From: Candidatus Moraniibacteriota bacterium
GTDB taxonomy: Bacteria; Patescibacteriota; Minisyncoccia; Moranbacterales; UBA1568
DNA length: 64,000 nt
Assembly (NCBI GenBank): GCA_052035095.1
Contig: JBPOHW010000004.1
Location: 23,527 to 87,526 of the forward strand
Reading direction: 5' to 3'
Shown here one piece after another: positions 1-64,000 of this stretch. The notes below the pieces were generated by a model. It saw nothing but the letters and a program-made list of their open reading frames with translations, made no database searches and was not told the DNA's origin. Numbering within the stretch: the first letter of the stretch is position 1; each line of letters opens with the position of its first letter. The position numbers and the translations under genes were made by a program.

Positions 1-1894
1 TTATTTTGCGATTCCGATAAGCGTTCTCGTTTCGGCGTTTGCTTCGTTTCTTTTTATTCCCTCGGCGCTTCCGTCTCTCGCCAATCCCAAGCCGTCAAAG
101 GCGTTTCCGGTCGAATTTTTTTCCGCGGCGATTCTCGTGACGATATCGACCGCTCTCTTTACCACGGTAGACGTGCTTTTGGCGAAGCACTTTATGTTCG
201 AGCGGAATGCCGGGGAATACGCGCTTCTGTCCTTGGTCGGCAAGGTGATTTTCTTTCTCGGCATTATGCCGAATATGTTCATGGTGACCTTTGTCGGACG
301 AAACCGAGGATTGGGAAAGGGAACGAAGAGCGTGTTTCGAATTATTTACTCGATTTCGGCGATTATAGTCACGGGAAGCGTGCTCGTGTTCGGATTTTTC
401 GGAGAGACGTTTGCCACATTGCTGTTCGGCGAAAAAATTCTCCAAATCGCATCTTTCCTTCCGATGTATACCGCGGCGATCGCTTTCTTCACACTCTCGA
501 CCATTATTGTGACGTATCATCTCGCGCGCAAACGGTATGTGTTCGTCTTTGCGGCGCTTTGTATGTCGCTTGCGGAAGCGGTGGGTATCTATCGGCTTCA
601 TTGGTCGCTCGACGGTGTCGTGTGGGTAGTCTTCCTCTCGAGTTTTTTTGGGTGGGTGCTTCTCGAATTCTTGCATTTTTCGGAACCGTCTTTTCAGTTC
701 TTCGGTCGGGCGTATCGGGATTTCCTCGGCGCCTTTCGGGGGCGTTCTCCGGAAGGAAAATTATCTTCAATCGGCAAGCGCGTACTCATTTTTAACTGGC
801 GCGATACGCGACACGCCTATAGCGGCGGCGCGGAAGTGTATGTCGAGGAAATCGCGAAGCGGTGGGTATCGGAAGGGCATACGGTTACGTTGTTCTGCGG
901 CAATGACGGGAAGTCTCCTCGGCACGAGACGCGAGACGGTATCCGCATTGTGCGTCGAGGCGGGTTTTACCTGGTCTACGCATGGGCGTTCGTGTATTAT
1001 TTCACTCGGTTTCGCGGGAAGTACGATGTGATTCTCGATTGCGAAAACGGCATCCCGTTTTTTACGCCATTCTATGTCAAGGAACCGGTCGTTTGCCTGT
1101 TGCATCACGTGCATCAAGACGTGTTCTTCCGATTTTTGCCGAAGCCCTTGGCGATGTTCGCGAGCTTTCTCGAGAAAACGCTGATGCCCTTGGTGTACGC
1201 GCGGGTTCCGTTCGTGACGGTGTCGCAGTCGAGTCGGAAAGATATGGAAGCGCTCGGTATCGGGAAAGCGGGCATTCGTATCGTCCACCCCGGAGTTCAT
1301 CTCGATGAGTTTGTTCCGTCCGAGCGGAAAACCGATCGACCGACTATTCTGTATCTCGGGAGGTTAAAAGCATACAAGTCGATCGATGTGTTACTTCGCG
1401 CGTTTCGATCAGTCATCGCCGAGCGACCGGAGGCTGAACTCATTATTGCCGGAGACGGCGATGAAGAATCCGCGTTGAAACGCTTGGCGTTTGAGGAGCT
1501 CCGCCTTGGGAGCGAGCGTGTTCGGTTTGTCGGTCACGTGTCGGAAGAAAAGAAGAAAGCGCTTCTTCAGGATGCATGGATGCTGATCAATCCGTCGATG
1601 ATGGAGGGGTGGGGCATTGTCGCGATCGAGGCGAACGCGTGCGGGACGCCGGTTGTCGCTTCCGATGTGCCGGGATTGCGCGATTCGGTAAAGAATCCGC
1701 ACTCCGGTTTTCTCGTTCCCTATGGCGACGCGGACGCGTTTGCCGAGAAAATGCTGCTTCTCATTCGCGATCGCGAGCTCCGGCTCGGTATGAATCGCGG
1801 CGCGCGCGAATGGGCGGAGCGGTTTGATTGGAATGTGTCGAGTAAATTGATGTTTGAGGCGATCTCTGTTTCAAATGATGAACGAGTGATATGA
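1..1894 (+). CDS. Fusion protein (5' partial at window edge): polytopic membrane domain (MOP/flippase-like) fused to a C-terminal GT4-family glycosyltransferase
   Basis: The frame is open from position 2 with no stop, so the N-terminus lies upstream of the window. The N-terminal ~190 aa are hydrophobic multi-TM. The C-terminal half carries the GT4/GT1 signature (EGWGIVAIEANACGTPVVASDVPGLRDSV, E-x7-E-like). It overlaps the next gene by 4 nt (ATGA). Confidence 0.7.
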   Translation, partial: YFAIPISVLVSAFASFLFIPSALPSLANPKPSKAFPVEFFSAAILVTISTALFTTVDVLLAKHFMFERNAGEYALLSLVGKVIFFLGIMPNMFMVTFVGRNRGLGKGTKSVFRIIYSISAIIVTGSVLVFGFFGETFATLLFGEKILQIASFLPMYTAAIAFFTLSTIIVTYHLARKRYVFVFAALCMSLAEAVGIYRLHWSLDGVVWVVFLSSFFGWVLLEFLHFSEPSFQFFGRAYRDFLGAFRGRSPEGKLSSIGKRVLIFNWRDTRHAYSGGAEVYVEEIAKRWVSEGHTVTLFCGNDGKSPRHETRDGIRIVRRGGFYLVYAWAFVYYFTRFRGKYDVILDCENGIPFFTPFYVKEPVVCLLHHVHQDVFFRFLPKPLAMFASFLEKTLMPLVYARVPFVTVSQSSRKDMEALGIGKAGIRIVHPGVHLDEFVPSERKTDRPTILYLGRLKAYKSIDVLLRAFRSVIAERPEAELIIAGDGDEESALKRLAFEELRLGSERVRFVGHVSEEKKKALLQDAWMLINPSMMEGWGIVAIEANACGTPVVASDVPGLRDSVKNPHSGFLVPYGDADAFAEKMLLLIRDRELRLGMNRGAREWAERFDWNVSSKLMFEAISVSNDERVI

Positions 1895-2793
1895 AACCAT
1901 TTACCGTTATCGTGGGCGTACCGGCATACAACGAGGAAGCGAATATCGCTTTCTTGCTTGAAGATATCCTGAGACAACGGTGTGAGAGTTTTGTCTTGAA
2001 AGAAATCGTGATCGTGTCGGATGGAAGCACGGATGAAACGTCGGATATCGCGAAGCGATATGAGTTTCGCGCGGTTTCGGTTCGAGGTGACGGAAAGCGA
2101 AAAGGAAAGGCGACAAGACTGAATGAAATTTTTGATGCCGCCCGGGGTCGCGCGGACGCGGTGGTACTCTTCGATGCCGATATCGCGCTTGTCGGAGACG
2201 AGGTGCTCGAGAAAATGGTCGGCGCGGTTCGTTCCGGCGCGGACCTGGTATCTTCGGAACTTTTGGCACTTCCGCCGAAGACGATGACCGGTCGGGCGAT
2301 TTTTGCGAGTCATGAATTGAAGCGACGGATGTTTGCCGAGTGGAGGCGGGGAGAGAATATCTATGCGTGCCATGGCGCGGCCCGCGCGTTTTCAAGTCGC
2401 CTTTTCCCCATCCTTCGGTTCAAAGAAAGTGTCGGCGAGGATGCGTATTCGTATCTTTTTGCCAAACAGCGAGGGTTTCGATATGCTCGCGTGTCGACCG
2501 CGGCGGTTCGCATTCGCGTGCCGGAAACGCTGCGGGATCACGAGAAACAGAGCCGGAGATTTACGGATTCGCAAGCGCTTTTTTTTCGCGAATTCGGACG
2601 AATTGCGGTTTCGGAAGAATACCGGTATCCGAAGTCATTGTTGGTGAGGTATTTCTCGAAATTTTTTCTAATACACCCCTTTGCACTCTCGTGGTATGTG
2701 GGTATTATGTTATATCTCCGCTTTTTCTCTCGGTTTCGCGAACAACAAGGAACATGGTCACCCGCATCGAGCTCCAAGGTTCTCCACTCATAA
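1891..2793 (+). CDS. GT2-family glycosyltransferase
   Basis: N-terminal GT-A fold motifs (VIVGVPAYNEEANIAFLLEDIL; IVIVSDGSTDETSDIA; DAD acceptor motif). ATG overlaps the upstream stop (ATGA), indicating translational coupling. Confidence 0.75.
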   Translation: MKPFTVIVGVPAYNEEANIAFLLEDILRQRCESFVLKEIVIVSDGSTDETSDIAKRYEFRAVSVRGDGKRKGKATRLNEIFDAARGRADAVVLFDADIALVGDEVLEKMVGAVRSGADLVSSELLALPPKTMTGRAIFASHELKRRMFAEWRRGENIYACHGAARAFSSRLFPILRFKESVGEDAYSYLFAKQRGFRYARVSTAAVRIRVPETLRDHEKQSRRFTDSQALFFREFGRIAVSEEYRYPKSLLVRYFSKFFLIHPFALSWYVGIMLYLRFFSRFREQQGTWSPASSSKVLHS

Positions 2794-2806
2794 TAATCGC
2801 GTCGAT

Positions 2807-3619
2807 ATGTTTTCTTTCGGATCTTCCATGTCACTTCGTGTTCGTCGAATTGTATATACATTTCTTCGGATTTCGGATGTTTTTTTCCCGCGCCGTCGAG
2901 ACAAGCTGGTGATTTTTTCCTACCACAGCATTGCAAAAGACGCGTGGCGTTTCAGTATCGATCCGGAACTGTTTCGAGTCCAGATCGAGGCGCTTCTCTC
3001 GACATACCGACCCATCTCTCTTTCGGAGGCGGTTGAGTTTCTTTACGGAAAACGTGTGATTGAACAACCTTCGTTTGTTTTGACTTTTGATGATGGCTAT
3101 CGAGATATTCTCGACGTGAAGGAATTTCTCGCGGAAAAGAAGATTCGTCCGACGTGTTTCATCCTTTCCGATTCTCCGCGCGCGGATCTCGCGGAATTGG
3201 GGACGCGACGAGAATTTCTGAATGTCGCCGATATCCGAGAGTTGATGTCCTCGGGATGGGAAGTCGGGTGTCATAGCGCGACGCACGGAGATTTTTGGGC
3301 GATGACGCCGGAGAGGATTTTCGAGGAGACGGCAAACGCCAAGAAAAAACTCGAAGCCGAACTCGGCGTTCCCGTCCGATATTTCGCCTATCCGCGGGGA
3401 CGGTATACGGACGCGGCGAAGCGCATCATACGGGACGCTGGGTATGATTTGGCGCTCTCTATGGATGACGGATTTCTTTCGACCAAGACCGATCTTCTCG
3501 CCGTGCCGCGTATCGGCGTCGATCGGACGCACACATTGAAAGAATTCGGCGCGATTCACACGGACGCGGCGATACTCTTTCGAAGACTGGTAAAAAAAAT
3601 TATTGGAAAATTTTTATGA
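2807..3619 (+). CDS. Polysaccharide deacetylase (NodB/CE4 family)
   Basis: NodB homology motifs TFDDGYRDI and HSATHGDF. The ORF track gives 2681, but that start overlaps the GT2 gene by 113 nt; the first ATG after the GT2 stop region (2807) is more likely. Confidence 0.7.
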   Translation: MFSFGSSMSLRVRRIVYTFLRISDVFFPRRRDKLVIFSYHSIAKDAWRFSIDPELFRVQIEALLSTYRPISLSEAVEFLYGKRVIEQPSFVLTFDDGYRDILDVKEFLAEKKIRPTCFILSDSPRADLAELGTRREFLNVADIRELMSSGWEVGCHSATHGDFWAMTPERIFEETANAKKKLEAELGVPVRYFAYPRGRYTDAAKRIIRDAGYDLALSMDDGFLSTKTDLLAVPRIGVDRTHTLKEFGAIHTDAAILFRRLVKKIIGKFL

Positions 3620-4350
3620 ATATGCGAAATACTCTTCTCAAAGTTCTCGGACCCGTTCGCGCTCGACTGATGCGAATGCTTCGACCGAAGTCCGGGTATT
3701 TTCTCTTTCCCGTTCCCATGCGAAAACTTGAGCCTATCAGTTCAAAATTCGGGTACGATCGGGGGACGCCTGTTGATCGGTACTATATCGAACGTTTTCT
3801 CGACGGAGTCAAACTCGATATTCGCGGGAAGTGTCTTGAGGTGACGGACAGCGCTTATACAAAACGATTCGGCGAAGATCGGGTGACAAAGAGCGAAGTG
3901 GTTGACATTGATCGAAATAACACAAACGCGACGATCCTTGCCGATCTCCGCGATATGCGAAAGGAAATACCCGATGATACGTTTGATACGATTATCGCGA
4001 CGCACACATTTGGCGTGATTGATGATTTTGAAGCGGCGATACGCGAATGTGTGAGAATTTTGAAGCCGGGTGGCACACTGATTGCGACCGTATCATCCCT
4101 CGGTGTCGCCGCTGAACCCGAGCTTGCGTATTGGAGATTCACGAAGGCGTCGGCGCGATATGTGTTTGGGAAATACTTTGATCGAGAGACGCTCCGCATT
4201 TCGACATTTGGCAATGTGCTTTCGGGTCAAGCGTTTTGGGTGGGACTTGCCGCCGAGGAACTTTCCACAGAAGAGCTTCGAAAAAATGATGATCGGTATC
4301 CGATCGTTATCGGTATTTCCGCAAAGAAAAGTCTTCACGATAATTCATAA
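3616..4350 (+). CDS. Class I SAM-dependent methyltransferase
   Basis: Methyltransf_11-like motifs (LEVTDSAY..; ILKPGGTLIAT post-I motif). ATG overlaps the upstream stop. Confidence 0.6.
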   Translation: MNMRNTLLKVLGPVRARLMRMLRPKSGYFLFPVPMRKLEPISSKFGYDRGTPVDRYYIERFLDGVKLDIRGKCLEVTDSAYTKRFGEDRVTKSEVVDIDRNNTNATILADLRDMRKEIPDDTFDTIIATHTFGVIDDFEAAIRECVRILKPGGTLIATVSSLGVAAEPELAYWRFTKASARYVFGKYFDRETLRISTFGNVLSGQAFWVGLAAEELSTEELRKNDDRYPIVIGISAKKSLHDNS

Positions 4351-4361
4351 GAGAAAGATGT

Positions 4362-5570
4362 ATGAACTCCAATGTGACCAAACTCTCGAAAGAAGAAAAG
4401 CGGCTTGATGTCGTGGTGAAGTTTTTTTATCCGGTCGTTGCCGGTATCGAAACGAATATCTTGAATATCTATTCCTATCTGGCGACACAGGGGTGGGAGG
4501 TGGTGATTCATACCTCGACGAGTACGCCGGACGCGCCTCATTCGCTACCGAGTACGGGGGAGATTCGCGGACTTTCCATTCGCCGATACCGATGGCGTTG
4601 GTACGGATTTGTTCCGGATATTGATTGGCGACGGTCGGGTTCGGTATGTCTTCACAACTTCAATGTGTTTCCGCACAGTTGGATGCTGTCACTCCTCCTG
4701 TTTTTGAAAATGATTCGCCGGACGCGCCGCGCCGTTTTTCTTATTCCTCACGGTGGATATACGCCCGGCTGGTGGACATTTACGCGATTTCAGAGAATAT
4801 CGAAGCGTCTGTATCAGAAATTTATCGGGACATTCTTGATTAACCGTTCGGTAGATGGTCTTCGATCCGTTTCGGAATGGGAAACCGAAGAAACGATCAA
4901 GAGCGGTGTTCGTCGCGATATCGTCGAGACGATTCCAAACGGCATCGAGAAGGAAGTGTATTCCGATATTGAGCGGTTGGCGAGCGATCGTATTCGAACG
5001 CTGGTGAAGGAGCTTGGCGAATATGTGGTTCAGGTCGGGCGTATCCATCCCATCAAGAATCAGTTGACAACGATTCGCGCCGTCGCGAAGGTTCCCGGTG
5101 TCGCGTTTGCGATTGCGGGTCCCGTTACCGATGAAGCGTACAAGAAAACACTCGACGAAGAAATCCGAAAGCTCGGCGTTGCCGATCGAATTCATTTTCT
5201 CGGTGTCGTTGACGGAGTTGACAAGTACTACCTTCTTCGTCATTCTTTGGCAAATACGCATATGGCGTCGTGGGAGAGCTACTGCAATGCCGTTCACGAG
5301 TCAATGAGTCAGGGTTGTATTTGTATTGTCGCCAAAGATACGGCATTGGAAGAACTTATTCGAGATGGCGTAAACGGATACGCGGTTCCCGTTTCGGATG
5401 CTGAGGGAGTCGCGGATAAAATACGCTTTGTTCTCCACAATAGAGAGAGCGAAACGATAGCGGCGATGCGGAAGCGAAATATTGATTTTACGGCAGGGCA
5501 CTCCTGGGATGATCTCGCGCGGCGAGTTGAGGCGTTTTATACGAAAATTCTTCTTGGGAAGCGGTCATAA
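4362..5570 (+). CDS. GT4-family glycosyltransferase
   Basis: GT-B fold C-terminal domain with GT4-like E-x7-E region (WESYCNAVHESMSQGCICIV) and typical length (~400 aa). Confidence 0.65.
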   Translation: MNSNVTKLSKEEKRLDVVVKFFYPVVAGIETNILNIYSYLATQGWEVVIHTSTSTPDAPHSLPSTGEIRGLSIRRYRWRWYGFVPDIDWRRSGSVCLHNFNVFPHSWMLSLLLFLKMIRRTRRAVFLIPHGGYTPGWWTFTRFQRISKRLYQKFIGTFLINRSVDGLRSVSEWETEETIKSGVRRDIVETIPNGIEKEVYSDIERLASDRIRTLVKELGEYVVQVGRIHPIKNQLTTIRAVAKVPGVAFAIAGPVTDEAYKKTLDEEIRKLGVADRIHFLGVVDGVDKYYLLRHSLANTHMASWESYCNAVHESMSQGCICIVAKDTALEELIRDGVNGYAVPVSDAEGVADKIRFVLHNRESETIAAMRKRNIDFTAGHSWDDLARRVEAFYTKILLGKRS

Positions 5571-5585
5571 ATCTCTCTTTATTGT

Positions 5586-7169
5586 ATGAATGTATTTTTG
5601 AAAGTATTCGGGTTCAGTAGAATTTCTTCTGGGTGGCTCCTTTTGTGTTTTTCGGCGCTTGTTTTTTTGTTCGCGCTTCGCGGGCTTCCGGGGAATCCGA
5701 CGGCGGAAGAAATGATGGCGACGGAAACGTGGCGATCCGAGGGTCCGCTTGAGCTGTCTCCAGAGCGGGGACGTTTCGCGCTCCTCTACTCTATCGTTGA
5801 AGATGAATCTCTCTTTTTTTCGCTTCCGGTTGCTCGTCTTGCGACGCCCGACCTCGCTCTCAATCCGGAGGGGAAATTCGTTTCGCTTTTCGCGCCGTTC
5901 CTCTCGTTTATCCTTATACCCGGGTACTTCACTGGGAAATTGTTGGGAGCATCCGTTGTCGGGGCGATTGCCATGATCGCGCTTTTCGCGGCGGGAAACG
6001 CTCTGTTTGTTCGAGCTATAGCGCTTCGTCTTGGCGCCGGAAGGAACGCGGCATCGCTTGGCGCGCTCACGTTTCTTTTCGGGACGCCAGCATTTGCCTA
6101 TGGGACGACACTCTACCAGCATCATGTTTCCGTGTTTTTACTTCTTTTTTCGGTGTACGCATTGCTTCGTTGGAATACTTTTTGGTCGCTTTCGCTGGTG
6201 TTTTTGTTGATCGGCATATCCGTACCGCTCGACAATCCGAATGCGTTTCTCTTCATCCCGATTGCTCTGTGGGCATTGGCGCGTATCGTATCGGTGAAGG
6301 CAGGGGAGTCCGGAGACGCTTTTTCGATGACGGCTCGTCCGCTCCTACTTTTTTCCGGATTGATTGTCGTGGTCCCGCTTCTGCTTTTTATGTGGTACAA
6401 CGTAACGGTAAACGGCGGGGTACTTCAGCTTTCCGGAACGCTCCCGAATGTTCCCGCGATTTCCGAGAATGGATTGGCTCTTGACTCCGATCCCAATCAA
6501 CACACGGAAAAAAAGCCGGAAGAGAGAGAAGAGAAAACAGCGATTGGTTTTTTTGAGACGAGAAATATTTTGAACGGACTCTATGTTCATCTCGTGAGTC
6601 CCGATCGCGGTACTCTTCGATATACTCCGGTTATACTGCTTGGAATTTTTGGATTTGTTTTACTGTATCGGAAGAAGAAGTTTCTTGTTTTGAATGTGCT
6701 CGCTGGCGTTTCTTTGGTGACGCTCCTCCTCTATTCACTCTGGGGTGATCCGTGGGGCGGGTGGGCGTTTGGGTCGCGATATCTTATCCCGGCATACGCG
6801 ATGCTTGGTATCGGTATCAGTATCGCGCTTGAGGAATGGAAGAAGTCTCGTGTTTTTCTCGGTGTTTTTTGCGCGCTTTTCGTTTATTCCGTCGGCGTGA
6901 ATACGCTCGGGGCGATCACGTCGAGCGCGAATCCGCCGCAAATACAGGTCTTGGAACTCGAAGCGCTTTCCGGAAAAGAGCAAAAGTACACCTTCGCGAG
7001 AAACTGGCAGTATCTCCACGAATCGGGATCGAAATCGCTTGCGTATCAAATTGGGATGAATCGACGTATGAGTGCCGAGGCGTACTATTGGTTTCTGGTC
7101 ACGCTTGTTGTCGCGGGGTCGTCGGGGTTTCTTGTTTCTCTCGCCCGTGAAAAAAATCGTACACTATGA
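5586..7169 (+). CDS. Polytopic integral membrane protein, putative GT-C-type glycosyltransferase (ArnT/PMT/YfhO-like)
   Basis: More than 10 predicted TM helices with a soluble-loop architecture, lying inside the glycosyltransferase cluster. The family assignment is tentative. Confidence 0.45.
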   Translation: MNVFLKVFGFSRISSGWLLLCFSALVFLFALRGLPGNPTAEEMMATETWRSEGPLELSPERGRFALLYSIVEDESLFFSLPVARLATPDLALNPEGKFVSLFAPFLSFILIPGYFTGKLLGASVVGAIAMIALFAAGNALFVRAIALRLGAGRNAASLGALTFLFGTPAFAYGTTLYQHHVSVFLLLFSVYALLRWNTFWSLSLVFLLIGISVPLDNPNAFLFIPIALWALARIVSVKAGESGDAFSMTARPLLLFSGLIVVVPLLLFMWYNVTVNGGVLQLSGTLPNVPAISENGLALDSDPNQHTEKKPEEREEKTAIGFFETRNILNGLYVHLVSPDRGTLRYTPVILLGIFGFVLLYRKKKFLVLNVLAGVSLVTLLLYSLWGDPWGGWAFGSRYLIPAYAMLGIGISIALEEWKKSRVFLGVFCALFVYSVGVNTLGAITSSANPPQIQVLELEALSGKEQKYTFARNWQYLHESGSKSLAYQIGMNRRMSAEAYYWFLVTLVVAGSSGFLVSLAREKNRTL

Positions 7170-8797
7170 AATTCTCCGGAAAACAATTCTTCGGATTCCA
7201 ATGGTCGATTTCGCGCGAACGGATTGATGGCGTTCGAGCTTTTTTTGAGCGGCACGGGACGGCGATTGTTATGAGCGTTCTCTCGGCGGTTTCCGTGTGG
7301 GCGTTTTTGCACTATTACTCGAACGGTTTGGGACTTGCTTATAACGACGCGCGGTCGCATCTCGATATCGGGCGGCGCGTGGTCGAGGGACTTCGACCCG
7401 GATTTGCGCAGTTGGGGAGTGTGTGGTTGCCTTTGACGCACCTCTTGATGACGCTCACGATCTGGAATGATTTTATGTGGCATTCGGGACTCGCGGGGGC
7501 GCTCTGGTCTATGGTCGCGTTTGTCGGGACCGGCGTTCTCATCTTTCTTTTTTTGCGCGAGCTTGGCGTGGGACTTTTGGGGCGATTCGTCGGCGTCGCT
7601 CTCTTTGCAACGAACCTCAACATTCTCTATCTTCAGTCAACCGCGATGACAGAGCTCGTGCTCTTGGGAACGATGACCGCCGCCGTCTATTTCCTGCTTC
7701 TCTGGTATACGCGGAAGAAGCTCCCGTTTTTGCTCCTCTCGGCTCTCTTCGTGATGTTCTCGACACTCGTTCGATATGACGGGTGGTTTCTCCTGTTCTT
7801 TCTCTCGATGATGATTGTCGTCTCGGTGTGGAAGTCCGGAGGGTACGTGAAGTCCGAGGGGACATTTGTGCTCTTTGCGACACTTGGCGGATTCGGGGTT
7901 TTTCTGTGGCTTCTGTGGAATCTTCTTATTTTCGGTGATCCGCTTTTCTTCGCCTTCGGTCCCTACTCGGCGCATACGCAACAACTGGATCTCGCGTCGG
8001 CGGGCGTCCTTCCGACCAAGGGCGATTGGTTGCTCTCGGCAAAGATGTATTTCTACGCGCTCGCGTACAATACAAACGCCTTCGCGCTCTTCTTGGGCGT
8101 GATCGGGTCGGCGCTTCTTTTCTTTGATCGACGTATCGCGCCTCGGGCGCGGTTTGCGACACTCGCGTTGTTCGCGCCGCTTTTCTTCAATATCTTGGCA
8201 CTCTATCTCGGACATTCGGTTCTCTTTATCCAGGGGCTCTCGGGAGATACGTGGTTCAATGTGCGCTATGGCATTATGATGATGCCGTCGGTCGCCATCT
8301 TTGTCGGGTATCTCGTTCATCGGGCGGCGGGACTTCGTCCCGTGCTCGTCGGGCTTTTGCTCTTTGTGCTCTTTTTCCAATTCTCAAGTCACGACGCGGT
8401 GACGATTGACGACGGACGCGTGGGATCGAGTCAGAAAAACGTGACGGAAGTTGCCGGATGGCTCGCGAAAAACGCGGGTCCGCGCGAGGGCTTCATCCTC
8501 ATCTCCGCCGCGTCGCATGACTCTATCATTTTCTCTTCGGGACTTCCGATGAGTCGATTCATCCACGAAGGAACGGGACCCTACTACGCGAGCGCGATTG
8601 AGAACCCCGATCGGTGGGCGCGCTGGATCGTCGTTCGGACAAACTCGGACAGTGACTCGACGTGGCGACTTCTCAAAGATAGTTTCGGATTTCTCGACCG
8701 CTACACCAAGGTGGACTCGTATCCCTTCGCGGACGTGTACGAGTTGAAACCCGAGTATTTCGGCGGACTTATCACGGAGCCGGTGAGTGGGTGGTGA
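7166..8797 (+). CDS. Polytopic integral membrane protein, putative GT-C-type glycosyltransferase (paralogous architecture to 5586..7169)
   Basis: Multi-TM protein with an N-terminal loop motif (YNDARSHLDIGRRVVEG) reminiscent of ArnT/PMT-type GT-C enzymes. Overlaps the upstream gene by 4 nt. Confidence 0.45.
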   Translation: MKFSGKQFFGFQWSISRERIDGVRAFFERHGTAIVMSVLSAVSVWAFLHYYSNGLGLAYNDARSHLDIGRRVVEGLRPGFAQLGSVWLPLTHLLMTLTIWNDFMWHSGLAGALWSMVAFVGTGVLIFLFLRELGVGLLGRFVGVALFATNLNILYLQSTAMTELVLLGTMTAAVYFLLLWYTRKKLPFLLLSALFVMFSTLVRYDGWFLLFFLSMMIVVSVWKSGGYVKSEGTFVLFATLGGFGVFLWLLWNLLIFGDPLFFAFGPYSAHTQQLDLASAGVLPTKGDWLLSAKMYFYALAYNTNAFALFLGVIGSALLFFDRRIAPRARFATLALFAPLFFNILALYLGHSVLFIQGLSGDTWFNVRYGIMMMPSVAIFVGYLVHRAAGLRPVLVGLLLFVLFFQFSSHDAVTIDDGRVGSSQKNVTEVAGWLAKNAGPREGFILISAASHDSIIFSSGLPMSRFIHEGTGPYYASAIENPDRWARWIVVRTNSDSDSTWRLLKDSFGFLDRYTKVDSYPFADVYELKPEYFGGLITEPVSGW

Positions 8798-8844
8798 ATT
8801 TTTGATATTATACCAGCTTATTTTTAATCTCTGCTATCTTGTGA

Positions 8845-8939
8845 GTTGCCGAAACTGCAAAAAATATTTTTTCTCACATGCTCCTCGTTGGGCTCGGAGC
8901 AAGCTTTCGAAAAATTATTTTTTGCAGTTTCGGCGTGCA
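8845..8939 (+). repeat. Intergenic long-hairpin repeat element, copy 1 of 4 (GTTGCC-stem-loop-stem-GGCGTGCA)
   Basis: A ~25-bp stem (gccgaaactgcaaaaaatatttttt / aaaattattttttgcagtttcggc) with the conserved flanks GTTGCC...GGCGTGCA shared by the elements at 17482, 18542 and 21008. Located directly after a + strand gene stop. Confidence 0.8.
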
Positions 8940-9017
8940 CGGTAGAAGTCTTTAGAGTAATTTAGTATCATTCGAAAAACTTTTTGTTATACGACTGCTC
9001 CGTGATATTGTAGATTC

Positions 9018-10292
9018 ATGAAGTGGATATTTTTTGGTTTTGGTGTTTTTGCGGTGCTTGGCGCGGGAGGGATGTTGCTTCTCGGAGTGCTTTCATCCGG
9101 AAGCGGGAAGCTTATGGTGTACCCCAAGCCGGAGGCGAGCTTTTGGGCGTTTCGGTCGATTGATACGATGAAACACTCGCGGGATTTGGCGCGGGAGAAG
9201 CTTCATGACGCGTCGTATGACGCAGTGATTGAGCGAGAGGTGAAGGCTATCGCCGAGACGGGCGCTTCGCACATCGCGATTGCGACGCCGTATGATGAGG
9301 AATTTATTCCGTATCTTTCGCGGTGGGTTGAGGCGGCGAGGCGACACGATTTGCGCGTTTGGTTTCGCGGAAACTTCTCGGGATGGGAAGAGTGGTTCGG
9401 GTATTCGCGTATTTCACGCGAGGAACATCTTCAAAAAATGAAATCTTTTCTTCTGAAACACCCGGATCTTTTCCAAGACGGCGATGCGTTTTCGTCGTGT
9501 CCGGAATGTGAAAACGGCGGTCCGGGGGATCCGCGGCAGACGGGTGACGTGTCGGGATATCGAAACTTTTTGGTCGAAGAGTACGAGGCGGCGAACGAGT
9601 CGTTCGAGAAAACAGGGAAGCGGGTTATGACACATTTCTTTTCGATGAACGGCGATGTGGCGCGGCTCGTGATGGACAAAGACACGACGAAAAAGTTGGG
9701 CGGCGCGGTGACGGTGGACCACTATGTAAAGACACCCGAGACGCTCGCGCGCGACGCGGAGGATTTCATCGGACGAAGCGGTGGGAAGCTCGTTCTCGGG
9801 GAATTTGGCGCGCCGATCCCGGATATTCACGGGGCGATGAGCGAGGGTGAACAGGCAGAGTGGCTCGAAGATTCGCTCTACCGGCTCGCGCGCGTTCCGG
9901 ATGTGTTTGGCGTGAGCTACTGGACGCACGCGGGGAGTTCGACCGCGCTCTGGGATGAGAAAGGAAATGCTCGGGAGGCGGTCGGAATTCTTTCCAAATT
10001 CTATCGTCCCAAAGTGTTCTACGGCGTGGTGTCGGATGAATTGGGGACGCCGATTCGAGACGCGCGCGTGTCAATCGGCGGTGATGAGACCGAGACAAAT
10101 AACGAGGGCTACTTTGAGCTTCGCGCGCCGATCGGCGCCGGTGAAAAAACAATGATTTCCGTTTTCGCCCCGGGATTTCTCTCGGCCGACAATTCGGGCG
10201 AGGAATCACAAATGCGAATCATTCTCCGACGCGAACACGAAACAAAATGGTTCAAATTACAAAAATGGTTGAAAGAACGAGCGGGGAATTGA
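9018..10292 (+). CDS. Secreted/membrane-anchored putative glycoside hydrolase (TIM-barrel-like) with C-terminal carboxypeptidase-regulatory-like beta-sandwich domain
   Basis: N-terminal signal/TM segment. Central region carries glycosyl-hydrolase-like motifs (HIAIATPYDEEF..., EFGAP, SYWTH). The C-terminus resembles a CarbopepD_reg domain (GVVSDELGTPIRDARVSIGG...EGYFEL). The exact GH family cannot be assigned. Confidence 0.4.
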   Translation: MKWIFFGFGVFAVLGAGGMLLLGVLSSGSGKLMVYPKPEASFWAFRSIDTMKHSRDLAREKLHDASYDAVIEREVKAIAETGASHIAIATPYDEEFIPYLSRWVEAARRHDLRVWFRGNFSGWEEWFGYSRISREEHLQKMKSFLLKHPDLFQDGDAFSSCPECENGGPGDPRQTGDVSGYRNFLVEEYEAANESFEKTGKRVMTHFFSMNGDVARLVMDKDTTKKLGGAVTVDHYVKTPETLARDAEDFIGRSGGKLVLGEFGAPIPDIHGAMSEGEQAEWLEDSLYRLARVPDVFGVSYWTHAGSSTALWDEKGNAREAVGILSKFYRPKVFYGVVSDELGTPIRDARVSIGGDETETNNEGYFELRAPIGAGEKTMISVFAPGFLSADNSGEESQMRIILRREHETKWFKLQKWLKERAGN

Positions 10293-10308
10293 GAATGGGG
10301 AATGGAGA

Positions 10309-10977
10309 ATGAAGAACAATGAATGGAACACTATGAATCAAAAAGCTCGAGCGCGGGAAATTTTGGGGCGGATTAAAAAAATGTATTCCGAGCCGGGGCC
10401 GTTTGTCGCGTGGTCGAATCCTTTGGAATTGGTCGCGGGGACGGTACTCTCGGCGCAGTGTACGGACGAGCGGGTGAATCGCGTGACGGAGAAGTTATTC
10501 AAGAAATATCGGACGGCGCAAGATTACGCGAACGCGAAATCGGAAGAACTCGAGCGCGATATTTATCAAACGGGATTCTACAAATCAAAAGCGAAGTATC
10601 TCAAGGGGATCGGAAAGCTCTTGGTTGAAAAGTTTGACGGGGAGGTGCCGAATGATTTCGACGCGCTCCTCACGTTTCCCGGCGTCGCGAGGAAAACCGC
10701 GCATATCGTGATGGCGAAGGCGTTTGGGAGATTTACGGGCGTCGCGGTCGATACGCACGTCTTGCGCCTCGCGCCGCGCATGGGACTCACGAAAGAAAAA
10801 GAACAGGAAAAAATCGCGCGCGATTTGGAACAACTCTTTCCTCGCGAAGAATATCTTCACGTGAACGAATACCTCATCACGCACGGTCGCGCGGTCTGTG
10901 TCCCGCGGAAGCCGAAATGCGGGGAATGTGAATTGGTGGAGCTCTGCTTGTTTGGAAGGAAATTATTAGGTCGATAA
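10309..10977 (+). CDS. nth: Endonuclease III (DNA-(apurinic or apyrimidinic site) lyase)
   Basis: HhH-GPD motif with catalytic Lys (LLTFPGVARKTAHIVM), VDTHV Asp motif, and a C-terminal [4Fe-4S] C-x6-C-x2-C-x5-C cluster loop. Confidence 0.85.
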   Translation: MKNNEWNTMNQKARAREILGRIKKMYSEPGPFVAWSNPLELVAGTVLSAQCTDERVNRVTEKLFKKYRTAQDYANAKSEELERDIYQTGFYKSKAKYLKGIGKLLVEKFDGEVPNDFDALLTFPGVARKTAHIVMAKAFGRFTGVAVDTHVLRLAPRMGLTKEKEQEKIARDLEQLFPREEYLHVNEYLITHGRAVCVPRKPKCGECELVELCLFGRKLLGR

Positions 10978-11161
10978 AACGTGAGCGTCATAGAGAGGAA
11001 GAATGAGGAATAAAGAATTAAGAATAAGGCAAAAATCGGAAACGAAAACGATTTTGTTTGAGGCTTAATTCCTGATTCCTTATTCCTGATTCCTTTTCAT
11101 CAATTCGCCGTCACGATGAAGATTCGGGCGGTGCGGAGTTTTTACAATCCATTGGGACTTT

Positions 11162-14100
11162 TTGGTTTTTTGGTGTATACTTTTGGAAGGCGAGAATTTT
11201 TTGGACGCTCGTGTGGGAGGGTATATATCAAAACACAATTCATTTCGTTCGCGACGGGCTCGCCGATATTTTTCGTGGCGGTCTGTTCGTCATTTGAAAC
11301 CGAAATATGTCGGATTTTCTTTGGTGTGCGCGCTTCTCGTTTCCGGCGCGTATTTGTTGTTCTCGGGGCAGATCCGGAGCATTTTTGCCGATGGAGAAAT
11401 TACCGAAACCTGGAACTTCGCGACGCCTGCGGAATACACGGCGTCTTCGGGGGTGACGGTTGACGGATCGAATACCGAGTCGCGGCTTTCGATAATGAAT
11501 TACGCAAGCGATACCGACACGATGGCGCTCTATCATTTCGATGAATCAAGCGGCGATACGGCGAGCGACGCTTCTTCCTATACCAATAACGCGTCAATCG
11601 CGACGGGAACGGGGAGCTTCGGCTCGGGGAGCCTCAATAATGCATTGACACTGAATGGCGCGACGACATTTGTCTCGGCGCCGGATATCGATGCAACGTC
11701 TCTGACGGGCAATTTTACGATAGAAGCGTGGACGAAATTTCCTTCGGGATTCTCGGATACGACGAGCCGGGTGCGAGAGGGGATACTCGATAAAGGCGCG
11801 TACAAGCTCTACTATGACAATGAAACCGGGAAGGTCGTCTTTGAACTCGAGCCGAATACGGTGGCGGCGGTGAACTGGACGCAGGTTGGCGGTCCGGATC
11901 TTCTCAATCAAAATGGCGCATCGCAAAATGTTGAGTTTAACCAAAGCTGGGACGCGAACAGCAAAAACTTCGTGTGGCGACAGGTGGTTGTCGGGAGTGA
12001 TATTTATGTGGCTCTGGGAAGTATAACGACGGGAGTGACCGTGACGGGTGACGCGGAAGTATGGAAGTGTACGGACTGCGCGACGAGCCCGGTGTGGTCC
12101 AAAATCGGTGGTGACGGGATCAATAGCAGTTGGGAAGACGGCACCTACGAAGATGCCTCGTCGCTCGTCTCGGATGGAACCAATCTCTATGCCGGTCTCG
12201 GGAATCGCTCCGCCGAGGCGGAAGTGTGGCGGTTCAAAAGCGGGTCGTGGTCCAAGATAGGTGGCGACGGCACGAACTCGAGTTGGCTTACAACGACACC
12301 GGGTCCCTATGAGCGCGTGACGAGCATGGTGGCGGATGGAACGACGGTGTACGCGGGGCTTGGAACGACGGCGGGCGATGCCGAAGTCTGGAAATGTACA
12401 AGTTGCGATGGCGGGAGCCCGTCGTGGTCCAAGGTGGGCGGTGATGGAACGGGATCGGGCGGGCAGAGCTGGACGACATCGACCTATGAAGAGGTAGCGG
12501 CGCTTGCGATTGTGAATGGGACGACGCTTGCGGTGGGACTTGGGACGGGCGGTGGCGACGGCGAACTTTGGACCTGCGCAACCTCGAGTTGTACCGTGAC
12601 GTCGGGCTGGACGAAGCGTGGTGGCGACGCGTCCGGTTCGGGCGGGCAGTCATGGACCAATGCCTATGATGAGGTTCGCGCGATTACCTCGAACGGAACC
12701 GTGATATATGTCGGTATCGGCGTTTCAACAACGGAAGCGGAAGTGTGGCGGTGTGATATTGGCGGGACATGCACGACGACCTCGGGATGGACTAAGGTAG
12801 GCGGTGACGGAACGGGATCGAGTTGGAATACGAATTATGAGCGTGTCTGGTCGCTCCTTGCGAACGGAACCACGGTCTATGCCGGTATCGGCGATGGTGC
12901 GGGCGATGCCGAAGTCTGGAAATGTACAAGTTGCGATGGCGGGAGTCCGTCGTGGTCGCAGATTGGCGGCGATGGAAATGGAAATCCGCCGCAGTCATGG
13001 GGAAATCAGACCGGAGCGTCGTTTTATTACGCCTCAAGTCTCGCTCTTATCGGAACGAATATCTTCATCGGGGCGTCGAGTGCGGCCGGGACGAGCGGCG
13101 CCGAAGTGTGGCGGTGCGATACGAGTGGGACCTGCAGTAATACCGCTGGGTGGACGCGGATTGCCGGGCAATACCTCAACAAAAGTTGGGGCGCGTTCAA
13201 TCTCAATAGCATCGAATCCATGGCGGTTTCAGATGGGAAACTTTATGCGGGTATGGGGTATGATACGGGAGCGGCGACATCAAACGGCAATGCGATGGTG
13301 TGGGAATTCGATGGGACGAATTGGACGATGATCGGCGGGCAAGGGATAAATAGCTCGTGGACGTATGGACATCCGTCGATTTCGACCTCTACCTATCGAG
13401 CGGTAACGTCGATGACGGGGTATAAAGGAGGTCTCTTCGTCGGTTTGGGCGGATCAACCAATGGCGATGCGGAAGTGTGGCGTTGGAACGGGACGGTCTG
13501 GTCCAAGGTGGGCGGGGATAGCGATGCGTCGGGCGACAATTCGTGGGCGGCAGGGACGAAGCGGTCGGTGCCCGCAATGATCACGATCGGCGATAAGCTC
13601 TATATCGGACTCCAGGGAACGGCGGCGGGCGATGGCGAGCTTTGGTCGTGCGATCTTTCGGGCACCTGTGATACGACGAATGGCTGGACATTTTTGGGTG
13701 GCGACGCGACTGGTGCCGGCGGGCAGTCATGGGCGACGACGGGGCACGCGGCAGTGTGGAGCATGACGTCTCGTGGGACGAATATTTATGTCGGGTTGGG
13801 ATCGAGTACGAATTATGCCGATGTGTGGACCGCCGATACGGCGACGTGTACGCGAACGACCGGTTGGACAAAAATCGGCGGTGGCGGAACGAATTCAAGT
13901 TGGAATACGAGTTACGAAGAGGTGACGGCGCTCACCTGGTATCGCAATGAACTTTATGCGGGACTTGGCGCGAGCGCGGGCGACGCGGAGGTGTGGAAGT
14001 GGAATGGGGCGAGCTGGGGTGGGACGGCAATTGCCGGCGATGGGTTGAATGATAGCTGGGAAGATCTTCTGTATGAACGAGTCCGTTCGCTCAAGAGTTT

Positions 14101-17100
14101 TAACGGTAATCTTATTGTCGGGCTGGGCGATAGCGCCGGTGAGGGCGAGGTGTGGCAGTATGACACGAGTACCTGGACCAAAATCGGCGGTGATGGCGCT
14201 CGTTCCGGATGGACGAATGTGATTGAACGGCTCGGGGCGCTCGCGGCGTATCGCGGGAAGCTCTATGCCGGCGTCGGACTTACGGCAAATAGCGACGCGA
14301 CCGTGTGGGCGTATGGAAACAATGAAATCGTCGAGTCGTCGGCGACGAGTCAGGATTCCGACTGGCATCATATCGCCGTGACCTCGAACGGCTCGACGCT
14401 TCGAATGTATATTGACGGGACCGAAGTGGATAGCGAGAGTCTCTCCGGGTCTCTCGCTAACACGGCGCACCCCTTGGTTCTTGGAGGACTTGCGGGCGGC
14501 GGGCAATATACCGGCGCGGCGCCGGGAATATTAAACGGGAGTATCGATGAAATTCGTATCAGTGATACGGTGCGCGCGTCGTTTCAGACAACGCCGTATT
14601 CGAGTAGCTACGAAACCGTCGAGCTTTCAGATCCGGTACATACCTCCGGGGTTGAGAAGTGGGATTCGTTTGCGGCGAACGAAGACGCGCCGGGGGATAT
14701 CACCTATCGTCTCTCGGATAATGGGGGCTCAACCTGGAAATATTGGAACAGTTCCGCGTGGGTAGCTTCGTCGGGCTTCGGGGAAGCGAATCCGGTCGCG
14801 ACGGTGAATACGAATATCCCGACCTTTCCGGTCTCAACGGGTGGACTGGTGTGGCAGGCAATTCTCCTTGGAAATGGCGATGAGGTCGTGAAGCTTAACT
14901 CGGTGGATCTCGTCGCGACCGAGGATCTTGTGGCGCCCGCATGGCCCGGGAGCCCGACACTCATTGCGAAGAATCAGTCCGGCGGGACGACCGATCTCAC
15001 GACGGCGACGTGGTACACCTATTCGGCGCCCTACTTCGAGTGGTCGGCGGCGACGGATACGGACGGATCGGGAGTGATCGGATACTATGTATGCTTCAGT
15101 TCTCCGGCGTGCTCCGATCCGGTGACCGATGGCGATTTCCAAGTGGGGAATAGCTACACGGCGACGACCGACACGAGTGGCGCGGCGCTGGTCTCGGGAC
15201 AGAAGTACACGCTCTCGGTCAAAGCGAAAGACAACGCGCAGAACACGAGTGTGCTTTTTACCATCCCCTTTGTCTACTGGCTCGATTCGACGGTGCCCAC
15301 TGATCCCGTGGGTGGTGTCACGGCGGCGCCCGCGGTGTATTCTCCCGACGACGACTTTTCTTTTCTCTGGAATGCGGCGGTTGACGGGAATGGCAATCCG
15401 GCGACCAACTCGATGATTGCCGGCTATCAGTATCAGATTGCCGATACCCCGGTCGTCGACGGGTGGTCGGCGACCATCACCGAAACGCAGATTGATATTG
15501 TTGACGCCGCATATCGAACCGGCGAGAACTCTTTCTATCTCCGGACGATTGACAATGCCGGCAATGTCACGGACGGTACGGAGCGAGTCAGGTTTTATTA
15601 TGCCGGTTCGGGACCGACGGAGCCGCGGAATTTGCAGGCGATACCGGAGAGTAATACCGCAAACTCCTTCGCTTTCAGTTGGGATCCGCCGTCTTCTTTT
15701 TCGGGTGATCCGGAGGATCTCACGTATTGCTATACCGTGAACACCGTTCCGACCGAAGATGCCTGCACCTTTACGACCGCCGGTATCGAATCGATCGCCG
15801 CTTCCGCCTTTGCGACCCAGCATGACAATCTTTTCTACGTGGTCGCGAAGAATCCGGAGGATTTGGGCGGGACCATCAACTATGGCGCGTACACGAGTGT
15901 TCCATTTACCGCCAATACGAGCGCACCTGGCATTCCGCTCAATATCGATATCGCCGATGTGTCGGTCAAGAATACCGAATCGTGGAAACTCGCGATCTCA
16001 TGGGAAGAGCCGTCCGATATCGGCTCCGGCGTCGACTCGTATCAGATCTATCACGCCGAGAGCGAGGGCGGGACCTATTCCAAAGTCGCGTCGACGAGCG
16101 GTATCGCGTTTGTCGACACGGGACTTGAGCAGATCACGCACTACTATAAGGTGCGCGCCTGCGATGATGTCAATAACTGCGGTGCCTACAGCGAAGTGGT
16201 ATCGCTCTATCCGACGGGGAAGTACACGGAGCCGGCGACGATTGGCTCGGGTCCCACGGTTTCTCTCATTACCACCAAGAGTGCGACGATCAGTTGGTCT
16301 ACGAATCGCACGTCCGACAGTAAGGTACAGTACGGGAAGAGTTCCGGAACCTATTATTCGGAAGAGCCGAGCAATTCGGAACAGGTGACGGATCACGTGA
16401 TCAAACTCTCAAACCTTTCGCCCGGCACGACCTATCACTATCGCGCGCGTTGGACGGATGAGGATGGGAATACGGGTGTCTCGGGCGAGAAATCGTTTAA
16501 GACTGATCCCGCGCCGACCGTTGTCGACCCCAAGGCGAAGAGTGTGGGGCTTTCGAGCGCCATTCTCGAGTTTACCGCGAAGGGCGCGAGCAAAGTGAAA
16601 ATTTATTACGGCCTCACGGAAGCCTTCGGACTTGTGAAAGAAGTCGCGACCTCCGAAGCCGAGACGACCTATACGACGAGTATTGAGGACCTGCTCGACG
16701 GGACGAAATATTTCTACAAAATCAACACCGTGGACAGCGAGGCGGAAGAATATGAGGGGAATACACTTTCTTTCGAGACGCTCCCGCGTCCCAAAATCGA
16801 AGAGGTGAAGATACAACAGGTGAAGGGAACGGCGCAAACGGTACTCCTCATTTCGTGGAAAACCAATACCGAGACGTCGTCCATCGTCTCCTATGTTCCC
16901 GATGGGAATACCGGCGAGGCGAAAGACGAAGTGGACGTGAAGATGGTGAAGGGCGAGCACAAGATGTTGATCAAAAATCTCTTGCCGCAGACGGGATATA
17001 CGTTGACCGTGAAGGGTCGGGATAATTTCGGGAATGAAGCGAGTTCCGAGCCGCTACGCTTTACCACGGCGACCGATACGCGCGCGCCGCAAATTATCGA

Positions 17101-17455
17101 CGCCAATGTCGAAGGACTTATCGTAAAAACGAATGAAGGAAGCGAGGGCGAGCCGGAGGCACAGCTCATTGTGACGTGGACGACGGATGAGTCGGCGACG
17201 GCGCAGGTCGAGTATGGCGAGGGAACCGGCTCTTCCTATCCGCAGAAGACGCAGGAAGACGCCGCGCTCGTATCGAATCATACGGTCGTCATTTCCAAAC
17301 TCTCGCCGTCAAAAGTTTATCATCTCCGTATTCTCTCCAAGGACAAGGCGGGCAATGTGGGGCAGTCCATCGATATCGTTTCCATTACGCCCAAAGCGAC
17401 CGAAAACGCGCTCGACATCGTATTCTCAAGTCTCAAATCCATTTTTGGAAAGTAG
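11162..17455 (+). CDS. Giant (~2100 aa) membrane-anchored cell-surface protein: N-terminal signal-anchor, ~15 tandem ~50-aa propeller-like repeats, LamG/concanavalin-like domain, multiple FN3-like domains
   Basis: Single uninterrupted ORF. The track start at 11162 is a TTG; the in-frame TTG at 11294 gives a classic KPK-hydrophobic signal-anchor and is more plausible. Repeats match W-x-K-[IV]-G-G-D-G...Y-E-x-V...G-T-x-[LV]-Y-[AV]-G-[LI]-G...G-D-A-E-V-W (Kelch/propeller-like). LamG-like segment: DWHHIAVTSNGSTLRMYIDGTEVDS. The C-terminal half is FN3-like beta-sandwiches (e.g. ATISWSTNRTSDSKVQYGKSSG...TTYHYRARWTDEDGN). Confidence 0.7.
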   Translation: MVFWCILLEGENFLDARVGGYISKHNSFRSRRARRYFSWRSVRHLKPKYVGFSLVCALLVSGAYLLFSGQIRSIFADGEITETWNFATPAEYTASSGVTVDGSNTESRLSIMNYASDTDTMALYHFDESSGDTASDASSYTNNASIATGTGSFGSGSLNNALTLNGATTFVSAPDIDATSLTGNFTIEAWTKFPSGFSDTTSRVREGILDKGAYKLYYDNETGKVVFELEPNTVAAVNWTQVGGPDLLNQNGASQNVEFNQSWDANSKNFVWRQVVVGSDIYVALGSITTGVTVTGDAEVWKCTDCATSPVWSKIGGDGINSSWEDGTYEDASSLVSDGTNLYAGLGNRSAEAEVWRFKSGSWSKIGGDGTNSSWLTTTPGPYERVTSMVADGTTVYAGLGTTAGDAEVWKCTSCDGGSPSWSKVGGDGTGSGGQSWTTSTYEEVAALAIVNGTTLAVGLGTGGGDGELWTCATSSCTVTSGWTKRGGDASGSGGQSWTNAYDEVRAITSNGTVIYVGIGVSTTEAEVWRCDIGGTCTTTSGWTKVGGDGTGSSWNTNYERVWSLLANGTTVYAGIGDGAGDAEVWKCTSCDGGSPSWSQIGGDGNGNPPQSWGNQTGASFYYASSLALIGTNIFIGASSAAGTSGAEVWRCDTSGTCSNTAGWTRIAGQYLNKSWGAFNLNSIESMAVSDGKLYAGMGYDTGAATSNGNAMVWEFDGTNWTMIGGQGINSSWTYGHPSISTSTYRAVTSMTGYKGGLFVGLGGSTNGDAEVWRWNGTVWSKVGGDSDASGDNSWAAGTKRSVPAMITIGDKLYIGLQGTAAGDGELWSCDLSGTCDTTNGWTFLGGDATGAGGQSWATTGHAAVWSMTSRGTNIYVGLGSSTNYADVWTADTATCTRTTGWTKIGGGGTNSSWNTSYEEVTALTWYRNELYAGLGASAGDAEVWKWNGASWGGTAIAGDGLNDSWEDLLYERVRSLKSFNGNLIVGLGDSAGEGEVWQYDTSTWTKIGGDGARSGWTNVIERLGALAAYRGKLYAGVGLTANSDATVWAYGNNEIVESSATSQDSDWHHIAVTSNGSTLRMYIDGTEVDSESLSGSLANTAHPLVLGGLAGGGQYTGAAPGILNGSIDEIRISDTVRASFQTTPYSSSYETVELSDPVHTSGVEKWDSFAANEDAPGDITYRLSDNGGSTWKYWNSSAWVASSGFGEANPVATVNTNIPTFPVSTGGLVWQAILLGNGDEVVKLNSVDLVATEDLVAPAWPGSPTLIAKNQSGGTTDLTTATWYTYSAPYFEWSAATDTDGSGVIGYYVCFSSPACSDPVTDGDFQVGNSYTATTDTSGAALVSGQKYTLSVKAKDNAQNTSVLFTIPFVYWLDSTVPTDPVGGVTAAPAVYSPDDDFSFLWNAAVDGNGNPATNSMIAGYQYQIADTPVVDGWSATITETQIDIVDAAYRTGENSFYLRTIDNAGNVTDGTERVRFYYAGSGPTEPRNLQAIPESNTANSFAFSWDPPSSFSGDPEDLTYCYTVNTVPTEDACTFTTAGIESIAASAFATQHDNLFYVVAKNPEDLGGTINYGAYTSVPFTANTSAPGIPLNIDIADVSVKNTESWKLAISWEEPSDIGSGVDSYQIYHAESEGGTYSKVASTSGIAFVDTGLEQITHYYKVRACDDVNNCGAYSEVVSLYPTGKYTEPATIGSGPTVSLITTKSATISWSTNRTSDSKVQYGKSSGTYYSEEPSNSEQVTDHVIKLSNLSPGTTYHYRARWTDEDGNTGVSGEKSFKTDPAPTVVDPKAKSVGLSSAILEFTAKGASKVKIYYGLTEAFGLVKEVATSEAETTYTTSIEDLLDGTKYFYKINTVDSEAEEYEGNTLSFETLPRPKIEEVKIQQVKGTAQTVLLISWKTNTETSSIVSYVPDGNTGEAKDEVDVKMVKGEHKMLIKNLLPQTGYTLTVKGRDNFGNEASSEPLRFTTATDTRAPQIIDANVEGLIVKTNEGSEGEPEAQLIVTWTTDESATAQVEYGEGTGSSYPQKTQEDAALVSNHTVVISKLSPSKVYHLRILSKDKAGNVGQSIDIVSITPKATENALDIVFSSLKSIFGK

Positions 17456-17481
17456 TGTTTGTCGGTTCCAGCCTCGTGAGC

Positions 17482-17565
17482 GTTGCCTCGACCGAGAAAA
17501 AGAATTTTTCTCATATACGATTACGTAAGATTTCGAAAGATTCTTTTTCTCGGTCTCGGCGTGCA
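17482..17565 (+). repeat. Intergenic long-hairpin repeat element, copy 2 of 4
   Basis: Stem: gcctcgaccgagaaaaagaat / attctttttctcggtctcggc. Loop tcatatacgattacgtaagatttcgaaa, identical to copy 3. Ends with GGCGTGCA followed by a TAAAAAAT -10-like box. Confidence 0.8.
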
Positions 17566-17603
17566 TAAAAAATGTTTTAGGATATTTTAAGTAGTGAGGG
17601 TCT

Positions 17604-18506
17604 ATGTCTGAAATCATCACTCCTCTGTCAAATACGCCCGCTCCCAATCCGCGTACGCCGGCATATGACGCGCCGGGAAACGCGGGAGAGGCGATTATCA
17701 CCGTGACCGATGTGTACAAATCGTTCCATCTCGGGACGCAGATCATCGATGTCTTGAAGGGCATTACGTTTACCGTGGAGCGGGCGGATTTCTTGATCGT
17801 CTTCGGCCCTTCGGGGTGCGGGAAGTCAACGCTGCTTCACATTATTCTTGGACTCGAAGGTCCTTCGAAAGGCACGATGACGTTTCTTGGGAAAAATCTT
17901 TATGAACCGGGCATTCCCGAGGACTATCGGTCCGAATTTCGGAAAAAGCATATCGGTATGGTGTACCAGCAGTCGAATTGGGTGAAGTCGCTCAGTGTGC
18001 TCGAGAATATCGCGTTTCCGCTCTACCTCTTGGGATGGGATCGACTGCGCGCTTTTGAGCGAGCGTACAAAGCGCTCGACGAGGTGGAGCTCTCGGCGTG
18101 GGCGGATTATCACCCGATGGATCTTTCGAGCGGACAGCAACAGCGTATCGCGGTCGCGCGAGCGCTCATTACCGATCCGGAAGTGATTATCGCCGACGAG
18201 CCGACCGGCAACCTCGATTATGACGCCGGCGAGATGCTCCTCAAGCTTTTGCGCTCATTGAATGAACGCGGGAAAACCCTTATTATGGTGACACATGACC
18301 TTGAATATTTGGCGTACGCGAAGACGGCGCTCTCGATGCGCGACGGACATCTCCTTGGCATTTATCGCGGCGAAGAAAAGGCGAATTTGGAAAAAGAATT
18401 GAAATACAAGCGCGGCGTGAGCATTCAGCAGGGAGCGGGTATCGAGGAGGATCCAAACGCGGCACCGGTCGTGTTTTCCTACGGCGCCGCAAGCGCCGCG
18501 AAGTGA
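17604..18506 (+). CDS. ABC transporter ATP-binding protein (MacB/LolD/FtsE-like)
   Basis: Walker A GPSGCGKST, ABC signature LSSGQQQRIAVARAL, Walker B IIADEPTGNLD. Shine-Dalgarno GTGAGGG lies upstream. Confidence 0.85.
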   Translation: MSEIITPLSNTPAPNPRTPAYDAPGNAGEAIITVTDVYKSFHLGTQIIDVLKGITFTVERADFLIVFGPSGCGKSTLLHIILGLEGPSKGTMTFLGKNLYEPGIPEDYRSEFRKKHIGMVYQQSNWVKSLSVLENIAFPLYLLGWDRLRAFERAYKALDEVELSAWADYHPMDLSSGQQQRIAVARALITDPEVIIADEPTGNLDYDAGEMLLKLLRSLNERGKTLIMVTHDLEYLAYAKTALSMRDGHLLGIYRGEEKANLEKELKYKRGVSIQQGAGIEEDPNAAPVVFSYGAASAAK

Positions 18507-18541
18507 AAAATTCCCGTCGTCAGGTACCAGTTTCTCTGAAG

Positions 18542-18625
18542 GTTGCCGAGACTGCAAAAAAGAATTTTTCTCATATACGATTACGTAAGATTTCGAAAAA
18601 TTCTTTTTTGCAGTCTCGGCGTGCA
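18542..18625 (+). repeat. Intergenic long-hairpin repeat element, copy 3 of 4
   Basis: Perfect 25-bp stem (ccgagactgcaaaaaagaatttttc / gaaaaattcttttttgcagtctcgg) with the same loop as copy 2. Confidence 0.85.
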
Positions 18626-18660
18626 AGGTTGTAAGTCGTCAGTCGTCTGTTGCTTTCTCT

Positions 18661-20958
18661 ATGCGATTTCTTTTCTTCGGAAAAAAGAAAAAAACGGAAG
18701 ACGTGCAGGATGCCGCGGCGCATGGTGTTGCGGTTATGGAGGCGTCGAATGTTCCCGCGAAAGCGTTTTTCCTCGTTCGCATGTGGCGGGGGATTATCGG
18801 TATCCCGAGATTTTTCAAAGAAACGTTTCTCCGCCTCTTTCTTTTCGTAGTTCTTCTCCTTTTCTACATTATCGTTCGCGGGTCGTTTTCGCTCTATTGT
18901 CGGGTGCTCAAAATTTTTCGCTCAAAGAGTGAGCAGTCAAGCGAGGTGATGTTTGCCAAGCTCTCGAGTAGGATCGAGCGGTTGTTTCGTATCGAACGGC
19001 GCGAGTCTATTGATCGTATCAGCCTGATCGGTATCGCGATTCGGAATATGAAGGTAAAGAAAACGCGAACGGCGATTACGATCGGCGGTATGGCGATGGG
19101 GATCGCGTCCATTGTGTTTCTCGTGTCGCTCGGGTATGGCGTCCAACGCCTCGTCATTTCGCAGGTGGCGCGACTCGAAGAAATGAAGCAAGTAGATGTG
19201 TCGCCGCAGGCGGGCGGCAAGGTAAAAATCAACGATGAGACACTTGCGACAATGAAAGAAATTCCGAATGTCGCCTCGGTCGCGCCACAGGTCGCGGTTG
19301 TCGGAAAAGTGAATTATCAGGGGTCGGTTTCGGATATGGCGGTCTATGCGGTGACGTCCGACTACCTCCGTCAGTCGGCGATACAACCGTCATCGGGAAC
19401 CATATTCGAGAGCAATGATCTCTCGGCGAGTCTTCCCGACCGAGAAACGGTTGCGGGCGTGAGCGATGTCGTCGAACGCGCGCCACTCGGGTTTGGGGAC
19501 ATACTCGAGACGGTGTCGGTGCGTTCGCTTTCGGAGTCGTGGGTGCGCTTGCGGGAATCGCCGGATCCGAAGTCGAGACTCCTTGGTCTTGTTCCCGTTA
19601 CGGAAGTGGGATTTCCGGGGGCGCTGGTCGTCGGGAAATCCTATGGGAGCACGGTTCCCGATACGGGAGAAGCGTACGCGGATGATCGTGGCGGGACTTT
19701 CGGGAAGTGGGTATCGGTCGAGGCGGCGGTGTGGGAGAAGTCGTCCGAGTGTTTTCCTTCAAATGGTTGTAAGAATGGATTTTCCCCACTCAAACGGCAA
19801 AGTGGCGACCCGAAAGTCGAGCAGGGATATTTCGCGCTCGTAGATGAGGATATTACCGTGTATCCGGTCGCGCAAGAGCAGTTTGCTCAGGATATCGAAG
19901 GCGCGGAAGCGATTGAGGCGGGAACGGTTCTCGGGGAGAGTACGGAAGTGGCGGTGGCTGATACAGTGACGCCGACTGATCCGACTGTGGCGGTCGCGGA
20001 GACTTCTTCGGAAACATCCGAATCGAGCGCCACTCCGGAAGCGCCTTCGGAGGCGGGTGGAATACAGGTTTCCGGCTCTGATGGCGATTGGGTGGAAATT
20101 GATCTGGGTGACAACGCGGACGGGAACGACGAGGTGGAGCGGGTGGCGCTCGGAGCGGCGGCGAAGAAAGAAGCGGTCGTCAATCGCGCGATGCTTCGGG
20201 TCTTGGGGCTTCCGGAGGGGGAGGCGCTCGGGAAGAAATTCAACGTGTCATTTGTGGTGACGGGGAGTCTTTTGGGCGAGGGAAAGGCGAAGAAGCTCGA
20301 GTCGACGGATGCCGAGTATACGATACTCGGTGTCATACCCGAAGACAAAACACCTATTTTTTATGTGCCGTTTCTCGATGTTCGGACGCTCGGCGTGACG
20401 AATTACTCGCAGGTCAAAGTTACTACGGCGACACAGGAAGCGCTTCCCAATGTTCGTCGGCAGATCGAGGGGATGGGGTATGTGACGACGTCCGTTTCGG
20501 ACACGGTCGAACAGATCAATAATTTTTTCGGGACGGCGCGCATCGTCTTGGCGCTCCTCGGTATGGCGGCCTTGGGTGTCGCGGCGCTCGGGATGTTTAA
20601 TACGCTCACCGTGTCACTCCTTGAGCGGACGCGCGAAGTGGGACTTATGAAAGCAATGGGGATGAAGGCGTCCGAAGTGCAGGAACTTTTCTTGACCGAG
20701 TCTATGGTGATGGCGTTTTTTGGAGGCATTTTCGGTTTGTTGATCGGGTTTCTCTCGGGGAAAGGCTTGGGACTCATTATTTCCACGGTTGCGTTTTTGC
20801 GCGAGAAGCATATGGGCGTTCTCGATGTGTCCTATATTCCCACGATGTTCATCGTCACCATCCTCCTTTTTTCGCTCGCGGTCGGTGTGTTGACCGGACT
20901 TTATCCGGCGCGCCGCGCGACGAAAATTTCCGCCCTGAACGCTCTCCGATACGAGTAG
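18661..20958 (+). CDS. ABC transporter permease, FtsX/MacB family, with an unusually large and low-complexity extracytoplasmic insert
   Basis: C-terminal 4-TM FtsX domain (…LLGMAALGVAALGMFNTLTVSLLERTREVGLMKAMGM…). Typical MacB N-terminus at MFAKLSS...KVKKTRTAITIGGMAMGIASIV, so the true start may be the ATG at 18949. The ~450-aa periplasmic region includes a Thr/Ser/Glu/Pro-rich linker. Confidence 0.75.
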   Translation: MRFLFFGKKKKTEDVQDAAAHGVAVMEASNVPAKAFFLVRMWRGIIGIPRFFKETFLRLFLFVVLLLFYIIVRGSFSLYCRVLKIFRSKSEQSSEVMFAKLSSRIERLFRIERRESIDRISLIGIAIRNMKVKKTRTAITIGGMAMGIASIVFLVSLGYGVQRLVISQVARLEEMKQVDVSPQAGGKVKINDETLATMKEIPNVASVAPQVAVVGKVNYQGSVSDMAVYAVTSDYLRQSAIQPSSGTIFESNDLSASLPDRETVAGVSDVVERAPLGFGDILETVSVRSLSESWVRLRESPDPKSRLLGLVPVTEVGFPGALVVGKSYGSTVPDTGEAYADDRGGTFGKWVSVEAAVWEKSSECFPSNGCKNGFSPLKRQSGDPKVEQGYFALVDEDITVYPVAQEQFAQDIEGAEAIEAGTVLGESTEVAVADTVTPTDPTVAVAETSSETSESSATPEAPSEAGGIQVSGSDGDWVEIDLGDNADGNDEVERVALGAAAKKEAVVNRAMLRVLGLPEGEALGKKFNVSFVVTGSLLGEGKAKKLESTDAEYTILGVIPEDKTPIFYVPFLDVRTLGVTNYSQVKVTTATQEALPNVRRQIEGMGYVTTSVSDTVEQINNFFGTARIVLALLGMAALGVAALGMFNTLTVSLLERTREVGLMKAMGMKASEVQELFLTESMVMAFFGGIFGLLIGFLSGKGLGLIISTVAFLREKHMGVLDVSYIPTMFIVTILLFSLAVGVLTGLYPARRATKISALNALRYE

Positions 20959-21007
20959 TTTCACGAGTAGTTTCAATTTATTTTTCTTAAGTTCTCCTCC
21001 CTTGAAA

Positions 21008-21101
21008 GTTGCCTCGACCAAGAAAAAGAATTTTTCTCACACACTCCTCCCGGGCTCGGAGCGAAGTTTCGAAAAATTCTTTTTCTTGGTCTCGGCGTGC
21101 A
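21008..21101 (+). repeat. Intergenic long-hairpin repeat element, copy 4 of 4
   Basis: Stem: cgaccaagaaaaagaatttttc / gaaaaattctttttcttggtctcg. Loop is similar to copy 1 (cactcctcccgggctcggagcg). Followed immediately by a TGATAGAAT extended -10-like box. Confidence 0.8.
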
Positions 21102-21167
21102 TGATAGAATCATCGGGGTAATTTCGTATCATTCTCCATTCTCCATTCTCCATTCTACATTCTCCTT

Positions 21168-22715
21168 ATGACTCTTCGAAAAAAAATATTTTTTATCGTC
21201 GCGTACGCGGTGGAAGGAACGATGATTGTGCTCTACGCGGGGATCAGCTTCTTCTTTCTTGGGAATCTTATCGATAACGAGCAAGAAGATGTGCGGCGAA
21301 ATGTCGAGTGGGTCGGGCGAGCGATACGACAGGATATCGCGGATATGAATCGTCAGATTCTCGATTGGTCGCATTGGGATGATATGTACGCGTTTGCCGA
21401 CGCGCCGACGGAATCGTTTATCGAATCAAACTTGCCGGTTGAATCACTTGATATTCTCGATCTGAGTTTTATCGTGATTGCCGATCGGGACGGGAAGATA
21501 CTTGCCGGGCAGGGCATGGATCGGAAAACTCGCGAGAAGCTCGCTGTGCCGAGTGAGGTTGAAAAGCAGGTCGCGCTGGGAAATATTCTTTCGACATTCG
21601 CGTCGCCATCCGATGGGCACTCGGGTATCATTTTGTTTGCTTCGGGACCCGCGCTTATCGCGACGAGACCGATCGTGACCTCGCTCGGTGAGGGACCGCC
21701 TCGAGGGGCGATTGCTTTTGTGCGAATGCTTGATGACGGATATCGTCGAGGGCTTTCGGATTTTCTCGGGTATCCGCTTGCGTTTTCGTTTGTCGGTTCC
21801 AATAATTTTTCGTCCGACTTTTCTGAGGCGGCGAAAGAACTGCGGTCTCCCGAGGATGTAAAAACAAGCGTGGGTGAAACTTCGATTTCTGGGTACGGAT
21901 TTCTTCCGGATGTGTTCGGGAGTCCGCTTCTTTTTTACCGATTGGAGAAGGCGATTCCGACATCGTTTGGAACGTCGAAATTGATGGCGGCGCTTTCACT
22001 TATCGGTTTCCTCCTTGTCGCGACGCTCCTCATTTTCTTTCTTTTACACTGGACAGTGCTATCACGCGTCAACTTCTTGAGTCGCTCGCTCGCCCATGCC
22101 AGGCGGAAGGGATTATCCAAAGAAGGTATTGATTTCTCCGGAAGCGACGAGATTGCCGACTTGGCGAAAGAGATAAACGCGCTTCTCTCGGCGTTTCTCT
22201 CGGTTCGCGAGCGGGGCGATGTCGCCGAACGGCGATTTGAAACGATTGCCGATACGATTCCGGCGTTTCTCTGGATGATTGGAACGAATCAACAGTGTCT
22301 CTACGTGAATAAACAGGCATCCTCATGTATTGGGGCGATTGCGGCGGAGGAGTTTATGGAAGCGTGGCGGAAACATATTCATCCGGATGATGTCGCGGGG
22401 TGCCTTGCTCGTTGCGCGAGCGCCTTTGAAAGGCGGAAACCACTCACGATGGAATATCGGGTGGTGTGTTCGGGCGGGGGATACCGGTGGGTGCTTGATA
22501 GTAGCGTCCCGTTTTCGAGTTCGGTTGGGGTTTTTCTCGGATTTCTCCATGTGGCGGTTGATATTACCGATCGAAAGGACTCCGAAGAAAAAGAGGTTTC
22601 GAAGCGCAAAGAGGCGGAGCGCTTGAACGCGATTATGGTGAGTCGCGAGCTTCGTATGATTGAACTCAAGAAGGAAATCAAGGAATTGCGCGGAAAGAAA
22701 GAATCTCATTCCTAA
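21168..22715 (+). CDS. Membrane sensor protein: TM – periplasmic sensor domain – TM – PAS domain – C-terminal coiled coil, with no kinase domain
   Basis: Two TM segments flank a ~240-aa extracytoplasmic domain. The cytoplasmic PAS fold is ...IADTIPAFLWMIGTNQQCLYVNK...MEYRVVCSGGGYRWVLDSSVPF. It ends in a charged coiled coil and has no HisKA/HATPase motifs. Confidence 0.6.
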   Translation: MTLRKKIFFIVAYAVEGTMIVLYAGISFFFLGNLIDNEQEDVRRNVEWVGRAIRQDIADMNRQILDWSHWDDMYAFADAPTESFIESNLPVESLDILDLSFIVIADRDGKILAGQGMDRKTREKLAVPSEVEKQVALGNILSTFASPSDGHSGIILFASGPALIATRPIVTSLGEGPPRGAIAFVRMLDDGYRRGLSDFLGYPLAFSFVGSNNFSSDFSEAAKELRSPEDVKTSVGETSISGYGFLPDVFGSPLLFYRLEKAIPTSFGTSKLMAALSLIGFLLVATLLIFFLLHWTVLSRVNFLSRSLAHARRKGLSKEGIDFSGSDEIADLAKEINALLSAFLSVRERGDVAERRFETIADTIPAFLWMIGTNQQCLYVNKQASSCIGAIAAEEFMEAWRKHIHPDDVAGCLARCASAFERRKPLTMEYRVVCSGGGYRWVLDSSVPFSSSVGVFLGFLHVAVDITDRKDSEEKEVSKRKEAERLNAIMVSRELRMIELKKEIKELRGKKESHS

Positions 22716-22726
22716 TCTTTTGATTT

Positions 22727-24007
22727 ATGACATCAACGAAACAGAGCGTAGTCGCGCATGGAGAATCCGAAGGCGCTTCGGTATCGCCGGAATACGTGAA
22801 AGAATTGGAAAAGAAAGTGCATCAACTCGAAGATACCGAGAAGGCGATTTTGAACGTGCTCGAAGATGCGAGACTTCTCGAAGATCAACTGCATCGGCAA
22901 ACCGAAGAGCGCGAATCGATTCTGCGGTTTCTCCGCTCGATCGGAGACGGGGTTATCGCGGTTGATCTCGGGGGAAATATACTCTTTGTCAACGAAACCG
23001 CCGCGCGCCTTTTGGTTCCCGATGGAAATTCTTCGGAGATATCGGAAGCGATGAAGGGGGCTCGGTGTCCGGAGGTGTTTTCGCTCGAGTCCGAAAAGGC
23101 GCCGCATATGTCTGTGGATTTTCTCGAGCGCGTGATTCAGGAAGGAAAAGTCTTTGAAGACACTCGGGGTGTTTTGGCGCGAAAGAGCGGCGGTCAAATT
23201 CCGGTGGCGTATTCCGTGAGTCCGATTCATGGCGAAGGCGATCGGCTTTTGGGATGTATGATTGTTCTCAAGGATATGACCGAAGAGCGCGAGGTAGACA
23301 ATGCGAAAGATCGCTTCTTGTCGGTCGCGGCGCATCAGCTTCGAACTCCGCTTTCCGGTATGCGCTGGAGTATGGAAATGGTTTTGAACGGAGATTCCGG
23401 AGATGTTTCAGCGGAAGTGAAGCAGACGGTCGCGCGAATACATGAGAATACGATCCGAATGATCGCGCTCATCAATGATCTTTTGAACGTGGCGCTTCTT
23501 GACGCCGGGCAAGATCCCGAATCCGCGGAGCCGGTCGCGGTTAAGGAAACGCTCGCGGATGTCTTTCAAGAACTCAAGCCATATGCCGACAAATCAAATA
23601 TCGTACTCGAGTTTTCCGCTCCGCGAGAGGCTTCCGAGTGGCACGTGCTTTCTTTGCCACGTCGCCTCTATGAGGTGTGTGAGAACTTGGTACACAATGC
23701 CGTGAAGTATAGTCGGACGAATTCATCGGTTACGGTTGCTCTCGAATCTGTCACCAGCGACCGATGCCGGATTTCCGTGAAGGATAACGGTATCGGTATT
23801 CCGAAGGGCGATTGTGACAAGATTTTTGGGAAGTTTTTTCGCGCTTCGAACGCATTTCGATGGAAAACGGAGGGGTCCGGTTTGGGACTTGCCGTTGTCA
23901 AGAGTTTTGTCGAAGAAATGGGCGGACACGTTTCTTTTGAGAGCGAGGAAGAAAAGGGAACGGTCTTTATCGTTGAGCTTCCTCTCGTAAAGTCTTGTAA
24001 AAAGTAG
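22727..24007 (+). CDS. Cytoplasmic PAS-domain sensor histidine kinase (HisKA + HATPase_c)
   Basis: N-terminal coiled coil, PAS, H-box FLSVAAHQLRTPLSGM, N/G1/G2 boxes (VKDNGIGIP; GSGLGLAVVKSF). Starts 11 nt after the preceding sensor gene. Confidence 0.8.
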   Translation: MTSTKQSVVAHGESEGASVSPEYVKELEKKVHQLEDTEKAILNVLEDARLLEDQLHRQTEERESILRFLRSIGDGVIAVDLGGNILFVNETAARLLVPDGNSSEISEAMKGARCPEVFSLESEKAPHMSVDFLERVIQEGKVFEDTRGVLARKSGGQIPVAYSVSPIHGEGDRLLGCMIVLKDMTEEREVDNAKDRFLSVAAHQLRTPLSGMRWSMEMVLNGDSGDVSAEVKQTVARIHENTIRMIALINDLLNVALLDAGQDPESAEPVAVKETLADVFQELKPYADKSNIVLEFSAPREASEWHVLSLPRRLYEVCENLVHNAVKYSRTNSSVTVALESVTSDRCRISVKDNGIGIPKGDCDKIFGKFFRASNAFRWKTEGSGLGLAVVKSFVEEMGGHVSFESEEEKGTVFIVELPLVKSCKK

Positions 24008-24060
24008 CGTCGTCTATTTACTCGGCGCGGGTATCAAATAATAAAAATTTTTTGAGTGTT

Positions 24061-24459
24061 ATGAACGATGAGAAAAACAAAAATGCAACGAAATACATTC
24101 TCGTCATCGAAGATGATGAATATATTTCCGACGTGTACCAGAAAAAACTTTCGCTGGAAGGTTTTGAGACCGCGCTTGCCCGAGATGGCGAGGAGGCGCT
24201 TCGGATGATTCGCGAGCGGAAACCCGATCTCGTGCTTCTTGATATTGTGATTCCCTTGAAAGACGGCTTTCAGGTCCTCTCGGAAATTCGAAACGACGCG
24301 AGTCTCAAGGGAGTTCGCGTACTGGTTATGTCCAATCTGAGTCAGGGAAAGGATATCGCTCGCGCCAAGGAGTTGGGCGCTGTCGACTATATCGTGAAAT
24401 CGAATGTTGGGCTCCCCGATATGGTGGAACGGATACGAAAAGCCGTGTTTTCGGAATGA
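24061..24459 (+). CDS. Stand-alone response regulator receiver (CheY-like REC) domain protein
   Basis: The track start is a TTG; the first ATG is at 24061. REC motifs: ILVIEDDE (acidic pocket), LVLLDIVIP (phospho-Asp), conserved K in MSNLSQGKD. Confidence 0.75.
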   Translation: MNDEKNKNATKYILVIEDDEYISDVYQKKLSLEGFETALARDGEEALRMIRERKPDLVLLDIVIPLKDGFQVLSEIRNDASLKGVRVLVMSNLSQGKDIARAKELGAVDYIVKSNVGLPDMVERIRKAVFSE

Positions 24460-24511
24460 AGCGGATTTTGTCGTATAGGGTGTCTCGATCCGGACAGGTG
24501 TCGGAATTTTT

Positions 24512-24540
24512 TTGACATATCGCTTTTTCCTTGCTATTCT
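24512..24540 (+). promoter_or_regulatory. Candidate sigma70-type promoter for typA (TTGACA-17-TATTCT)
   Basis: Consensus -35 TTGACA, a 17-nt spacer, and -10 TATTCT about 60 nt upstream of the typA start. The leader contains a small hairpin (AACGGCGCTTGCCGTTTTTTG). Confidence 0.45.
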
Positions 24541-24599
24541 GTCAAGACCATAACGGCGCTTGCCGTTTTTTGTTCGCCTTTCGTTTTTCGGCAATTTCT

Positions 24600-26390
24600 A
24601 TGGACATTCGAAATATCGCCATTATCGCGCATGTGGACCACGGGAAGACCACACTGACTGATGCTTTGATGCGCCAAACCGGCATGATCGAGGAAGGGGT
24701 CAGTATGGACTCGAACGCTCTCGAACAGGAGCGCGGCATTACGATCTATTCCAAGAACGCGGCGCTTTTTTACAAGGATACCAAGATTAATATCGTGGAC
24801 ACACCCGGGCACGCGGATTTCGGGAGCGAGGTGGAGCGAGTGCTTCGCTCGATTGATTCAGTGCTCCTCGTGGTCGATGCGCAGGAGGGTCCGATGCCGC
24901 AGACGCGGTTTGTGCTTAAGAAATCACTGGAGTTGGGGCTCAAACCGATTGTGGTTATCAACAAAATAGACAAACCGGCGGCGCGCGTCGAATGGGTGCT
25001 TGATCAAATATTCGAGCTCTTCCTTGATCTGGGCGCGACCGATGAACAGCTTGAATTCAAAACTGTGTACGCGATCGCGAAGCAGGGTATCGCGAAGCGT
25101 CGTATGGAGGATGAGTCGAGCGACCTCTCACCGCTTCTTGATATGGTGCTCGAGGCGGTCCCCGCGGCGGGGCAGGATACCGAGTCGCTCTTTCGCGCGC
25201 AACCGTTCAACTTGGGCTATGATAATTTTCTCGGGCGTCTCGCCGTGTGTCGCGTGTATGAAGGAAGCGCCAAAGTGGGCGACACCGTTTTTGCCAAGAA
25301 GCCTTCGGGAGAAATTTCTTCGGGGCGCATTACCAAGATCTTCACCTTTCGCGGGTTGACGCGCGTCGAAACGAATGAGGTGTCCGCCGGTGATATCGCG
25401 CTCATTGCCGGTATCGCGGACGTGTACATTGGCGATACGATCGCGCACACCAAGGACGTGAAGAATTTGCCGTCGATCGCGATCGATGAACCGACGATCA
25501 CGCTTCACTTTCTCGTAAATGATTCACCCTTTGCGGGACGCGAAGGGAAATTTGTGACGCGCGAGCAATTGCGCGAACGCCTTCGTCGCGAACTGGAAAT
25601 AAACGTGGGACTCAAAATCGATTTTGATTCGGGGGAAAACTTCCTTGTCTCGGGACGCGGCGAACTACATATCGCGATTCTTTTGGAAACGATGCGTCGC
25701 GAAGGCTATGAGTGCCAGGTGTCGCAACCGAAGGTGATTATGAAAGAAGTGGACGGCGTGAGGTGCGAGCCCTTCGAAGAAGTGATCGTCGATGTGCCGA
25801 CGGAATATACGGGCGCGGTCATTGAGCGAATGGGGCGACGAAAAGGCATTATGACCAATATGAAACAGGGGCAGGGCAATGACTCGCGACTGCTCTTTGA
25901 AATTCCGACACGCGGACTCTTGGGCTATCGCGGGCAGTTCACCGTCGACACTAAGGGCGAGGGAATTCTCTCGTCGCGCTTCCTTGAGTTTCGTCCGTAT
26001 GTCGGTGATATCGAACACCGAAGCGTCGGCTCGATGATCTCGATGGCGACGGGGAAGGCGCTCGGCTTCTCGCTCTGGAATTTGCAGGATCGCGGGACGC
26101 TCTATATCGGCGCCGCGACCGATGTCTATGAGGGACAGGTCATCGGCAATGCCTCCAAAGGCGACGATATGGCGGTGAATCCTACCAAGGGGAAACAGCT
26201 CACCAATATGCGCGCCTCGGGTTCCGACGACGCGATTCAACTCACACCGCCGTGGACGCTCTCGATTGAACGCGGTCTCGAGGTAATGGCGGAAGACGAA
26301 TACCTCGAAATCACGCCAGAGAGCGTCCGCCTCAGGAAGCAATACCTTACCGAGAACGAACGGGTGAAAATGGGGAGAAAGGGGAAGTAA
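24600..26390 (+). CDS. typA: Translational GTPase TypA/BipA
   Basis: G1 [11 protein letters not shown]3 DTPGHADF, and EF-G-like domains. The conserved start [18 protein letters not shown] is at 24600. Confidence 0.9.
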
Positions 26391-26445
26391 AGTAGTGAGG
26401 AGCGAGGAGTTAGTAGTCAGCAGTGAGGAGAAAAAGGGAGTAGAA

Positions 26446-26476
26446 AACAGCCGTGTCCGGCTGTTTTCTTGCTTTT
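26446..26476 (+). terminator. Rho-independent terminator downstream of typA
   Basis: Hairpin acagccg-tgtc-cggctgt followed by TTTCTTGCTTTT. Confidence 0.55.
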
Positions 26477-26520
26477 CTCTCGAGAAAATCCCACCGATAC
26501 GCCGCTTTTGTCGGTTTTCA

Positions 26521-26549
26521 TTGACAAAATGTCGGTCTTGTGCTAGGAT
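26521..26549 (+). promoter_or_regulatory. Candidate sigma70-type promoter (TTGACA-17-TAGGAT) driving a structured ~130-nt leader plus small gene
   Basis: Perfect -35 TTGACA, a 17-nt spacer, and -10 TAGGAT. The downstream leader has nested hairpins (cttgag..ctcaag; aagtggtcg..gtcgtcagaagacgac..cgaccactt) before SD GGAGGAAAG. Confidence 0.5.
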
Positions 26550-26683
26550 GGCAAACGTGTAGTTCTTTTTCCTGATTTTTGAGAGCTTGAGTTGAGTGGC
26601 TCGAGATTCTCAAGTGGTCGGAAATTGAAGTTTTTTACCAACAAAGGTCGTCAGAAGACGACCACTTTCGGAGGAAAGAGAAG

Positions 26684-26923
26684 ATGTGTACTGCGAGTAT
26701 CTGTAGAACGTCGGATGGAGATTTCTGTACGATGTCATGGACGATGCGGGAGCCTGCCATGGCTCACCCATCGGAAGTGATGACGGCAAAGGACTTTGTC
26801 TCAATGCTTTCGTGGTTTATTCGCCACGATCGCGAAAAAGCGGAGGAGTTTGCTTTCGCATGGTACCATGACAACACGGCTACCGTGAGAAAGATGGTGG
26901 TGGCGGCGGGGATTCGGCACTGA
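26684..26923 (+). CDS. Small hypothetical protein (79 aa), Cys-rich N-terminus
   Basis: ATG preceded by a GGAGGAAAGAG Shine-Dalgarno. Flanked by its own promoter and terminator. No recognisable family. Confidence 0.45.
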   Translation: MCTASICRTSDGDFCTMSWTMREPAMAHPSEVMTAKDFVSMLSWFIRHDREKAEEFAFAWYHDNTATVRKMVVAAGIRH

Positions 26924-26933
26924 ATTATGCTTT

Positions 26934-26980
26934 GGGGCGGATGTGGAAATAGATTTCCCTCCGCCCCTTGAATTTTTTTT
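26934..26980 (+). terminator. Rho-independent terminator
   Basis: Stem ggggcgg/ccgcccc plus an inner ggaaat/atttcc stem, followed by TTGAATTTTTTTT. Confidence 0.6.
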
Positions 26981-27075
26981 GGCGTCTCTTTGGAGGCGTT
27001 TTTTCGTTCTCTTTCTTTTCCCACTTCCTTCGTTCTCTCTTCCATCTTTTGCGCTTCAGGTGCTATGCTTTCGGT

Positions 27076-28590
27076 ATGATGGAAAGAATGCAAAATCTTC
27101 TGTGGTACGCCTTTGTGTTTCTCTTGCCGTGGCAGATGGTGTGGATTGTTCGGGAGACATTCGTCGGCGGGGAGAAGTGGCAGTACGCGACGATGGGGCT
27201 TTATGTGTCGGATGTGGCGCTTCTCGCGTGTGCTGTTTTCTTGTGTCTCGGCGCGTCGCGCGACGTGTGGCGGGGAATGTTTCGTGACGCGATTGTGTGG
27301 ATTTTTGTAGCGCTTCTTGCGTGGTTGCTTCTCTCGATAGCGTGGGCGATGGAAAAAAATATGGCGCTTCTCTCGGCGTGGCGTGTTTTTCTTGTGATGC
27401 TTACGTATGCGTGCGCGCGGTATGGCGGGGTTTCTTTTCGGAAGACACTTCTCGTGTTTCTCATTTCGATGACGCTTCAGGCGGGACTCGCGATTTCGCA
27501 GTGGGTTTCGCAATTTGTCTCCGCGTCGAGCCTTTTCGGTATCGCCGAGCATGATCCGTCGCGATGGGGGAGTTTTGTTTTGAAAACCGAGAGTGGACGG
27601 TTTCTGCGTGCCTACGGCGGATTCGAACATCCCAATGTCTTGGGCGGCGCGCTTGCGATTGCGACGCTTTTTGGTGTGTGGCTCTCCGCGACGGCGAAGG
27701 GTATTGTTGCGAGGATTGGCTTTCTGGGGATGACCATTATGTCGAGCTTCACCCTCGTGTTCACTTTTTCACGGAGCGCGTGGATGGGATTTGGTATCGG
27801 GATGAGCGTGTTGTCTCTTGGTTCGATATGGCGTTTGTGTGAGGTGTGTGTTTCGTCATTCCCGCGAAGGCGGGAATCCAGGCTCCACAAAATGAAAGAA
27901 TTTTTGAAGGGAAATTTTATTGAAACAATTCTCCGAAAAACTGACGCTCCCGGAAATCTTTCGAAGAAAGTTCGTTTCGATATGTCGGTAGTCCTGTGGT
28001 ACCTGGATTCCCGCCTTCGCGGGAATGACGGAAAGAAAGATTGGAATTGCTTGGAAAATTCTCAAAGGCTTGTTCGATATGTGGGCGCAGTATTTCTTAT
28101 ACTCCTCTCTTTCTGTATCGGATTTTTTCTCGTTCGCGATATCGCGATGAGTCGGTTTTCGGAAGAGACGCTCGCGCGCGAAGGGTCGCTCTCGGATCGC
28201 GCGGCATATATGCAACAGGCATTGGCTGTCATACGCGAACATCCGATACTCGGTGTCGGCGGCGGGAATTTTACGGCGTTTACGCAAGCTCGTTTTCCTG
28301 AGAGCGGAAAATTCGTCGGCGATTTTCAACCGGTGCATACGGTGCCGATATTGGTCTTTGCCGAGCTTGGCGCGGTCGGGTTTGTTCTTTTTGCGTCGCT
28401 TTTCGTTTTTGCCTTTCTTTGCGCGTGGCGAGAAAAAAATATGTTTGCCGGCATGATACTCTGCGCGCTTCTCTCGATGCTTTTTCTTGATCACTGGCTC
28501 TGGAGCGGACATTTCGGCGCGGTGTTTCTCGGGTTTGTGTTGGGAATGTGTAGCCGAAAAGTTTCAAATCTCGAATTTTTTGAAAAATAG
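27076..28590 (+). CDS. O-antigen ligase/polymerase-like (Wzy_C / WaaL family) membrane protein, interrupted in-frame by a palindromic element
   Basis: Multi-TM protein with Wzy_C-like core (FTFSRSAWMGFGIGMSV...) and a typical C-terminal region. The track start at 26968 is TTG; the ATG at 27076 (MMERMQNLLWYAF...) is more plausible. It contains the 178-bp inverted-repeat insertion at 27854..28031, translated without a stop. Confidence 0.65.
   Translation: MMERMQNLLWYAFVFLLPWQMVWIVRETFVGGEKWQYATMGLYVSDVALLACAVFLCLGASRDVWRGMFRDAIVWIFVALLAWLLLSIAWAMEKNMALLSAWRVFLVMLTYACARYGGVSFRKTLLVFLISMTLQAGLAISQWVSQFVSASSLFGIAEHDPSRWGSFVLKTESGRFLRAYGGFEHPNVLGGALAIATLFGVWLSATAKGIVARIGFLGMTIMSSFTLVFTFSRSAWMGFGIGMSVLSLGSIWRLCEVCVSSFPRRRESRLHKMKEFLKGNFIETILRKTDAPGNLSKKVRFDMSVVLWYLDSRLRGNDGKKDWNCLENSQRLVRYVGAVFLILLSFCIGFFLVRDIAMSRFSEETLAREGSLSDRAAYMQQALAVIREHPILGVGGGNFTAFTQARFPESGKFVGDFQPVHTVPILVFAELGAVGFVLFASLFVFAFLCAWREKNMFAGMILCALLSMLFLDHWLWSGHFGAVFLGFVLGMCSRKVSNLEFFEK
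27854..28031. mobile_element. MITE-like palindromic element (178 bp) with perfect 29-bp terminal inverted repeats, inserted in-frame in the O-antigen ligase gene
   Basis: Left TIR cgtcattcccgcgaaggcgggaatccagg equals the reverse complement of the right TIR cctggattcccgccttcgcgggaatgacg. Each TIR contains an ATTCCC-N8-GGGAAT sub-palindrome. The AT-rich ~120-bp core contrasts with the flanking GC content. Confidence 0.7.
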
Positions 28591-28670
28591 TGAGAGGCGA
28601 GATGTCTTTGACAGAAAGACTTTTCCATGAAAGACTTTGATTGATTTCAACCGCAAGAGGTACATTAACA

Positions 28671-29138
28671 ATGGACGAAATGAATGAAGTTCGGATTTCG
28701 GTAATATCCGAAAAAGGAAAGTTTTGGTTCAGCTATGGCGATCTTAAATTTGATCGCTTCAGCTGCCGTGGAGAATATCATCTTGGAACCTTAACCTTGC
28801 TTCGGGAAGGAGAGGATGACAAAAAAGCTATCGTTTTGTGGCATGGCACGCACGCCGCATGCCCTTGCTTTGTAGGAGATGGTCTTATTCCGGATGCTTA
28901 TGCCCTTAGTTCTTTGGCCGCAGAACGGCTTAAAGTGGGAGACTCGCTTATTTTGCGTGTTCCCAAACAAGAAAATTTCGACTTTGAGCGTCTCATCCGA
29001 CAAGATTGGACTATTCGTAAAGCATGTGAGAATTTGGAGCCTGGAAAACCGTACACGTCAGAGGAATTTTTTGAAACGATGCTCAACGGAATTTCCTCAT
29101 GTAAAGCAGAAGCAGAGAAAGATACTCTGAGCTTCTAA
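28671..29138 (+). CDS. Hypothetical protein (156 aa) in a lower-GC patch
   Basis: The track start at 28641 is TTG; the ATG at 28671 has an AAGAGG Shine-Dalgarno 10 nt upstream. No recognisable domain. Followed by a clean terminator. Confidence 0.45.
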   Translation: MDEMNEVRISVISEKGKFWFSYGDLKFDRFSCRGEYHLGTLTLLREGEDDKKAIVLWHGTHAACPCFVGDGLIPDAYALSSLAAERLKVGDSLILRVPKQENFDFERLIRQDWTIRKACENLEPGKPYTSEEFFETMLNGISSCKAEAEKDTLSF

Positions 29139-29154
29139 AATAAGTAACTCACAA

Positions 29155-29178
29155 GGTCCCTCTATCGGGACCTTTTGA
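29155..29178 (+). terminator. Rho-independent terminator
   Basis: ggtccc-tctatc-gggacc hairpin followed by TTTTG. Confidence 0.6.
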
Positions 29179-29345
29179 ATTTGAGGCGGAAGTATCTTCT
29201 TTGCGATAATGTGAATGCACTCTCGACATCATCGAAACAAGAATCAGGATAACGATGACGATGAAAAGGGACAAAAAAAGTAGCGAGCAAACGCGACCGC
29301 GCAAGCTCGCGCGGTCGCGCGTGGAGGCTATTCTTGCGGAGAGGG

Positions 29346-32300
29346 CTATGATGATGAAGAATTTCGATTTTTTCTCTTTATCATCGAAACGAGAATCGGG
29401 ATGATGAGGAGGGTGAAGAAGGAGGAGACGGCGAGGCCGAAGATGATGGCGGTGCCGAGGGCGCGCCAGAGCGCGTCGGAGAGGGTGATGGGGACGAGAC
29501 CGAGAATGGTGGAGAAGGACGTGATGAAGATTGCCTCGATGCGGGATTTTCCGGCATCGATGATGCCTTCGGTATATTCGAGACCACTTTCCCAGTTGAG
29601 GTTTATTTTGTCAATGAGGATGATCGCGTTTTTGACGACGATGCCGAAGAGGGCGAGGATGCCGATGAGTCCCGGGAAGGAGAGGGGGACGCCGAAGATT
29701 GCCATCCCGACAAAGACGCCGATCATGGCGAGGGGGAGTGTGGCGAGGACGATCACTGCTTGCGTGACGGAATTGAATTGGATGATGAGGGTTGCCACGA
29801 TGAGGATGATCGCGATGACGAGCGCGTTCAGGATAGATTGCACGGATTCTTGATTTTGCTCGTTCTCGCCGCCGTAGGTGATTGAATAGCCGTCGGGGAG
29901 TCGGTATTCTCCCGCTACTTTCTCTTGGAAAGCGGAGAGGACTTCGTTGGGGCGCGTGCCGGTTTCGACGCCGGAAGAGAGGAGGACGGATCGTTTCTGG
30001 TCGATGCGTGTGATCGATTCGAGCGAGGGCTTGAGCTCGATCGTGGCGAGCTCGCCGAGTCGGACGGTAGCTCCTCTGGCGTTTTTGAATTCGATATTTC
30101 GCACCTCGTCGAGGGTCGGGATTGTGGCGTCATCGAAACGAGCGACGACACTGATTTCGTCGTTGTCGCGGAGGACGGTAGTGATTTCGGTGCCGGAAAT
30201 CGCCATACGAAGCGCGCTTCCGATACCGGTCGCGTCGAGTCCGAAGTAGGCGAGGCGGTTATGGTCGAGGGAGAAGGTATAGTCGGCGGGCGCATTCTTG
30301 AGCGAGGTGCTGATGTTCGTCGTTCCGGGGATATTCGCGAGAATTTGTTTGAGATCGCCGGCGATGCGTTCTATTTCTCGGAGGTCGTCTCCGGAAATTC
30401 GCGCTTCGAAGGATGCGCCTGACGGAGGACCGCCCGCCAAACTGGCAACTCGAATATCGGCGCCGGAAATGGTTTTGAAATCTTCGCGCATTCTGTCGGC
30501 GAGCTCGAAGGAGGTGCGGTTCCGATCGTGTTTGTCGGAGAGCTTGACGGTGATTCCGGCGAGGTGTGAGGCGTTCCCGCCGACGCCTCCCGTTCCATCT
30601 TGGGACGCGCCGGCATTGCCGACTACGGTGGAAAAGTCCACGATTTCCGGATAGCCCAAGAGTCTTTCCTCGACTTTTTGAATGAGGCGGTTGGTTTCTT
30701 CGAGCTTCAAACCCGTCGGCGCTTCGAGGTTGACGAAGATGAGTTCTTCATCGGAGGGCGGGAAGAATTCGGTTGGCACGATACCGAAAACGGGAAGGAG
30801 TACGGCGCCAATGAAAAGCGCGAACGTCCCAAGAAGCACGGTCCATTTCCGTCGCGCGCTCGCAAGGACGCCTCGGAGGAACTTTTCGTAGGGTGGGATG
30901 ATGTGATCGAAGTGAATGACGCCGTGAATGAGGCGATCCTTCCAGGCTGTGTCTTCGCGATTTCCCGCCTCTTTGAGGCGCGCCTTGATGAGTGCGTCGC
31001 TTTCCCATTCGCGCTCGACCAAGGATGTGTTGTTGGTAAGAATGCGATTTCCGTTTTTGAAAAAGAACCAGAGCGCGAGACGAACAATGAGGATAAGCGC
31101 GACTCCCGCAAGCGACGCGCCCCAGATATTTTTTAAGAAAATGCCGTACGCGATAATTCCCGCCAGAGTCGCCAGCGAAATGAAGAACCAGTTTCGCGTG
31201 AAGCGAACGCGCTCGAGGGCGGCGGCGAGCGGATGATTGATCATAAGCGCGATACCGAGCGAGGCGATGAGGGTGACCGTGACGGTGATCGGGATGGATT
31301 TGATGAATTGCCCGATGATGCCGGTCGCGAGAAGGAGCGGCAGGAACGCCCACACGGTGGTGAGGGTTGTCGTTGTGAGGACGACCTTGAAATCACGCAG
31401 AACGAGGAGGACGGCTTCTTCCGGTGTGAATTTGCCGGTACGGAGATATTGCTTGGTCGCGGAGACGACGACGATCGCGTCATCTACAAGGAGTCCCATC
31501 GAGAGGAGGAGGGAAAAGAGCGAGAGGAAGTTCAAGGAAATGCCCGAGAGGAGCATGGTGCCAAATGTAACGAAGAAGACGAGTGGAATGGTCATACCGG
31601 CGATGATCGCCTCTTTGAGTCCCACGACCAAGAACAGTGTCGTCATCACGAGTCCCACGGTGATAAAGAAGTCGCGCGTGAGTTCATCGAAATTCTTGCG
31701 AATCTCTTTGGCGAAATCGACGGTGACGGTCCACTGTGTTTCCGGGGGGAAATTTTCCGACAGGCGTTCCATGGTGCGATTTGCCTCATCAACCGTTTCG
31801 ATGATGTTGCCGCCGGTTCGTTTCACGATGTCGAGGGTGACGGCGTTTTCGGGAGCGGAGCCGTTGATCGAAAGCCTCGAAAGAATCGTGCGTTTTCTGG
31901 CAATTTCTTCAACTTCCGCGATGTCTCGAAGGAGTACGGCGCCGCCGTTTTCGTAGAATCGAATGGGAATATTTCCGAGTTCTTCGGCGGTGAAGAAGCG
32001 GGCGTCGGTACGGAGGGGGTAGGAGAATCGCGCGCCGTCCTTGGCGCCCGCGGGAATGGCGCGATTGGTCGCGGCGATCGCGCGGTTTGCTTCGTCGGCG
32101 GAGATGCCGAGCGCGGAGAGTTTCGCCGGGTCGTAGGAAACGGAAATTTCCCGTTCGTCGCCGCCGGAGACGCGCACTTCGCGGACGCCCTGAATTTTTT
32201 CAAGCTCGTCTTTGGCGCTATCGGCGAGGTCGCGAAGAGCGAGTCCGTTGAGCGAACCCGAGAGGGCGATGGTAAGAATCGGTTGATCATCGAAAGAAAT

Positions 32301-32765
32301 TTCTTTGACGGATGGATCCTCAGCGTCATCCGGCAATTCGCTTTTGATTTCCGAAACGGCATCGCGGAGGCGGCGGATGGCGTCGTCGAGGGGTTCGCTC
32401 GCTTCGTATTCGACCGTGATCGCGGAGAGGGAATTCGCGGAATTCGAAGTGATTTTCTTGATGCCGGAGAGTCCGGCTATTTTCGTCTCTATTTTTTTGG
32501 TGACGAGCTCCTCGACGTCTCCCGGAGAAGCGCCCGGGAAGGGGGTCGCGACAATGGCGATCGGAATTTTGACTTCCGGATTGGATTCGCGCGGGAGCTT
32601 TCCAAACGACCAGAGTCCCCAGAGGGAAATGCCGGCAATGAGGAGGAGGACGACGCGCGGGCGCGTGACGAAAAAGTTGAACGCGCTTTTCCTGAGCTTC
32701 GGATCGAATTCGAGCTTTTCCAAATATTCGGAATCGGAAGAGGGATTGTTGGATTTTGGATTCAT
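29346..32765 (-). CDS. RND-family efflux transporter permease (AcrB/HAE1-like, 12 TM)
   Basis: 1139 aa with the characteristic AcrB architecture, two large periplasmic loops, and conserved TM4/TM10 regions. The ATG is at 32765. Confidence 0.85.
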   Translation of the reverse strand: MNPKSNNPSSDSEYLEKLEFDPKLRKSAFNFFVTRPRVVLLLIAGISLWGLWSFGKLPRESNPEVKIPIAIVATPFPGASPGDVEELVTKKIETKIAGLSGIKKITSNSANSLSAITVEYEASEPLDDAIRRLRDAVSEIKSELPDDAEDPSVKEISFDDQPILTIALSGSLNGLALRDLADSAKDELEKIQGVREVRVSGGDEREISVSYDPAKLSALGISADEANRAIAATNRAIPAGAKDGARFSYPLRTDARFFTAEELGNIPIRFYENGGAVLLRDIAEVEEIARKRTILSRLSINGSAPENAVTLDIVKRTGGNIIETVDEANRTMERLSENFPPETQWTVTVDFAKEIRKNFDELTRDFFITVGLVMTTLFLVVGLKEAIIAGMTIPLVFFVTFGTMLLSGISLNFLSLFSLLLSMGLLVDDAIVVVSATKQYLRTGKFTPEEAVLLVLRDFKVVLTTTTLTTVWAFLPLLLATGIIGQFIKSIPITVTVTLIASLGIALMINHPLAAALERVRFTRNWFFISLATLAGIIAYGIFLKNIWGASLAGVALILIVRLALWFFFKNGNRILTNNTSLVEREWESDALIKARLKEAGNREDTAWKDRLIHGVIHFDHIIPPYEKFLRGVLASARRKWTVLLGTFALFIGAVLLPVFGIVPTEFFPPSDEELIFVNLEAPTGLKLEETNRLIQKVEERLLGYPEIVDFSTVVGNAGASQDGTGGVGGNASHLAGITVKLSDKHDRNRTSFELADRMREDFKTISGADIRVASLAGGPPSGASFEARISGDDLREIERIAGDLKQILANIPGTTNISTSLKNAPADYTFSLDHNRLAYFGLDATGIGSALRMAISGTEITTVLRDNDEISVVARFDDATIPTLDEVRNIEFKNARGATVRLGELATIELKPSLESITRIDQKRSVLLSSGVETGTRPNEVLSAFQEKVAGEYRLPDGYSITYGGENEQNQESVQSILNALVIAIILIVATLIIQFNSVTQAVIVLATLPLAMIGVFVGMAIFGVPLSFPGLIGILALFGIVVKNAIILIDKINLNWESGLEYTEGIIDAGKSRIEAIFITSFSTILGLVPITLSDALWRALGTAIIFGLAVSSFFTLLIIPILVSMIKRKNRNSSSS

Positions 32766-32792
32766 GGGAAATTGTTACTTGTTTGATCTACA

Positions 32793-32979
32793 AAGAAATT
32801 TTGTATTCGGCACGTTCAAGAAATGCTCCGGGGCTTGGTAGTAGCGTCTGTTGGTTTTGGATGGAAATAACCTCCCAAAGAAGCTTTCGTTTGTGGTTTT
32901 CGTAGGTCTGCCCGCCGCTGCGTTAATTTCTTTCTCCCTGCCTTGCCGGCAGACAGGTTAGCCGAATACAAAATTTCTT
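32793..32979. ncRNA. Candidate structured RNA / non-autonomous element, copy A (conserved core closed by a 19-bp perfect stem)
   Basis: Arms aagaaattttgtattcggc / gccgaatacaaaatttctt enclose a core (acgttcaagaaatgctccggggcttggtag...tgatggaaataacctcccaaagaagctttcg) that is ~85% identical to 40316..40400. The arms differ from those of copy B yet remain perfectly complementary (covariation). Strand undetermined. Confidence 0.4.
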
Positions 32980-32992
32980 CTTTTGTACTTCT

Positions 32993-34075
32993 TTATTCTT
33001 CGGATATCTTCATTCCATCCTCGAGTGTCCCCGTGCTTTCTATGATGACAGCGGCGTTTTCCGGAATATCGGCGGAGACGATGCCGGTTTCGCCGGAGAC
33101 GATGATGGAGGTGGCGGATATTTTCTTGGCTTTTTCGTTTTCCGCTACGAAGAAGAACGAGCCCTCTTGGTTGGTGGTGATGGCGGAGAGGGGGAGGAAG
33201 AATGAGGAGGCTTCAGATGCGATTTGGCGAATTTCTATGATGGCGCTCCCGATGGTGCCGGAGGGGATGGAGTCTTTTTCGAGGCGCGCCTCAATGGGGA
33301 ATTTGCCGGTTGCCGGATCGGCGTGCGCGGCGATTGAGGTGACGTGTGCCGTTTTCTCCCGGTTTTCTTGGAGGAGGATTCGCACGGAATCACCAATCGC
33401 GAGCGAGTCGCGAACGCGTTCCGATACTTGGAAGCGCGCCTTTGGAGCGCTTCCTGTGGCGATCTTCGCGAGCATGGTGCCCGGCGTGACGGAGCTTCCG
33501 ACGTTGACGTATTTTTCCGAGATGATGCCGGAGAGAGGCGCGCGGACGGTGGAAGCATCGAGCGCATTGGCGAGGGCTATCTCGGCTTCTTCGAGACGGA
33601 GTCGCGCGAGGTCGCGGTCGAGATAACTCTCTTTGTTGGTGTTCTTCTCGGCGAGGCGTTTCGCTTCTTTGTAGGATTTCCGCGCGGAAGAGACGGCGAT
33701 TTCGGCTTGTCGAATCGCTTCCGATCGGATGCCGCTCTTTGAGAGTATGGAACCGTTGGGATCGGTGATGCGGACGAGTGTGGCGCCCTGCCTGATAGAA
33801 CTTCCCACCTCGAAGCTTGCCGAGGCTATCGTGCCGGAAGTTTCCGCCGTGATCACGGTTTCATTGTCGGCGACAATGACGACGGGGAGACGTTCTTCGG
33901 ACGTTATGCTTTTCAAATCGCCCGCTTTTTTGACCGAGACTTCGAGGGCACGCTCGTCCGCTCCCGCTTCACTCGGTGTTTGTGCGGATTCGTTTTTCCT
34001 TGCGGCAAAGTACCAAAGACCGAAGAGTCCGAGGAGTATAGCCGCGAGAATGAGCGCTGTTTTGGTGCGTATCAT
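32993..34075 (-). CDS. RND efflux periplasmic adaptor (membrane fusion protein, HlyD/AcrA-like)
   Basis: N-terminal TM anchor, coiled-coil hairpin region (RLRLEEAEIALANA...), and beta-barrel/MP domains. Lies upstream of the RND permease on the same strand. Confidence 0.8.
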   Translation of the reverse strand: MIRTKTALILAAILLGLFGLWYFAARKNESAQTPSEAGADERALEVSVKKAGDLKSITSEERLPVVIVADNETVITAETSGTIASASFEVGSSIRQGATLVRITDPNGSILSKSGIRSEAIRQAEIAVSSARKSYKEAKRLAEKNTNKESYLDRDLARLRLEEAEIALANALDASTVRAPLSGIISEKYVNVGSSVTPGTMLAKIATGSAPKARFQVSERVRDSLAIGDSVRILLQENREKTAHVTSIAAHADPATGKFPIEARLEKDSIPSGTIGSAIIEIRQIASEASSFFLPLSAITTNQEGSFFFVAENEKAKKISATSIIVSGETGIVSADIPENAAVIIESTGTLEDGMKISEE

Positions 34076-34171
34076 AGGGAATTGTATTCAAATGAGCAAT
34101 TCGTCAATTTTCCTTGAAAAAGAGAGAGATGTCAAGGCTTGTGGGAAGGATTTTTCTGTGTCAACATTGAA

Positions 34172-37024
34172 ATGTTTCCTGATTTGGTACAAATAGAGCA
34201 TTTTATGGGGATGTTGTGGAAGTTTCTTCGGATGTATTGGGAAGAATGCGCCCTTCTGGTGGCGCTTGTTTTTGCTGTGGGAATTCTTTTGATTCCACAA
34301 AGAACTATTCTTTATTTCTCTTGGCTGTACGTGTCTTTTGTGGCCATTGGTATTGTTTATTCTGTGCGGAAGAAGTTTCAAGAAAGCGTGAAAGAAGCAG
34401 AATGGGGAGAACAAAAAAGACGAAAAGATTCGCCAACATCAATTTTTCTTGATGATAAAGAAATAGAGGATGAAAAACATGATGTTCTTGGCATTGCGGA
34501 AGATGCCAAGCATTTCGGGGAACAGGTTTTGAATGGCGGCGCCGATAATGCCATGATTTTTGGTTTGGATGCGGCGTGGGGGAGTGGGAAGTCGAGTTTT
34601 CTCAACCTCTCTAAGAAACAGGTTTGGGAAACAAAAGAAAACAAAGAAAAGGTTGCGGTCTTTACTTTTCGACCGATACTTTTTGACGCGCGCAAACAGG
34701 ATATTGCGGAGATTTTTATTCGCGAGTTTTTTTCTTTTCTCAAGGAGGAAAGAATGCTTTCCAGAAGGTTGGAAAGCGATAGATGGAAACTTGTGCGCTT
34801 AATAAGTGATGTTTCGATGGGAGGCGATCTTTTTGGTATACGATTTCGCGTTCCTCAAGAATCTTTGGATGAAGTACTCGAGCGAATTCGAAATGAAATC
34901 AAAAAGCTTCCCAAGAAGATCATTGTCATTGTTGACGATCTCGACCGATTGTATGTGGAAGAAGTGAAGGCGATTCTCGGTGTGGTGCGAAATATCTTTT
35001 TTATTCCAAAGATTACTTTTGTTCTGTGCTACGACACGAGCAATATCAATAGTTTTGAATTTCAGAAAAAAGTGGTTCACACCGAATCCGAATCATACGC
35101 CACCTCAAAAGATGATGATGTCAAAAGAAAATTGTATTCTCGTGCTGATCACGAACCCGATAGCCAAAGAATAAACGCCTATCTCGAGAAAATTGTGCAG
35201 GTCAAAAAAACGCTCATTCCCGATAGGGATAAGCTATGGAATTTTTTCGAAAAGAAAGTGAGGGACTATTTTTCCGATGCAGACCTCGTGAATTGCGAGA
35301 CTTTTATTGAAGGAATCAAACCTTTTTTTCAAGAGGAATGCTATCCAAAGTATGCCCCCTACTTGGGGGATATCCGGAAAATAAAAAGAATTCTCAACTT
35401 TATTCGTATTTCCAGATTTCTCAAGTTAATGAAAAAAGACATGCGTGGTCGAGATATTAGTTCGAAATATCTTTTTCAGTTTATTTTGATATATATCAAT
35501 TACCCGCACATTTTTCGAAAAATTTATATTGAGGAAACAAGCGGATCCTCGGGATTCTTTTCTGTTATTTATTGTGATAAGGATAAAGAAGATTGTACTC
35601 CTGCGGGTTTCAAGAATTCGTCACAGTTTCTTGATTTTCTCAAGACGGTTTCTGAAGAACAGAGATTTTTGCTTGAAGAATTATTTCGTGTGCCGATATT
35701 TGATAAATCTGAAATTTTTGAGAGAAGGCAATACGAGGAAGAAATGGAGAAGCCTAAATTTCAGAGATATTCCCCCCTTTTTAATGGGGGATACTTTTCT
35801 CGGATAAACCTGAGGGATTATCTCGAGATTGTTTATGAGGGAAAGTCTATTGACATTTGGTTGCATGATAATTTTCATATCAATAAAATTAAGGAATTGG
35901 AAAATCGGAGTGTTCAAGACATATTTAATGCAACGCCGGAGTATGGTGCGGATATTGGTGAAAAATCTCGCGATATGTTTTTTGGAAAATTGCGGACTAA
36001 AGACGTTCCATTTTCTTCCGCTGAAAAGGTCATCGAATATATCACTCACAATTTGTCTCATTATTCGATGATCAGCGAATTTTCGGGAGTGTATGAGGGA
36101 ATTCGCGCTGGGCTGGTATATCGATTGCTATGGATGCTCGAGCTTCGAGGGTGGGAGGATGAAAAGAGGGAATCATACGAAAATACCGATGAGAATATCC
36201 GAGTTCTCGCGGAGAAAATTTTGGGGAATGAGCAATATCCATCACTGGTGAATACACTTTTTGATTCTGGCGGCAACCCGATTCTCGCGGTCAATGATGC
36301 GACCAAACTCATATACGCGTGCACTGGTACAAGATCAAGTTCTCTTTTCAATGTTCGCCGATCACTTGAAAACTATGCCAAAGAACATTCGATCGATGTG
36401 ATGGAGGCTCTGTCGCGAAAAGCATTTTTGTTTTTCCATAAGCGCATCATTTCCGAGAAGAAGAATTTTCTTCGGGATATCGCCGATATGGACGAGGCGC
36501 TTCTCTTGGGTGATTTCTCGGAGGCTATTTGGAAAAAATTTGAGGAAAAGAAAGATGGTCTTGAAGAGGAGGTGGCAAAAATAAAAAACAGCCTTGCTTC
36601 CGCGCTCTTGTTTCGGTTTGCGCGCGATGAGGAGCGATCAATGGGGAAGTATCTCTTTGATGATACGAAGAAAATATCGGAAGTTATGCGAGAGTATCTT
36701 CTTGAGATATGTTTCAACGTTGATGCGGATATGCGAAACGCGGAACTTTTTCTGAATTTCGCACTAGCGTCTTTCGGCGATGAATCAACCGGGTTTCAAG
36801 AGTGGGTTCCGGATGTTTCTCTTTTGGAAAAAACCCTCGGTCCTGATCGTTTGCGGAGCTATTGGCTGGAGAGGGGCGAAGTCATCAAAAAATGCGGGCG
36901 CTCGCTCGCACTCGCCTCGCCGGATAAAAAAGTGGTGACGTATAACTATGTCGCCACCTACCGGAAAGACATGGAGAAACTTTTTGAGAAACTCGATGAG
37001 CGGTTTTTGAAGGAAGGAGAGTAG
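34172..37024 (+). CDS. KAP-family P-loop NTPase with N-terminal transmembrane segment and long C-terminal region (~950 aa); AT-rich gene
   Basis: KAP-type Walker A GLDAAWGSGKSSFLN. Walker B hhhhDDLDR (IIVIVDDLDRL). Two TM helices precede the P-loop. The start is uncertain: the track gives TTG 34139; ATGs occur at 34172, 34205 and 34211. GC is markedly lower than in the surrounding genes. Confidence 0.65.
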   Translation: MFPDLVQIEHFMGMLWKFLRMYWEECALLVALVFAVGILLIPQRTILYFSWLYVSFVAIGIVYSVRKKFQESVKEAEWGEQKRRKDSPTSIFLDDKEIEDEKHDVLGIAEDAKHFGEQVLNGGADNAMIFGLDAAWGSGKSSFLNLSKKQVWETKENKEKVAVFTFRPILFDARKQDIAEIFIREFFSFLKEERMLSRRLESDRWKLVRLISDVSMGGDLFGIRFRVPQESLDEVLERIRNEIKKLPKKIIVIVDDLDRLYVEEVKAILGVVRNIFFIPKITFVLCYDTSNINSFEFQKKVVHTESESYATSKDDDVKRKLYSRADHEPDSQRINAYLEKIVQVKKTLIPDRDKLWNFFEKKVRDYFSDADLVNCETFIEGIKPFFQEECYPKYAPYLGDIRKIKRILNFIRISRFLKLMKKDMRGRDISSKYLFQFILIYINYPHIFRKIYIEETSGSSGFFSVIYCDKDKEDCTPAGFKNSSQFLDFLKTVSEEQRFLLEELFRVPIFDKSEIFERRQYEEEMEKPKFQRYSPLFNGGYFSRINLRDYLEIVYEGKSIDIWLHDNFHINKIKELENRSVQDIFNATPEYGADIGEKSRDMFFGKLRTKDVPFSSAEKVIEYITHNLSHYSMISEFSGVYEGIRAGLVYRLLWMLELRGWEDEKRESYENTDENIRVLAEKILGNEQYPSLVNTLFDSGGNPILAVNDATKLIYACTGTRSSSLFNVRRSLENYAKEHSIDVMEALSRKAFLFFHKRIISEKKNFLRDIADMDEALLLGDFSEAIWKKFEEKKDGLEEEVAKIKNSLASALLFRFARDEERSMGKYLFDDTKKISEVMREYLLEICFNVDADMRNAELFLNFALASFGDESTGFQEWVPDVSLLEKTLGPDRLRSYWLERGEVIKKCGRSLALASPDKKVVTYNYVATYRKDMEKLFEKLDERFLKEGE

Positions 37025-37147
37025 TCAACTTTCTAATTTTTCGAAGTATAGGGGTACTTTCTCATGTTGAGAACGGAGCGGGTTTCCATTGACATTCAAT
37101 TGGCTTTTGTTTTAGTATCGTTTCAGGTAAAGAGGAGGTGAAGTGTC

Positions 37148-37468
37148 ATGTCGAAACAAGAAGATGTGCGTGTGCGGGTTAAGATAGATGGCGATATCAG
37201 AGAGGCTCTTGAAAATATTTGCGGAGAGGAGTTCACGCGAGTATTTGAAAAGACCGCTTCGGATGCGGCCGCAGTGTTCGTCCGCGGGTTAATTGCGTCT
37301 CTTTTGGAAAGCGCTCTTGCTCACAGGAGGGAGGGTTCGGACTCGGACATAGTTCAAGGTATGATTGATAGATATCGTTTAGTTGCGCTTGCGATGACAA
37401 CTTCATCGGAGTCTGTCACTCCTCATGGGGCAGTATCGGGACGCGAGTATGATCGTCGACTTTCTTGA
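37148..37468 (+). CDS. Small acidic hypothetical protein (106 aa)
   Basis: Strong SD AGAGGAGGTGAAG before the ATG. No recognisable family. Confidence 0.5.
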   Translation: MSKQEDVRVRVKIDGDIREALENICGEEFTRVFEKTASDAAAVFVRGLIASLLESALAHRREGSDSDIVQGMIDRYRLVALAMTTSSESVTPHGAVSGREYDRRLS

Positions 37469-37547
37469 AATTCGAACTTTCAATGGGATCAAAGAGATAA
37501 AAAGAAACTGACATTTCCCTCCACAGAAAATTGCGGAGGGAATTTTA

Positions 37548-37883
37548 TTGTCAGAATGTCGTTATCTTTTAGAAAGGAATATGCCTTCCAAACAATTTCA
37601 AAAGCGCGTTGAGGATTTTGTGTGTGGGCACTGCGGAGCGACGGTTTCCGGGAATGGCTATACCAATCACTGCTCGAAGTGTCTCTGGAGTCTCCACGTG
37701 GATATTTTCCCGGGCGATCGCGCCGCGCGGTGCGGGGGATTGATGGAACCGGTCGGGGCGTTTCTCGATCATGGGGAATGGCGCCTCACACACCGGTGCG
37801 TCACCTGTGGACACGCGAAAAAAAATCGCCTCTCAAATGAGGACGATATGGAGATGCTTTCGAAACTATTCGAAGGGAAATAA
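37548..37883 (+). CDS. RNHCP-domain zinc-ribbon protein (111 aa)
   Basis: Cys clusters CGHCG...NHCSKC...RCGG...CVTCGH; the YTNHCSKC motif matches the R-N-H-C-P family signature. The TTG start has a GGAGGG SD 8 nt upstream. A terminator-like hairpin (ccctcaaagaaaag/cttttctttgaggg) follows. Confidence 0.5.
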   Translation: MSECRYLLERNMPSKQFQKRVEDFVCGHCGATVSGNGYTNHCSKCLWSLHVDIFPGDRAARCGGLMEPVGAFLDHGEWRLTHRCVTCGHAKKNRLSNEDDMEMLSKLFEGK

Positions 37884-38611
37884 AAAGCCCTCAAAGAAAA
37901 GTATGGCTTGGGGAAGCTTTTCTTTGAGGGAGGAGGTCACGGTGCTGCGGCCTCTTGCTTGGTGGCTTCACGAGCTCTTCAGTGATTGCCGGTTTGGCGA
38001 TGTGAAGTTTATGCTCATGAAGCCAGTGTGAATAACAACGTCTCGGAGACTTTCCAAGAGAAGGGGGATTTTTTTAATCCATTTTCCCCATCCTTCTTTG
38101 GAGAGTTTTTCTATGAAAATAACCTGTATCTCCGAGACGTATCCCTTTTGGGTTTCCGAAGTTTCGAAAACCCGGAATTGGTCGGGCGGTTATGAGCCAC
38201 GCTTCGCGCTTTTGGCTGCGTGGTATTGCGAATCCATAACCGCCCTTAATACTGCGCGAGGAATATGTCGTTGGGGTTGGGAACCCCGTTCCTCGTTTAT
38301 CGATCGAGTTTCTGTTACCAGAGTTTTTATTTTGAGTCGCTACCCTGGCGAGCGACTGATCCGGCCAAATTATGTCGTGCCGTTGTAACGCTTCATAAAG
38401 GGGATCCTTTGCGTCGTTTGACGACGAAGTAGATCGTGTTTTTCGAACTCGACAAACAAGTTATGCTATATCGAGGTATCGAAATTCCTTGTGCCGTCGG
38501 CTTTCCTAAATCGTTCGCATGTTGTCATGCAAACTTTTCTGTTTTCGCTCGCCGCTACTTACAGGATTCAGACTTTCTTTCGGCATTGTTAAGGAACCTC
38601 TTAAACATTTT

Positions 38612-39880
38612 CTACACTTCTTTTGTTTCCGTGTCAAGCGGGAGGGGATTTCGCCACTGCCAGGGGTGATTTGGCACTTTGAAAAATTCGGCGTTGTCGG
38701 GTGCGCTTTTTTCGAGTTTGTAGCGGAGAGACTGAACCGTTTTCCCTCGGGGGTCGCGGAGTTCGAGGTATTGGCGAGTGTTACCGAGAGTGAAGGCAGC
38801 GTATTTCGCGGTGAGTTTTTTTGAGGCGCCGGGTTTGATGACGAAGTCTTTGGTGATGGTGTGATTGACGAATTTCTTGGTCGTGCGTTTGGATTTGGTC
38901 GCGATTTTCCAGCCTTTCAAATTCACTTCTTTTTTGGAGCGATTTTCGATAACGAGGTATTCGTTTTTCGTGTCTTTTCCTTCGGGATTGGGGACGAGGG
39001 AAGTGACGCGGACTTTTGGCGCTTCATATTTTTTAATCTCGACGCGAAAGGTTTTGGTAATATCGGCGATGCCGTCGGTCGCGGTTAGGGTCACCGTGTA
39101 GCGTCCCTTCTTCGTGAAGGTGTGCGAAGTTTCTTTTATGTAGCTTCTGTGCCCATCGCCGAAATTCCAAGTAACCTTGGTTGGGTCGCGATCAAGGTCG
39201 GTGACTTTGGTCGAGAAGGAGAGGGGGATGCCGACGAAGCCTTGTTTTGGAATCTTGGTTTTCGTCGACGGGTCATTGCCGAAACGATTGATCTCGCCGG
39301 GTGTGAGGAATTTGGTGTTGCGCCACCGCGTGCCGTCTCGGGCGAGAGTGATGTTTTCGCGCGCGGTTTTCCAAGAAACGGAGTCTCTTGCGGCGTCGCA
39401 TGAATCTTCGAGCGTGACGGTTTCCGCGGTATTGTTCATCGCAAAAGTAAATTCGGTACGAAAGATGACCAGGAACGCGCCGGCGGAGATGGTTGTCCGC
39501 GTCGGAAACGAAAATTTTCCGGTTTTGGAGGCGTCACGAAGCGTCCATCCGGAGATATCGATGTCGTTTTCGCTTGTATTTTCGAGCTCGATGAACTCGC
39601 CTCGCGACTCATCTCCCGTTGGATTCGCCAGTACTTCGGAGAGGAGGATACGATGAATGGTGTTTCCGCACCGCTCTTGGTTATCTTGATTCTCTGCCCG
39701 GGATATTGCCGGGGACGCAAGTGCGATCGTTCCGAGGAGAAGGAATGCGGTCGCTCGTATTTGAATGTGTCGTACCAATTGTATGGAGAATTTCGGTTGG
39801 TGAGGCTGAGACATAGGAGAGTTCGGTGAAATGCGGATGATTCGGGACTTCGGCATTTTTACTGTGCGGGATAGTAGCAC
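38612..39880 (-). CDS. Secreted LTD–PKD–LTD protein (two lamin-tail domains flanking a PKD domain)
   Basis: Signal peptide (RATAFLLLGTIALASPAISRA). LTD motif ILLSEVLANPTGDESRGEFIELENTSENDIDISGWTL. PKD VTWNFGDGHRSYIKETSHTFTKKGRYTVTLTATDG. Second LTD VTSLVPNPEGKDTKNEYLVIENRS...LKGWKI. The start is uncertain (GTG 39880, or ATG 39856 / 39814). Confidence 0.65.
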   Translation of the reverse strand: MLLSRTVKMPKSRIIRISPNSPMSQPHQPKFSIQLVRHIQIRATAFLLLGTIALASPAISRAENQDNQERCGNTIHRILLSEVLANPTGDESRGEFIELENTSENDIDISGWTLRDASKTGKFSFPTRTTISAGAFLVIFRTEFTFAMNNTAETVTLEDSCDAARDSVSWKTARENITLARDGTRWRNTKFLTPGEINRFGNDPSTKTKIPKQGFVGIPLSFSTKVTDLDRDPTKVTWNFGDGHRSYIKETSHTFTKKGRYTVTLTATDGIADITKTFRVEIKKYEAPKVRVTSLVPNPEGKDTKNEYLVIENRSKKEVNLKGWKIATKSKRTTKKFVNHTITKDFVIKPGASKKLTAKYAAFTLGNTRQYLELRDPRGKTVQSLRYKLEKSAPDNAEFFKVPNHPWQWRNPLPLDTETKEV

Positions 39881-39949
39881 TCATTTCGGGTTTGTCAATA
39901 AGCGTGCTATACTGCGAGTTGCATCGATGTAACGCGAAATATTTTTTGT

Positions 39950-40285
39950 ATGACTGAAACGCAAAAGGAATCAAAGAAAGAAGCGAGGTCGTCGTGGCTG
40001 TCGATTGTGCTCGATCTCGCGTTTCGGCACGCGCGGGAGATTGTAGGGGGCGCGCTCGCGATCGCGGGGACGATCGAGAACGACGTGCGCGCGTTTGTAG
40101 TCAAGTTTGTGCGGGATATGGTCTTGGGCATCGTGCTTCTCTTTATCGGGCTCGGGTTTATCGTGTTTGGTGTCGGCGTGATGCTGGTTGAGGTGCTTCA
40201 CTTGGGACCGTCCGCGGGACCGGTGGTGGTGGGCGTGTTTTTTGTCGCGATGGGTGCCATTGTTTTTTTGTTTTCTCGACGATAA
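39950..40285 (+). CDS. Small membrane protein, putative holin-X-like (Phage_holin_3_6 / DUF1469-like)
   Basis: 111 aa with an amphipathic N-terminus and two TM helices (VLGIVLLFIGLGFIVFGVGVMLV; VVVGVFFVAMGAIVFLF). Adjacent to a DUF883 gene, as is typical for this family. Confidence 0.4.
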   Translation: MTETQKESKKEARSSWLSIVLDLAFRHAREIVGGALAIAGTIENDVRAFVVKFVRDMVLGIVLLFIGLGFIVFGVGVMLVEVLHLGPSAGPVVVGVFFVAMGAIVFLFSRR

Positions 40286-40295
40286 TTTTTTTGCA

Positions 40296-40464
40296 TCCGA
40301 ACTTTCGTATTTGTCACGTTCAGGAAATAGCTTCGGAGCTTGGTAGGTGAGTTTTTTCGTTACTGATGGAAATAACCTCCCAAAGAAACTTTCGCTTCAA
40401 GTATATTTGAGTTTGCTCGCTCCTCCGTGTATTTCCTTCTCTTAGACAAATACGAAAGTTCGGA
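40296..40464. ncRNA. Candidate structured RNA / non-autonomous element, copy B (conserved core closed by a 20-bp perfect stem)
   Basis: Arms tccgaactttcgtatttgtc / gacaaatacgaaagttcgga. Core shares acgttcaRgaaatRgcttcggRgcttggtag...tgatggaaataacctcccaaagaaRctttcg with copy A. Confidence 0.4.
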
Positions 40465-40497
40465 CTGTTCTAATTTTTAATTTTTTAAAAAAATCAT

Positions 40498-40734
40498 ATG
40501 AATGATTTTATGGATCGGGCGAAAAAGGAAGTGGATGAGGTGACTCGGCGGGCGAATGAGGCGAAGGAAGCCATCATCGAGAAGGCGGGAGACGTGAAGG
40601 ACGCGACGATGAAAAAGGTGGAAGAAGGCCGGGAATATGTGCAGAAGAATCCCGAGAAATCCGCCGGCATCGCGCTCGGTGTGGGCGCGCTTATCGGTGC
40701 TATTGTCGGGTTTTTCACAGGGAGAAGGAAGTGA
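40498..40734 (+). CDS. DUF883 (ElaB/YqjD-like) C-tail-anchored membrane protein
   Basis: 78 aa with a charged helical N-terminus and a C-terminal TM ending KSAGIALGVGALIGAIVGFFTGRRK, characteristic of YqjD/ElaB. Confidence 0.6.
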   Translation: MNDFMDRAKKEVDEVTRRANEAKEAIIEKAGDVKDATMKKVEEGREYVQKNPEKSAGIALGVGALIGAIVGFFTGRRK

Positions 40735-40848
40735 GGAGAGAATGAAGAATGGAGAATGGGGGATGGGTTTGTGAGGCGCGATGGGTCTTTTTCTTGATGT
40801 TTTCTAAAACCTTCTCTTCGGGGAAGGTTTTTGCTATGGTGGGAGTAT

Positions 40849-41763
40849 ATGGCGACTCTTTTCAAGAATCCGTGGGCGTGGCTTCTCGTATTGTTTTTGG
40901 TCATTGTGGCGGGGATGGGGCTGTGGCTGTTTGGAGGGAGATTTGAATCGGCGGAGCAGACAATATTCAATGAACAGGGAGCAATGAATAATGAACAGGG
41001 AGCAATGAACGATGGGCAGAAAGAGAGGAAGGAAGAAAAACAAGAGAAGCTTTCGGAGGAAATTTCGGAGGAGATTGTGAGGCAATTGGAAGAGGGAAAC
41101 GGGGTGCCGGGAGAGGATGGGGGGCAAAATGATCAATTACCAATTACCAATGATCAATCGGGAACGAAGAATGAGCGGGAAGTAGAGAGCAATGAACAGG
41201 GAATAGAGAACAATGAACAGGGAACGGTGGACAGGGAGAAGAATAATGAGGAAGGAGGGTTGGAAATTGAAAATCGAACATTGAAAATTCAGGATGTCAT
41301 TGTAAACCGATTGGTGTCGTGGGGGTTTGCGGAGATGAGTGGGAGAAAGATTGATACTATTGTGATCCACTCGACCTACAATGCGCTTGGGGGCGATCCG
41401 TTTTCGGTGGAGAAAATTATCGGTATCTACAAAAGCTATGGCGTGTCGCCACATTATTTGATAGCACGGGACGGGATGGTGTATCGATTGGTCGAGGAAA
41501 AGAGTGTCGCGTATCATGCTGGGGACTCCGTGATGTTGGATGGGCGAAAGAATGTGAACGATTTTTCAATCGGGATTGAAATTATCGGGAAAGATGATGG
41601 GAGTCCGAGCGACGAACAGTATGTGTCGCTCGAAAAGTTGATTGCTGATATTAAAAGTCGAAACGATATCAATCATGTTGTGGGTCACAGCGATATCGCG
41701 CCGGGACGGAAAACCGATCCGTGGGGATTTAAGTGGAAGGAAATTGGGGGGAAAGAGTTGTAA
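40849..41763 (+). CDS. Membrane-anchored N-acetylmuramoyl-L-alanine amidase (Amidase_2/PGRP fold, AmpD-like)
   Basis: N-terminal TM, a low-complexity NEQG-repeat linker, and a catalytic domain with zinc-ligand motifs (IDTIVIHSTY...; AYHAG; VGHSDIAPGRKTDP). The track start at 40831 is TTG; ATG is at 40849. Confidence 0.7.
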   Translation: MATLFKNPWAWLLVLFLVIVAGMGLWLFGGRFESAEQTIFNEQGAMNNEQGAMNDGQKERKEEKQEKLSEEISEEIVRQLEEGNGVPGEDGGQNDQLPITNDQSGTKNEREVESNEQGIENNEQGTVDREKNNEEGGLEIENRTLKIQDVIVNRLVSWGFAEMSGRKIDTIVIHSTYNALGGDPFSVEKIIGIYKSYGVSPHYLIARDGMVYRLVEEKSVAYHAGDSVMLDGRKNVNDFSIGIEIIGKDDGSPSDEQYVSLEKLIADIKSRNDINHVVGHSDIAPGRKTDPWGFKWKEIGGKEL

Positions 41764-41794
41764 GGGCGAATGATGATTCGCCCGTACCCGTTTT

Positions 41795-42103
41795 ATGGAT
41801 ACACAACAAAAATTTACTCTTCTTTTTCATGTCGAAGAAACAGCGACGGACGTTGTTTTGTCGCGTGGCGGAGAAGAAGTTGAGCGCGTGCGCATCGAGT
41901 CGAATCGGGAATTGCTGGAGAGAATTTTGCCGGCGATCGACGGGCTTCTTTTGAGGTGGAAGATTGCGCCGAGAGATGTTTCAGACATTCGTGTCGAATC
42001 GGAACTTCCGGACGGCTACTCGTCGCGGCGCATCGCCGAGACGGTCGCGAAGGCGTGGAAACTGGGACGCAATGAACAAGGAAAAATGAAGAATGTGGAA
42101 TGA
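41795..42103 (+). CDS. Hypothetical protein (102 aa)
   Basis: ATG ORF directly downstream of the amidase. No family recognised. The C-terminus is encoded by GAATGAA-type heptamer repeats. Confidence 0.3.
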   Translation: MDTQQKFTLLFHVEETATDVVLSRGGEEVERVRIESNRELLERILPAIDGLLLRWKIAPRDVSDIRVESELPDGYSSRRIAETVAKAWKLGRNEQGKMKNVE

Positions 42104-42196
42104 AGAATTGAGAATGTAGGGGAGTGGTATTGACAAGAAAAAGTTTTTCGGTTATTATTTTTTTAGTTTTCTTAACATAGGTCGGAGGAATTTCCA

Positions 42197-42502
42197 ATGA
42201 GCGATGCTTTCGTTGCGAATGACTTTGGAGAAATATCCTGGGTAGATACTCAGAACACTCCAGAGGTGCCTGTCGATGAAGTTCGTCTGTTCGAGGTTCT
42301 TTTTTCATGGAAGGGTGAAGATCATTGGCGGGAGATTCGCGCGCCGGACTTCAAACGGGCGATGGAAGAAGTGAAAAAGACAGTTGAGTTTCCGAAAGGA
42401 CTTGATTTTTATTCGTTGCACCGTGTTTCCGAGGATGGAGCATCTTATGATATGGGTGTTTCCATTCTGGTTGAGAGAAAAGAAGCTGATTATGATTCCT
42501 AG
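42197..42502 (+). CDS. Hypothetical protein (101 aa)
   Basis: A GGAGG Shine-Dalgarno lies 8 nt before the ATG. No family recognised. Confidence 0.4.
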   Translation: MSDAFVANDFGEISWVDTQNTPEVPVDEVRLFEVLFSWKGEDHWREIRAPDFKRAMEEVKKTVEFPKGLDFYSLHRVSEDGASYDMGVSILVERKEADYDS

Positions 42503-42877
42503 TAACGGCGACTTGCCGTGATGAAGGAGATGATGGCGATGCCTCATAAGGTGAATGTTCAACAGCGTCGAAGATATTTTCGTGGCGTAGAGAATAAGAG
42601 AAAGAAGGGTGAGCGGAAGCTTGCGGAAAAATACACCACGCTTCCGGAAGTTTGTATTTCTCCTACCCATGCCCAAGAAAGATGGGAGCGCCAACAAGAG
42701 AACAAGGAAGAATAATTTTCGAAACGGATTTTTCCAAAACGCCTAGCAGAGATGTCGGGCGTTTTTATTTTGGAATATTCCGGAAGGCCGTTTGCGGATG
42801 GCTGAATGCCGGTTTCCTTTTGACACTTCGCGGGCGAAACGATAGGATGAGAGCAGATAAAAAATGTGAAAAATCCT

Positions 42878-44386
42878 ATGGACAAGGCGAAAATCACCAT
42901 GGACAAGATTGTGTCTCTCGCGAAGCGGCGGGGGTTTGTGTTTCCCGGGAGCGATATCTACGGGGGGCTTGCCAATTCGTGGGACTACGGTCCCTATGGG
43001 GCACAACTCAAGAAGAACATCAAGGACCACTGGTGGAAGACCTTTGTGGAGAGTCGCGATGATATGGTCGGGCTCGACGCGGCCATCATTATGAACCCGA
43101 AAGTGTGGGAAGCGAGCGGGCATATTTCGGGCTTCAATGACTTCCTCGTCGAGTGCAAAGAATGTCACGAGCGCATTCGTCCCGACCAGCACCTCGACGC
43201 GATCAATCAAAACGCGTTTATGCTCTCGTTTTCGGAGATGACCTTCAAAAGAATGGAAGTTGACAAAATGAAGCGCGAGGCGACGCCCGAATCGCCCGCC
43301 AATGAAGGAATGGTCCAAAAGTACGAGCATGATATCGAGAAGCTGGCGACTAAGGTTTTCGGGGCGCTTCGAACGATTCCGTGCCCTCATTGCGGCAAGA
43401 ACGAATGGTCGCATCCGACCCTCTTCAACCTTATGTTCAAGACGTTTATCGGGCCCGCCGAGGAGAGCGCCAATATCGCCTACCTTCGTCCCGAGACGGC
43501 GCAGGCGATGTTTGTTGATTTTCCGCTTGTCGCCGGTGTCGCGCGGAAACGCCTCCCCTTTGGTATCGCGCAGATCGGGAAGGCGTTCCGGAATGAAATT
43601 ACGCCGGGCAATTTCATTTTTCGCACGCGCGAATTCGAACAAATGGAAATAGAGTATTTCTTCGATTCCAAGAAAAAAGAATGGAACGAAGTTTTCGATT
43701 ACTGGCAGGGCGAAATGGAGTCGTGGATGCGGTCGGTCGGGATGGATATGGAGCGGGTGCATAAAACGGAAATTCCCGAAGCGGAACGCGCGCACTATTC
43801 GAGTCGAACGGTGGACTTTGAGTTTGACTACCCCTTTGGTCAAAAAGAATTGTTCGGACTCGCGTGTCGGACGGATTATGACCTCGGGCGTCACGCGAAG
43901 TTTTCGGGACGCGATATGTCATGGCAGGATCCGGAGACGAAGGAGAACGTCACGCCGTTTGTTGTTGAGCCGACCTTTGGTGTTGACCGCGGACTCCTGG
44001 CGATTTTGTTGTCGGCATATGATGAAGAGGTTGTTTCAAATGAACCGGGGAAAGAAGAGACTCGCACGGTGCTTCATCTCGCGAAGGCGATCGCGCCGGT
44101 CAAGGTGGCGGTCTTTCCGCTTATGAAGAATAGGCCGGAGCTTGTCGCCAAAGCGCGCGAGGTGTTTGATATCTTAAAGAAAGATGTCGTGTGCGAATTT
44201 GATGATAACGGCAATGTGGGGAAACGCTATCGCCGGCAAGACGAAATCGGGACGCCGTACTGCGTGACGATCGACTTTCAAACGCTTGACGATGGCACGG
44301 TGACGGTGCGCGACCGCGACACAATGAAACAAGATCGCGTCTCACTTGCCGATTTGGGAGACTACTTGTGGGAACATTTGAAGTAG
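42878..44386 (+). CDS. glyQS: Glycine--tRNA ligase (dimeric alpha2 type)
   Basis: N-terminus MDKAKITMDKIVSLAKRRGFVFPGSDIYGGLANSWDYGPYG and class II motifs, with an anticodon-binding C-terminal domain. The track start at 42866 is GTG; ATG is at 42878. Confidence 0.9.
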   Translation: MDKAKITMDKIVSLAKRRGFVFPGSDIYGGLANSWDYGPYGAQLKKNIKDHWWKTFVESRDDMVGLDAAIIMNPKVWEASGHISGFNDFLVECKECHERIRPDQHLDAINQNAFMLSFSEMTFKRMEVDKMKREATPESPANEGMVQKYEHDIEKLATKVFGALRTIPCPHCGKNEWSHPTLFNLMFKTFIGPAEESANIAYLRPETAQAMFVDFPLVAGVARKRLPFGIAQIGKAFRNEITPGNFIFRTREFEQMEIEYFFDSKKKEWNEVFDYWQGEMESWMRSVGMDMERVHKTEIPEAERAHYSSRTVDFEFDYPFGQKELFGLACRTDYDLGRHAKFSGRDMSWQDPETKENVTPFVVEPTFGVDRGLLAILLSAYDEEVVSNEPGKEETRTVLHLAKAIAPVKVAVFPLMKNRPELVAKAREVFDILKKDVVCEFDDNGNVGKRYRRQDEIGTPYCVTIDFQTLDDGTVTVRDRDTMKQDRVSLADLGDYLWEHLK

Positions 44387-44478
44387 TTTTTTCAGTAGGG
44401 CTATTTCTTGTTGTTTACAAAATATATACGAGAGAGTAAACTTGTATTGTTGGATTGATTATCCTGATATAGCGCCGT

Positions 44479-45309
44479 ATGGAAACAACGCAAGTCGCGA
44501 TCTTCAAGGAAAAGAAAGTTCGGAAAGTTCTCCATGGTGGCGAGTGGTGGTTTTCGGTGGTTGATGTTTGCGGGGTTTTGACGGACAGTATTGATGCCGG
44601 CTCGTACTGGCGGAAACTTAAGCAAAGACTTGAGGAAGAGGGGAGTGAAGTCGTGACATTTTGTCACAGGTTGAAGTTACTGGCACCGGACGATAAGATG
44701 CGTGAAACTGACTGCGCTGACCCGGAAGGGATTTTCCGTATTATCCAGTCCATTCCGTCGCCGAAAGCTGAGCCGTTCAAGCGGTGGCTTGCCAAAGTTG
44801 GCTATGAACGGGTGCAAGAAATAGAAAATCCGGAACTCGCGACCAAGCGAACTCGCATGCTCTACAAGTTGAAAGGCTATTCGGAAGATTGGATCGAGAA
44901 ACGCATGCGTGGCATCGCGATTCGCGAGGAGCTCACGGATGAATGGAAGAAGCGCGGCGCGCAGGAGCGGAGAGATTATGAAATTTTGACCGCGGAAATT
45001 TCCAAAGCGACGTTTGGCGTGACGCCGGGGCAGTACAAGAAATTGAAAGGTCTGAAACGCGAAAATTTACGCGATCACATGGATGATTTCGAATTGATTT
45101 TTTCCATGCTGGGAGAGCGATCGACGACGGAAATTCATCGAACGGAAAATTCTCGCGGTTTACCGAAATTGAAAGACGATGCTAGAGCCGGTGGCGCGAT
45201 CGCTGGCGGCGCGCGGAAACAACTCGAAAAGCGCCTCGGTCGCTCGGTAGTGTCGGAAAAGAATTTCAAACAGCTTCATAGAAGCCGAACAGAAAAGCTT
45301 CATTCCTGA
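44479..45309 (+). CDS. Bro-N domain protein (DinD / phage antirepressor-like)
   Basis: N-terminal Bro-N motif (VRKVLHGGEWWFSVVDVCGVLTD). The C-terminal region is similar to DNA-damage-inducible protein D-like proteins. Confidence 0.6.
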   Translation: METTQVAIFKEKKVRKVLHGGEWWFSVVDVCGVLTDSIDAGSYWRKLKQRLEEEGSEVVTFCHRLKLLAPDDKMRETDCADPEGIFRIIQSIPSPKAEPFKRWLAKVGYERVQEIENPELATKRTRMLYKLKGYSEDWIEKRMRGIAIREELTDEWKKRGAQERRDYEILTAEISKATFGVTPGQYKKLKGLKRENLRDHMDDFELIFSMLGERSTTEIHRTENSRGLPKLKDDARAGGAIAGGARKQLEKRLGRSVVSEKNFKQLHRSRTEKLHS

Positions 45310-45335
45310 TTCTTCATTCTTAATTCTGGTTTGTT

Positions 45336-46604
45336 ATGCACTACGAAAAAATTGTTTTGTCGAATGGGTTGCGGGTGATTTTGGCGCCGATGAAGGAAGC
45401 GCAGACGGTGACGGTGCTCATCACGACGGCGACGGGGTCGCGGTATGAGACCAAGAAAGAGAGCGGGCTTTCCCACTTTTTGGAGCATATGTTTTTTAAG
45501 GGGACGAAGAGGCGACCGACGGCGCTTTCGATTAGCGAGGAGCTTGACGGCGTGGGTGGGGAATACAATGCCTTTACCTCCAAGGATCGCACGGCGTACT
45601 ATGCCAAAGTCGACAAGAAGCATGCTGAAATGGCGCTCGATATCGTGAGTGACATTTTTCTCAACTCGACGCTTCCCGCGGAAGAGATCGATCGCGAGCG
45701 CGGCCCCATTTTGCAAGAGCTCAATATGTATGAGGATACACCGGTTCGGCATATCGGGGATGTATTCGAGATGCTCCTCTATGGAGAGCATCCTCTGGGA
45801 CGAGATATTATCGGGACGCGCGAAAATATCAAGCGATTCAAGCGCGCGGATTTTCTCCGCTATCTCAATCGCGCCTATGTCGCGTCCAATGTCGTGGTCG
45901 GTATCGCGGGGAATTTCGATGTCGCGTGGGCAAAGGAAATGATTGAGCGCGACTTTGCCGGAATGCGGACGGGAGAGAATCCGGAGCGGAAAGGAATTGT
46001 CGAGAAACAGACGTCACCCTCGGTATTTCTCCAGAACAAGAAAACCGATCAGACCCATTTCATCTTGGGAGTGCGCGCGTTTGATTTTTATCACGAGGAT
46101 CGGTACGCACTCGCGGTACTTTCCACTATCCTCGGGGGTGGTATGTCGAGCCGACTCTTTATGGCGGTTCGAGAGCGTCGCGGGCTTGCCTATAGCGTCC
46201 ACACGGGGACGGACGCGTATCACGATGCCGGGTACTTGGCGACCCAGTGCGGGGTCGAGCACGGAAATCTCGAGAAGACGGTCGCGGTTATTCTCGATGA
46301 GTATCGGCGCATTCGCGACGAGCTTGTTCCGGACAAGGAACTCCTCAAGGCGAAGGAACATATCAAAGGAAGTATGGCGATGCATCTTGAATCATCGGAT
46401 GATATCGTGGGGTACCTCGTGGACCAAGAAGCGCTCAAGAATGAAGTCGTACTGCCGGAAGAACGATTTGCAAAGATAGACGCGGTTTCGGTTCAAGATA
46501 TTCAGAGGGTCGCCCGTATGATTTTCCGTCCCGAACGACTCAATCTCGCCATTATCGGTCCGCAAAAGTCCGCGAAAAAGTTGGAGAAGATGCTTTCACT
46601 ATGA
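45336..46604 (+). CDS. M16-family zinc metallopeptidase (pitrilysin/insulinase-like)
   Basis: Inverted zinc-binding motif HxxEH (SHFLEHMFFKGT) and a downstream Glu. Length is typical at ~420 aa. Confidence 0.8.
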   Translation: MHYEKIVLSNGLRVILAPMKEAQTVTVLITTATGSRYETKKESGLSHFLEHMFFKGTKRRPTALSISEELDGVGGEYNAFTSKDRTAYYAKVDKKHAEMALDIVSDIFLNSTLPAEEIDRERGPILQELNMYEDTPVRHIGDVFEMLLYGEHPLGRDIIGTRENIKRFKRADFLRYLNRAYVASNVVVGIAGNFDVAWAKEMIERDFAGMRTGENPERKGIVEKQTSPSVFLQNKKTDQTHFILGVRAFDFYHEDRYALAVLSTILGGGMSSRLFMAVRERRGLAYSVHTGTDAYHDAGYLATQCGVEHGNLEKTVAVILDEYRRIRDELVPDKELLKAKEHIKGSMAMHLESSDDIVGYLVDQEALKNEVVLPEERFAKIDAVSVQDIQRVARMIFRPERLNLAIIGPQKSAKKLEKMLSL

Positions 46605-47629
46605 CCAAAGAGCAGTATATCGAAGCGTGGACGAAGATTTTGTTTCATGGCGTGATCGCGGTACTCGCGCTCTTTTTTGCGTACCTCATTCGCGATATTA
46701 TCGTGATCTTTTTCGTGGCGATTATCATTACGGCGTCGGTCGCGCCCGCGATCGAACGACTCGAGGCGCTTCGCATTCCTCGGACCCTTGCGGTTTTGGG
46801 AGTATACGCGCTTATAGTCGGTGTCTTGGCGACGATTATTTCCTTGATGGTTCCCGTGCTTTCGGCGCAGGTTCGAGAGTTCTCGGAAAATGTGCCGAAG
46901 TATCTCAATCAAACCTCAATCTTTATGAATGGTATCGAGTCGTATCTCGAGTTGCATGATGTGTCGATCGATACCGAATCGCTTTCGGGGAATGGAGAAT
47001 CGTCCGGCGCTCTCTCGGGGTTTTTCTCGACGACGGTGGGAGTGTTTCGCGCGATTTTTTCGACGGTTGCCATCTTTTTCCTATCGCTCTATATGTCTTT
47101 CGAACGGCGCGGTATCGACAAAGTGCTTCGAACGGTGACGCCGGCCGAATACGAAGAGCGCGTCCTCTATTTTTCTCGTCGTATTCAGGACAAGATCGGA
47201 CAGTGGATGTTCGGGCAACTGCTTCTTATGATAATCGTCTTTTCTTTTTACTTTATCGGTCTTACGGTGCTCGGCATTCCCTACGCGCTTCTCCTTGCAC
47301 TCTTTGGCGGGCTTCTTGAAATGGTGCCCTACGCGGGCCCCACGATGGCGGCGGTGCCGGCAGTGATTCTCGGGTTTCTCATCTCGCCATGGCTCGGAGT
47401 CGCCGTTACCCTCCTCTATATTGTGATTCAGCAGATACAAAACCATATTGTCATTCCGCAGGTAATGCGTCGGGCGGTGGGACTCAATCCGGTCGCGGTC
47501 ATTCTCGCGCTCCTCATCGGTGCGAAACTCGCGGGAGTCGCCGGCATCTTGGTTGCCGTGCCGTCGGCCGCCGCGCTCTCGGTCTTTACGGAAGAGTTTT
47601 TGGGGAACCGGAAACAGAATGGAGAATAA
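46601..47629 (+). CDS. AI-2E family transporter (PerM/UPF0118-like permease)
   Basis: Eight predicted TM helices with conserved ...LLEMVPYAGPTMAAVPAV... region. Overlaps the upstream gene by 4 nt. Confidence 0.7.
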   Translation: MTKEQYIEAWTKILFHGVIAVLALFFAYLIRDIIVIFFVAIIITASVAPAIERLEALRIPRTLAVLGVYALIVGVLATIISLMVPVLSAQVREFSENVPKYLNQTSIFMNGIESYLELHDVSIDTESLSGNGESSGALSGFFSTTVGVFRAIFSTVAIFFLSLYMSFERRGIDKVLRTVTPAEYEERVLYFSRRIQDKIGQWMFGQLLLMIIVFSFYFIGLTVLGIPYALLLALFGGLLEMVPYAGPTMAAVPAVILGFLISPWLGVAVTLLYIVIQQIQNHIVIPQVMRRAVGLNPVAVILALLIGAKLAGVAGILVAVPSAAALSVFTEEFLGNRKQNGE

Positions 47630-47646
47630 AGAATGAAGAATGAAGA

Positions 47647-48405
47647 ATGAAGAATGAAGAATGGAGAATGGAGATTACATCGCATTCATCTATGAACGAT
47701 CAAGAAGCAATTCAAATTGACACCGAAGAAAATTCCGAAACGGGGACGCTTTTCGTGGTGGCGACGCCGATTGGGAATATGGAGGATATCACGCTTCGCG
47801 CGCTTCGGGTGTTGAATGAATGCGAGCTCATTGTGTGTGAGGATACGCGGGTTGCCAAGAAGTTGTTCTTTCGGCACGAAATTTCGAAGCCCCTCCTCGC
47901 CATTCCGCAACGGGCGGCGGACGAGAAAATTCGTCGGGTGCTCGATGTATTGCGCGAGGGGAAAAATGTGGCGCTCACAACCGATGCGGGGACGCCAGGT
48001 GTCTCCGATCCGGGGAATGAGGTGGTGGCGAGAGTGATCGAGGCGGGATTTGCCGTTTCGCCCGTGCCGGGACCGTCGGCTTTGGGTGCGCTCCTCTCGG
48101 TTGCCGGCATGAATACGCAGGAGTTTCTCTTCAAAGGATTCCCGCCGCACAAGAAGGGGAGAGAGACGTTTTTTCGAAGTGTCGCCGAATCAAAGATTCC
48201 GGTCGTCTATTATGAGTCGCCGTACCGCGTCGTCAAAAATTTGGAACTCCTCTCGACATTTTCACCGGAAAAGCGTATCATCATCGGACGCGAGCTCACC
48301 AAAGTGTTTGAAGAAGTTCGCAGAGGAACCGTTCTCGAGGTGTTGGACTATTACACAAACAATTCCGGAAAAGTGAAAGGAGAATTTGTGGTTTTGGTTG
48401 TCTAG
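47647..48405 (+). CDS. rsmI: 16S rRNA (cytidine1402-2'-O)-methyltransferase RsmI
   Basis: Tetrapyrrole-methylase fold with GTLFVVATPIGNMEDITLRALRVLNECELIVCEDTR. The first ~40 codons lie within GAATGAA heptamer repeats, so the real start may be the ATG at 47692. Confidence 0.8.
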   Translation: MKNEEWRMEITSHSSMNDQEAIQIDTEENSETGTLFVVATPIGNMEDITLRALRVLNECELIVCEDTRVAKKLFFRHEISKPLLAIPQRAADEKIRRVLDVLREGKNVALTTDAGTPGVSDPGNEVVARVIEAGFAVSPVPGPSALGALLSVAGMNTQEFLFKGFPPHKKGRETFFRSVAESKIPVVYYESPYRVVKNLELLSTFSPEKRIIIGRELTKVFEEVRRGTVLEVLDYYTNNSGKVKGEFVVLVV

Positions 48406-48466
48406 TGTTTTGGTTGTCTCGTTATTTGGTTTTCTTGTTGTTTGGTTGGATGATTGGGAATAAAAA

Positions 48467-48516
48467 ACGGAGCAAGGTTTTATGATTGCTCCGTGTCCTG
48501 GTTTTATTTATTTTTT
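48467..48516. terminator. Bidirectional rho-independent terminator between rsmI (+) and the small secreted protein gene (-)
   Basis: Hairpin cggagcaa-ggttttatga-ttgctccg with an A-run upstream and a T-run downstream. Confidence 0.55.
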
Positions 48517-48756
48517 CAGTACTTGAATTCCGCCGGTTTCTCCACTTAGGGTTACCAGCTTTCCATCTTTGCATGTTACCACAATGGTTTTGATCGAGTC
48601 CTTGTTTGGAAGGTTGGCTTCGCACTCGAATGCGTTGGCAAGGTTGGTAACCATTCTTACGGTCAAGTCTTTTTGGTTTTGAATCTCCGACTTGAATTCT
48701 TGGTTGAGAAAAAACACACCTAAAATCAAAATACACGATGTAATAACATTCATCAT
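48508..48756 (-). CDS. Small secreted/signal-anchored hypothetical protein (82 aa)
   Basis: AGGAGAGG Shine-Dalgarno 11 nt before the ATG at 48756. Hydrophobic N-terminus MMNVITSCILILGVFFL. Confidence 0.45.
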   Translation of the reverse strand: MMNVITSCILILGVFFLNQEFKSEIQNQKDLTVRMVTNLANAFECEANLPNKDSIKTIVVTCKDGKLVTLSGETGGIQVLKK

Positions 48757-48863
48757 AATTTTCACGCCTCTCCTGAGTTGTTAAGGTTGCTTGGAAAATT
48801 TTTTCAATTCCTCAAACTTGCTTCAAGCAAGATGAGTTTGGAGGGTATCACTAAGGAATATTT

Positions 48864-50288
48864 ATGTCAAGATTCTACATCACGACTGCTATTGATTATG
48901 TGAATGCCAAGCCGCATGTGGGGCATGCGCTGGAGAAAGTGCTGACCGATACGGTGGCGCGGTTTCGGCGGCTTCGGGGGGAGGAAACGTATTTTCTCAC
49001 GGGGACGGATGAGAATAGCTTGAAGAATGTGCAGGGCGCGGAGAAGGCGGGGAAGCCGGTCGGAGAATTTGTTGCAGAAAACGCGGAAACATTTCGCGAT
49101 TTGGGGAAGCTTCTCAATCTTTCTTTTGATGGCTTTATTCGAACGACGGAGGCGCGGCATTTCGCGGGAGCGGAGAAATTGTGGCGCGCGTTCAAAGCGG
49201 AGGATGTGTATACCAAAAAATATTCCGGGCTCTATTGTGTCGGGTGCGAGGAATACAAATTGCCGAAAGATTTGGTGGACGGGAAATGTCCGGACCATCA
49301 GAAAGAACCGGAGGTTGTCGAAGAAGGGAATTACTTTTTTCGTCTCTCGGCGTACGCGGATATTTTGAAGCAAAAAATAGAGGGCGGAGAACTTCGCATT
49401 GTGCCGGAATTTCGGAAGAATGAAGTGCTGTCGTTTATTTCGATGGGGCTTGAGGATTTTTCCATTTCACGGTCGGTCGCGCGCGCGAAGGGTTGGGGCG
49501 TGCCGGTACCCGACGATTCGTCACAGATTATGTACGTGTGGGTGGACGCGCTCTCAAACTATATTACGGCCATTGATTACGCGAATGACGGCGAACTTTA
49601 CAAAAAATTCTGGGCGAGCGAGAGCGAGCGAACGCACGTGATCGGGAAGGGAATACTTCGTTTCCACGCGGTCTACTGGCCGGCGATGCTTCTCTCCGCA
49701 CGGCTTCCTCTTCCGACGACTATCTACGCGCATGAATATCTCACGGTGGACGGACAGAAGATGTCGAAGTCGCTTGGGAATATCATCGATCCCGCGGATG
49801 TGGTTGCAAAATACGGTGTTGACGGCGCGCGATATATTCTCTTGTCCTCACTTCCATTTTCAAATGACGGCGATGTGTCGTGGAAAAAATTCACCGAGAA
49901 ATACAATGCCGACCTCGCGAATGGGCTTGGGAATTTGGTTTCGAGAGTGATGAAGCTGGGGGAGAAAATTACGAATTACGAATTACGAATTACGAATGAA
50001 GAATTTCCGAAGGAATTTTCGGAGTTGTTGGGAAGTTATCGGTTGAGCGAGGGGCTCGAATATATTTGGAATCTTATTCGCGAAGACAATAAGTATATCG
50101 AAGACGAGAAACCGTGGGAACTCGTGAGAACGAACTCGGAGAAGTTTGAAGCCGTAATGAAAAAATTGCTGGAAGATCTGGGAAACATCGCGGTTCTTCT
50201 TGCGCCGTTTTTGCCGGAAACATCAGAGAAAATTCAAGGGATGCTCGCGGAGCGAAAGGGCGGAATTTTGTTTCAAAGGATTGTGTAA
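48864..50288 (+). CDS. metG: Methionine--tRNA ligase (short form)
   Basis: Class I HIGH motif (KPHVGHALE), KMSKS motif (GQKMSKSLGN), and zinc knuckle CVGCEEY...CPDH. An AAGGAAT SD is upstream. Confidence 0.9.
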   Translation: MSRFYITTAIDYVNAKPHVGHALEKVLTDTVARFRRLRGEETYFLTGTDENSLKNVQGAEKAGKPVGEFVAENAETFRDLGKLLNLSFDGFIRTTEARHFAGAEKLWRAFKAEDVYTKKYSGLYCVGCEEYKLPKDLVDGKCPDHQKEPEVVEEGNYFFRLSAYADILKQKIEGGELRIVPEFRKNEVLSFISMGLEDFSISRSVARAKGWGVPVPDDSSQIMYVWVDALSNYITAIDYANDGELYKKFWASESERTHVIGKGILRFHAVYWPAMLLSARLPLPTTIYAHEYLTVDGQKMSKSLGNIIDPADVVAKYGVDGARYILLSSLPFSNDGDVSWKKFTEKYNADLANGLGNLVSRVMKLGEKITNYELRITNEEFPKEFSELLGSYRLSEGLEYIWNLIREDNKYIEDEKPWELVRTNSEKFEAVMKKLLEDLGNIAVLLAPFLPETSEKIQGMLAERKGGILFQRIV

Positions 50289-50296
50289 ATTTTTGT

Positions 50297-50839
50297 ATGT
50301 CCGCCGGAATTTTTTTGAAAGAACTCGCGAAGAATTGGCGGGGGGTTGGGGCGGTGGCGCCCAGCTCCCGGTTTTTGACAGAAAAGATGCTTTCAAAAAT
50401 AGATTTCTCATCGGCGCGACTTGTGGTGGAGTTGGGACCGGGAACGGGTCCAATGACAAGAGAAATTCTCACGAGACTTCGTCCGGACGCGCGGCTCGTG
50501 GTGATCGAATCAAATGAAACGTTTTGCGAGATGCTTCGCGCTATTGACGATTCGCGGTTGTCTGTCGAGTGCGCCTCCGCTGAAAATCTTCCTGCCTTAC
50601 TTGATGGAGAGAGGGTGGACGTGATTCTCTCCGGCATCCCGCTCGCGTCGGTCGGGAGGGGCGTTGCCGGTCGAGTGCTTGATGTTGTTAAGGACATGCT
50701 TTTGCCGGGAGGCGTTTTTGTGCAGTTTCAGTATTCGAAGCTCTCGTGTAAGATGATCGCTGAGCGGTTTACTTCGGTGGAGATTGACTTTGTTCCCGTG
50801 AATATGCCGCCGGCATTTGTGTATACGGCGCGGGTTTGA
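50297..50839 (+). CDS. Small class I SAM-dependent methyltransferase
   Basis: Motif I VVELGPGTGPMT plus acidic motif II. Specificity unknown. Confidence 0.5.
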   Translation: MSAGIFLKELAKNWRGVGAVAPSSRFLTEKMLSKIDFSSARLVVELGPGTGPMTREILTRLRPDARLVVIESNETFCEMLRAIDDSRLSVECASAENLPALLDGERVDVILSGIPLASVGRGVAGRVLDVVKDMLLPGGVFVQFQYSKLSCKMIAERFTSVEIDFVPVNMPPAFVYTARV

Positions 50840-50855
50840 AATTTTTTGAAACAAG

Positions 50856-51698
50856 ATGATCGATACGCACGCCCATATTCATGATTCGCAGTTTGACGTC
50901 GATCGCGAGATGATGCTTCGGCGCGCGAGTGAGGCGGGGGTTTCGAGAATTATTACCGTCGGGACGAGCGTTGCGGAAAGTGTCTTGGCGGTTGAAGCGG
51001 CGAAAAAATACGAGAATGTTTTTGCAACGGTGGCAGTGCACCCGCAGGAGTTCAATAGGAAAGAATTGGGAATGAAGAATAAGGAATTAGTCGGGGAAAT
51101 GATGCGGGAGCTTCGAGAGCTTGTTGTGAAAAATAGGGAAAGAATAGTGGCGGTTGGGGAATGCGGATTAGATTACCATACCTTTGACGGTGTCGCGGTG
51201 ACGGAGGAACAGAAGGTGTTTCAAAGAGAAGGGTTTCTGATGCACATCGAAATGGCGCGGGAGTTTTCTCTGCCGATTGTAATTCACTGTCGCGATGCGT
51301 ATGATGGCGTGTTTGAAATTCTCGAAGCGGAGAGCAGTGAGTTAAAAGCGTGTATTCTTCATTGCTATCAGGGGGATCTTGATATGACACAGAAGTTGCT
51401 CGCGTTTGGTGAAAAGGTATTCTTCTCTTTTGCCGGAAACATTACTTATCCGGTAAAGAAAAAATTGGAGGGAACGAAAGAGGATATTCGCGAGAGTGTC
51501 AAGATCGTTCCGCCTGATCGAATCCTCACCGAAACCGATTGTCCGTATCTCGCGCCGCAAAAATATCGCGGCACGCGGAATGAGCCGGCGTATGTTGTTG
51601 AGGTTGCTCAAAAGATTGCAGAAATAAAAAACACTTCTCTTGAGGAAGTTGAGCGCGTGACGGAAGAAAACGCGAGGCGATGCTTCTCGTTTTGCTAA
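50856..51698 (+). CDS. tatD: TatD-family metal-dependent hydrolase/DNase
   Basis: N-terminal MIDTHAHI metal-binding motif and TIM-barrel TatD conserved residues (ECGLDYH; HCYQGD). Confidence 0.8.
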   Translation: MIDTHAHIHDSQFDVDREMMLRRASEAGVSRIITVGTSVAESVLAVEAAKKYENVFATVAVHPQEFNRKELGMKNKELVGEMMRELRELVVKNRERIVAVGECGLDYHTFDGVAVTEEQKVFQREGFLMHIEMAREFSLPIVIHCRDAYDGVFEILEAESSELKACILHCYQGDLDMTQKLLAFGEKVFFSFAGNITYPVKKKLEGTKEDIRESVKIVPPDRILTETDCPYLAPQKYRGTRNEPAYVVEVAQKIAEIKNTSLEEVERVTEENARRCFSFC

Positions 51699-51880
51699 AG
51701 AGGGTTATAGCGAGAGTGATATTTCTTTTGCTTCTCTCTATCGGAGCAACCTTTTGTCCCGCCAAGGTGGGGTTGCGGTCTCGGTGTGCATTATAGAGAC
51801 CTTTAGCGTAATTTGGTGTTACCAAAAAAATTCCGATATGCGCAGTTGCGCGTATCAGCAGAGTTTTTTTGAAGGGATTT

Positions 51881-52588
51881 CTATCGCCGTATTTCTATGT
51901 ATTCAACAAAAGGGAGGAGGCGGGTGCGGATGTTTTCGAGATCGAGGGTTTTGCCGCGGGTTTTTTCGACAAGGGAGGAGTCGAGGATTTTGATATCGCG
52001 AAATTCTTGGAGTGCGAAACTTCGCGCGTCTTTGAGCCACTTTCCAATTTCGTCAAAATCACGCTCCTCGTGAATGCCTGGGACGACGGTGGTGCGGAAT
52101 TCGTACGGGGCGCCACTCTCCATAATGATCCGGACGCTTTCTTGGAAGTTTTCAATCGGGATATCGGCATTTCCAGAGGCAAGCGAATATTTCTCGGGCG
52201 TATGCTTGATGTCCATCGCCCAGAAGTCCACGAGTCCGGTTTTGGCGAGTTTTCTGACAATGTCAGGGAAGGCGCCGTTGGTATCGAGCTTCACGAGGAA
52301 GCCCATATTTTTTATCTTCCGAATGAAATCGAGAAGGTCGCCGTGAAGTGTCGGCTCGCCGCCCGTGATACAGACGCCGTCGAGTTTTCCTTTGCGGCGA
52401 ACGAGGAAGGTGAGAAATTCTTCCGTTTTGTCGCCGCCCGTTTGCTTCAAATATCCTTTGCTCGGCTCAATGAGCTCGGGATTGTGACAAAACGGACATC
52501 GAAGTACGCACCCCAATGTAAACACGGTCGCCGCGAGTTTCCCGGGATAATCCAAAAGGGTAAGTGGCTGGTATCCCGCAATATACAT
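51881..52588 (-). CDS. nrdG: Anaerobic ribonucleoside-triphosphate reductase activating protein (radical SAM)
   Basis: CxxxCxxC radical-SAM cluster motif (GCVLRCPFCHNPEL). The conserved start MYIAGYQPLTLLDYPGK is at 52588; the track's longer 315-aa ORF begins far upstream without homology. Confidence 0.8.
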   Translation of the reverse strand: MYIAGYQPLTLLDYPGKLAATVFTLGCVLRCPFCHNPELIEPSKGYLKQTGGDKTEEFLTFLVRRKGKLDGVCITGGEPTLHGDLLDFIRKIKNMGFLVKLDTNGAFPDIVRKLAKTGLVDFWAMDIKHTPEKYSLASGNADIPIENFQESVRIIMESGAPYEFRTTVVPGIHEERDFDEIGKWLKDARSFALQEFRDIKILDSSLVEKTRGKTLDLENIRTRLLPFVEYIEIRR

Positions 52589-52595
52589 ACTGGTT

Positions 52596-52847
52596 TTATG
52601 CTCCTTGCGGCGCGTATTCGAGGCGGTCGCAGAATTCTTGGCGTTTGCCTTTGTTCCACTGCTCGACCGGGCGGATATAACCAACGACGCGCGAATAGAC
52701 TTCCGTTTTTCGGAAATCGGCGAGCTCCGGTTTTGCCTCATAGCACGCGCGGCACTTCGCTTTCGTTTCCCCGTCAACCTCATAGGGCATATACTCCGCC
52801 CCTTTCTCGAGCGTCTTCCCGCAATCATGACAGGTTATCGTTTGCAT
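52596..52847 (-). CDS. Stand-alone zinc-ribbon + glycyl-radical domain protein (NrdD C-terminal domain encoded as a separate ORF)
   Basis: CHDCG-x22-CRAC zinc ribbon followed by the glycyl-radical motif EVYSRVVGYIRPVEQWNKGKRQEF (RxxGY). In frame with nrdD but separated from it by two TAA codons. Confidence 0.6.
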   Translation of the reverse strand: MQTITCHDCGKTLEKGAEYMPYEVDGETKAKCRACYEAKPELADFRKTEVYSRVVGYIRPVEQWNKGKRQEFCDRLEYAPQGA

Positions 52848-52871
52848 ACCGTTTTCTTTAACAAATTATTT

Positions 52872-54950
52872 TTACACTTTTTGATATTCTTTTGCGGATG
52901 ATGTGACGACGCATTGCGGACAGGTTTTGTGTTCGCCGGGGAGGTAGCCATGAGTGGGGCAGATGCTGAAGGTGGGAGTGAGGGTGAAGTAGGGGAGGTG
53001 GTATTTCTCGGCGATTTTCTTTACCAGCATACGGGCGGAAGCGGGATCGGTGATGCGTTCTCCAAGGAAACCGTGGAGGACGGTGCCGCCGGTGTATTGT
53101 GTTTGCAGATTGTCCTGGAGATCGAGGGCTTCAAAGATGTCGTCGGTGAAGCCGACGGGGAGATGGGAGGAATTGGTGTAGTAGGGATCGGCATGTTTGG
53201 TTTTGACATCGGACTCGTTTGCGACCGCGATATCGGGGTATTTTTTGGTATCGAGGAGCGCGAGGCGATAGGCGGTGCCTTCGGCGGGGGTGGCTTCCAA
53301 ATTGTAGAGGTTATTGGTTTTTTCTTGGTAGCTACTGATACGCTCGCGCATATGAGTGAGCATTTTTGCGGCGAAGGCTTGCCCTTTTTCGGTGGTGATG
53401 TCGGTTTTCAGTAAGTTCTTGATTGCTTCATTGGTGCCGACCAGACCGATTGTGGAGAAATGATTTTTCCAGTACTGGTGAAAACGTTTTTTGATATTTC
53501 CGAGATAAAATTTCGTATAGGGATAGAGGCCTTTTTCGGTGAGAGCTTCCACGATTTTTCGTTTCGTCTCGAGGCTTTCCTGGGCGATATCCATCAGGCG
53601 GTCGAGGCGGGTGAAGAAATCCTTTTCGTTTTTGGCGACATAGCCGATGCGCGGCAGGTTAACGGTGACGACACCAATCGAGCCGGTCAGGGGATTGGCG
53701 CCGAAGAGTCCGCCACCGCGCTTCCGGAGCTCTCTATTATCCAGACGTAACCTACAACACATACTTCGTGCGTCGTCGGGGCTCATATCGGAGTTGACGA
53801 AGTTGGCGAAGTAGGGGATGCCGTACTTGGCGGTCATCTCCCAAAGAGGGAGATACGCGGGATTCTCCCAGTCGAAGTTCTTGGTGATATTGTAGGTTGG
53901 GATGGGGAAAGTGAAGATGCGTCCCGAGGCATCGCCCTCGCACATCACTTCCGCGAAGGCGCGATTGATCATCGCCATTTCCGGCGCGAAATCGCCATAG
54001 GTTTCCGGTTGCGGCTCGCCGCCGATGATCGCATGCTCCTTGGCGAGAATTTTGGGCGGGATAATATCCATCGTAATATTGGAGAACGGCGTTTGGAAAC
54101 CGACCCTGGTCGAGACATTCATATTGAAGACGAAGGACTGGATTTCCTGCTTCACTTGCGCGTAGGTGAGTCTGTCTTTCCTTACAAAGGGCGCGAGGAG
54201 CGTGTCGAAATTGGAGAAGGCTTGGGCGCCGGCGACTTCGCCTTGGAGGGTGTAGATGAAGTTGACCATTTGTCCGAGGATTGAGCCCAAGTGTTTGGCG
54301 GGTTTGCAGGAAACCTTGCCGGGGACGCCGGTAAAACCGCGCCGCAAGAGATCCTCCAGATCCCACCCGCAACAATAGGCGGAGATGAGTTGGAGATCGT
54401 GAATGTGAAGATCGCCGGATTCATGCGCATCGCGGACTTCTTTGGAATAGATTTTGTTCATCCAGTACTTGGTACTGATTGCCGAGGAAACGTAGTTGTT
54501 GAGTCCTTGGAGCGAGTACGCCATATTGGCGTTTTCTTTGACGAGCCAGTCGAGGTTGCCGATGTACTTGTCGACCAAATGCACGGCTTTGACGAGGGAC
54601 TCCTCCGTTTCTCGGACTTCGCGGTGTTGCTCGCGGTAGAGGATATAGGCCTTCGCGGTGTCGTGATAGCCCTCCGACATAAGGACGGTTTCGACAAGGT
54701 CTTGGATCTCCTCGATTTTTGGGACAAAGTTTCCCAGTTTTTGTTTCGCGTATTGGCGAGCTTTTCGTTCGAGAATGGCAATCACTTTTTTACCGACGCG
54801 CGTCGCATCCTTGTCGCTCCCCGTGGCGGTTGCCGCAAAGGCCTTTTCGACGGCGCCGATTATTTTATACGGATTGAACGAGGTGGTTCGCCCGCTTCGC
54901 TTCCGCACCGATTCGATCGTCACCGCCGTTCTTTTCTTCGTGTTTTTCAT
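52872..54950 (-). CDS. nrdD: Anaerobic ribonucleoside-triphosphate reductase (class III) large protein, lacking the glycyl-radical motif
   Basis: N-terminal ATP-cone, class III RNR barrel, and a C-terminal CPTH...CPQC metal site. No RxxGY motif before the stop. Confidence 0.85.
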   Translation of the reverse strand: MKNTKKRTAVTIESVRKRSGRTTSFNPYKIIGAVEKAFAATATGSDKDATRVGKKVIAILERKARQYAKQKLGNFVPKIEEIQDLVETVLMSEGYHDTAKAYILYREQHREVRETEESLVKAVHLVDKYIGNLDWLVKENANMAYSLQGLNNYVSSAISTKYWMNKIYSKEVRDAHESGDLHIHDLQLISAYCCGWDLEDLLRRGFTGVPGKVSCKPAKHLGSILGQMVNFIYTLQGEVAGAQAFSNFDTLLAPFVRKDRLTYAQVKQEIQSFVFNMNVSTRVGFQTPFSNITMDIIPPKILAKEHAIIGGEPQPETYGDFAPEMAMINRAFAEVMCEGDASGRIFTFPIPTYNITKNFDWENPAYLPLWEMTAKYGIPYFANFVNSDMSPDDARSMCCRLRLDNRELRKRGGGLFGANPLTGSIGVVTVNLPRIGYVAKNEKDFFTRLDRLMDIAQESLETKRKIVEALTEKGLYPYTKFYLGNIKKRFHQYWKNHFSTIGLVGTNEAIKNLLKTDITTEKGQAFAAKMLTHMRERISSYQEKTNNLYNLEATPAEGTAYRLALLDTKKYPDIAVANESDVKTKHADPYYTNSSHLPVGFTDDIFEALDLQDNLQTQYTGGTVLHGFLGERITDPASARMLVKKIAEKYHLPYFTLTPTFSICPTHGYLPGEHKTCPQCVVTSSAKEYQKV

Positions 54951-54971
54951 AGCTGTTTGTTCGATAAAATC

Positions 54972-55090
54972 AGGACGTACGCGTTTGGCGCAGTTCGAGG
55001 AAAACGCGAGGAACGGAGTAAGCTGTATACGCCATACAGCGTCAAGTACCGGAGCATTTGACGAAGAAATGCGCCAAACGCGTACGTCCT
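54972..55090. promoter_or_regulatory. Long inverted repeat (21-bp perfect arms, 77-nt interior with a nested hairpin) in the nrdD upstream/leader region
   Basis: aggacgtacgcgtttggcgca ... tgcgccaaacgcgtacgtcct, with an internal gctgtatacgccatacagc hairpin. Lies 22–140 nt upstream of the nrdD start, between divergent genes. Confidence 0.5.
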
Positions 55091-55339
55091 AAAAACTTGA
55101 TTTTTGGGGAAAAGAAAAACCGTGGATATAGTGCTCCCCCACGGAGTGCGCGTTTCCGTTTCGCGCCTTCTCATTATCTTCCAAAGTTTCGAACTCGTAA
55201 AGTTTCCTTTGGTGGAGGGAAAAGTGGTATACTATTTTCCAGTATCGAGTAGTCAGTAGCGAGTAGTTGGTAAAGAGTGCCAATTGAAAGTTATCACGCT
55301 CTCTATCATCTCCAGTCTAAATTTTTTATTCCTTTTCTT

Positions 55340-57466
55340 ATGAATATTCAATCCTTATTTGAGCCGATGTCGATCGCGGTGGTGGGGGCGTCGACGGAGG
55401 TGGGGAGCGTCGGGAATGATGTCGTGAAAAATTTGGTGGAGCAGAAATTTTCCGGCGCGATTTTCCCGGTGAATCCCAAGACGAATGAGCTCTATAGTAT
55501 TCGGTGTTATCCGAATCTCGCGGCAATCGAGGGGGACGTGGAGTGCGCGGTTATCGTGGTGCCGGCGAAAATCGTGCCGCAAGTATTGCGTGAGGCGGTT
55601 CTCAAAAAAGTGAAGGCGGCTATTGTCATTTCCGCTGGGTTTGGTGAGGCGGGGAATGCCGATCTCGAAACGGAAATCGCAGAGATTGCGCGCGCTGGGG
55701 ATGTGGCGCTTCTTGGTCCCAATTGCCTCGGGGTGGTGAATCCGCACCGTTCGATGAATGCGTCTTTTGCGCGGACGCTTCCCAAGAAGGGAAATGTCGC
55801 ATTTCTCTCGCAGAGCGGCGCCCTCGGGACGGCCGTTTTGGATATGATGGGGGGATTTGGTATCGGTCTTTCAAAGTTTGTGAGCCTCGGCAATAAGGCG
55901 ATGCTTGATGAGTCGGCGCTTCTTGAGTATTTCGCGCGCGACAAGAAAACCAAAGTGATCGCGATCTACGCCGAAGATCTTCGGAATCCCGACCGTATCA
56001 AAAAAGCAGCGAAAGAGATGGCGACTGCCAAGAAGTCGAAGCCGATCATTATCCTCAAGTCAGGGAAGACGGCGGCGGGAGCGGCGGCGCTTGCCTCGCA
56101 TACGGGGTCACTCGCTGGGAATGACGCGAGCTACGAGGCGCTTTTTGAAGAGGCGGGAATTATGCGTGCCGAGACATCGGAAGAGTTGTTTCTGCTCGCT
56201 CGCGCGTTTTCGCTCTCGCCGCTTCCCGCGGGAAGGAATCTCGCGATTGTGACCAATGCCGGCGGTCCGGGGGTACTGTCGGCGGACGTGGCGATTGGCG
56301 CGGGACTCGGGCTCTCGCCGCTCTCCGATGCGACCGCGAGTGAACTTCGAGCGTTTCTTCCGAGTGCCGCGAGCGTCAAAAATCCGATCGATATTTTGGG
56401 TGATGCTAAGAGTGATCGGTATGCTCGGGCGCTCGATCTCGTGCTTGCCGATCCATCTGTGCATATGGTGCTCGCGGTTCTCACGCCGCAATCGATGACG
56501 GATGTTGAAACGATAGCCGAGAAAATTTCCGAGAGCGTTGAAAAATCAGGCAAGCCCGTCGTTGCCGTGTTTATGGGCGGGAAGCTTGTTGCGGGCGGTT
56601 TGAAAATGCTTCTCAAAAAGAAAATAGCGGTCGCGAATTTTCCCGAAGACGGGATTCGAATGCTTGCGGCGCTTGCGGATTTTGCCGAGTCGAGAGAAAA
56701 AGAAGTCGTAATGAAGTATTCTTACAAAACGCTTCCCGCGCCGGAAAAGAATGATATTGAAAGAGCGAAAGAAATTTTCCAAGTAGTGAAATCGTCGGGA
56801 CGGAATCTTTTGTCGCCCATTGAAACACTCGATCTTTTTGTGGCGTACGGGTTTCCGATTCCAAAATACGCAAAAGCCACGACTTCGGAAGAAGCGGCTC
56901 GCGCGGCGCGCGACATTGCGGGACCCTGCGTGATAAAAATTCTCTCGAACGATATCACGCACAAGAGCGATGCCGGCGGCATTCTCCTCAATGTTGCGCC
57001 GGAACGCGCCGGAGAAGCCTTTGAAAGAGTGCTGGAGCGGGTGAAACTCTCGGCGCCCGAGGCACGGATTGACGGCGCGCTCCTGATGGAGATGGCGCCA
57101 AAGGGCGGGATCGAGCTTATCGCGGGAAGTTTCCGCGATCCCAATCTGGGGCAGACGGTGATGCTGGGGAGTGGCGGGATTTATGTGGAAATTTTGAAAG
57201 ATGCAGCGTTCGGGCTTTCGCCCGTCGCGAGAAGTCGTGCGGAGACGATGCTTGCGAAGCTTCGCATCTTTCCCTTGTTGAATGGCGCCAGGGGCGGCGC
57301 GAAATATGATATCGACGCGGTCGTCGAATGTGTCGGGCGTCTCTCGCAATTGCTCACTGATTTCCCCGATATTCGCGAACTCGACGTGAACCCGCTTATC
57401 GTCTACCCCGACACGCCCGAAGGCGGAGGGGTTTTGATCGTGGATGGGAGAGTGGTAGTAAATTAA
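55340..57466 (+). CDS. Acetate--CoA ligase (ADP-forming) / acyl-CoA synthetase (NDP-forming), fused alpha–beta
   Basis: CoA-binding N-terminal domain (SIAVVGASTEVGSVGNDVVKNL), succinyl-CoA-synthetase-like ligase domain, and a C-terminal ATP-grasp. ATG is at 55340. Confidence 0.8.
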   Translation: MNIQSLFEPMSIAVVGASTEVGSVGNDVVKNLVEQKFSGAIFPVNPKTNELYSIRCYPNLAAIEGDVECAVIVVPAKIVPQVLREAVLKKVKAAIVISAGFGEAGNADLETEIAEIARAGDVALLGPNCLGVVNPHRSMNASFARTLPKKGNVAFLSQSGALGTAVLDMMGGFGIGLSKFVSLGNKAMLDESALLEYFARDKKTKVIAIYAEDLRNPDRIKKAAKEMATAKKSKPIIILKSGKTAAGAAALASHTGSLAGNDASYEALFEEAGIMRAETSEELFLLARAFSLSPLPAGRNLAIVTNAGGPGVLSADVAIGAGLGLSPLSDATASELRAFLPSAASVKNPIDILGDAKSDRYARALDLVLADPSVHMVLAVLTPQSMTDVETIAEKISESVEKSGKPVVAVFMGGKLVAGGLKMLLKKKIAVANFPEDGIRMLAALADFAESREKEVVMKYSYKTLPAPEKNDIERAKEIFQVVKSSGRNLLSPIETLDLFVAYGFPIPKYAKATTSEEAARAARDIAGPCVIKILSNDITHKSDAGGILLNVAPERAGEAFERVLERVKLSAPEARIDGALLMEMAPKGGIELIAGSFRDPNLGQTVMLGSGGIYVEILKDAAFGLSPVARSRAETMLAKLRIFPLLNGARGGAKYDIDAVVECVGRLSQLLTDFPDIRELDVNPLIVYPDTPEGGGVLIVDGRVVVN

Positions 57467-57504
57467 AAATGAAAAATTAAAAATGAAAAATTCTGGAGAA
57501 GAAC

Positions 57505-58344
57505 CTATTTCTTTTCCAGGAATTTCACGCTCTTAATTTCGATATTTTCTTTGGGGTGGTCATTTGCGTCTGTGTCTGTCTTCTCGATTTTCCGGACTAC
57601 GTCCATGCCACCTCTCACTTCGCCGAAGTTGGTGTATTTGCCATCGAGGAGGGGAGTGGATTTGGCGGTCACGATGAAGAACTGCGAGCCGTTGGTGTTG
57701 GGGCCCGAGTTTGCCATGGCGACGGAGCCTTCGACGAGTTTCTTTGAATTGATTTCGTCTTCGAAGGTATAGCCGGGACCGCCAGTCCCGTCATCGCTCC
57801 AGTTGTCGTCTTTGGAATTGGGGTCGCCCGCTTGGATGATGAAGCCTTCGATCACGCGGTGGAAACGGATGCCATCGTAGAAGTCTTTCCCGGCGAGTTT
57901 GAAAAAATTGTTGACGGTTTTGGGCGCGTCGTCATTGTAAAATTTCACGGTGATGTCGCCTTTACTTGTTTTGATAACGGCGCCGTCGTATTTTTTGATA
58001 AAGGAAAGATCATCATCTTTGCCAGGTCCGGTTTCCGGTTTTTTTGCTTCGGTCGGCGCGGGGTCCGGTTGTTTTTCGATTGGCGCGGGCGTGTTTTTTT
58101 CGGTTTGCTCCCCGGCGACTTGGGGAGAAACGGGTGGTGTCGGTGGCGCAATCGCGGGTTTCTTGGCGGTCGGCGCGGCGGGTGAGGCGCTTTCCGCTTG
58201 GTCGCCTTGAATAGCGCGGGAGAGATAGCTATAATCTCCCGGCTTTCGATTTTGCACGGTCTCCTGCGCCGGCTCCTGCGAACATCCGGAAAGGGTGAGG
58301 ATGACAAAAAGAATCGGAAAAACGGAAAGAGTTTTTTTGATCAT
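57505..58344 (-). CDS. Lipoprotein peptidyl-prolyl cis-trans isomerase (cyclophilin type) with Pro-rich linker
   Basis: Lipobox LTLSGC, an ~100-aa Pro/Ala/Thr-rich linker, and a cyclophilin domain (FHRVIEGFIIQAGDP; GSQFFIV). Confidence 0.8.
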   Translation of the reverse strand: MIKKTLSVFPILFVILTLSGCSQEPAQETVQNRKPGDYSYLSRAIQGDQAESASPAAPTAKKPAIAPPTPPVSPQVAGEQTEKNTPAPIEKQPDPAPTEAKKPETGPGKDDDLSFIKKYDGAVIKTSKGDITVKFYNDDAPKTVNNFFKLAGKDFYDGIRFHRVIEGFIIQAGDPNSKDDNWSDDGTGGPGYTFEDEINSKKLVEGSVAMANSGPNTNGSQFFIVTAKSTPLLDGKYTNFGEVRGGMDVVRKIEKTDTDANDHPKENIEIKSVKFLEKK

Positions 58345-58396
58345 ATGGTTTTTAACGCGGCACTTCTATTGTACGGGAAAATATTTTCTCGCTCAA

Positions 58397-58464
58397 GGCA
58401 CGTCGCTCGCGAGCGACGTGCCAAGGCTGAATGTTCGCCACGGTCGTTCGTGCAACGACGTGGC
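58397..58464. promoter_or_regulatory. Pair of related palindromic operator-like sites between divergent genes
   Basis: Site 1 ggcacgtcgctcgcgagcgacgtgcc (26-bp perfect palindrome). Site 2 gccacggtcgttcgtgcaacgacgtggc (imperfect). Shared half-site GSCACG(G)TCG…CGACGTGSC, each followed by AAG. Confidence 0.5.
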
Positions 58465-58611
58465 AAGCGAGCAGTATGCTCGGGGAACGAACTCTAGAAT
58501 TCAGGCTTCATATTGACGTTTGTTATTTTTTCTGTTTCAATCGATGCATCTCATTCCAAATGTCGCGAATGGGATATTTTCTTTAATAATTTGAAGCCTT
58601 TGGAGGTCTTC

Positions 58612-59673
58612 ATGAATATTGTGCGAGATCGGGTGATTGCGTCGTTTCTTGGAACGGCGATTGGCGATGCGCTTGGGGCGCCGATTGAGGGGCTCTCTCG
58701 GAAAGAAAGAAGGGAGTGTGGTAGAATCGAAAGCTATCGCGCCAATCCTTATCATGCGTGGAACAGTCGGTTGGGGGCAGGTCGATGGACGGATGATACG
58801 CAGTTGACGCTTGTCGTGGCAGAGTCGCTGATTGCCAGTGGCGGCACGATCAATATGGATGATATGGCGGCTCGGCATGTGGCGGCGCTTGAGGAAGCGC
58901 GAAGAGCTGATGTTGGTTGGGGTCGGACAACGACGCTTGCCGTAGATCAGCTCAAGACTGGTGTTCACTGGAGCGAGTCCGGGAAGAATCTTGGAGAAGG
59001 GTGTGGCGCGGGGAACGGCGTTGCGATGAAGATGGTTCCGATCGCAGCGATGCTTCTTGCGGACGGTACGCCAGTGAAAAAAATGAAAACTTTGTTGGAG
59101 CCGGTTCTCCAGCTAGCCTGCATGACGCATGCGACAGCGGCAGGCATTTCTGCTGGGCTGGCTCAAGCGTTAGCCATTAGACATTGCTTTTATACGGGCT
59201 TTTCTCTGTTTGACATGTACGGGGCATATCGATCGCTGTCTGAAGAAATGTTGTTTGGTCTTTTTTCGGGATATGAATTTTCCGATGAGAGGGGTCTTCC
59301 TGCCGCCGATTGGGATAGTCTTGTAATTTCTACCGATCACGACTTTATTCGCAGAACAATCCTCTTCTTTTCGCCGAGAGATATTTCCTGTGAGACTATA
59401 GCTCGAATTTTTCGAGCAAACGGGTTTCATGTGGCGGATTCCCTCCCAACGGTTCTCGCATTTTTTCTCCGCAATCCATATTCTATTGAAACACTGTACG
59501 ATGTGGTTTACTGGAGCGGGGATGCGGATTCGAATGGCGCCATGGTAGGAGCGCTTCTCGGGGCGCTCAATGGGACGAGAATTTTTCCGCAACATCTCAT
59601 TGATGGACTCTTCCAACGGGAGCGGATTGTCGATACAGCGAATCGCCTCTGTGATGTGCTCGGGATTGAATAA
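58612..59673 (+). CDS. ADP-ribosylglycohydrolase family protein (DraG-like)
   Basis: N-terminal motif RVIASFLGTAIGDALGAPIEG and C-terminal metal-binding region (WSGDADSNGAMVGALLGA). A GGAGG SD precedes the ATG at 58612. Confidence 0.75.
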   Translation: MNIVRDRVIASFLGTAIGDALGAPIEGLSRKERRECGRIESYRANPYHAWNSRLGAGRWTDDTQLTLVVAESLIASGGTINMDDMAARHVAALEEARRADVGWGRTTTLAVDQLKTGVHWSESGKNLGEGCGAGNGVAMKMVPIAAMLLADGTPVKKMKTLLEPVLQLACMTHATAAGISAGLAQALAIRHCFYTGFSLFDMYGAYRSLSEEMLFGLFSGYEFSDERGLPAADWDSLVISTDHDFIRRTILFFSPRDISCETIARIFRANGFHVADSLPTVLAFFLRNPYSIETLYDVVYWSGDADSNGAMVGALLGALNGTRIFPQHLIDGLFQRERIVDTANRLCDVLGIE

Positions 59674-59795
59674 TTCCGGAGTAGTTGCAATAGTTTCCCC
59701 TGCGGCATAGAACGCGGGGGATTTTTTTATGATCGATCTGGACGGTTGATGGGGTTCGTGATATATTTCTTGGTACTTTTTGCTTTTTTGGTTGT

Positions 59796-60476
59796 ATGAA
59801 TATTGCTCGGAATGCACTGTTTCTGTCGATACTCCGCCTCGCGTGCGCGATGAGCTTTGCGTTGCTCTCGATTCGGGTATTCGTTTCCGGAGGAGGCGGG
59901 TACTTGTTTCTGCTTTGGAATTTGTTTCTCGCCGCCGTGCCGTACGCGCTTTCGACGTTGTATGAACGAGCCGCTTCCCGGTCGTCGGCGTTTTCATGGC
60001 GGGCGGGAATAGTATTCGCTCTCTGGCTTTTTTTCTTTCCCAACGCGCCGTATATCGTGACGGATTTCATTCATCTTCCGTGGGAATTTTCGAGGTCGTT
60101 TCGTTTTGCGTATGACTTCATCCTTGTTGCCGTTTTCACGTTTGCGGGACTTCTTTTTGGGATGGCGTCGCTCTTTCGGGTACACCGAACCCTCCGAAAA
60201 TTCATTGGAACCTTTTGGGCGAATGCGGGAGTGGTTTTCGTTCTTCTTCTTTCGGGCATCGGCATTTACCTCGGGCGATTTTTGCGGTGGAACAGTTGGG
60301 ATATGTTGCTGAATCCGCTCGCGGTGCTTCAGGACGCATTTTCACACTACGGCGATCCCGCGTGGTTTGCGCGCGCGGTTTTTCTCTCGATGCTTTTTGC
60401 TTTCTTTACGGGAATTTCATATGCGATTTTTCTTGTCGCGTATCGGCTTGTGCAGGGAGAACGGGCAACTGAATGA
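59796..60476 (+). CDS. Integral membrane protein (DUF1361-like)
   Basis: Six TM helices. The N-terminus NIARNALFLSILRL...LLWNLFLAAVPYALS resembles DUF1361. Tentative. Confidence 0.4.
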   Translation: MNIARNALFLSILRLACAMSFALLSIRVFVSGGGGYLFLLWNLFLAAVPYALSTLYERAASRSSAFSWRAGIVFALWLFFFPNAPYIVTDFIHLPWEFSRSFRFAYDFILVAVFTFAGLLFGMASLFRVHRTLRKFIGTFWANAGVVFVLLLSGIGIYLGRFLRWNSWDMLLNPLAVLQDAFSHYGDPAWFARAVFLSMLFAFFTGISYAIFLVAYRLVQGERATE

Positions 60477-60488
60477 AGTATGCGTAAT

Positions 60489-60537
60489 CAAAACACGTCA
60501 ACTTTGCGCGACCGCGCAAAGTTGACGTGTTTTTTTG
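60489..60537. terminator. Bidirectional rho-independent terminator (perfect 18-bp stem)
   Basis: AAAACACGTCAACTTTGCGCG-ACC-GCGCAAAGTTGACGTGTTTTTTT between convergent genes. Confidence 0.7.
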
Positions 60538-60582
60538 TGGCAAAAAAATTTTTCGAGAAGGGCTTGGGGGCGCTTTGGTTTT

Positions 60583-61734
60583 TTATTCCTCTTCGTCTTC
60601 CGCGAGGGTTTTTTTGACGCGGAGGGTGACGGTGGTTTTTCCGGGGGTTTTGGTTTCGGCTTCTATTTTTTTGCGCGTGTCCAGAGGAAGTGAGGCGAGC
60701 GCGTTTTTGACGAGGGTTTGATTGACCGCGAGGACGCTCTCCCATTTGCCGAGCGGTTCGAGAAGGTCGCGGAGCTTGCCGGCGTCGTAGCCGTATTTCA
60801 CCGTTCGGGCGCGCTCGATCACGCCCACATCGCCAAAGAGTCGCTCGACGTCTTCGGCGTCCATATATTCGAGTATGGTTTCCTGGAGTTTCATGAGTTT
60901 CTGTTTGTCGAGTTCGATGGCTCGCTTCACGGCGAGGTAGTCGTTCACGGCTTTTTCTTTTTCTTCGCTCGTTGCCGTGCGGAGTTCGCGGAACTTGTGT
61001 TTCCACATCGGGCAGATTTTTTGGAAGCCGCACCAGTCGCAGAGGGGATTGACGCGTGGTTCGAAATGTCCGGCTTCGATGTCCGCTATCGTTTCGAGAA
61101 AGAGGTCGTCCACTTTTCGCAGGTCTTCCGAGGTTCTCGTTGAGGAGAGCTTCACGCCGTGCTTGAGGAAATAGAGGCTCACGGTGAGATTCTCGAGGCG
61201 CTCAGATTCTTTGGGATAGCGGGCGAGGAAGGCTTTGGCGTAGACGGAGAGCTGGAGATTGTGATCGACATCCGCTTGCGAGGGGAGTTTTCTCCCGGTT
61301 TTGTAGTCGATGATTTCGTAGCCGGTCGGTGTTTTGTCGATGCGGTCGATGATGCCCTTCACGGTATGGGTCGTACCGGTTGCGTCCGCGATTTCTATTT
61401 GAAACGGACTTTCGAGCGCCACGATGGTGAAGTCTTTGGGATTGTTTTTCTCCACATAGCGACGGATCATATCGACGCCGGCGGAGAAGGCGGCGCGTTC
61501 TTCGTCGGGGTTGTCATAGACGGCGTCGTTCCAGTTTTTGGAGAAATGATTGAGCGCGTCTTCGAGCGTGGGCGGGAGGAGCGCCGGCTCATGAATGAAT
61601 TTCAAGGTCGAATGAACAAGCGTGCCGAAGACGGCCTCTTTGGATTTCGGTTCTTTCAATCGATCGATTTCCTTGAACTTGTATTTCAAGGGACATGTCT
61701 GGTAGGTGCCGAGGGTGGAGTAGGAGAGACGCAT
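60583..61734 (-). CDS. PD-(D/E)xK nuclease family protein with Cas4-like C-terminal 4-Cys cluster (RecB-family nuclease domain)
   Basis: N-terminal LSYSTLGTYQTCPLKYKF (conserved Cys), nuclease core (IIDRIDK...EIIDYKTG), and C-terminal CDWCGFQKIC. The track start is TTG 61794; ATG is at 61734. Confidence 0.7.
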   Translation of the reverse strand: MRLSYSTLGTYQTCPLKYKFKEIDRLKEPKSKEAVFGTLVHSTLKFIHEPALLPPTLEDALNHFSKNWNDAVYDNPDEERAAFSAGVDMIRRYVEKNNPKDFTIVALESPFQIEIADATGTTHTVKGIIDRIDKTPTGYEIIDYKTGRKLPSQADVDHNLQLSVYAKAFLARYPKESERLENLTVSLYFLKHGVKLSSTRTSEDLRKVDDLFLETIADIEAGHFEPRVNPLCDWCGFQKICPMWKHKFRELRTATSEEKEKAVNDYLAVKRAIELDKQKLMKLQETILEYMDAEDVERLFGDVGVIERARTVKYGYDAGKLRDLLEPLGKWESVLAVNQTLVKNALASLPLDTRKKIEAETKTPGKTTVTLRVKKTLAEDEEE

Positions 61735-61892
61735 AATGTATTCGAAAAATTTCAAATTCAAAATTTCAAGCTCCAAATAGAGAACAAATTCCAAATCTTA
61801 AGTCCGAGACTACTGTAGCAGGAAAAAAAGAAAAGAAAAAACCAGCCTGCTGTGTGGGCGAGGCTGGATATCGTGACGGCGCTTTTCTAGGC

Positions 61893-62297
61893 TTATCTTC
61901 TCAGGAGTATCTGCTGGGTTCCTAATTCCCCTTGAATTTCATATGTTTTCCAGAGAAGAAGCCACGCAGCTTGATACCAGACCACTTTGTCAACCGGGTA
62001 AACTTGGTTGATCTGGCCAACATGGATTCGCATAAGCTCCATTGCTATTCCGAGTTGAGAATTTGCTTCCGGATCCACGAAGGATAGGAGGTTAATAAGT
62101 GTTTCCTGTATGAAAGCTAGAATCGGTTTTTCCGGTTCCCCGTGAAGCTCCTTACGCGTTTCCTCGTAAGTGGCAATTATTTGGAAACAGTTTCTCACTC
62201 TCATCTTAAGATTTCTTTCCCTATCGTCCCTTTCGGGAAGGTCGTTTAGCTCACTTGTGCGAATGGAAGTGGATGTGTGTATTGTCTTTGCCTGCAT
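61893..62297 (-). CDS. Hypothetical protein (134 aa), low-GC
   Basis: ATG with a GGAGAG SD. No family recognised. Divergent from uvrB. Confidence 0.4.
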   Translation of the reverse strand: MQAKTIHTSTSIRTSELNDLPERDDRERNLKMRVRNCFQIIATYEETRKELHGEPEKPILAFIQETLINLLSFVDPEANSQLGIAMELMRIHVGQINQVYPVDKVVWYQAAWLLLWKTYEIQGELGTQQILLRR

Positions 62298-62357
62298 CGC
62301 TACTCTCCGGGTTGTGAAAAAACTGATTTCCTGCTAGAGTAGCAAGAAATTCAAATT

Positions 62358-64000
62358 ATGTCAAGAGAAAACAACGCCTTTCATCTTGTGGCACCATATA
62401 ATCCGGCGGGGGATCAGCCGAAGGCGATTGAGGCGCTTGTTTCGGGATTGGAAGTGGGGATGGATCGACAGACACTCCTCGGAGTGACCGGCTCGGGGAA
62501 GACGTTCACGATGGCGAATGTTATCCAACAGATCGGCAAACCGACCTTGGTGATCGCGCACAATAAAACTTTGGCGGCGCAGCTCGCGCAGGAGTATCAG
62601 AGCTTTTTCCCCGAGGCGGCGGTACACTACTTCGTCTCCTACTATGACTTCTATCAGCCGGAGGCGTATATTCCCGCAAGCGATACGTATATCGAGAAAG
62701 ACTCTGCGATCAATGTCGAGATCGAGCGATTGCGGCACGCTTCGACGCAGGCGCTCCTTACACGGCGCGACGTGATCATTGTGGCGTCGGTCTCGTGCAT
62801 CTATGGTTTGGGGTCGCCCGAGGAATATGAGCGCGAGAATCTCCGTGTCGAAGTCGGGATGAAAATCTCGCGCTGGGAATTGTTGCGCGCGCTCGTTGAT
62901 CGCCACTTCGAGCGGACCAATGTCGACCTCACGCCTGGGCAATTTCGCGCGATGGGGAATCGGGTCGAGGTGATGCCGGTACAGGAAAAAACGATCTACG
63001 CGATCGAACTCGCGCATGATGGTATCGAGCGAATTCGGAAAATAGATCCGGTGTCGCAGACCATTCTCGATGAGCCGAAGACATTTTTTCTTTTCCCGGC
63101 AAAGCACTTCGTGACGACCGAAGAGGATCAGAAGCGCGCGCTCCTTTCCATTCGTCTCGAACTCGAAGAGCAGCTGAAAACATTGAATGCCGCGGGGAAA
63201 CTTCTCGAAGCCGAGCGGCTCAAGCGTCGGACGAATTATGACCTCGCGATGATCGAGGAAATTGGCTATACCAACGGCATCGAAAATTATTCGCGCCACC
63301 TCTCGGGGAAAGCGTCCGGCGAGCCGCCCGAGACGCTTCTTTCATATTTCCCAAAAACCCATGACGGGAAGCCGGATTTTTTGACGATTATCGACGAGTC
63401 GCACGTGACGCTCCCGCAACTTCGCGGGATGTACGCGGGCGACCAGTCGCGTAAGCGAACGCTCGTCGAGCACGGCTTTCGATTGCCATCCGCTTTGGAC
63501 AACCGTCCGCTTCGAGGCGAAGAATTTGCGGCGCGTGTGGGGCAGATGATTTTTACGTCCGCGACCCCGGGCGAGGAGGAACGGAAAACGAGTGGTAAAA
63601 TTGTCGAGCAAGTGATTCGCCCGACGGGACTGGTGGATCCGCTCCTTACGATTCGCCCCGTTCGCGCCGATGGAGAATATCTCGGGCAAATTCAAGATTT
63701 TATCACCGAAGCCGAAAAAGAAATTGCGCAAGGCGGACGTGTTATCGCGACAACGCTGACCAAGAAAATGGCGGAAGATCTCTCGACATTTCTCAAAGAA
63801 AAAAACATCAAAGCCGAATATCTTCACAGCGATGTGAAAACGATCGATCGGATTCGAATTCTCACCAATTTTCGCAAAGGAAATTTCGACTGTTTGGTAG
63901 GTGTGAACCTCCTGCGCGAGGGACTCGATCTCCCGGAAGTGACGTTTATCGGAGTGCTCGATGCCGACAAGGAGGGCTTTCTCCGTTCCGAAACCTCGCT
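62358..64000 (+). CDS. uvrB: Excinuclease ABC subunit B (3' partial at window edge)
   Basis: MSRENNAFHLVAPYNPAGDQPKAIEAL..., Walker A GVTGSGKTFTMAN, FVSYYDFYQPEAYIP, and the beta-hairpin region. Co-linear with E. coli UvrB. The ORF runs off the window end. Confidence 0.9.
   Translation, partial: MSRENNAFHLVAPYNPAGDQPKAIEALVSGLEVGMDRQTLLGVTGSGKTFTMANVIQQIGKPTLVIAHNKTLAAQLAQEYQSFFPEAAVHYFVSYYDFYQPEAYIPASDTYIEKDSAINVEIERLRHASTQALLTRRDVIIVASVSCIYGLGSPEEYERENLRVEVGMKISRWELLRALVDRHFERTNVDLTPGQFRAMGNRVEVMPVQEKTIYAIELAHDGIERIRKIDPVSQTILDEPKTFFLFPAKHFVTTEEDQKRALLSIRLELEEQLKTLNAAGKLLEAERLKRRTNYDLAMIEEIGYTNGIENYSRHLSGKASGEPPETLLSYFPKTHDGKPDFLTIIDESHVTLPQLRGMYAGDQSRKRTLVEHGFRLPSALDNRPLRGEEFAARVGQMIFTSATPGEEERKTSGKIVEQVIRPTGLVDPLLTIRPVRADGEYLGQIQDFITEAEKEIAQGGRVIATTLTKKMAEDLSTFLKEKNIKAEYLHSDVKTIDRIRILTNFRKGNFDCLVGVNLLREGLDLPEVTFIGVLDADKEGFLRSETS

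Follow-up and report, generated by a model that had tools for sequence, protein, structure and literature searches.

The region analyzed here probably comprises, on balance, two independent modules of the CPR cell envelope that are inherited separately and are neighbors only in this lineage of Moranbacteria. The window, i.e., the whole analyzed stretch of 64,000 nt, stems from a genome of Candidatus Moranbacteria (Patescibacteria/CPR), and all genes of the region are located on the + strand at the positions given in the initial annotation. Module A consists of g1–g8 and extends beyond the 5′ end of the window; module B (g10–g12) combines a giant membrane-anchored protein with a MacB-type ABC transporter to which it is genetically coupled. 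They are separated by g9 (10309–10977), a housekeeping endonuclease III (Nth; Pfam HhH-GPD and EndIII_4Fe-2S) that is a member of neither. Both modules are widely conserved in CPR, with little or no annotation, and published descriptions of either module were not found.

Separate inheritance is suggested by gene order in two sets of loci, in which neighbors were detected with phmmer (threshold 1e-5) among stop-to-stop ORFs, so that very divergent genes could escape; the labels of many MAG records are unreliable. None of the 81 loci anchored on g7, which represent several CPR lineages, contains nth or a homolog of the giant protein within ±10 kb, and ABC and FtsX genes are present in only five and two of them, respectively. 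Conversely, g7 is absent from all 83 loci centered on the giant protein, and any gene resembling g6, g7, or g8 was found in only one of the 28 loci for which 5 kb or more of upstream sequence is available. This comes close to the refuting case named in the initial annotation, with homologs of the giant protein never near glycosylation genes elsewhere. The two blocks adjoin in the genome of the window and in near-identical strains (L082). Because gene order is split in both directions and nth lies between the blocks, the proposal of the initial annotation that the glycan cluster is a system dedicated to the giant protein finds no support in gene order.

The window contains only the 3′ part of g1 (1–1894), encoding the C-terminal 631 codons of a mega-glycosyltransferase of 1620 aa. 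The full ORF, recovered from a contig (L083) that is 100% identical to positions 1–8289 of the window, comprises four modules: an ArnC/DPMS-like GT2 (m1), a BcsA-like processive GT2 (m2), a putative MOP/Wzx-like flippase (m3), and a GT4. Both GT2 modules are located upstream of the window, which retains the C-terminal half of the flippase and the GT4 (Pfam GT4 at the C-terminus, 6e-42); the flippase–GT4 fusion noted previously at the start of the cluster corresponds to only the last 630 aa of the protein. The best PDB matches of m1 are DPMS (5mlz; 1.7e-25), ArnC (2e-19), and GtrB (1e-15). Its NCBIfam matches to ArnC (4e-23), PgfS (2e-20; 73 bits vs. a cut-off of 500 bits), and AglJ (4e-16) are, like all NCBIfam matches quoted for this region, far below the equivalog cut-offs. 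Module m2 matches CelA (2e-16), PgaC (1e-15), and BcsA (PDB; 4e-9), contains the QxxRW motif (as QRSRW), and has transmembrane segments of its own. The assignment of m3 is based on relatives, which match Polysacc_synt, Polysacc_synt_3, and MatE (MOP-family matches in 7, 5, and 4 of 28 family members), whereas m3 of the window's own g1 has no direct match in Pfam or the PDB. A g1-like gene occurs in 56 of the 81 g7-anchored loci, and the four-module architecture recurs in at least 12 loci.

The next four genes encode sugar-handling enzymes, and Pfam matches confirmed the GT4, GT2, CE4, SAM methyltransferase, and second GT4 of the earlier annotation. The GT2 glycosyltransferase g2 (1891–2793; 300 aa; Glycos_transf_2, 8e-21) has a single, C-terminal hydrophobic segment according to its hydropathy, and similar genes are present in 64/81 loci. 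It is followed by g3 (2807–3619, with ATG codons at 2807 or 2828 as start), a CE4 polysaccharide or oligosaccharide deacetylase (Polysacc_deac_1, 3e-21; PgaB/HfsH/NodB-like in NCBIfam). Since hydropathy indicates neither a signal peptide nor a transmembrane segment, g3 is predicted to be cytoplasmic. The SAM-dependent methyltransferase g4 (3616–4350; Methyltransf_11/23/25) is an accessory gene, and g5 (4362–5570) encodes another GT4 glycosyltransferase (Pfam, 3e-24; NCBIfam Agl16, 8e-48, below cut-off). The CE4 deacetylase is present in 29 and the methyltransferase in 10 of the 81 loci, which indicates that an Arn-like deacetylation step is not universal; one locus (L001) has a PIG-L deacetylase in the position of the CE4. 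The 4-nt start/stop overlaps of the ORFs at g1/g2, g3/g4, and g6/g7 are compatible with translational coupling.

The large membrane proteins g6 (5586–7169; 527 aa, nearly all membrane-embedded) and g7 (7166–8797; 543 aa) both model as polytopic GT-C-fold glycosyltransferases. The AlphaFold (AF2) model of g6 (pLDDT 92) has its best Foldseek matches in the PDB to ArnT (top; 7e-5), STT3, EmbA, AglB, and Pmt4; the 34 top matches of g7 (pLDDT 78) are GT-C throughout. Together, the leading matches comprise ArnT, STT3/PglB/AglB, ALG9/12, DPY19, Pmt4, Emb/Aft, and PimE, with a GPI mannosyltransferase also among the GT-C folds and a single GPI-transamidase chain (rank 17 for g6) as the sole exception to this fold. 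The Pfam models YfhO, PMT_2, GtrC, and ArnT match neither protein of the window, and g6 has a match to the putative glycosyltransferase LA_3751/LA_3752 in NCBIfam (1e-13). Distant members of the g7 family, however, match PMT/PMT_2, with PMT_2 above its cut-off. The g7 family (63–100% identity across the best 120 homologs) has an invariant YNDARSH motif after the first transmembrane segment and an invariant aspartate (D61) in the first external loop, a part of the model with low confidence; the alpha/beta domain at the C-terminus (ca. 120 aa) is probably extracytoplasmic. The view that the cluster ends in GT-C-like transferases using lipid-linked donors thus gains support from the fold matches, the PMT_2 matches of distant relatives, and the ArnC/DPMS-like module in the same operon. 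The two proteins share a fold class, but their presumed paralogy is not borne out (BLASTP E = 1; profile–profile probability, 7.5%).

An eighth member, g8 (9018–10292), was missed when the cluster was described as having seven genes, although the content of g1–g7 was correctly listed. It is located downstream of g7 in 71/81 loci, and g6 directly precedes g7 in 77/81. The protein is membrane-anchored and extracytoplasmic. As indirect evidence of its function, a natural g7–g8 fusion protein (P0371; 40% identity to g8, 5e-93) passes Glyco_hydro_cc of Pfam over the stretch aligned with residues 231–318 of g8. The core of g8, in which E165 and E262 are invariant, probably represents a clan GH-A-like glycoside hydrolase, a signal that is weakly present in 3 of 34 family members, and its C-terminus is a CarboxypepD_reg beta-sandwich. 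Among 150 representatives of the family, there are nine m2–g7, four g7–g8, two to three m1–g7, and one g6–g7 fusion, and one of g7 with a GH5 domain, which had no match to g8 in hhalign. The fusions of GT2 with g7, g7 with g8, and g6 with g7 provide evidence that the genes of module A belong together.

These fusions also bear on the acceptor. If the cluster served protein glycosylation, with the giant protein as its main substrate, the GT-C enzymes would be protein O- or N-glycosyltransferases (as in PMT, PglB, or the Pgf system of Streptococcus mutans), and the ABC pair would assist in export or anchoring. Consistent with this reading, STT3, PglB, and PMT are among the best fold matches, PMT/PMT_2 are families of protein mannosyltransferases, the resemblances of m1 to PgfS and AglJ and of g5 to Agl16 concern enzymes of protein-glycosylation pathways, and the blocks are adjacent in this lineage. 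We nevertheless consider it unlikely, given the missing co-location elsewhere and the intervening nth; moreover, the BcsA-like synthase and the GH-like partner, which are both fused to g7 in other organisms, suggest that the acceptor is a polysaccharide and not a protein. Because both modules are widespread in CPR, it is possible that the GT-C enzymes glycosylate the giant protein in trans.

We propose that module A assembles a glycopolymer or glycoconjugate of the cell surface, with every biochemical step read from family resemblance. The ArnC-like module of g1 would place a sugar on polyprenyl phosphate at the cytoplasmic side, and its processive module would synthesize and export the backbone. 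Sugars may be added by g2 and g5 at the cytoplasmic face, with de-N-acetylation by g3 and methylation by g4. The flippase module of g1 would carry the lipid-linked sugar outward, where g6 and g7 may pass it from the lipid to the acceptor, and the GH-like g8 would trim or release the product.

A different product, distinct from both wall polysaccharides and glycoproteins, would be a membrane-anchored lipoglycan or glycolipid anchor (as in lipomannan/LAM or GPI); its synthesis would involve initiation by a GT4 on a lipid acceptor, removal of the N-acetyl group, flipping, and GT-C-catalyzed extension from polyprenyl-phosphate-linked donors. The syntheses of GPI and PIM/LM/LAM employ GT4, de-N-acetylase, DPM1-like GT2, and GT-C enzymes, a set that the enzymes of module A would parallel by analogy; PIG-L, which replaces the CE4 in L001, is the GlcNAc-PI deacetylase family, and the fold matches include PimE, ALG9/12, and the GPI mannosyltransferase. 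By contrast, a BcsA-like processive module and a GH partner are foreign to these pathways, most loci have no deacetylase, and an enzyme for the lipid acceptor was not found in the module, which makes a lipoglycan distinctly unlikely and leaves the assembly of a glycopolymer or glycoconjugate as the preferred reading.

In module B, the giant protein g10 (11213–17455; ORF of 2097 aa) likely starts with GTG at 11213; the ORF opens with TTG at 11162, and the database copy begins at 11324. An N-terminal transmembrane anchor is followed by a LamG domain (Laminin_G_3), which is split by an inserted repeat array, and about nine FN3/Ig-like domains (fn3/Pur_ac_phosph_N). The LamG and FN3 domains recognized initially were both matched by Pfam, the split having been overlooked. 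The tandem repeats were confirmed, but there are 14 (each ca. 53 aa) rather than about 15, and neither Kelch nor any other Pfam family matches them at E ≤ 1; they probably form two seven-bladed propellers. Directly downstream are g11 (17604–18506), a LolD/FtsE/MacB-type ABC ATPase (ABC_tran, 8e-32; NCBIfam LolD, 7e-57, and FtsE, 3e-53), and the MacB-type permease g12 (18661–20958; MacB_PCD and FtsX, above cut-offs), with four transmembrane segments and an additional N-terminal one (by hydropathy) and an extracytoplasmic domain of ca. 450 aa with a Ser/Thr/Ala/Pro-rich linker. Among the 57 giant-protein loci with at least 3 kb downstream, the ATPase is present in 46, the permease in 54, and at least one of them within 3 kb in 55, so the reported link between the giant protein and a MacB/FtsX pair is upheld. 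A CHASE4-PAS sensor (g13) and a PAS-HisKA-HATPase kinase (g14; together 21168–24007; Pfam) follow; CHASE4-PAS likewise succeeds the ABC pair in two other loci (L086 and L089), and in Moranbacteria only, the two genes may be regulatory neighbors of module B.

Adhesins typically contain components such as FN3, LamG, and propeller-like repeats. Large surface proteins built from domains of this kind have often been proposed as host-attachment factors of Patescibacteria (PMC13059738). That g10 is an ordinary variable adhesin or S-layer-like protein with an unrelated efflux or FtsEX-type neighbor is nevertheless very improbable and largely contradicted by the data. Among the 120 homologs listed (38–100% identity; Moranbacteria, Saccharimonadales, and Woesebacteria), 118 have 1930–2135 aa, the others being shorter (1037 and 1191 aa, one labeled partial); identity between distant CPR lineages is 38–50%, and the alignment has invariant residues over its full length (mean column identity, 58%). 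Such constancy is unlike that of diversifying adhesins, and chance adjacency would not explain the presence of ABC genes in 55/57 loci across several lineages. The coupled transporter may act by mechanotransmission in the manner of FtsEX or LolCDE, and would either do conformational work on the giant protein or extract it from the membrane and deploy it.

The logic of module A would be that of a three-component system (ArnC-ArnD-ArnE/F-ArnT, GtrABC, CsbB-GtcA-YfhO, or GacI-GacK-GacL) grafted onto a synthase-dependent polysaccharide system. With the former, it shares a GT2 resembling polyprenyl-phosphate sugar synthases, a putative flippase, a polytopic GT-C that would move the sugar outside the membrane and, as in the Arn system (ArnD beside ArnC), a cytoplasmic CE4 beside the GT2. 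It differs in that a single 1620-aa protein unites the synthase and the flippase with a GT4 and a processive synthase, in having a tandem of two unrelated GT-C families where those systems have one GT-C, with neither g6 nor g7 of the window recognized by the respective Pfam models, and in its conserved GH-like partner. Synthase-dependent systems (BcsA/BcsZ for cellulose, PgaC/PgaB for PNAG, and NodC/NodB) likewise have a processive membrane GT2 with QxxRW, a CE4 of the PgaB/NodB/HfsH type, and a dedicated glycoside-hydrolase-like partner, but BcsB, PgaA/D, and c-di-GMP PilZ components were not seen in module A, its deacetylase is predicted to be cytoplasmic, and its synthase is coupled to GT-C enzymes, in relatives by gene fusion. 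The Pgf operon of S. mutans (PgfS, PgfM1, PgfE, and PgfM2), whose proposed substrates are surface adhesins, also combines a PgfS-like GT2 with two polytopic membrane proteins. However, the similarity of g6 and g7 to PgfM1 and PgfM2 concerns operon layout, with homology not indicated, and module A has no epimerase; its processive synthase and its GH partner are further differences. Module B resembles MacB-type (type VII) ABC mechanotransmission systems with extracytoplasmic partners (FtsEX-EnvC/PcsB/CwlO, LolCDE, and MacAB) in its LolD/FtsE-type ATPase, in its permease, which has four transmembrane segments and the periplasmic core domain of MacB, and in the close genetic linkage of this pair to an extracytoplasmic protein. 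By contrast, a coiled-coil hydrolase activator, a lipoprotein substrate, and a MacA-like adaptor were not seen in module B; its partner is instead a protein of about 2000 aa with a split LamG, a repeat array, FN3-like domains, and its own transmembrane anchor, and the extracytoplasmic domain of the permease is enlarged in this lineage.

The genes in positions 1-24000 of the window all lie on the + strand, and the closest relatives of several of the encoded proteins belong to Candidatus Moranbacteria/Moraniibacteriota and other Patescibacteria. Searches against Pfam and NCBIfam delineate a glycan-assembly block (module A), which consists of g1 (<1-1894; transmembrane region and GT4 domain), g2 (1891-2793; GT2), g3 (2807-3619; CE4 deacetylase), g4 (3616-4350; SAM methyltransferase), g5 (4362-5570; GT4), g6 (5586-7169) and g7 (7166-8797), which encode polytopic proteins of 527 and 543 aa without Pfam match, and g8 (9018-10292; weak CarboxypepD_reg match). 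It is followed by an endonuclease III gene (g9 or nth; 10309-10977) and by module B, which comprises the giant-protein gene g10 (11162/11213-17455; ~2080 aa with LamG and FN3-like domains), g11 (17604-18506; ABC ATPase), and g12 (18661-20958; MacB_PCD and FtsX); the next gene is g13 (21168-22715; CHASE4-PAS). The initial annotation had described this inventory essentially correctly, except for the extent of g1, the paralogy of g6 and g7, and the Kelch label of the g10 repeats. The 4-base overlaps of start and stop codons in g1/g2, g3/g4, and g6/g7 are consistent with translational coupling; a promoter and terminator scan of positions 1-20000 yielded no signal above chance and thus neither sets nor contradicts operon boundaries. 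The 64-kb window contains no tRNA genes. Across positions 1-64000, all 2-kb bins have a positive GC skew and the cumulative skew climbs steadily, while the + strand encodes almost every large gene of the first 29 kb; this fits a single replichore with strong gene co-orientation.

Gene order indicates that the two blocks are separate evolutionary units. With each species represented by a single genome, a scan identified 385 loci encoding a relative of g7, 80 of which were analyzed together with locus L001 by searching all their ORFs with the window proteins (phmmer). Record titles that name a CPR group place these loci in Moran-, Levy-, Ames-, Curtiss-, Davies-, Gottesman-, Chisholm-, and Dojkabacteria and in Paceibacterota; many other titles are unreliably labelled. 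Homologs of g6 were present in 77 of the 81 loci, directly upstream of g7 and on the same strand, and g8 was located downstream of g7 in 71. GT2 genes (64/81) and g1-like genes (56/81) were also frequent; g5 (30/81), g3 (29/81), and g4 (10/81) occurred less often, and L001 encodes a PIG-L deacetylase instead of the CE4 enzyme. Neither g9 nor the giant protein was found in any of the 81 loci, and homologs of the ABC ATPase and the FtsX permease were encoded in only five and two of them, respectively. One locus of an uncultured bacterium (AM_bin-0953; L018) carries additional copies beyond the canonical trio, at ~+5.0 to +8.0 kb from its g7 homolog, namely a second and a third g7-like ORF and a second g8-like ORF, so that the g7-g8 pair is locally duplicated.

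Module A is tied together also by natural gene fusions. In a phmmer search of 150 g7-family representatives with the window proteins, g7 was fused to a processive GT2 in nine cases, to g8 in four, to a DPMS-like GT2 in two to three, and to g6 in one (P0362, 1065 aa). One of the fusions with a DPMS-like GT2 (P0415, 1471 aa) combines both GT2 modules with g7.

The reciprocal analysis, anchored on the giant protein, led to the same result. Among the best 120 of the 457 homologs detected, which share 38-100% identity and stem from Moranbacteria, Saccharimonadales, Woesebacteria, and others, 118 have a length of 1930-2135 aa; the two shorter ones comprise 1037 and 1191 aa, and one of them is labelled partial. 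In three long contigs, a MacB/FtsX permease gene directly follows the giant protein; the ABC ATPase gene lies between the two in two of these contigs and just upstream, on the opposite strand, in the third. None of the three has glycosylation genes alongside. When these contigs were combined with 80 metagenome loci, ABC genes were located within 3 kb downstream of the giant protein in 55 of the 57 loci that had at least 3 kb of downstream sequence (permease, 54; ATPase, 46). By contrast, g7 was absent from all 83 loci, and a g6-, g7-, or g8-like gene of any kind was present in only one of the 28 loci that had at least 5 kb of upstream sequence. In two distantly related CPR genomes (L086 and L087), the giant protein and its ABC genes are followed within a few kb by type IV pilus genes, encoding a PilB-like protein (MshEN and T2SSE domains), T2SSF, and N_methyl pilins; in Moranbacteria, a CHASE4-PAS sensor comes after the ABC pair.

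The mutual absence of the giant protein from all 81 g7 loci and of g7 from all 83 giant-protein loci leaves the proposal that the glycan cluster is dedicated to building and glycosylating the adjacent giant protein without support from gene order. Tested in both directions, co-conservation yielded no shared loci other than near-identical strains (L082, 98.6% identical), which, together with the window, are the only cases where the two modules are adjacent. A connection of the giant protein with the ABC transporter, which had also been suggested, is supported by the 55 of 57 informative loci. Adjacency in a single genome is therefore misleading in this case; functionally, the genes fall naturally into g1-g8 and g10-g12.

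Because the reading frame of g1 extends without a break to position 1 of the window, its full extent became evident only from a public contig (L083) that is 100% identical to positions 1-8289 and reaches 4415 nt further upstream. There, g1 is a single ORF of 1620 aa with four modules, so that the "flippase-GT4 fusion" recognized initially represents the tail of a four-in-one enzyme. Module 1 (aa 1-230), which is located upstream of the window and was read in L083, has its best matches among Pyrococcus DPMS (5mlz; 1.7e-25), ArnC (2.4e-19), and GtrB (1.1e-15), with NCBIfam matches to ArnC (4e-23) and PgfS (2e-20), and is followed by hydrophobic segments; these matches identify it as a putative polyprenyl-phosphate sugar synthase of the DPMS/ArnC/GtrB type. 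Module 2 (aa 350-760) matches BcsA (4e-9) and, below the respective NCBIfam cut-offs, CelA (2e-16) and PgaC (1e-15). A QRSRW motif (QxxRW) followed by hydrophobic segments is likewise in agreement with a predicted processive membrane GT2 synthase of the BcsA/PgaC/NodC type. The window copy of module 3 (aa 800-1255) has no Pfam match to MOP models, and sequence and profile searches of the PDB retrieved no flippase, only spurious matches to orexin receptors. Among 28 aligned relatives, however, seven match Polysacc_synt (best 1e-9), five Polysacc_synt_3 (8e-12), and four MatE, all of which are families of the MOP flippase superfamily. Module 4 is a GT4 domain. At least 12 related loci share the complete four-module layout; in most of the remaining ones, the end of the locus truncates the gene.

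The assignment of the two polytopic proteins to the GT-C enzymes is based on AlphaFold (AF2) models built from family alignments. The model of g7 is of fair confidence (pLDDT 78, pTM 0.77), and its top 34 Foldseek matches in the PDB are all GT-C proteins (ALG12 at 4e-6, STT3, PglB, ArnT, DPY19, ALG9, Pmt4, AftD, and Emb), with TM-scores of ~0.5. The confident model of g6 (pLDDT 92, pTM 0.92) has ArnT (7e-5), STT3, EmbA, AglB, Pmt4, ALG9, DPY19, PimE, and ALG6 among its leading matches, with TM-scores of ~0.44 and a GPI-transamidase chain at rank 17 as the only exception among the GT-C leaders. The predicted structures therefore place both proteins in the GT-C fold superfamily and not among transporter families, in support of the original reading of the cluster as one with GT-C enzymes. 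The two proteins had also been regarded as paralogs, a view that did not withstand direct comparison (BLASTP E=1; 7.5% probability in an hhalign of profiles with 51 and 54 sequences); they share the fold class alone.

The first extracytoplasmic loop of g7, the candidate site of a conserved acidic residue, was modelled with a pLDDT below 50 at residues 60-78. Its sequence directly past TM1 (N60-D61-A62-R63-S64-H65; YNDARSH) is invariant in 51 sequences, and 50 aligned homologs share 63-85% identity, which makes g7 unusually conserved. The window copy of g7 has no match in Pfam or NCBIfam and does not reach the gathering score of PMT_2/PMT. An exhaustive search with the family profile yielded 2604 clusters (E≤1e-3), in which the CPR core family (840-895 bits) is followed by a fall to ~516 bits. 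Distant members of the family (E≤1e-100 to the g7 profile) pass PMT_2 (27-35 bits vs. a cut-off of 26.1), so that g7 belongs to PMT_2 only via transitive homology and is probably a divergent member of the ArnT/PMT-type clan. In the case of g6, NCBIfam provides a match to the putative glycosyltransferases LA_3751/LA_3752 (1e-13) that is below its cut-off. Sequence and profile searches of the PDB with g6 and g7 yielded no meaningful match, and an exact-sequence look-up of the window g7 and of P0001 returned no record. An invariant loop between two TM helices of g6 (residues 386-399, window 6741-6785; W-G-D-P-W-G-G-W-A-F-G-S-R-Y) bears a loose likeness to the WWDYG motif of oligosaccharyltransferases. 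The acidic residues E72 and D89 of g6 are conserved.

By its position downstream of g7, g8 belongs to the glycan cluster. It has a single N-terminal TM segment and a strongly conserved core with two invariant glutamates, E165 (CPECENGG) and E262 (LGEFG); its C-terminal CarboxypepD_reg domain is absent from some lineages. The window copy does not match any catalytic-core model of glycoside hydrolases, searches of the PDB (sequence and profile) gave no meaningful match, and only three of 34 family members weakly match Glyco_hydro_cc. A natural g7-g8 fusion (P0371), which is 40% identical to g8 (5e-93), passes this Pfam model (26.2 vs. 21 bits) over a stretch that aligns with aa 231-318 of g8. 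Another relative of g7 (P0370) has a GH5 cellulase domain in place of the g8-like part, to which the g8 family shows no match (hhalign). We regard g8 as a probable glycoside hydrolase of the GH-A clan type that would act outside the cytoplasm.

The giant protein g10 is anchored by an N-terminal TM segment. The family consensus contains 14 units of ~53 aa with the pattern GDAEVW.W.G..W..IGGDG.NSSW...YE.V.S....G.LYAGLG. Although these repeats had been called Kelch-like, the region (aa 277-1043) matches neither Kelch nor any other repeat family of Pfam at E≤1; the repeats may nevertheless form a propeller fold. Laminin_G_3 is matched over profile positions 2-71, its first half, by the segment ahead of the repeats (aa 101-262) and over positions 44-145 by the segment past them. 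Splicing the two fragments increases the score from 53.6 to 70.1 bits, indicating that the repeat array is inserted within a LamG domain. The C-terminal ~930 residues have FN3/Ig-like matches in Pfam, and there is no match to SLH or S-layer models. Invariant residues along the entire length of the family argue that g10 is a conserved part of a machine rather than a diversifying adhesin. The ATPase g11 matches LolD (7e-57) and FtsE (3e-53) in NCBIfam, and the permease g12 exceeds the Pfam cut-offs for MacB_PCD (65 bits) and FtsX (63.9 bits). The hydropathy of g12 (TM1, a large loop, three more TM segments, and an extra N-terminal TM) reveals a MacB topology with an enlarged external domain, and the pair is best classified as a putative MacB-type ABC transporter.

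Several other genes of note lie further downstream in the window. A 540-aa ORF (26968-28590, +), ~18 kb downstream of the glycan cluster, matches Wzy_C of the O-antigen ligase/polymerase family (1e-13); as a ligase or polymerase, it might act on the glycan of the cluster or on a different envelope glycan. An RND transporter of the AcrB/AcrD/AcrF family (29346-32765, -; 1139 aa; 8e-190) is unexpected in a CPR bacterium that is thought to be single-membraned. A 422-aa protein with two Lamin Tail Domain matches and a PKD domain (38612-39880, -) is predicted to be another surface protein. A KAP-family P-loop NTPase (34139-37024, +; 961 aa; 5e-29) coincides with a sharp fall in GC content (34000-37100; 0.39 vs. 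~0.52 elsewhere), and the region is a candidate for an insertion that was gained by horizontal transfer or is linked to defence.

Patescibacteria (CPR), which live attached to other cells, account for much of bacterial diversity; to our knowledge, very little is known about the chemistry of their surface and their machinery for attachment. For surface functions, both modules show a far higher conservation than is usual: among homologs whose records name many different CPR lineages, identity is 60-70% for g7 and 40-50% for the giant protein. Almost every record lists g6, g7, and g8 as hypothetical, and the giant protein is named by its domains alone. Module A provides a concrete hypothesis for a common envelope glycan of CPR and expands the range of glycosyltransferases by two GT-C families and an unusual enzyme with four modules; module B suggests a MacB-type ABC motor with a giant extracellular partner. 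A literature search of incomplete coverage found no description of either module, so an earlier description is possible.

In a Tn-seq study of Southlakia epibionticum, an essential FN3-domain protein (SEML1_0890) has only 195 aa and the MacB pair (SEML1_0053/54) has no giant neighbor, so that this study offers no identifiable homolog with functional data for the families described here (PMC10633639). The same source documents an arrangement (SEML1_0889-0891) that resembles g7-g8, in which a GT-C protein (YfhO/Rgt-like, with an STT3-type TM domain) is followed by two Tn-seq-essential proteins, one CarboxypepD_reg/Ig-like and the other with FG-GAP/VCBS domains (PMC10633639).

Module A encodes a GT2 of the polyprenyl-phosphate sugar synthase type, a GT2 of the processive synthase type, a MOP-type membrane module, several soluble glycosyltransferases, a deacetylase without export signal, two GT-C-fold proteins, and a membrane-anchored GH-like protein. 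In the pathway that we propose, the GT2 module of g1 would place a sugar onto polyprenyl phosphate. In lineages with g3 and g4, the sugar would be de-N-acetylated and methylated at the cytoplasmic face, modelled on the action of ArnD after ArnC. The lipid-linked sugar would then be flipped by the MOP module and transferred at the outer face by g6 and g7 to the glycan that the processive module would produce and export or, alternatively, to another envelope component; the product may finally be trimmed or released by g8.

In the boldest reading, which we consider speculative and rather unlikely to hold in full, module A would be a near-universal and possibly essential CPR-specific envelope-glycan pathway built around two GT-C families and a mega-glycosyltransferase that is four enzymes in one; module B would be a previously unrecognized extracellular machine with a MacB-type ABC transporter as the motor that deploys, or exerts mechanical force on, a surface protein of ~2000 aa, which combines a split LamG domain with a double propeller and FN3-like domains and would mediate host-cell contact in the episymbiotic lifestyle. 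The two GT-C families are not recognized in this genome by current Pfam and NCBIfam models. If true, either module would provide a defined and testable handle on the surface biology of CPR. What remains are two conserved CPR envelope modules that follow the logic of known systems with unusual architectures; in the case of module B, the permease g12, as the partner of g10, may have a role in mechanotransmission, by analogy with FtsEX and LolCDE.

Follow-up and report, generated by a model that had tools for sequence, protein, structure and literature searches.

Long hairpins between genes of an uncultured Moranbacteria-like CPR bacterium: probable cores of a non-autonomous MITE

Four long hairpins located between genes in a 64,000-nt stretch of DNA (the window, from whose first letter all window coordinates are counted) are best explained as the cores of a non-coding, non-autonomous MITE of about 150–157 bp, which inserted repeatedly between genes; we put the probability of this reading at about 0.8. 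The host is an uncultured Moranbacteria-like CPR bacterium, which is an unusual host for an element of a familiar kind. Within one conserved operon, the MITE has recently inserted at three or more junctions. The genomes of CPR/Patescibacteria are about 1 Mb in size and tightly packed, and our literature search found no account of either MITEs or intergenic palindromic repeats from these bacteria. The family comprised five copies in the window and about 20 more on other contigs of related genomes. Its mobility is indicated by presence or absence at collinear sites, by the T-N-A duplication, and by copies that are more alike across species than the genes are.

Through a pattern search of the window with GTTGCC-N60-90-GGCGTGCA, we found exact matches at 8845-8939 (copy c1), 17482-17565 (c2), 18542-18625 (c3) and 21008-21101 (c4), all on the + strand, in agreement with the four same-orientation hairpins of the initial annotation. 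Only 0.01 matches were expected, and four or more were reached in none of 100 shuffles. Every copy folded into a long hairpin (−39.5 to −45.2 kcal/mol, z −5.1 to −9.7) with arms of 26 nt that are 92–100% complementary. The two loop variants described earlier were also confirmed, with lengths of ~35 nt (long) and ~24 nt (short). In copy c3 the inverted repeat of 26 nt is perfect (100% complementary), and the folded RNA has 29 uninterrupted pairs. The compensatory differences between stems were borne out by 18 distinct copies, taken from the window and from relatives: 98.3% of pair cells were paired and 10 stem pairs were changed on both sides, a number equalled in 0 of 500 shuffles, and slid-register controls gave 40–56% pairing.

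Such covariation is what a structured non-coding RNA, or a cis-acting RNA module or protein-binding module under selection for its fold, would show, with the similarity of the flanks being secondary. The loop has conserved, asymmetric edges (TCAYAYAC … RAAGNTTTC), the apical mini-hairpin is retained in both loop variants with differing sequence, two conserved U·G pairs are possible in the + strand RNA only, three one-sided stem changes preserve pairing, and most copies are co-oriented with genes. We nevertheless consider this reading very unlikely. Rfam gave no match at gathering thresholds in the window and none at E<=0.1 in three loci, leaving only sub-threshold miRNA-precursor look-alikes; the whole unit folds end to end from either strand, and the opposite strand folds equally well; and the genes neighbouring the copies have no common function. 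The loop can also be deleted, expanded or inverted: it was lost in copy L037b, it contained an extra hairpin in L014b, and it was inverted relative to the flanks in L035a. Above all, the target-site duplications and insertion polymorphism make mobility primary. As a MITE, the element would owe part of its lasting arm complementarity to exchange between the arms, by intramolecular recombination or template switching; the same process would also flip the loop, of which L035a is the one example seen. By recombining, copies probably exchange modules of stem, loop and collar; L034b is chimeric, joining two stem subtypes, and L035b and L050b carry the c2/c3 loop within different outer arms. The conserved asymmetric loop and the two U·G pairs could still reflect a sequence-specific function, as an RNA or in protein binding, that lies outside the MITE explanation.

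The repeat unit continues past the hairpin, for ~35 nt on its left side and ~30 nt on its right. Full-length copies were 151–157 nt, and 138–190 nt when variants were counted. Taken as a whole, the unit forms an imperfect palindrome, bounded by TACCA(A/G)…TGGTA, whose left and right halves pair end to end; from the outside inwards it is composed of the termini, a collar (GTTGCC / GGCGTGCA), the inner inverted repeat and a modular asymmetric loop. The outer part of the inverted repeats is imperfect, and the inner 26 bp are A/T-rich and nearly perfect. The unit thus has the size (<~300 bp), the terminal inverted repeats and the non-coding nature of a MITE. The only ORFs across the elements are on the minus strand and, as had been suggested, are spurious, overlapping real genes.

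Copy c1 is full-length (157 nt, 8811..8967, + strand, nhmmer E=4.8e-47), extends from TACCAGCTTA to AATTTAGTA between the trinucleotides TTA and TCA, and has a long-loop hairpin; the whole unit folds end to end at −52.8 kcal/mol (z −6.3). It is located between a 543-aa gene (7166-8797) and a 424-aa gene (9018-10292). Copy c2 (17472..17588, +, E=7.8e-21), with a short loop, the CCGAG stem subtype and a diverged or shortened outer left flank, lies between a 2097-aa LamG/fn3 gene (11162-17455) and an ABC ATPase gene (17604-18506). This ATPase gene is followed by c3 (18525..18642, +), which has a short loop and truncated outer flanks, and then by a MacB/FtsX permease gene (18661-20958). Copy c4 (20979..21128, +, E=3.8e-47), with a long loop and the CCAAG stem subtype, stands between the permease gene and a CHASE4-PAS sensor gene (21168-22715); its right flank TGATAGAAT…GGGGTAATTTCGTA is intact and its left end degenerate. 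Clear termini or duplications were absent in c2 and c3. A decayed fifth copy was detected at 51715..51818 (+, left boundary approximate, E=2.2e-06, profile positions 116-169), in which part of the loop CTCTCTATCGGAGCAA, a right arm that has diverged GCGGTCTCGGTGTGCA and the right flank TTATAGAGACCTTTAGCGTAATTTGGTG are left.

The comparison of related genomes revealed both filled and empty sites. The loci L001 and L041 are 97–99% identical; in L001 a TAA triplet stands on each side of a 152-nt element (2904-3055), and L041, where the site is empty, contains TAA once (GGGAAG-TAA-CATTC). This is the only clean filled/empty pair among near-identical genomes, for which an assembler dropping the palindrome could in principle be an alternative. 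Perfect 3-nt direct repeats flanked seven of the 13 full-length copies (TAA three times, TGA three times and TTA once), the middle base of the flanking triplets agreed in 11 of the 13, and all were T-N-A-like, giving a 3-bp TNA target-site duplication; such duplications are a feature of MITEs. Neither L041 nor L001 has an element at the sites of c1 and c4. The same operon, with the genes for the giant protein, the ABC ATPase and the permease, was also found in L042, L045, L046 and L047/48, where its genes are separated by spacers of 6–54 nt, or joined by an ATGA overlap, with no element. In the sister strain L026 (97.8% identical), the c3 site is occupied by a different, long-loop copy, and the spacer is 212 nt versus 127 nt in the window. 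Filled and empty states were seen at four spacers, and one site was replaced in the sister strain, so that the dispersed copies show the insertion polymorphism between related genomes that characterizes MITEs. Copy c4 shared 98% identity over 109 nt with L037a, at an unrelated locus of another species, and the c3 core shared 100% over 56 nt with L035b; across species, copies were 92–98% identical versus 72–80% for syntenic coding DNA. Turnover between 98%-identical strains together with near-identity across species means ongoing transposon activity and intergenic remodelling in a supposedly streamlined lineage.

Considering the flanking triplets, we infer that the unit is moved in trans by a DDE transposase making 3-bp staggered cuts at TNA, which may be encoded elsewhere in the genome or have been lost. 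Neither the window nor ~350 kb of related DNA contained a transposase, a longer element with the same termini or solo terminal matches flanking an ORF, and the scanned ORFs included no transposase domains and no multi-copy ORFs. The IS1031 group of the IS5 family (DDE) is reported to have a 5′-TNA-3′ target preference and an exclusive 3-bp direct repeat (PMC12016507), which match the flanks of the element; the link consists of this target-site signature only. The published terminal repeat of the group, GAACCTGTCTAGTATCT, is unlike TACCAAC…, and the element here encodes no transposase.

The initial annotation had alternatively compared the hairpins with a genome-specific repeat of the REP/BIME type. 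This holds as far as they are dispersed palindromic intergenic repeats, and like REP/BIME and REPIN sequences they are enriched after genes with an orientation bias; the terminal inverted repeats, 3-bp duplications and filled/empty sites are MITE hallmarks instead. Spreading of REP/REPIN-type units as single-stranded hairpins by a RAYT (Y1/HUH, IS200/IS605-like) transposase would agree with long, palindromic, intergenic hairpins, with their asymmetric flanks, and with a biased orientation along a strand whose GC skew is uniformly positive. However, the 3-bp repeats vary by copy and the empty site has a single TAA, which points to staggered-cut DDE-type insertion; to our knowledge, HUH enzymes do not make such direct repeats, and we know of no target-site duplication for REPs. 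REPs are units of 20–40 nt with a conserved head that are linked to Y1 transposases (PMC2817692). The unit here is ~150 nt, occurs as single copies rather than in the alternating arrays of REP/BIME, and lacks the 5′ GTAG-type head, and no Y1 transposase gene was present in the checked ORFs. Membership in REP/BIME was rejected, and we regard RAYT-driven spreading as highly improbable.

All window copies are intergenic: c1–c4 start 27–50 nt past the stop codon of a + strand gene and end 36–79 nt ahead of the next + strand start codon. The expectation that copies always lie downstream of genes in one orientation was true for these four and failed for others: among the copies of the window and its relatives, about 15 were co-oriented with the flanking genes, three were opposite and two lay between divergent genes, with L014a and L040 antisense to both flanking genes and L038 and L033 in divergent positions. 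For a MITE, the location directly after genes follows from the compact genome, in which tolerant TNA sites are few and lie in short spacers, including the TAA and TGA stop codons; insertion at a stop codon would produce a duplication that regenerates the stop. The gene-strand bias itself is not predicted by transposition alone, and suggests either that selection acts on the RNA or that orientation is tied to the direction of replication.

The same positions had been taken as the sign of a combined terminator and promoter, that is, of dedicated regulatory cassettes evolved in place, in which the hairpin ends the upstream transcription and a box after GGCGTGCA or at the terminus starts the downstream one. 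Besides the regular placement of the window copies on the coding strand, this reading could draw on the spacers of 6–54 nt or overlapping genes in relatives, which imply that the downstream gene must be expressed across or from the element. The boxes named after GGCGTGCA are present exactly as listed, TAGAAG/TAGAAT being part of the conserved right flank of the unit, and TGATAGAAT of c4 is a good extended −10 match. At most element ends (8/13 right ends) we also found an outward, extended −10-like TGnTAnnA, formed by the terminus plus the duplicated TNA at a location different from the box proposed earlier. However, the genes concerned also work in relatives that lack the element, the sister strain has another variant at the c3 site, the antisense copies and the divergent ones (with no upstream gene to terminate) do not fit a cassette, the TAGAAG box is missing from c2 and c3, and target-site duplications indicate insertion rather than evolution in place. 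The suggested −35 TTGCAG in the right arm did not hold up: it lies only 15 nt from TAGAAG, and is confined to one stem subtype, being missing from the CTTGG and CTCGG subtypes. A sigma-70 consensus scan, which needs 16–18 nt between −35 and −10, made no call in any right arm or flank. As noted before, no copy has a U-tract; an intrinsic terminator has a G+C-rich stem ahead of such a tract, the A/T-rich stem here is followed by GGCGTGCA and mixed sequence, and this identity was rejected. The terminator scan called no whole hairpin, and its one weak call was on the loop sub-hairpin of c4. A dedicated cassette is therefore not supported and appears quite unlikely; the MITE may still affect neighbouring genes as a side effect, through a promoter or RNA processing.

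One hairpin after each of several same-strand genes also resembles an integron-like cassette array with the hairpins as attC sites. attC sites have RYYYAAC/GTTRRRY core sites and extrahelical bases. The hairpins here contain no such core sites, their ends being GTTGCC and GGCGTGCA, and their stems are perfect without extrahelical bases; no integrase was found in the scanned ORFs, and the genes that would be the cassettes form a conserved operon, found in synteny also in relatives without the hairpins. This reading is effectively refuted by the synteny and the target-site duplications.

Among known MITEs, the element invites comparison with the Correia elements (CREE/NEMIS) of Neisseria, which are likewise non-coding palindromic MITEs of ~100–160 bp whose core is enclosed by inverted repeats of ~26 bp; they too are scattered over intergenic and intercistronic spacers, with a presence that varies by strain. 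The target-site duplication of CREE is TA. There is no sequence similarity between the two, and the element here differs in its 3-bp TNA duplication, its CPR host and the lack of an identified IHF site; membership in CREE was rejected considering the termini TACCAAC… and the empty site GGGAAG-TAA-CATTC, which is incompatible with a TA-duplication model. CREE can generate a promoter at one or both ends and can undergo RNase III binding or cleavage (PMC2649163, PMC2229807). Judged from its sequence, the element here appears to have the anatomy for both effects, with an outward TGnTAnnA and a 26–29-bp duplex. When transcribed within an operon, this RNA duplex would be a likely RNase III substrate or 3′-end stabiliser, and the relative L045 encodes RNase III. 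The terminus-plus-duplication junction TGGTA|TNA could act as an outward extended −10-like motif, and copies could uncouple the expression of once tightly linked genes, as Correia elements do. We might further speculate that in this reduced CPR genome the MITE was co-opted as a portable expression module: inserted at TNA sites, stop codons included, it would split operon genes that ancestrally overlapped or were tightly coupled, provide an outward extended −10 promoter from each end and a 26–29-bp RNase III or stability hairpin, and act as a small reversible switch through loop inversion by arm–arm recombination. We consider this unlikely; if it were true, the stem covariation would be kept by RNA selection and the gene-strand bias would reflect that function.

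ERIC/IRU, RUP and comparable MITE-like repeats of bacteria are also imperfect palindromes of ~100–150 bp; they lie in intergenic regions that are transcribed and fold into long hairpins as RNA (PMC2229807, PMC3049150, PMC10969869), and their copy number and presence vary by strain. They differ from the family here in sequence, termini and duplication, and the family here is distinguished by an unusually perfect, co-varying inner stem and by exchangeable loop and collar modules. For annotation, the hairpins should be masked together with their flanks as mobile repeats, and no terminator, promoter or small ORF should be recorded there. Should the elements alter transcript processing or initiation like Correia elements, they would be a source of regulatory strain variation in as-yet-uncultured organisms.

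A likeness to the Rickettsia palindromic elements (RPE) was found in L042, where a Wzy_C-like ORF contains a copy of the hairpin, apparently in frame. This in-frame case was seen once, and the locus ends before the ORF does; the window copies differ in being all intergenic. Another palindromic element is present in the window, in frame and at the corresponding position of the protein.

The pattern GTTGCC-N60-90-GGCGTGCA matched four times in the window, all on the + strand and where the initial annotation had placed its hairpins, with 0.01 matches expected by chance, and the sequences of the four copies (c1, 8811–8967; c2, 17472–17588; c3, 18525–18642; c4, 20979–21128) agreed with its description. 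The hairpin arms are 26 nt long with 92–100% complementarity, and the two loop variants described were recovered: c1 and c4 have the longer one (~35 nt), c2 and c3 the shorter (~24 nt). RNA folding predicted a long hairpin in every copy (−39.5 to −45.2 kcal/mol; z −5.1 to −9.7 vs shuffles). The genes flanking the copies, all on the + strand, encode a 543-aa protein, a 424-aa protein, an endonuclease III-like protein, a 2097-aa LamG/fn3 surface protein, an ABC ATPase, a MacB/FtsX permease, a CHASE4-PAS sensor and a histidine kinase. Relaxed searches of the window revealed no further intact copy, and a profile search added one decayed copy at ~51715–51818. No tRNA genes were found in the window, and Rfam gave no meaningful match for the element at gathering or E-value thresholds. 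A perfect 12-nt tandem duplication (ACGAGTAGTTTC twice) at 20951–20975 spans the TAG stop of the permease gene and directly abuts the degenerate left end of c4; it could have been left behind by an insertion or repair event.

In the aligned copies, conservation continues beyond the hairpin on both sides. The left flank has a consensus of ~35 nt (TACCAAcGTAyyCTAATCTCTGCTACCTTGTGA) and the right flank one of ~30 nt (TGATAGAAGaCTTCAGgGTAATTTGGTA); together they form an imperfect inverted repeat, and the whole unit of 151–157 nt folds over its full length, whichever strand is used. Therefore the TAGAAT/TAGAAG box, proposed initially as a −10-like box behind the hairpin, is present but belongs to the right flank of the repeat, and it has no homologue in the boxes that follow c2 and c3.

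Related copies (L-numbers denote loci from related genomes and metagenome contigs, with letters for separate copies on one locus) came from two sources. A scan of a genome collection with one genome per species, using the pattern TTTCGAAA-N17-TCGGCGTGCA, returned 25 loci, of which 22 were chance matches without a hairpin, and true copies existed only in the MAG GCA_964550545.1 (CAZJZN01; L001, L014, L022 and L050), which holds the closest copies. The metagenome scan gave ten contigs with relatives, all from one sample. Viral contigs, plasmids and phages contained no match, so nothing in these collections ties the element to such replicons.

The MAG is labelled “uncultured Bdellovibrionales bacterium”, which is contradicted by its GlyRS, its ABC ATPase homologues and its operon synteny. 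Its GlyRS is 89% identical to that of the window, the nearest named homologues are in Candidatus Moraniibacteriota/Moranbacteria (GlyRS 87%, ABC ATPase 74%; one is encoded on a closed 1.09-Mb genome), and NCBI Moranbacteria MAGs share the gene order of the ABC transporter operon. The label looks wrong, or the bin mixed. Since these homologues and the synteny point to Moranbacteria, the host of the element is most likely a CPR/Patescibacteria bacterium. Literature searches found no MITE or palindromic repeat family described for CPR/Patescibacteria.

The element is a bacterial MITE, as indicated together by a filled and an empty site, a target duplication, empty orthologous spacers, turnover between strains and copies more conserved than genes. 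Locus L001 of the MAG and the metagenome contig L041 are 97–99% identical and a single indel apart: the 152-nt element stands between two TAA triplets in L001, and L041 contains one TAA. Perfect 3-nt direct repeats flanked 7 of the 13 copies with definable ends (TAA three times, TGA three times, TTA once); the middle base of the flanking triplets matched in 11 of 13, and all triplets were T-N-A-like. A TA duplication of the IS630/mariner type was rejected, as it predicts an empty site which was not observed. The reading of the hairpins as attC sites of an integron was ruled out by the end sequences, the perfect stems and the operon synteny.

Window 6935–22619 is syntenic with both L001 and L041 (74–80% identity), and neither of these has the element at the c1 or the c4 site. 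The same operon, again element-free, occurs with spacers of 6–54 nt or an ATGA overlap in four relatives that are more distant, two of them NCBI Moranbacteria MAGs. Because the orthologous spacers are empty in relatives, the ancestral state was a tight operon without the element. The colonisation of this operon, in a reduced genome, is recent. The sister strain L026, 97.8% identical to the window, shares the copies c1, c2 and c4, and at the c3 site it contains a different long-loop copy in a spacer of 212 nt vs 127 nt in the window. Copy c4 showed 98% identity over 109 nt with a copy from a different species (L037), where the locus is unrelated, and the c3 core 100% over 56 nt with L035b; orthologous coding DNA is, for comparison, 72–80% identical. 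The particulars of this MITE are its co-varying perfect inner stem, its exchangeable modules and its loop inversion.

A strict 3-bp TNA duplication is reported for the IS1031 group of the IS5 family (PMC12016507). As this matches the duplication found here, we propose that the element would be mobilised in trans by an IS1031-type DDE transposase, although the published terminal repeat of the IS1031 group is unrelated to the termini of the element. In the window and ~350 kb of related DNA, neither a gene for such a transposase nor a longer element sharing these ends was found; Pfam searches of 18 window ORFs revealed no transposase, and an all-against-all ORF comparison revealed no multi-copy gene as a candidate.

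Compensatory stem differences, noticed initially among the window copies, held over 18 distinct copies, in which 98.3% of pair cells were paired. Two-sided changes occurred in ten stem pairs, which none of 500 shuffles reached, and slid controls gave 40–56% pairing. At least five stem subtypes were found with matching arms in each (TGCAAAAAAT, CCAAGAAAAAG, CCGAGAAAAAG, TATAAAAAAT and TCGTAAAAAAT), and L050a represents a sixth. The family is mosaic in its make-up: L034b combines the left arm of one subtype with the right arm of another, L014b contains an additional hairpin within the loop, L037b lost the loop, L035b and L050b contain the short c2/c3 loop within different outer arms, and in L035a the loop is inverted with respect to the flanks. 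This flipped loop points to recombination or template switching between arms. Such exchange would also keep the arms identical, and stem covariation is therefore not clean evidence for selection on an RNA fold. The stem mismatches (three C·A and a few G·U) showed no clear strand preference, with the exception of two conserved collar U·G pairs, which are possible only in + strand RNA.

All window copies are intergenic, so that copies inside genes, named initially as an observation against the proposal, do not arise in the window; a copy within an ORF was found in one relative, L042. The suggestion that copies always follow a gene in one orientation holds as a bias and not as a law, because opposite and divergent copies exist: by a crude ORF-based context across all loci, about 15 were co-oriented with both neighbouring genes, three were opposite to the genes (L014a, L040 and L035a) and two lay between divergent genes (L038 and L033). 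The GC skew is uniformly positive across the window, and transcription and replication are therefore inseparable there as causes of the bias. In four copies (L001a, L034b, L022 and L050b) the stop codon of the preceding gene serves as the left duplication, and in L039 the upstream ORF extends into the element. As TAA and TGA are TNA sites and duplication regenerates the stop, a stop codon is one of the few sites in short spacers where insertion does no harm. Such duplications do not argue for homing to stop codons, since their frequency is about that expected from chance plus selection in spacers this short.

The initial annotation offered a terminator-plus-promoter cassette or a REP/BIME-like repeat; a genome-specific palindromic repeat remains, and a purpose-built cassette does not. 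Between 8000 and 22000, a sigma-70 consensus scan called no promoter, and a terminator scan no terminator, in any right arm or flank, nor was an intrinsic terminator called at the hairpins. The suggested TTGCAG −35 box in the right arm is 15 nt from TAGAAG and limited to one stem subtype. The terminus joined to the duplication (TGGTA followed by TNA) creates an outward TGnTAnnA similar to an extended −10 box; of 13 copies, 8 have this motif at the right end and 9 at the left. If a terminal promoter were true, transcript 5′ ends would lie ~7 nt downstream of TGGTATNA. Because the genes at the insertion sites overlap or nearly abut in relatives, transcription must cross the elements or start in them. 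The 26–29-bp perfect RNA duplex is a plausible substrate of RNase III, which a relative encodes. For Correia elements, promoter and RNase III effects have been described (PMC2649163), and only by analogy might we infer them for the present element.

A second intergenic repeat family of ~140–160 nt (32805–32967 and 40300–40441; L037, 9914–10076) has a conserved core, ACGTTCArGAAAT…GGAAATAACCTCCCAAAGAAnCTTTCG, and closing inverted repeats which are compensatory between the window copies (TTTGTATTCGGC/GCCGAATACAAA vs TTTCGTATTTGTC/GACAAATACGAAA); it showed 87% identity to the copy in another species and no Rfam match. The third element, a palindrome at 27851–28033 with 81-nt arms ending GTCATTCCCGCGAAGGCGGGAATCCAGG, lies in frame within a 540-aa Wzy_C-like (O-antigen-ligase-type) ORF at 26968–28590. 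At the matching point of the protein, behind FSRSxWMGFGIG, the orthologue in L042 contains a copy of the hairpin family (15377–15451); judged by its sequence, this copy is possibly in frame inside the gene, whose ORF runs off the locus end. Both resemble the Rickettsia palindromic elements (RPE), which likewise insert in frame.

Short tandem arrays that repeat every 7 nt (also 14/21), such as GAATGGA, CATTCTC, AGAATGA, AATTACG and GTTGnnn, occupy many intergenic spacers (10283–10316, 10999–11027, 11068–11095, 21130–21165, 40738–40759, 40969–41289, 42071–42116, 45298–45327, 47616–47674, 49967–50005, 51061–51087 and 57460–57492; 11090–11135 in L026), often directly upstream of start codons and beside hairpin elements. 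Two opposite-sense arrays form a hairpin at 10986–11108. Orthologous spacers of relatives keep the period but not the array sequence (compare L001, 6497–6545). The segment 34000–37000, which contains the gene of a 961-aa KAP-family P-loop NTPase (34139–37024), has a low GC content (36–42% vs ~52% elsewhere) and may be a horizontally acquired island.

Follow-up and report, generated by a model that had tools for sequence, protein, structure and literature searches.

A probable MITE-like pair of NTS hairpins in frame within a Wzy_C/WaaL-like gene of a Moraniibacteriota bacterium

The 177 bp at positions 27854–28030 of the window, by which we mean the entire 64-kb stretch of Candidatus Moraniibacteriota DNA analyzed here, very likely constitute a non-autonomous, MITE-like element that consists of a pair of NTS repeats and was inserted in frame in a Wzy_C/WaaL-like gene, as judged by sequence comparison. 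The initial annotation had reported a palindromic, MITE-like insertion at this place. The feature is real, and that observation is confirmed with corrections, one of which concerns the length: the element ends at 28030 and not one base later, so that it comprises 177 bp, or 59 codons; a unit of 178 bp would be out of frame. The coordinates of the element, its parts, and the surrounding features are listed in Table 1.

Table 1. Positions of the element and associated features in the window
Feature	Positions	Strand	Description
Host gene	27076–28590	+	Wzy_C/WaaL-like polytopic membrane protein, 504 aa; Pfam PF04932, WaaL 7TPG
Hypervariable segment	27790–28105	+	~315 bp; from sliding-window identity, bounds within ~15 bp
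Whole element	27854–28030	+	177 bp; NTS/CGTC-1 REP hairpin pair, head-to-head (tags outward), with AT-rich spacer
Left NTS unit	27854–27881	+	28/28 to CGTCATTCCCGCGMAVGCGGGAATCYRG and match to the SRM pattern; CGTC-1 REP architecture
Left NTS, tag	27854–27857		CGTC
Left NTS, first stem	27858–27865		ATTCCCGC
Left NTS, loop	27866–27869		GAAG
Left NTS, second stem	27870–27877		GCGGGAAT
Left NTS, tail	27878–27880		CCA, then G
Spacer	27882–28002	none	~121 bp, between the two NTS units
Right NTS unit	28003–28030	−	28-mer of the left unit on the minus strand

Anatomy of the element

Both arms (27854–27882 and 28002–28030) read CGTCATTCCCGCGAAGGCGGGAATCCAGG and are perfectly complementary over 29 nt, and the palindrome ATTCCC-N8-GGGAAT is found in each of them, as originally described. 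A resemblance to the neisserial dRS3 repeat had also been pointed out; it was borne out by the arms, which match the NTS consensus, in which dRS3 is contained, at 28 of 28 positions. The 20-mer core of the arms occurred twice in the window (0.03 matches expected from shuffled sequences), the two arms were the only matches to the degenerate SRM pattern of the Ssn-related motif in the 64 kb (0.43 expected from shuffles), and no further NTS copies were found in the window besides this one pair.

The 177-bp unit folded into a single long hairpin (z = −9.7 and −8.9 for RNA and DNA, respectively). Its AT-rich interior contrasts with the surroundings, as had been noted, with a GC content of ~0.36 at 27883–28001 compared with 0.52 for the window. 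The spacer is partly self-complementary, so that arms of 81 nt are 74% complementary overall; with DNA folding parameters, the interior palindrome was weak both in the window copy and in that of locus L003, and most of the stability was supplied by the arms. The first and last 10–20 nt of the spacer prolong a terminal repeat that is common to metagenomic copies, and for the rest of the spacer, BLAST searches against more than 300 fetched loci detected no relative beyond the terminal 35–49 nt.

The classical features of MITEs were present, namely terminal inverted repeats, small size, and no coding capacity of its own. No target-site duplication was found at the window copy, and a search of the whole window against Rfam at gathering thresholds gave no matches. 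The element was recovered without any base difference in two independent JGI assemblies (L317 and L318); an assembly artefact is therefore ruled out, as three independent assemblies concur.

Host gene and reading frame

The host gene starts at the ATG at 27076, and the mechanically called open reading frame (ORF) begins at a TTG at 26968. Its orthologues, found in Candidatus Moranbacteria, are named as members of the O-antigen ligase family, and WaaL was the best PDB match both by profile search and by fold (Foldseek). With the insert in place, the protein matched Wzy_C at profile positions 36–149 with 51.7 bits; after deletion of the insert, the match became contiguous over positions 3–149 and rose to 70.7 bits, and empty-site orthologues gave the same full match. 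Both scores of the host protein exceed the gathering cut-off of 31.7 bits. Residues R360, R375, and H421 were invariant across 108 sequences, and the host ORF retains every family-invariant residue. The protein is thus a member of the Wzy_C/WaaL-like family. Patescibacteria are not known to make LPS, and the ligase label is therefore used here as a family name only.

The AlphaFold model had a mean pLDDT of 90, with values of 50–63 only over residues ~261–322 and of 90 or above elsewhere. The element corresponds to residues ~260–319, and the 59-residue peptide had no match in Pfam. The loop bearing the insert is basic (20 K+R against 10 D+E) and is located one helix ahead of the loop with the invariant R360, R375, and H421. 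On these grounds, it is most likely a cytoplasmic loop between two transmembrane helices; the periplasmic or surface loop envisaged at first was rejected because of the charge of the loop and because of where it lies with respect to the conserved catalytic loop.

Only frames +2, which is used by the host gene, and −2 are fully open across the element. The earlier statement that no stop codon is introduced on either strand consequently holds for these two frames but fails for the long minus-strand ORF (27856–28512), which runs through the element in frame −1 until it meets a TGA within the left arm. A minus-strand gene was rejected on account of this stop and because antisense ORFs of this kind commonly mirror a coding region with GC skew. 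Exact removal of the 177 bp leaves an in-frame TGA at the junction; simple precise excision was therefore rejected as the ancestral state, and either the original junction is unrecoverable or the boundaries are off by a base or two. The integrity of the ORF suggests that the 59 residues are translated as part of the host protein.

Orthologues and the hypervariable segment

The initially proposed in-frame insertion in a Wzy_C-family ORF is supported by 13 of 27 orthologues from Candidatus Moranbacteria, some of them in the same clade, which have only a loop of 9–24 residues at the insert column; the empty-site DNA was read in L002, L007, and L008. The orthologue comparison had been put forward in the initial annotation as a check on the insertion. 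Two distantly related orthologues (P0004 and P0006) have a homologous 177-bp element at the corresponding position. The event is therefore old or site-specific and not private to this genome; instead of a recent transposition, it could be of ancient date or reflect an exchange of the segment by recombination. The elements of the window and of L003 (21.5 kb, with two NTS pairs) are equal in length and align without gaps, and the spacers of the two lineages with the equal-length element differ at ~40–50% of positions, with the frame open in both.

Identity to the closest relatives (L001) was 90–98% along the gene and 35–55% within ~27790–28105, a segment that runs from the last part of the helix before the loop, through the loop itself, and across most of the next helix. 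In place of the NTS pair, close relatives have an unrelated hairpin family (family 2) in this loop. The insert types in the loop are discordant with the gene tree, two lineages are combined in the mosaic orthologue P0023, and one metagenome sample contained both the NTS allele (L318) and that of family 2 (L001). All of this is consistent with the ~315-bp region being an exchangeable allelic cassette, in which case the NTS pair and its flanks would have been acquired from a different strain of Moranbacteria through homologous recombination and not by transposition in this lineage. The NTS hairpins may then act as signals for recombination or for the control of transformation; this has been proposed for Neisseria, in which genes adjacent to dRS3/NTS are more diverse and NTS modulates transformation (PMC11893778). 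However, a closely matching donor was not found, L003 and L005 being only 58–79% identical to the window in this segment, and exchange accounts for the distribution of the element but not for its first arrival in the loop; it therefore complements the insertion model and does not replace it. We regard such exchange as a minority explanation of considerable weight.

Copies elsewhere and units encoding a GIY-YIG protein

Further copies of the terminal repeat, whose existence had been anticipated, proved to be widespread in other genomes and metagenomes. An exact 24–26-mer was found in viral contigs (88 stretches) and in genomes from many phyla (at least 120 stretches), Moraniibacteriota and Rickettsia among them, and the exact 24-mer was also present in Rickettsia and Tisiphia endosymbiont genomes. 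Pairs with tags outward outnumbered those with tags inward at the genome loci (59 vs. 11) and in the metagenomes (73 vs. 2), and solo NTS made up 91 of the 230 units at the genome loci. The metagenomic pairs fell into length classes of 151–159 and 165–171 bp, and several metagenomic contigs held 2–4 copies. None of ~70 related metagenomic copies was intragenic, and no base was repeated across the ends, as a target-site duplication would be, in 66 of 73 related metagenomic pairs. Among the metagenomic contigs with 150–171-bp copies, L262 and L268 were the only ones at 77% nucleotide identity to the window.

The known ssn genes encode small GIY-YIG proteins of the cd10448 type and are often flanked by the motif (PMC11893778). 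All seven long metagenomic units (~400 bp) with NTS ends encoded a GIY-YIG protein, assigned by Pfam PF01541, and a ~408-bp NTS–GIY-YIG–NTS unit was present in the Moraniibacteriota MAG GCA_049304095.1 (L316, 2433–2840), with the GIY-YIG protein encoded at 2501–2794; this protein occurred on four contigs. The GIY-YIG gene of the NTS units encodes ~97 aa, and its closest named relatives belong to Moraniibacteriota and other Patescibacteria. A 233-bp copy with an internal deletion exists, and the 169-bp class retains the 41-nt leader of the ssn unit; to judge from the sequences, some of the 150–171-bp metagenomic copies are deletion derivatives of the ~408-bp unit. The ~400-bp units and the graded series of internal deletions are what present or past mobility of Ssn units would be expected to leave behind. 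A tblastn search of the 64-kb window detected no ssn gene, and the spacer aligned with the termini of the ssn unit no better than shuffled sequences did. Because the spacer resembles neither the other copies nor the ssn unit to any detectable degree, descent of the window copy from such a unit would be by analogy only and is not claimed.

The unrelated spacer could also point to two separate insertions of solo NTS hairpins around pre-existing loop DNA, possibly a degraded family-2 copy, such that the 177-bp unit was never mobile as one. Solo NTS are indeed common, and the spacer showed weak colinear similarity to both family-2 arms, although this similarity is marginal (p ~0.01). Against such a history, tags-outward pairs of similar size dominate the related metagenomic contigs, the 10–20 nt beyond each NTS are likewise inverted repeats common to the metagenomic copies, and the window and L003 elements agree in length without a gap. 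Two separate insertions are therefore considered improbable, and we favor insertion of the NTS pair, which would have arrived as one unit.

Relationship to known repeat systems

NTS is the same repeat as the neisserial dRS3, the CGTC-1 REP, and RPE-6 of Rickettsia (PMC11893778, PMC3733652), and it is targeted in single-stranded DNA by SsnA, a small GIY-YIG nuclease (Chenal et al., Nat Commun 2025, PMC11893778). SsnA binds NTS solely in its single-stranded form, and the cut is made a few bases upstream (PMC11893778). The window element shares with the NTS/Ssn system its hairpin and oriented-flank design, both arms being exact to the 28-nt consensus, and NTS–gene–NTS units with identical ends were found in related contigs and in the Moraniibacteriota MAG. 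Patescibacteria, intragenic copies, and MITE-like deletion derivatives, on the other hand, are unmentioned by Chenal et al. (PMC11893778), and the density of two NTS per 64 kb in the window differs from the hundreds present in pathogenic Neisseria.

CGTC-1 REPs comprise a CGTC or TGTC tag, an 8-bp stem beginning with AT, a 4-nt loop, and a CCA tail (PMC3733652). Tag, stem, loop, tail, and tags-outward pairing are all shared with the head-to-head dimers of this class, for which intragenic copies have been reported (PMC3733652), whereas the usual spacer of these dimers is 20–100 bp, compared with ~121 bp here. The host phylum also lies outside the five listed in 2013, and no enzyme was found in that study (PMC3733652).

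Similar anatomy is seen in REPINs, in which two inverted REPs with a tetranucleotide tag form one long, non-autonomous hairpin that has no target-site duplication, and the element might by the same token have been mobilized, like GTAG-tagged REPs, by a RAYT (a tyrosine HUH transposase of the IS200/IS605-like kind). The tag, however, is CGTC and not GTAG, no association of CGTC REPs with a tyrosine transposase was found by Di Nocera et al. (BMC Genomics 2013, PMC3733652), and in every long unit (7 of 7), as well as in L316, the gene between such ends encodes a GIY-YIG nuclease, so that mobilization by a RAYT is very unlikely. Classical MITEs, such as the neisserial Correia elements and Coxiella QMITE1/2, are likewise small, have terminal inverted repeats and an AT-rich core, and occur in many copies in related genomes together with longer gene-carrying relatives with the same ends. 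Unlike them, the window element has no target-site duplication and ends that are themselves hairpins, and its putative parent encodes a nuclease rather than a known transposase.

The parallel with Rickettsia palindromic elements, drawn at the outset as an analogy, is a family relationship, as CGTC-1 is equated with RPE-6 by Di Nocera et al. 2013 (PMC3733652), from whom the class identity of RPE-6 with the window element is taken. The Rickettsia elements, of which RPE-6 and RPE-4 are CGTC REPs, are also palindromic selfish DNA that lies in frame and is apparently tolerated, and here, too, a palindromic repeat lies in frame in an ORF for which orthologues without the element exist. RPE-1 of Rickettsia reportedly goes back to Ogata et al. 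in 2000. The phenomenon itself is already known, and the window element is a further example. It differs in being hosted by a CPR bacterium that lives freely or as an epibiont rather than as an obligate intracellular organism, and in that intragenic copies, many in Rickettsia, look rare among its metagenomic relatives.

That the segment instead belongs natively to the protein and has a function in it, or was added adaptively, is highly improbable: the open frame and identical length in two lineages despite the ~40–50% spacer difference suggest selection at least against disruption, but the segment is missing from the 13 orthologues, same-clade members included, its ends reproduce exactly, at the DNA level, a repeat that recurs across phyla, its peptide has no Pfam match and a low-confidence model, and unrelated hairpin DNA occupies the same spot in sister genes.

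Proposed mechanism and implications

Under the favored insertion of an NTS pair, the element would have persisted since the loop is permissive, the addition being 59 residues in a short basic loop. An Ssn-type GIY-YIG nuclease encoded elsewhere would cut single-strand DNA, allowing copies to spread while the ends are kept constant; given the upstream cut of SsnA and the tags-outward arrangement of the pair, cuts would fall just outside each end. The hypervariability near the element might arise from recombination or repair provoked at the hairpins. The activity demonstrated for Ssn is that of a nuclease and not of a transposase, and we consider its role as the mobilizing enzyme a serious candidate explanation, though slightly less likely than not. 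The mobility of Ssn units was itself raised by Chenal et al. as a hypothesis, without a test there (PMC11893778).

A broader proposal, which we put forward tentatively and consider rather unlikely in its entirety, is that NTS–ssn–NTS units are active mobile elements with a new mechanism, based on a nuclease of ~97 aa and not on a DDE or HUH transposase, that spawn MITE-like deletion derivatives such as the window element. In Moranbacteria, the hairpins would then make one cytoplasmic loop of a surface-glycan enzyme a recurrent site of landing and recombination, resulting in co-existing alleles in one community.

With the present element, the NTS/Ssn repeat system, biochemically characterized only in 2025, is extended to the Candidate Phyla Radiation, and a clean natural case is provided of a 59-residue, hairpin-encoded peptide that is apparently tolerated in a polytopic membrane enzyme. 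A single loop with two unrelated hairpin families and with hypervariability between strains of otherwise 93–98% identity offers a tractable locus for the study of hairpin-driven local diversification. With regard to annotation, the peptides SFPRRRES..., VIPAKAGIQ..., and ...LRGNDG in predicted proteins should be recognized as repeat-derived. In the host protein, the predicted peptides that would mark translation are ESRLHKMKEFLK and VRFDMSVVLWYLDSR.

Structure of the element and its host gene

The element is bounded by inverted repeats, CGTCATTCCCGCGAAGGCGGGAATCCAGG, which are 29 nt long and fully complementary, as proposed in the initial annotation. The length, then given as 178 bp, was corrected because the true end lies one base earlier and because 177 bp, but not 178 bp, is compatible with the reading frame. 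Two copies of the 20-nt core of the arms are present in the window, compared with an expectation of 0.03. The interior is AT-rich, in line with the earlier description (GC 0.36 versus 0.52 in the window), and the whole element folds into a single long hairpin (z = -9.7 for RNA and -8.9 for DNA), whose stability comes mainly from the arms under DNA parameters. Among the six frames, just +2 (the gene's own) and -2 are fully open across the element; the claim that both strands are stop-free therefore holds for these frames and fails for the long antisense ORF, which runs through the element in frame -1 and is ended by a TGA inside the left arm. No target-site duplication was found at the window element. 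The same gene in two independent JGI assemblies showed eight substitutions, all of them away from the element, and an assembly artefact was ruled out because both share the element unaltered. Exact deletion of the 177 bp produces an in-frame TGA at the junction; thus, precise loss would truncate the present-day protein. Copies of a motif, TTCGATATG(G/T)(C/G)G, flank the element on both sides and also occur within it, with differing reading frames, possibly by chance.

Relatives of the host ORF are annotated as O-antigen ligase family in Candidatus Moranbacteria/Moraniibacteriota and other Patescibacteria. Among the fetched loci, the bipA-Wzy_C neighbourhood was kept in L003, L004, and L317, and the AcrB-type gene was located downstream in L002, L004, and L317. 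Comparison with orthologues, many of which lack the element, identifies it as an insertion that keeps the frame, as had been suggested: only 9–24 residues occupy the insert position in 13 of the 27 aligned orthologues, and empty-site DNA was inspected in L002, L007, and L008. With the insert, the protein matched the Pfam Wzy_C profile over positions 36–149 only (51.7 bits); removal of the 59 residues extended the match to 3–149 (70.7 bits), the span also matched by the empty-site orthologues P0007 and P0009. The protein core was predicted to be intact despite the insert, where the AlphaFold model (108 homologues; mean pLDDT 90, pTM 0.89) had a pLDDT trough of 50–63 limited to residues ~261–322. 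The best solved relative of the model, by profile and by fold, was the WaaL ligase 7TPG.

Each arm reads CGTC / ATTCCCGC / GAAG / GCGGGAAT / CCA, an exact likeness of the CGTC-1 REP (Di Nocera et al. 2013), with its CGTC tag, 8-bp stem starting AT, 4-nt loop, and CCA tail. The window pair is likewise arranged tags-outward, as in the HH dimer, the predominant arrangement of CGTC-1 REPs, of which intragenic copies are also on record (PMC3733652). Since CGTC-1 has been equated with neisserial dRS3 and R. conorii RPE-6 (PMC3733652), both the dRS3-type likeness and the analogy to Rickettsia palindromic elements drawn initially are well founded. Both arms matched the Neisseria Transformation Sequence (NTS), CGTCATTCCCGCGMAVGCGGGAATCYRG, at 28/28 positions, as well as the degenerate Ssn-related motif (SRM), both defined by Chenal et al. 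2025 (PMC11893778), where the insertion-sequence-like architecture of NTS-ssnA-NTS was remarked on. Within the 64-kb window, no NTS/SRM match beyond the two arms and no ssn homologue were found.

Alleles at the same loop

Two distant orthologues, P0004 and P0006 (the latter in the complete genome CP064989), have a homologous tags-outward pair at the same position. At 177 bp each, the window and L003 elements can be aligned gap-free; ~40–50% of their interior positions differ, and the arms are essentially perfect. The P0004 allele has a nested palindrome in the 4-nt loop of its right NTS, and the P0017 allele corresponds to the P0004 allele minus the interior between two ATTCCC motifs, forming one enlarged in-frame hairpin. 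A second tags-outward pair lies directly upstream of the Wzy_C start in CP064989, and the N-termini of several orthologues were gene-called through an upstream NTS pair, yielding peptides such as GNGCYAGAM and AGMTKGW.

An unrelated hairpin (family 2), with the layout GTTGCC-...AAAAAGAATTTTTC...-GAAAAATTCTTTTT...-GGCGTGCA, fills the loop in 10 other orthologues, its in-frame carriers including L001, L217, L004, and L218. Four intergenic copies in the window have ~26-nt arms, GCC(G/T)(A/C)GAC..AAAAAGAATTTTTC, between outer flanks that are conserved, GTTGCC...GGCGTGCA; their inner loops are of two kinds. No Rfam match was found for family 2.

Recombination that exchanges the loop as a cassette is probably one of the causes of the element's distribution. 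The insert type is at odds with the gene tree (a simple neighbour-joining tree), and P0023 is a mosaic. Outside ~27790–28105, the window gene is 90–98% identical to L001 and 75–100% (mostly 82–97%) identical to L004, compared with only 35–55% to either within this ~315-bp segment, which takes in the loop, the last part of the helix before it, and most of the helix after it. An NTS allele (L318) and a family 2 allele (L001) came from the same metagenome sample (JGI 3300055001). Cassette exchange, however, leaves the origin of the element unexplained.

Related elements and GIY-YIG units

The terminal repeat recurs widely in collection scans, which covered exact matches only: a 26-mer was found in 88 stretches of IMG/VR contigs, among the matches listed, and a 24-mer in at least 120 stretches of species-representative genomes. 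Among the matches listed, 24-mer hosts included Proteobacteria, Bacteroidota, Chloroflexota, Planctomycetota, Rickettsia/Tisiphia endosymbionts, and Patescibacteria (Moraniibacteriota, Magasanikiibacteriota, Falkowbacteria, Uhrbacteria, and Paceibacterota), and tags-outward pairs outnumbered tags-inward pairs by 59 to 11 in those genome loci.

A metagenome scan with a longer query, GAAGGCGGGAATCCAGRYWCCAC, comprising the arm and adjoining spacer sequence, retrieved 97 stretches, with 73 tags-outward and 2 tags-inward pairs among the matches listed. Pair lengths clustered at 151–159 and 165–171 bp, interiors were AT-rich (median GC 0.27) with recurring spacer subfamilies, and some contigs carried several copies; zero bases were repeated across the ends in 66 of the 73 pairs. 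Of ~70 metagenomic pairs, none lay inside a long ORF; such a location was seen only for the two Wzy_C copies, in the window and in L003. In seven metagenomic pairs of 399–423 bp, the interior was one ~97-aa ORF with a Pfam GIY-YIG match. The closest named relative of this protein (86% identical) is in a Candidatus Moraniibacteriota MAG, on four contigs; in L316, from this MAG, the GIY-YIG gene is enclosed by these same NTS ends, in inverted orientation. L269 contains an internally deleted form of such a unit, and the 169–171-bp class retains the unit's 41-nt leader. Many similar elements exist; they show no target duplications, and within the same phylum there is a gradation from them to units that carry GIY-YIG. 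The window element matches the metagenomic elements over the terminal 35–49 nt only, and no relative of its spacer was detected among the metagenomic elements and ssn units compared. The GIY-YIG protein family is very large (E <= 1e-10 for 7995 of 8000 scored candidates).

Two independent solo NTS insertions around resident sequence would fit the unique spacer, yet such an origin is improbable, given that pairs dominate, that the inverted ends extend further inward, and that the L003 element is of identical length. A RAYT-driven REPIN is unlikely because the tag is CGTC and the association is with GIY-YIG. A segment native to and functional in the protein is contradicted by the empty sites in orthologues and by DNA ends identical across phyla.

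Position of the loop and proposed mechanism

The inserted NTS pair sits between the long helices 233–260 and 323–352. R360, R375, and H421, invariant in 108 sequences, are all in the next loop (354–430) and can be aligned to the periplasmic loop of WaaL that carries Arg and His. The insert-bearing loop is net basic (20 K+R versus 10 D+E), and its counterpart in 7TPG is a short basic turn, RYRRFSVR. Charge and WaaL homology, with the basic loop one loop before the WaaL-like periplasmic loop, thus point to the cytoplasmic side, instead of the periplasmic or surface loop originally envisaged. The 59 residues are likely translated and tolerated, because the ORF is intact, the invariant residues are retained, and two lineages keep frame and length despite heavy divergence.

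The permissiveness of the loop may stem from its being a short, probably cytoplasmic connector. In the proposed mechanism, both the spread of the element and the constancy of its arms require an Ssn-type nuclease with single-strand DNA as its substrate; the published cut position, applied to a tags-outward pair, would lie immediately beyond each end, with the two cuts on opposite strands. Local hypervariability may arise from recombination or repair at hairpins, an origin of the type suggested for the diversity of dRS3-adjacent genes in Neisseria (PMC11893778).

The repeat, its pairing, its intragenic occurrence, and its nuclease partner are already published. New here are Patescibacteria as a host phylum (no paper tying Patescibacteria to REP or MITE elements was found in the literature searched), the in-frame Wzy_C case, the deletion series linking MITE-like pairs with ssn units, and a hot spot used by two hairpin families.

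Other features

Further inverted repeats, a palindrome, and a low-GC segment of the window are listed with the other coordinates.

Coordinates of features in the window and in fetched loci (L-numbers)
Feature	Location	Size	Remarks
Host ORF	window 27076 (ATG)-28590	504 aa	Pfam Wzy_C
Whole element	window 27854-28030	177 bp	59 codons
Element arms	window 27854-27882, 28002-28030	29 nt	perfect inverted repeats
TTCGATATG(G/T)(C/G)G	window 27822-27834, 27976-27988, 28073-28085		three copies
Family 2 intergenic copies	window 8848-8934, 17485-17560, 18545-18620, 21011-21096		each just downstream of plus-strand ORF
Nested palindrome	L005 ~1095-1140	21 bp	CATGCCTACCGGCAGGCAGGC, P0004 allele
Enlarged hairpin	L006 ~2090-2140		P0017 allele
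Second NTS pair	L003 9867-9996	130 bp	CP064989, Moraniibacteriota
NTS-GIY-YIG-NTS units	L237, L257, L270, L275, L276, L304, L310; L316 2433-2840	~400 bp	metagenomic, except L316
Deleted unit	L269 3065-3297	233 bp
Inverted repeat	window 32793-32979		perfect 19-nt arms, 149 nt apart
Low-GC segment	window 34001-36000		GC 0.39 vs ~0.52; in 961-aa ORF 34139-37024
Inverted repeat	window 40296-40464		perfect 20-nt arms, 129 nt apart
Inverted repeat	window 54972-55090		25-nt arms, 69 nt apart
Palindrome	window 60490-60533	21 nt	perfect
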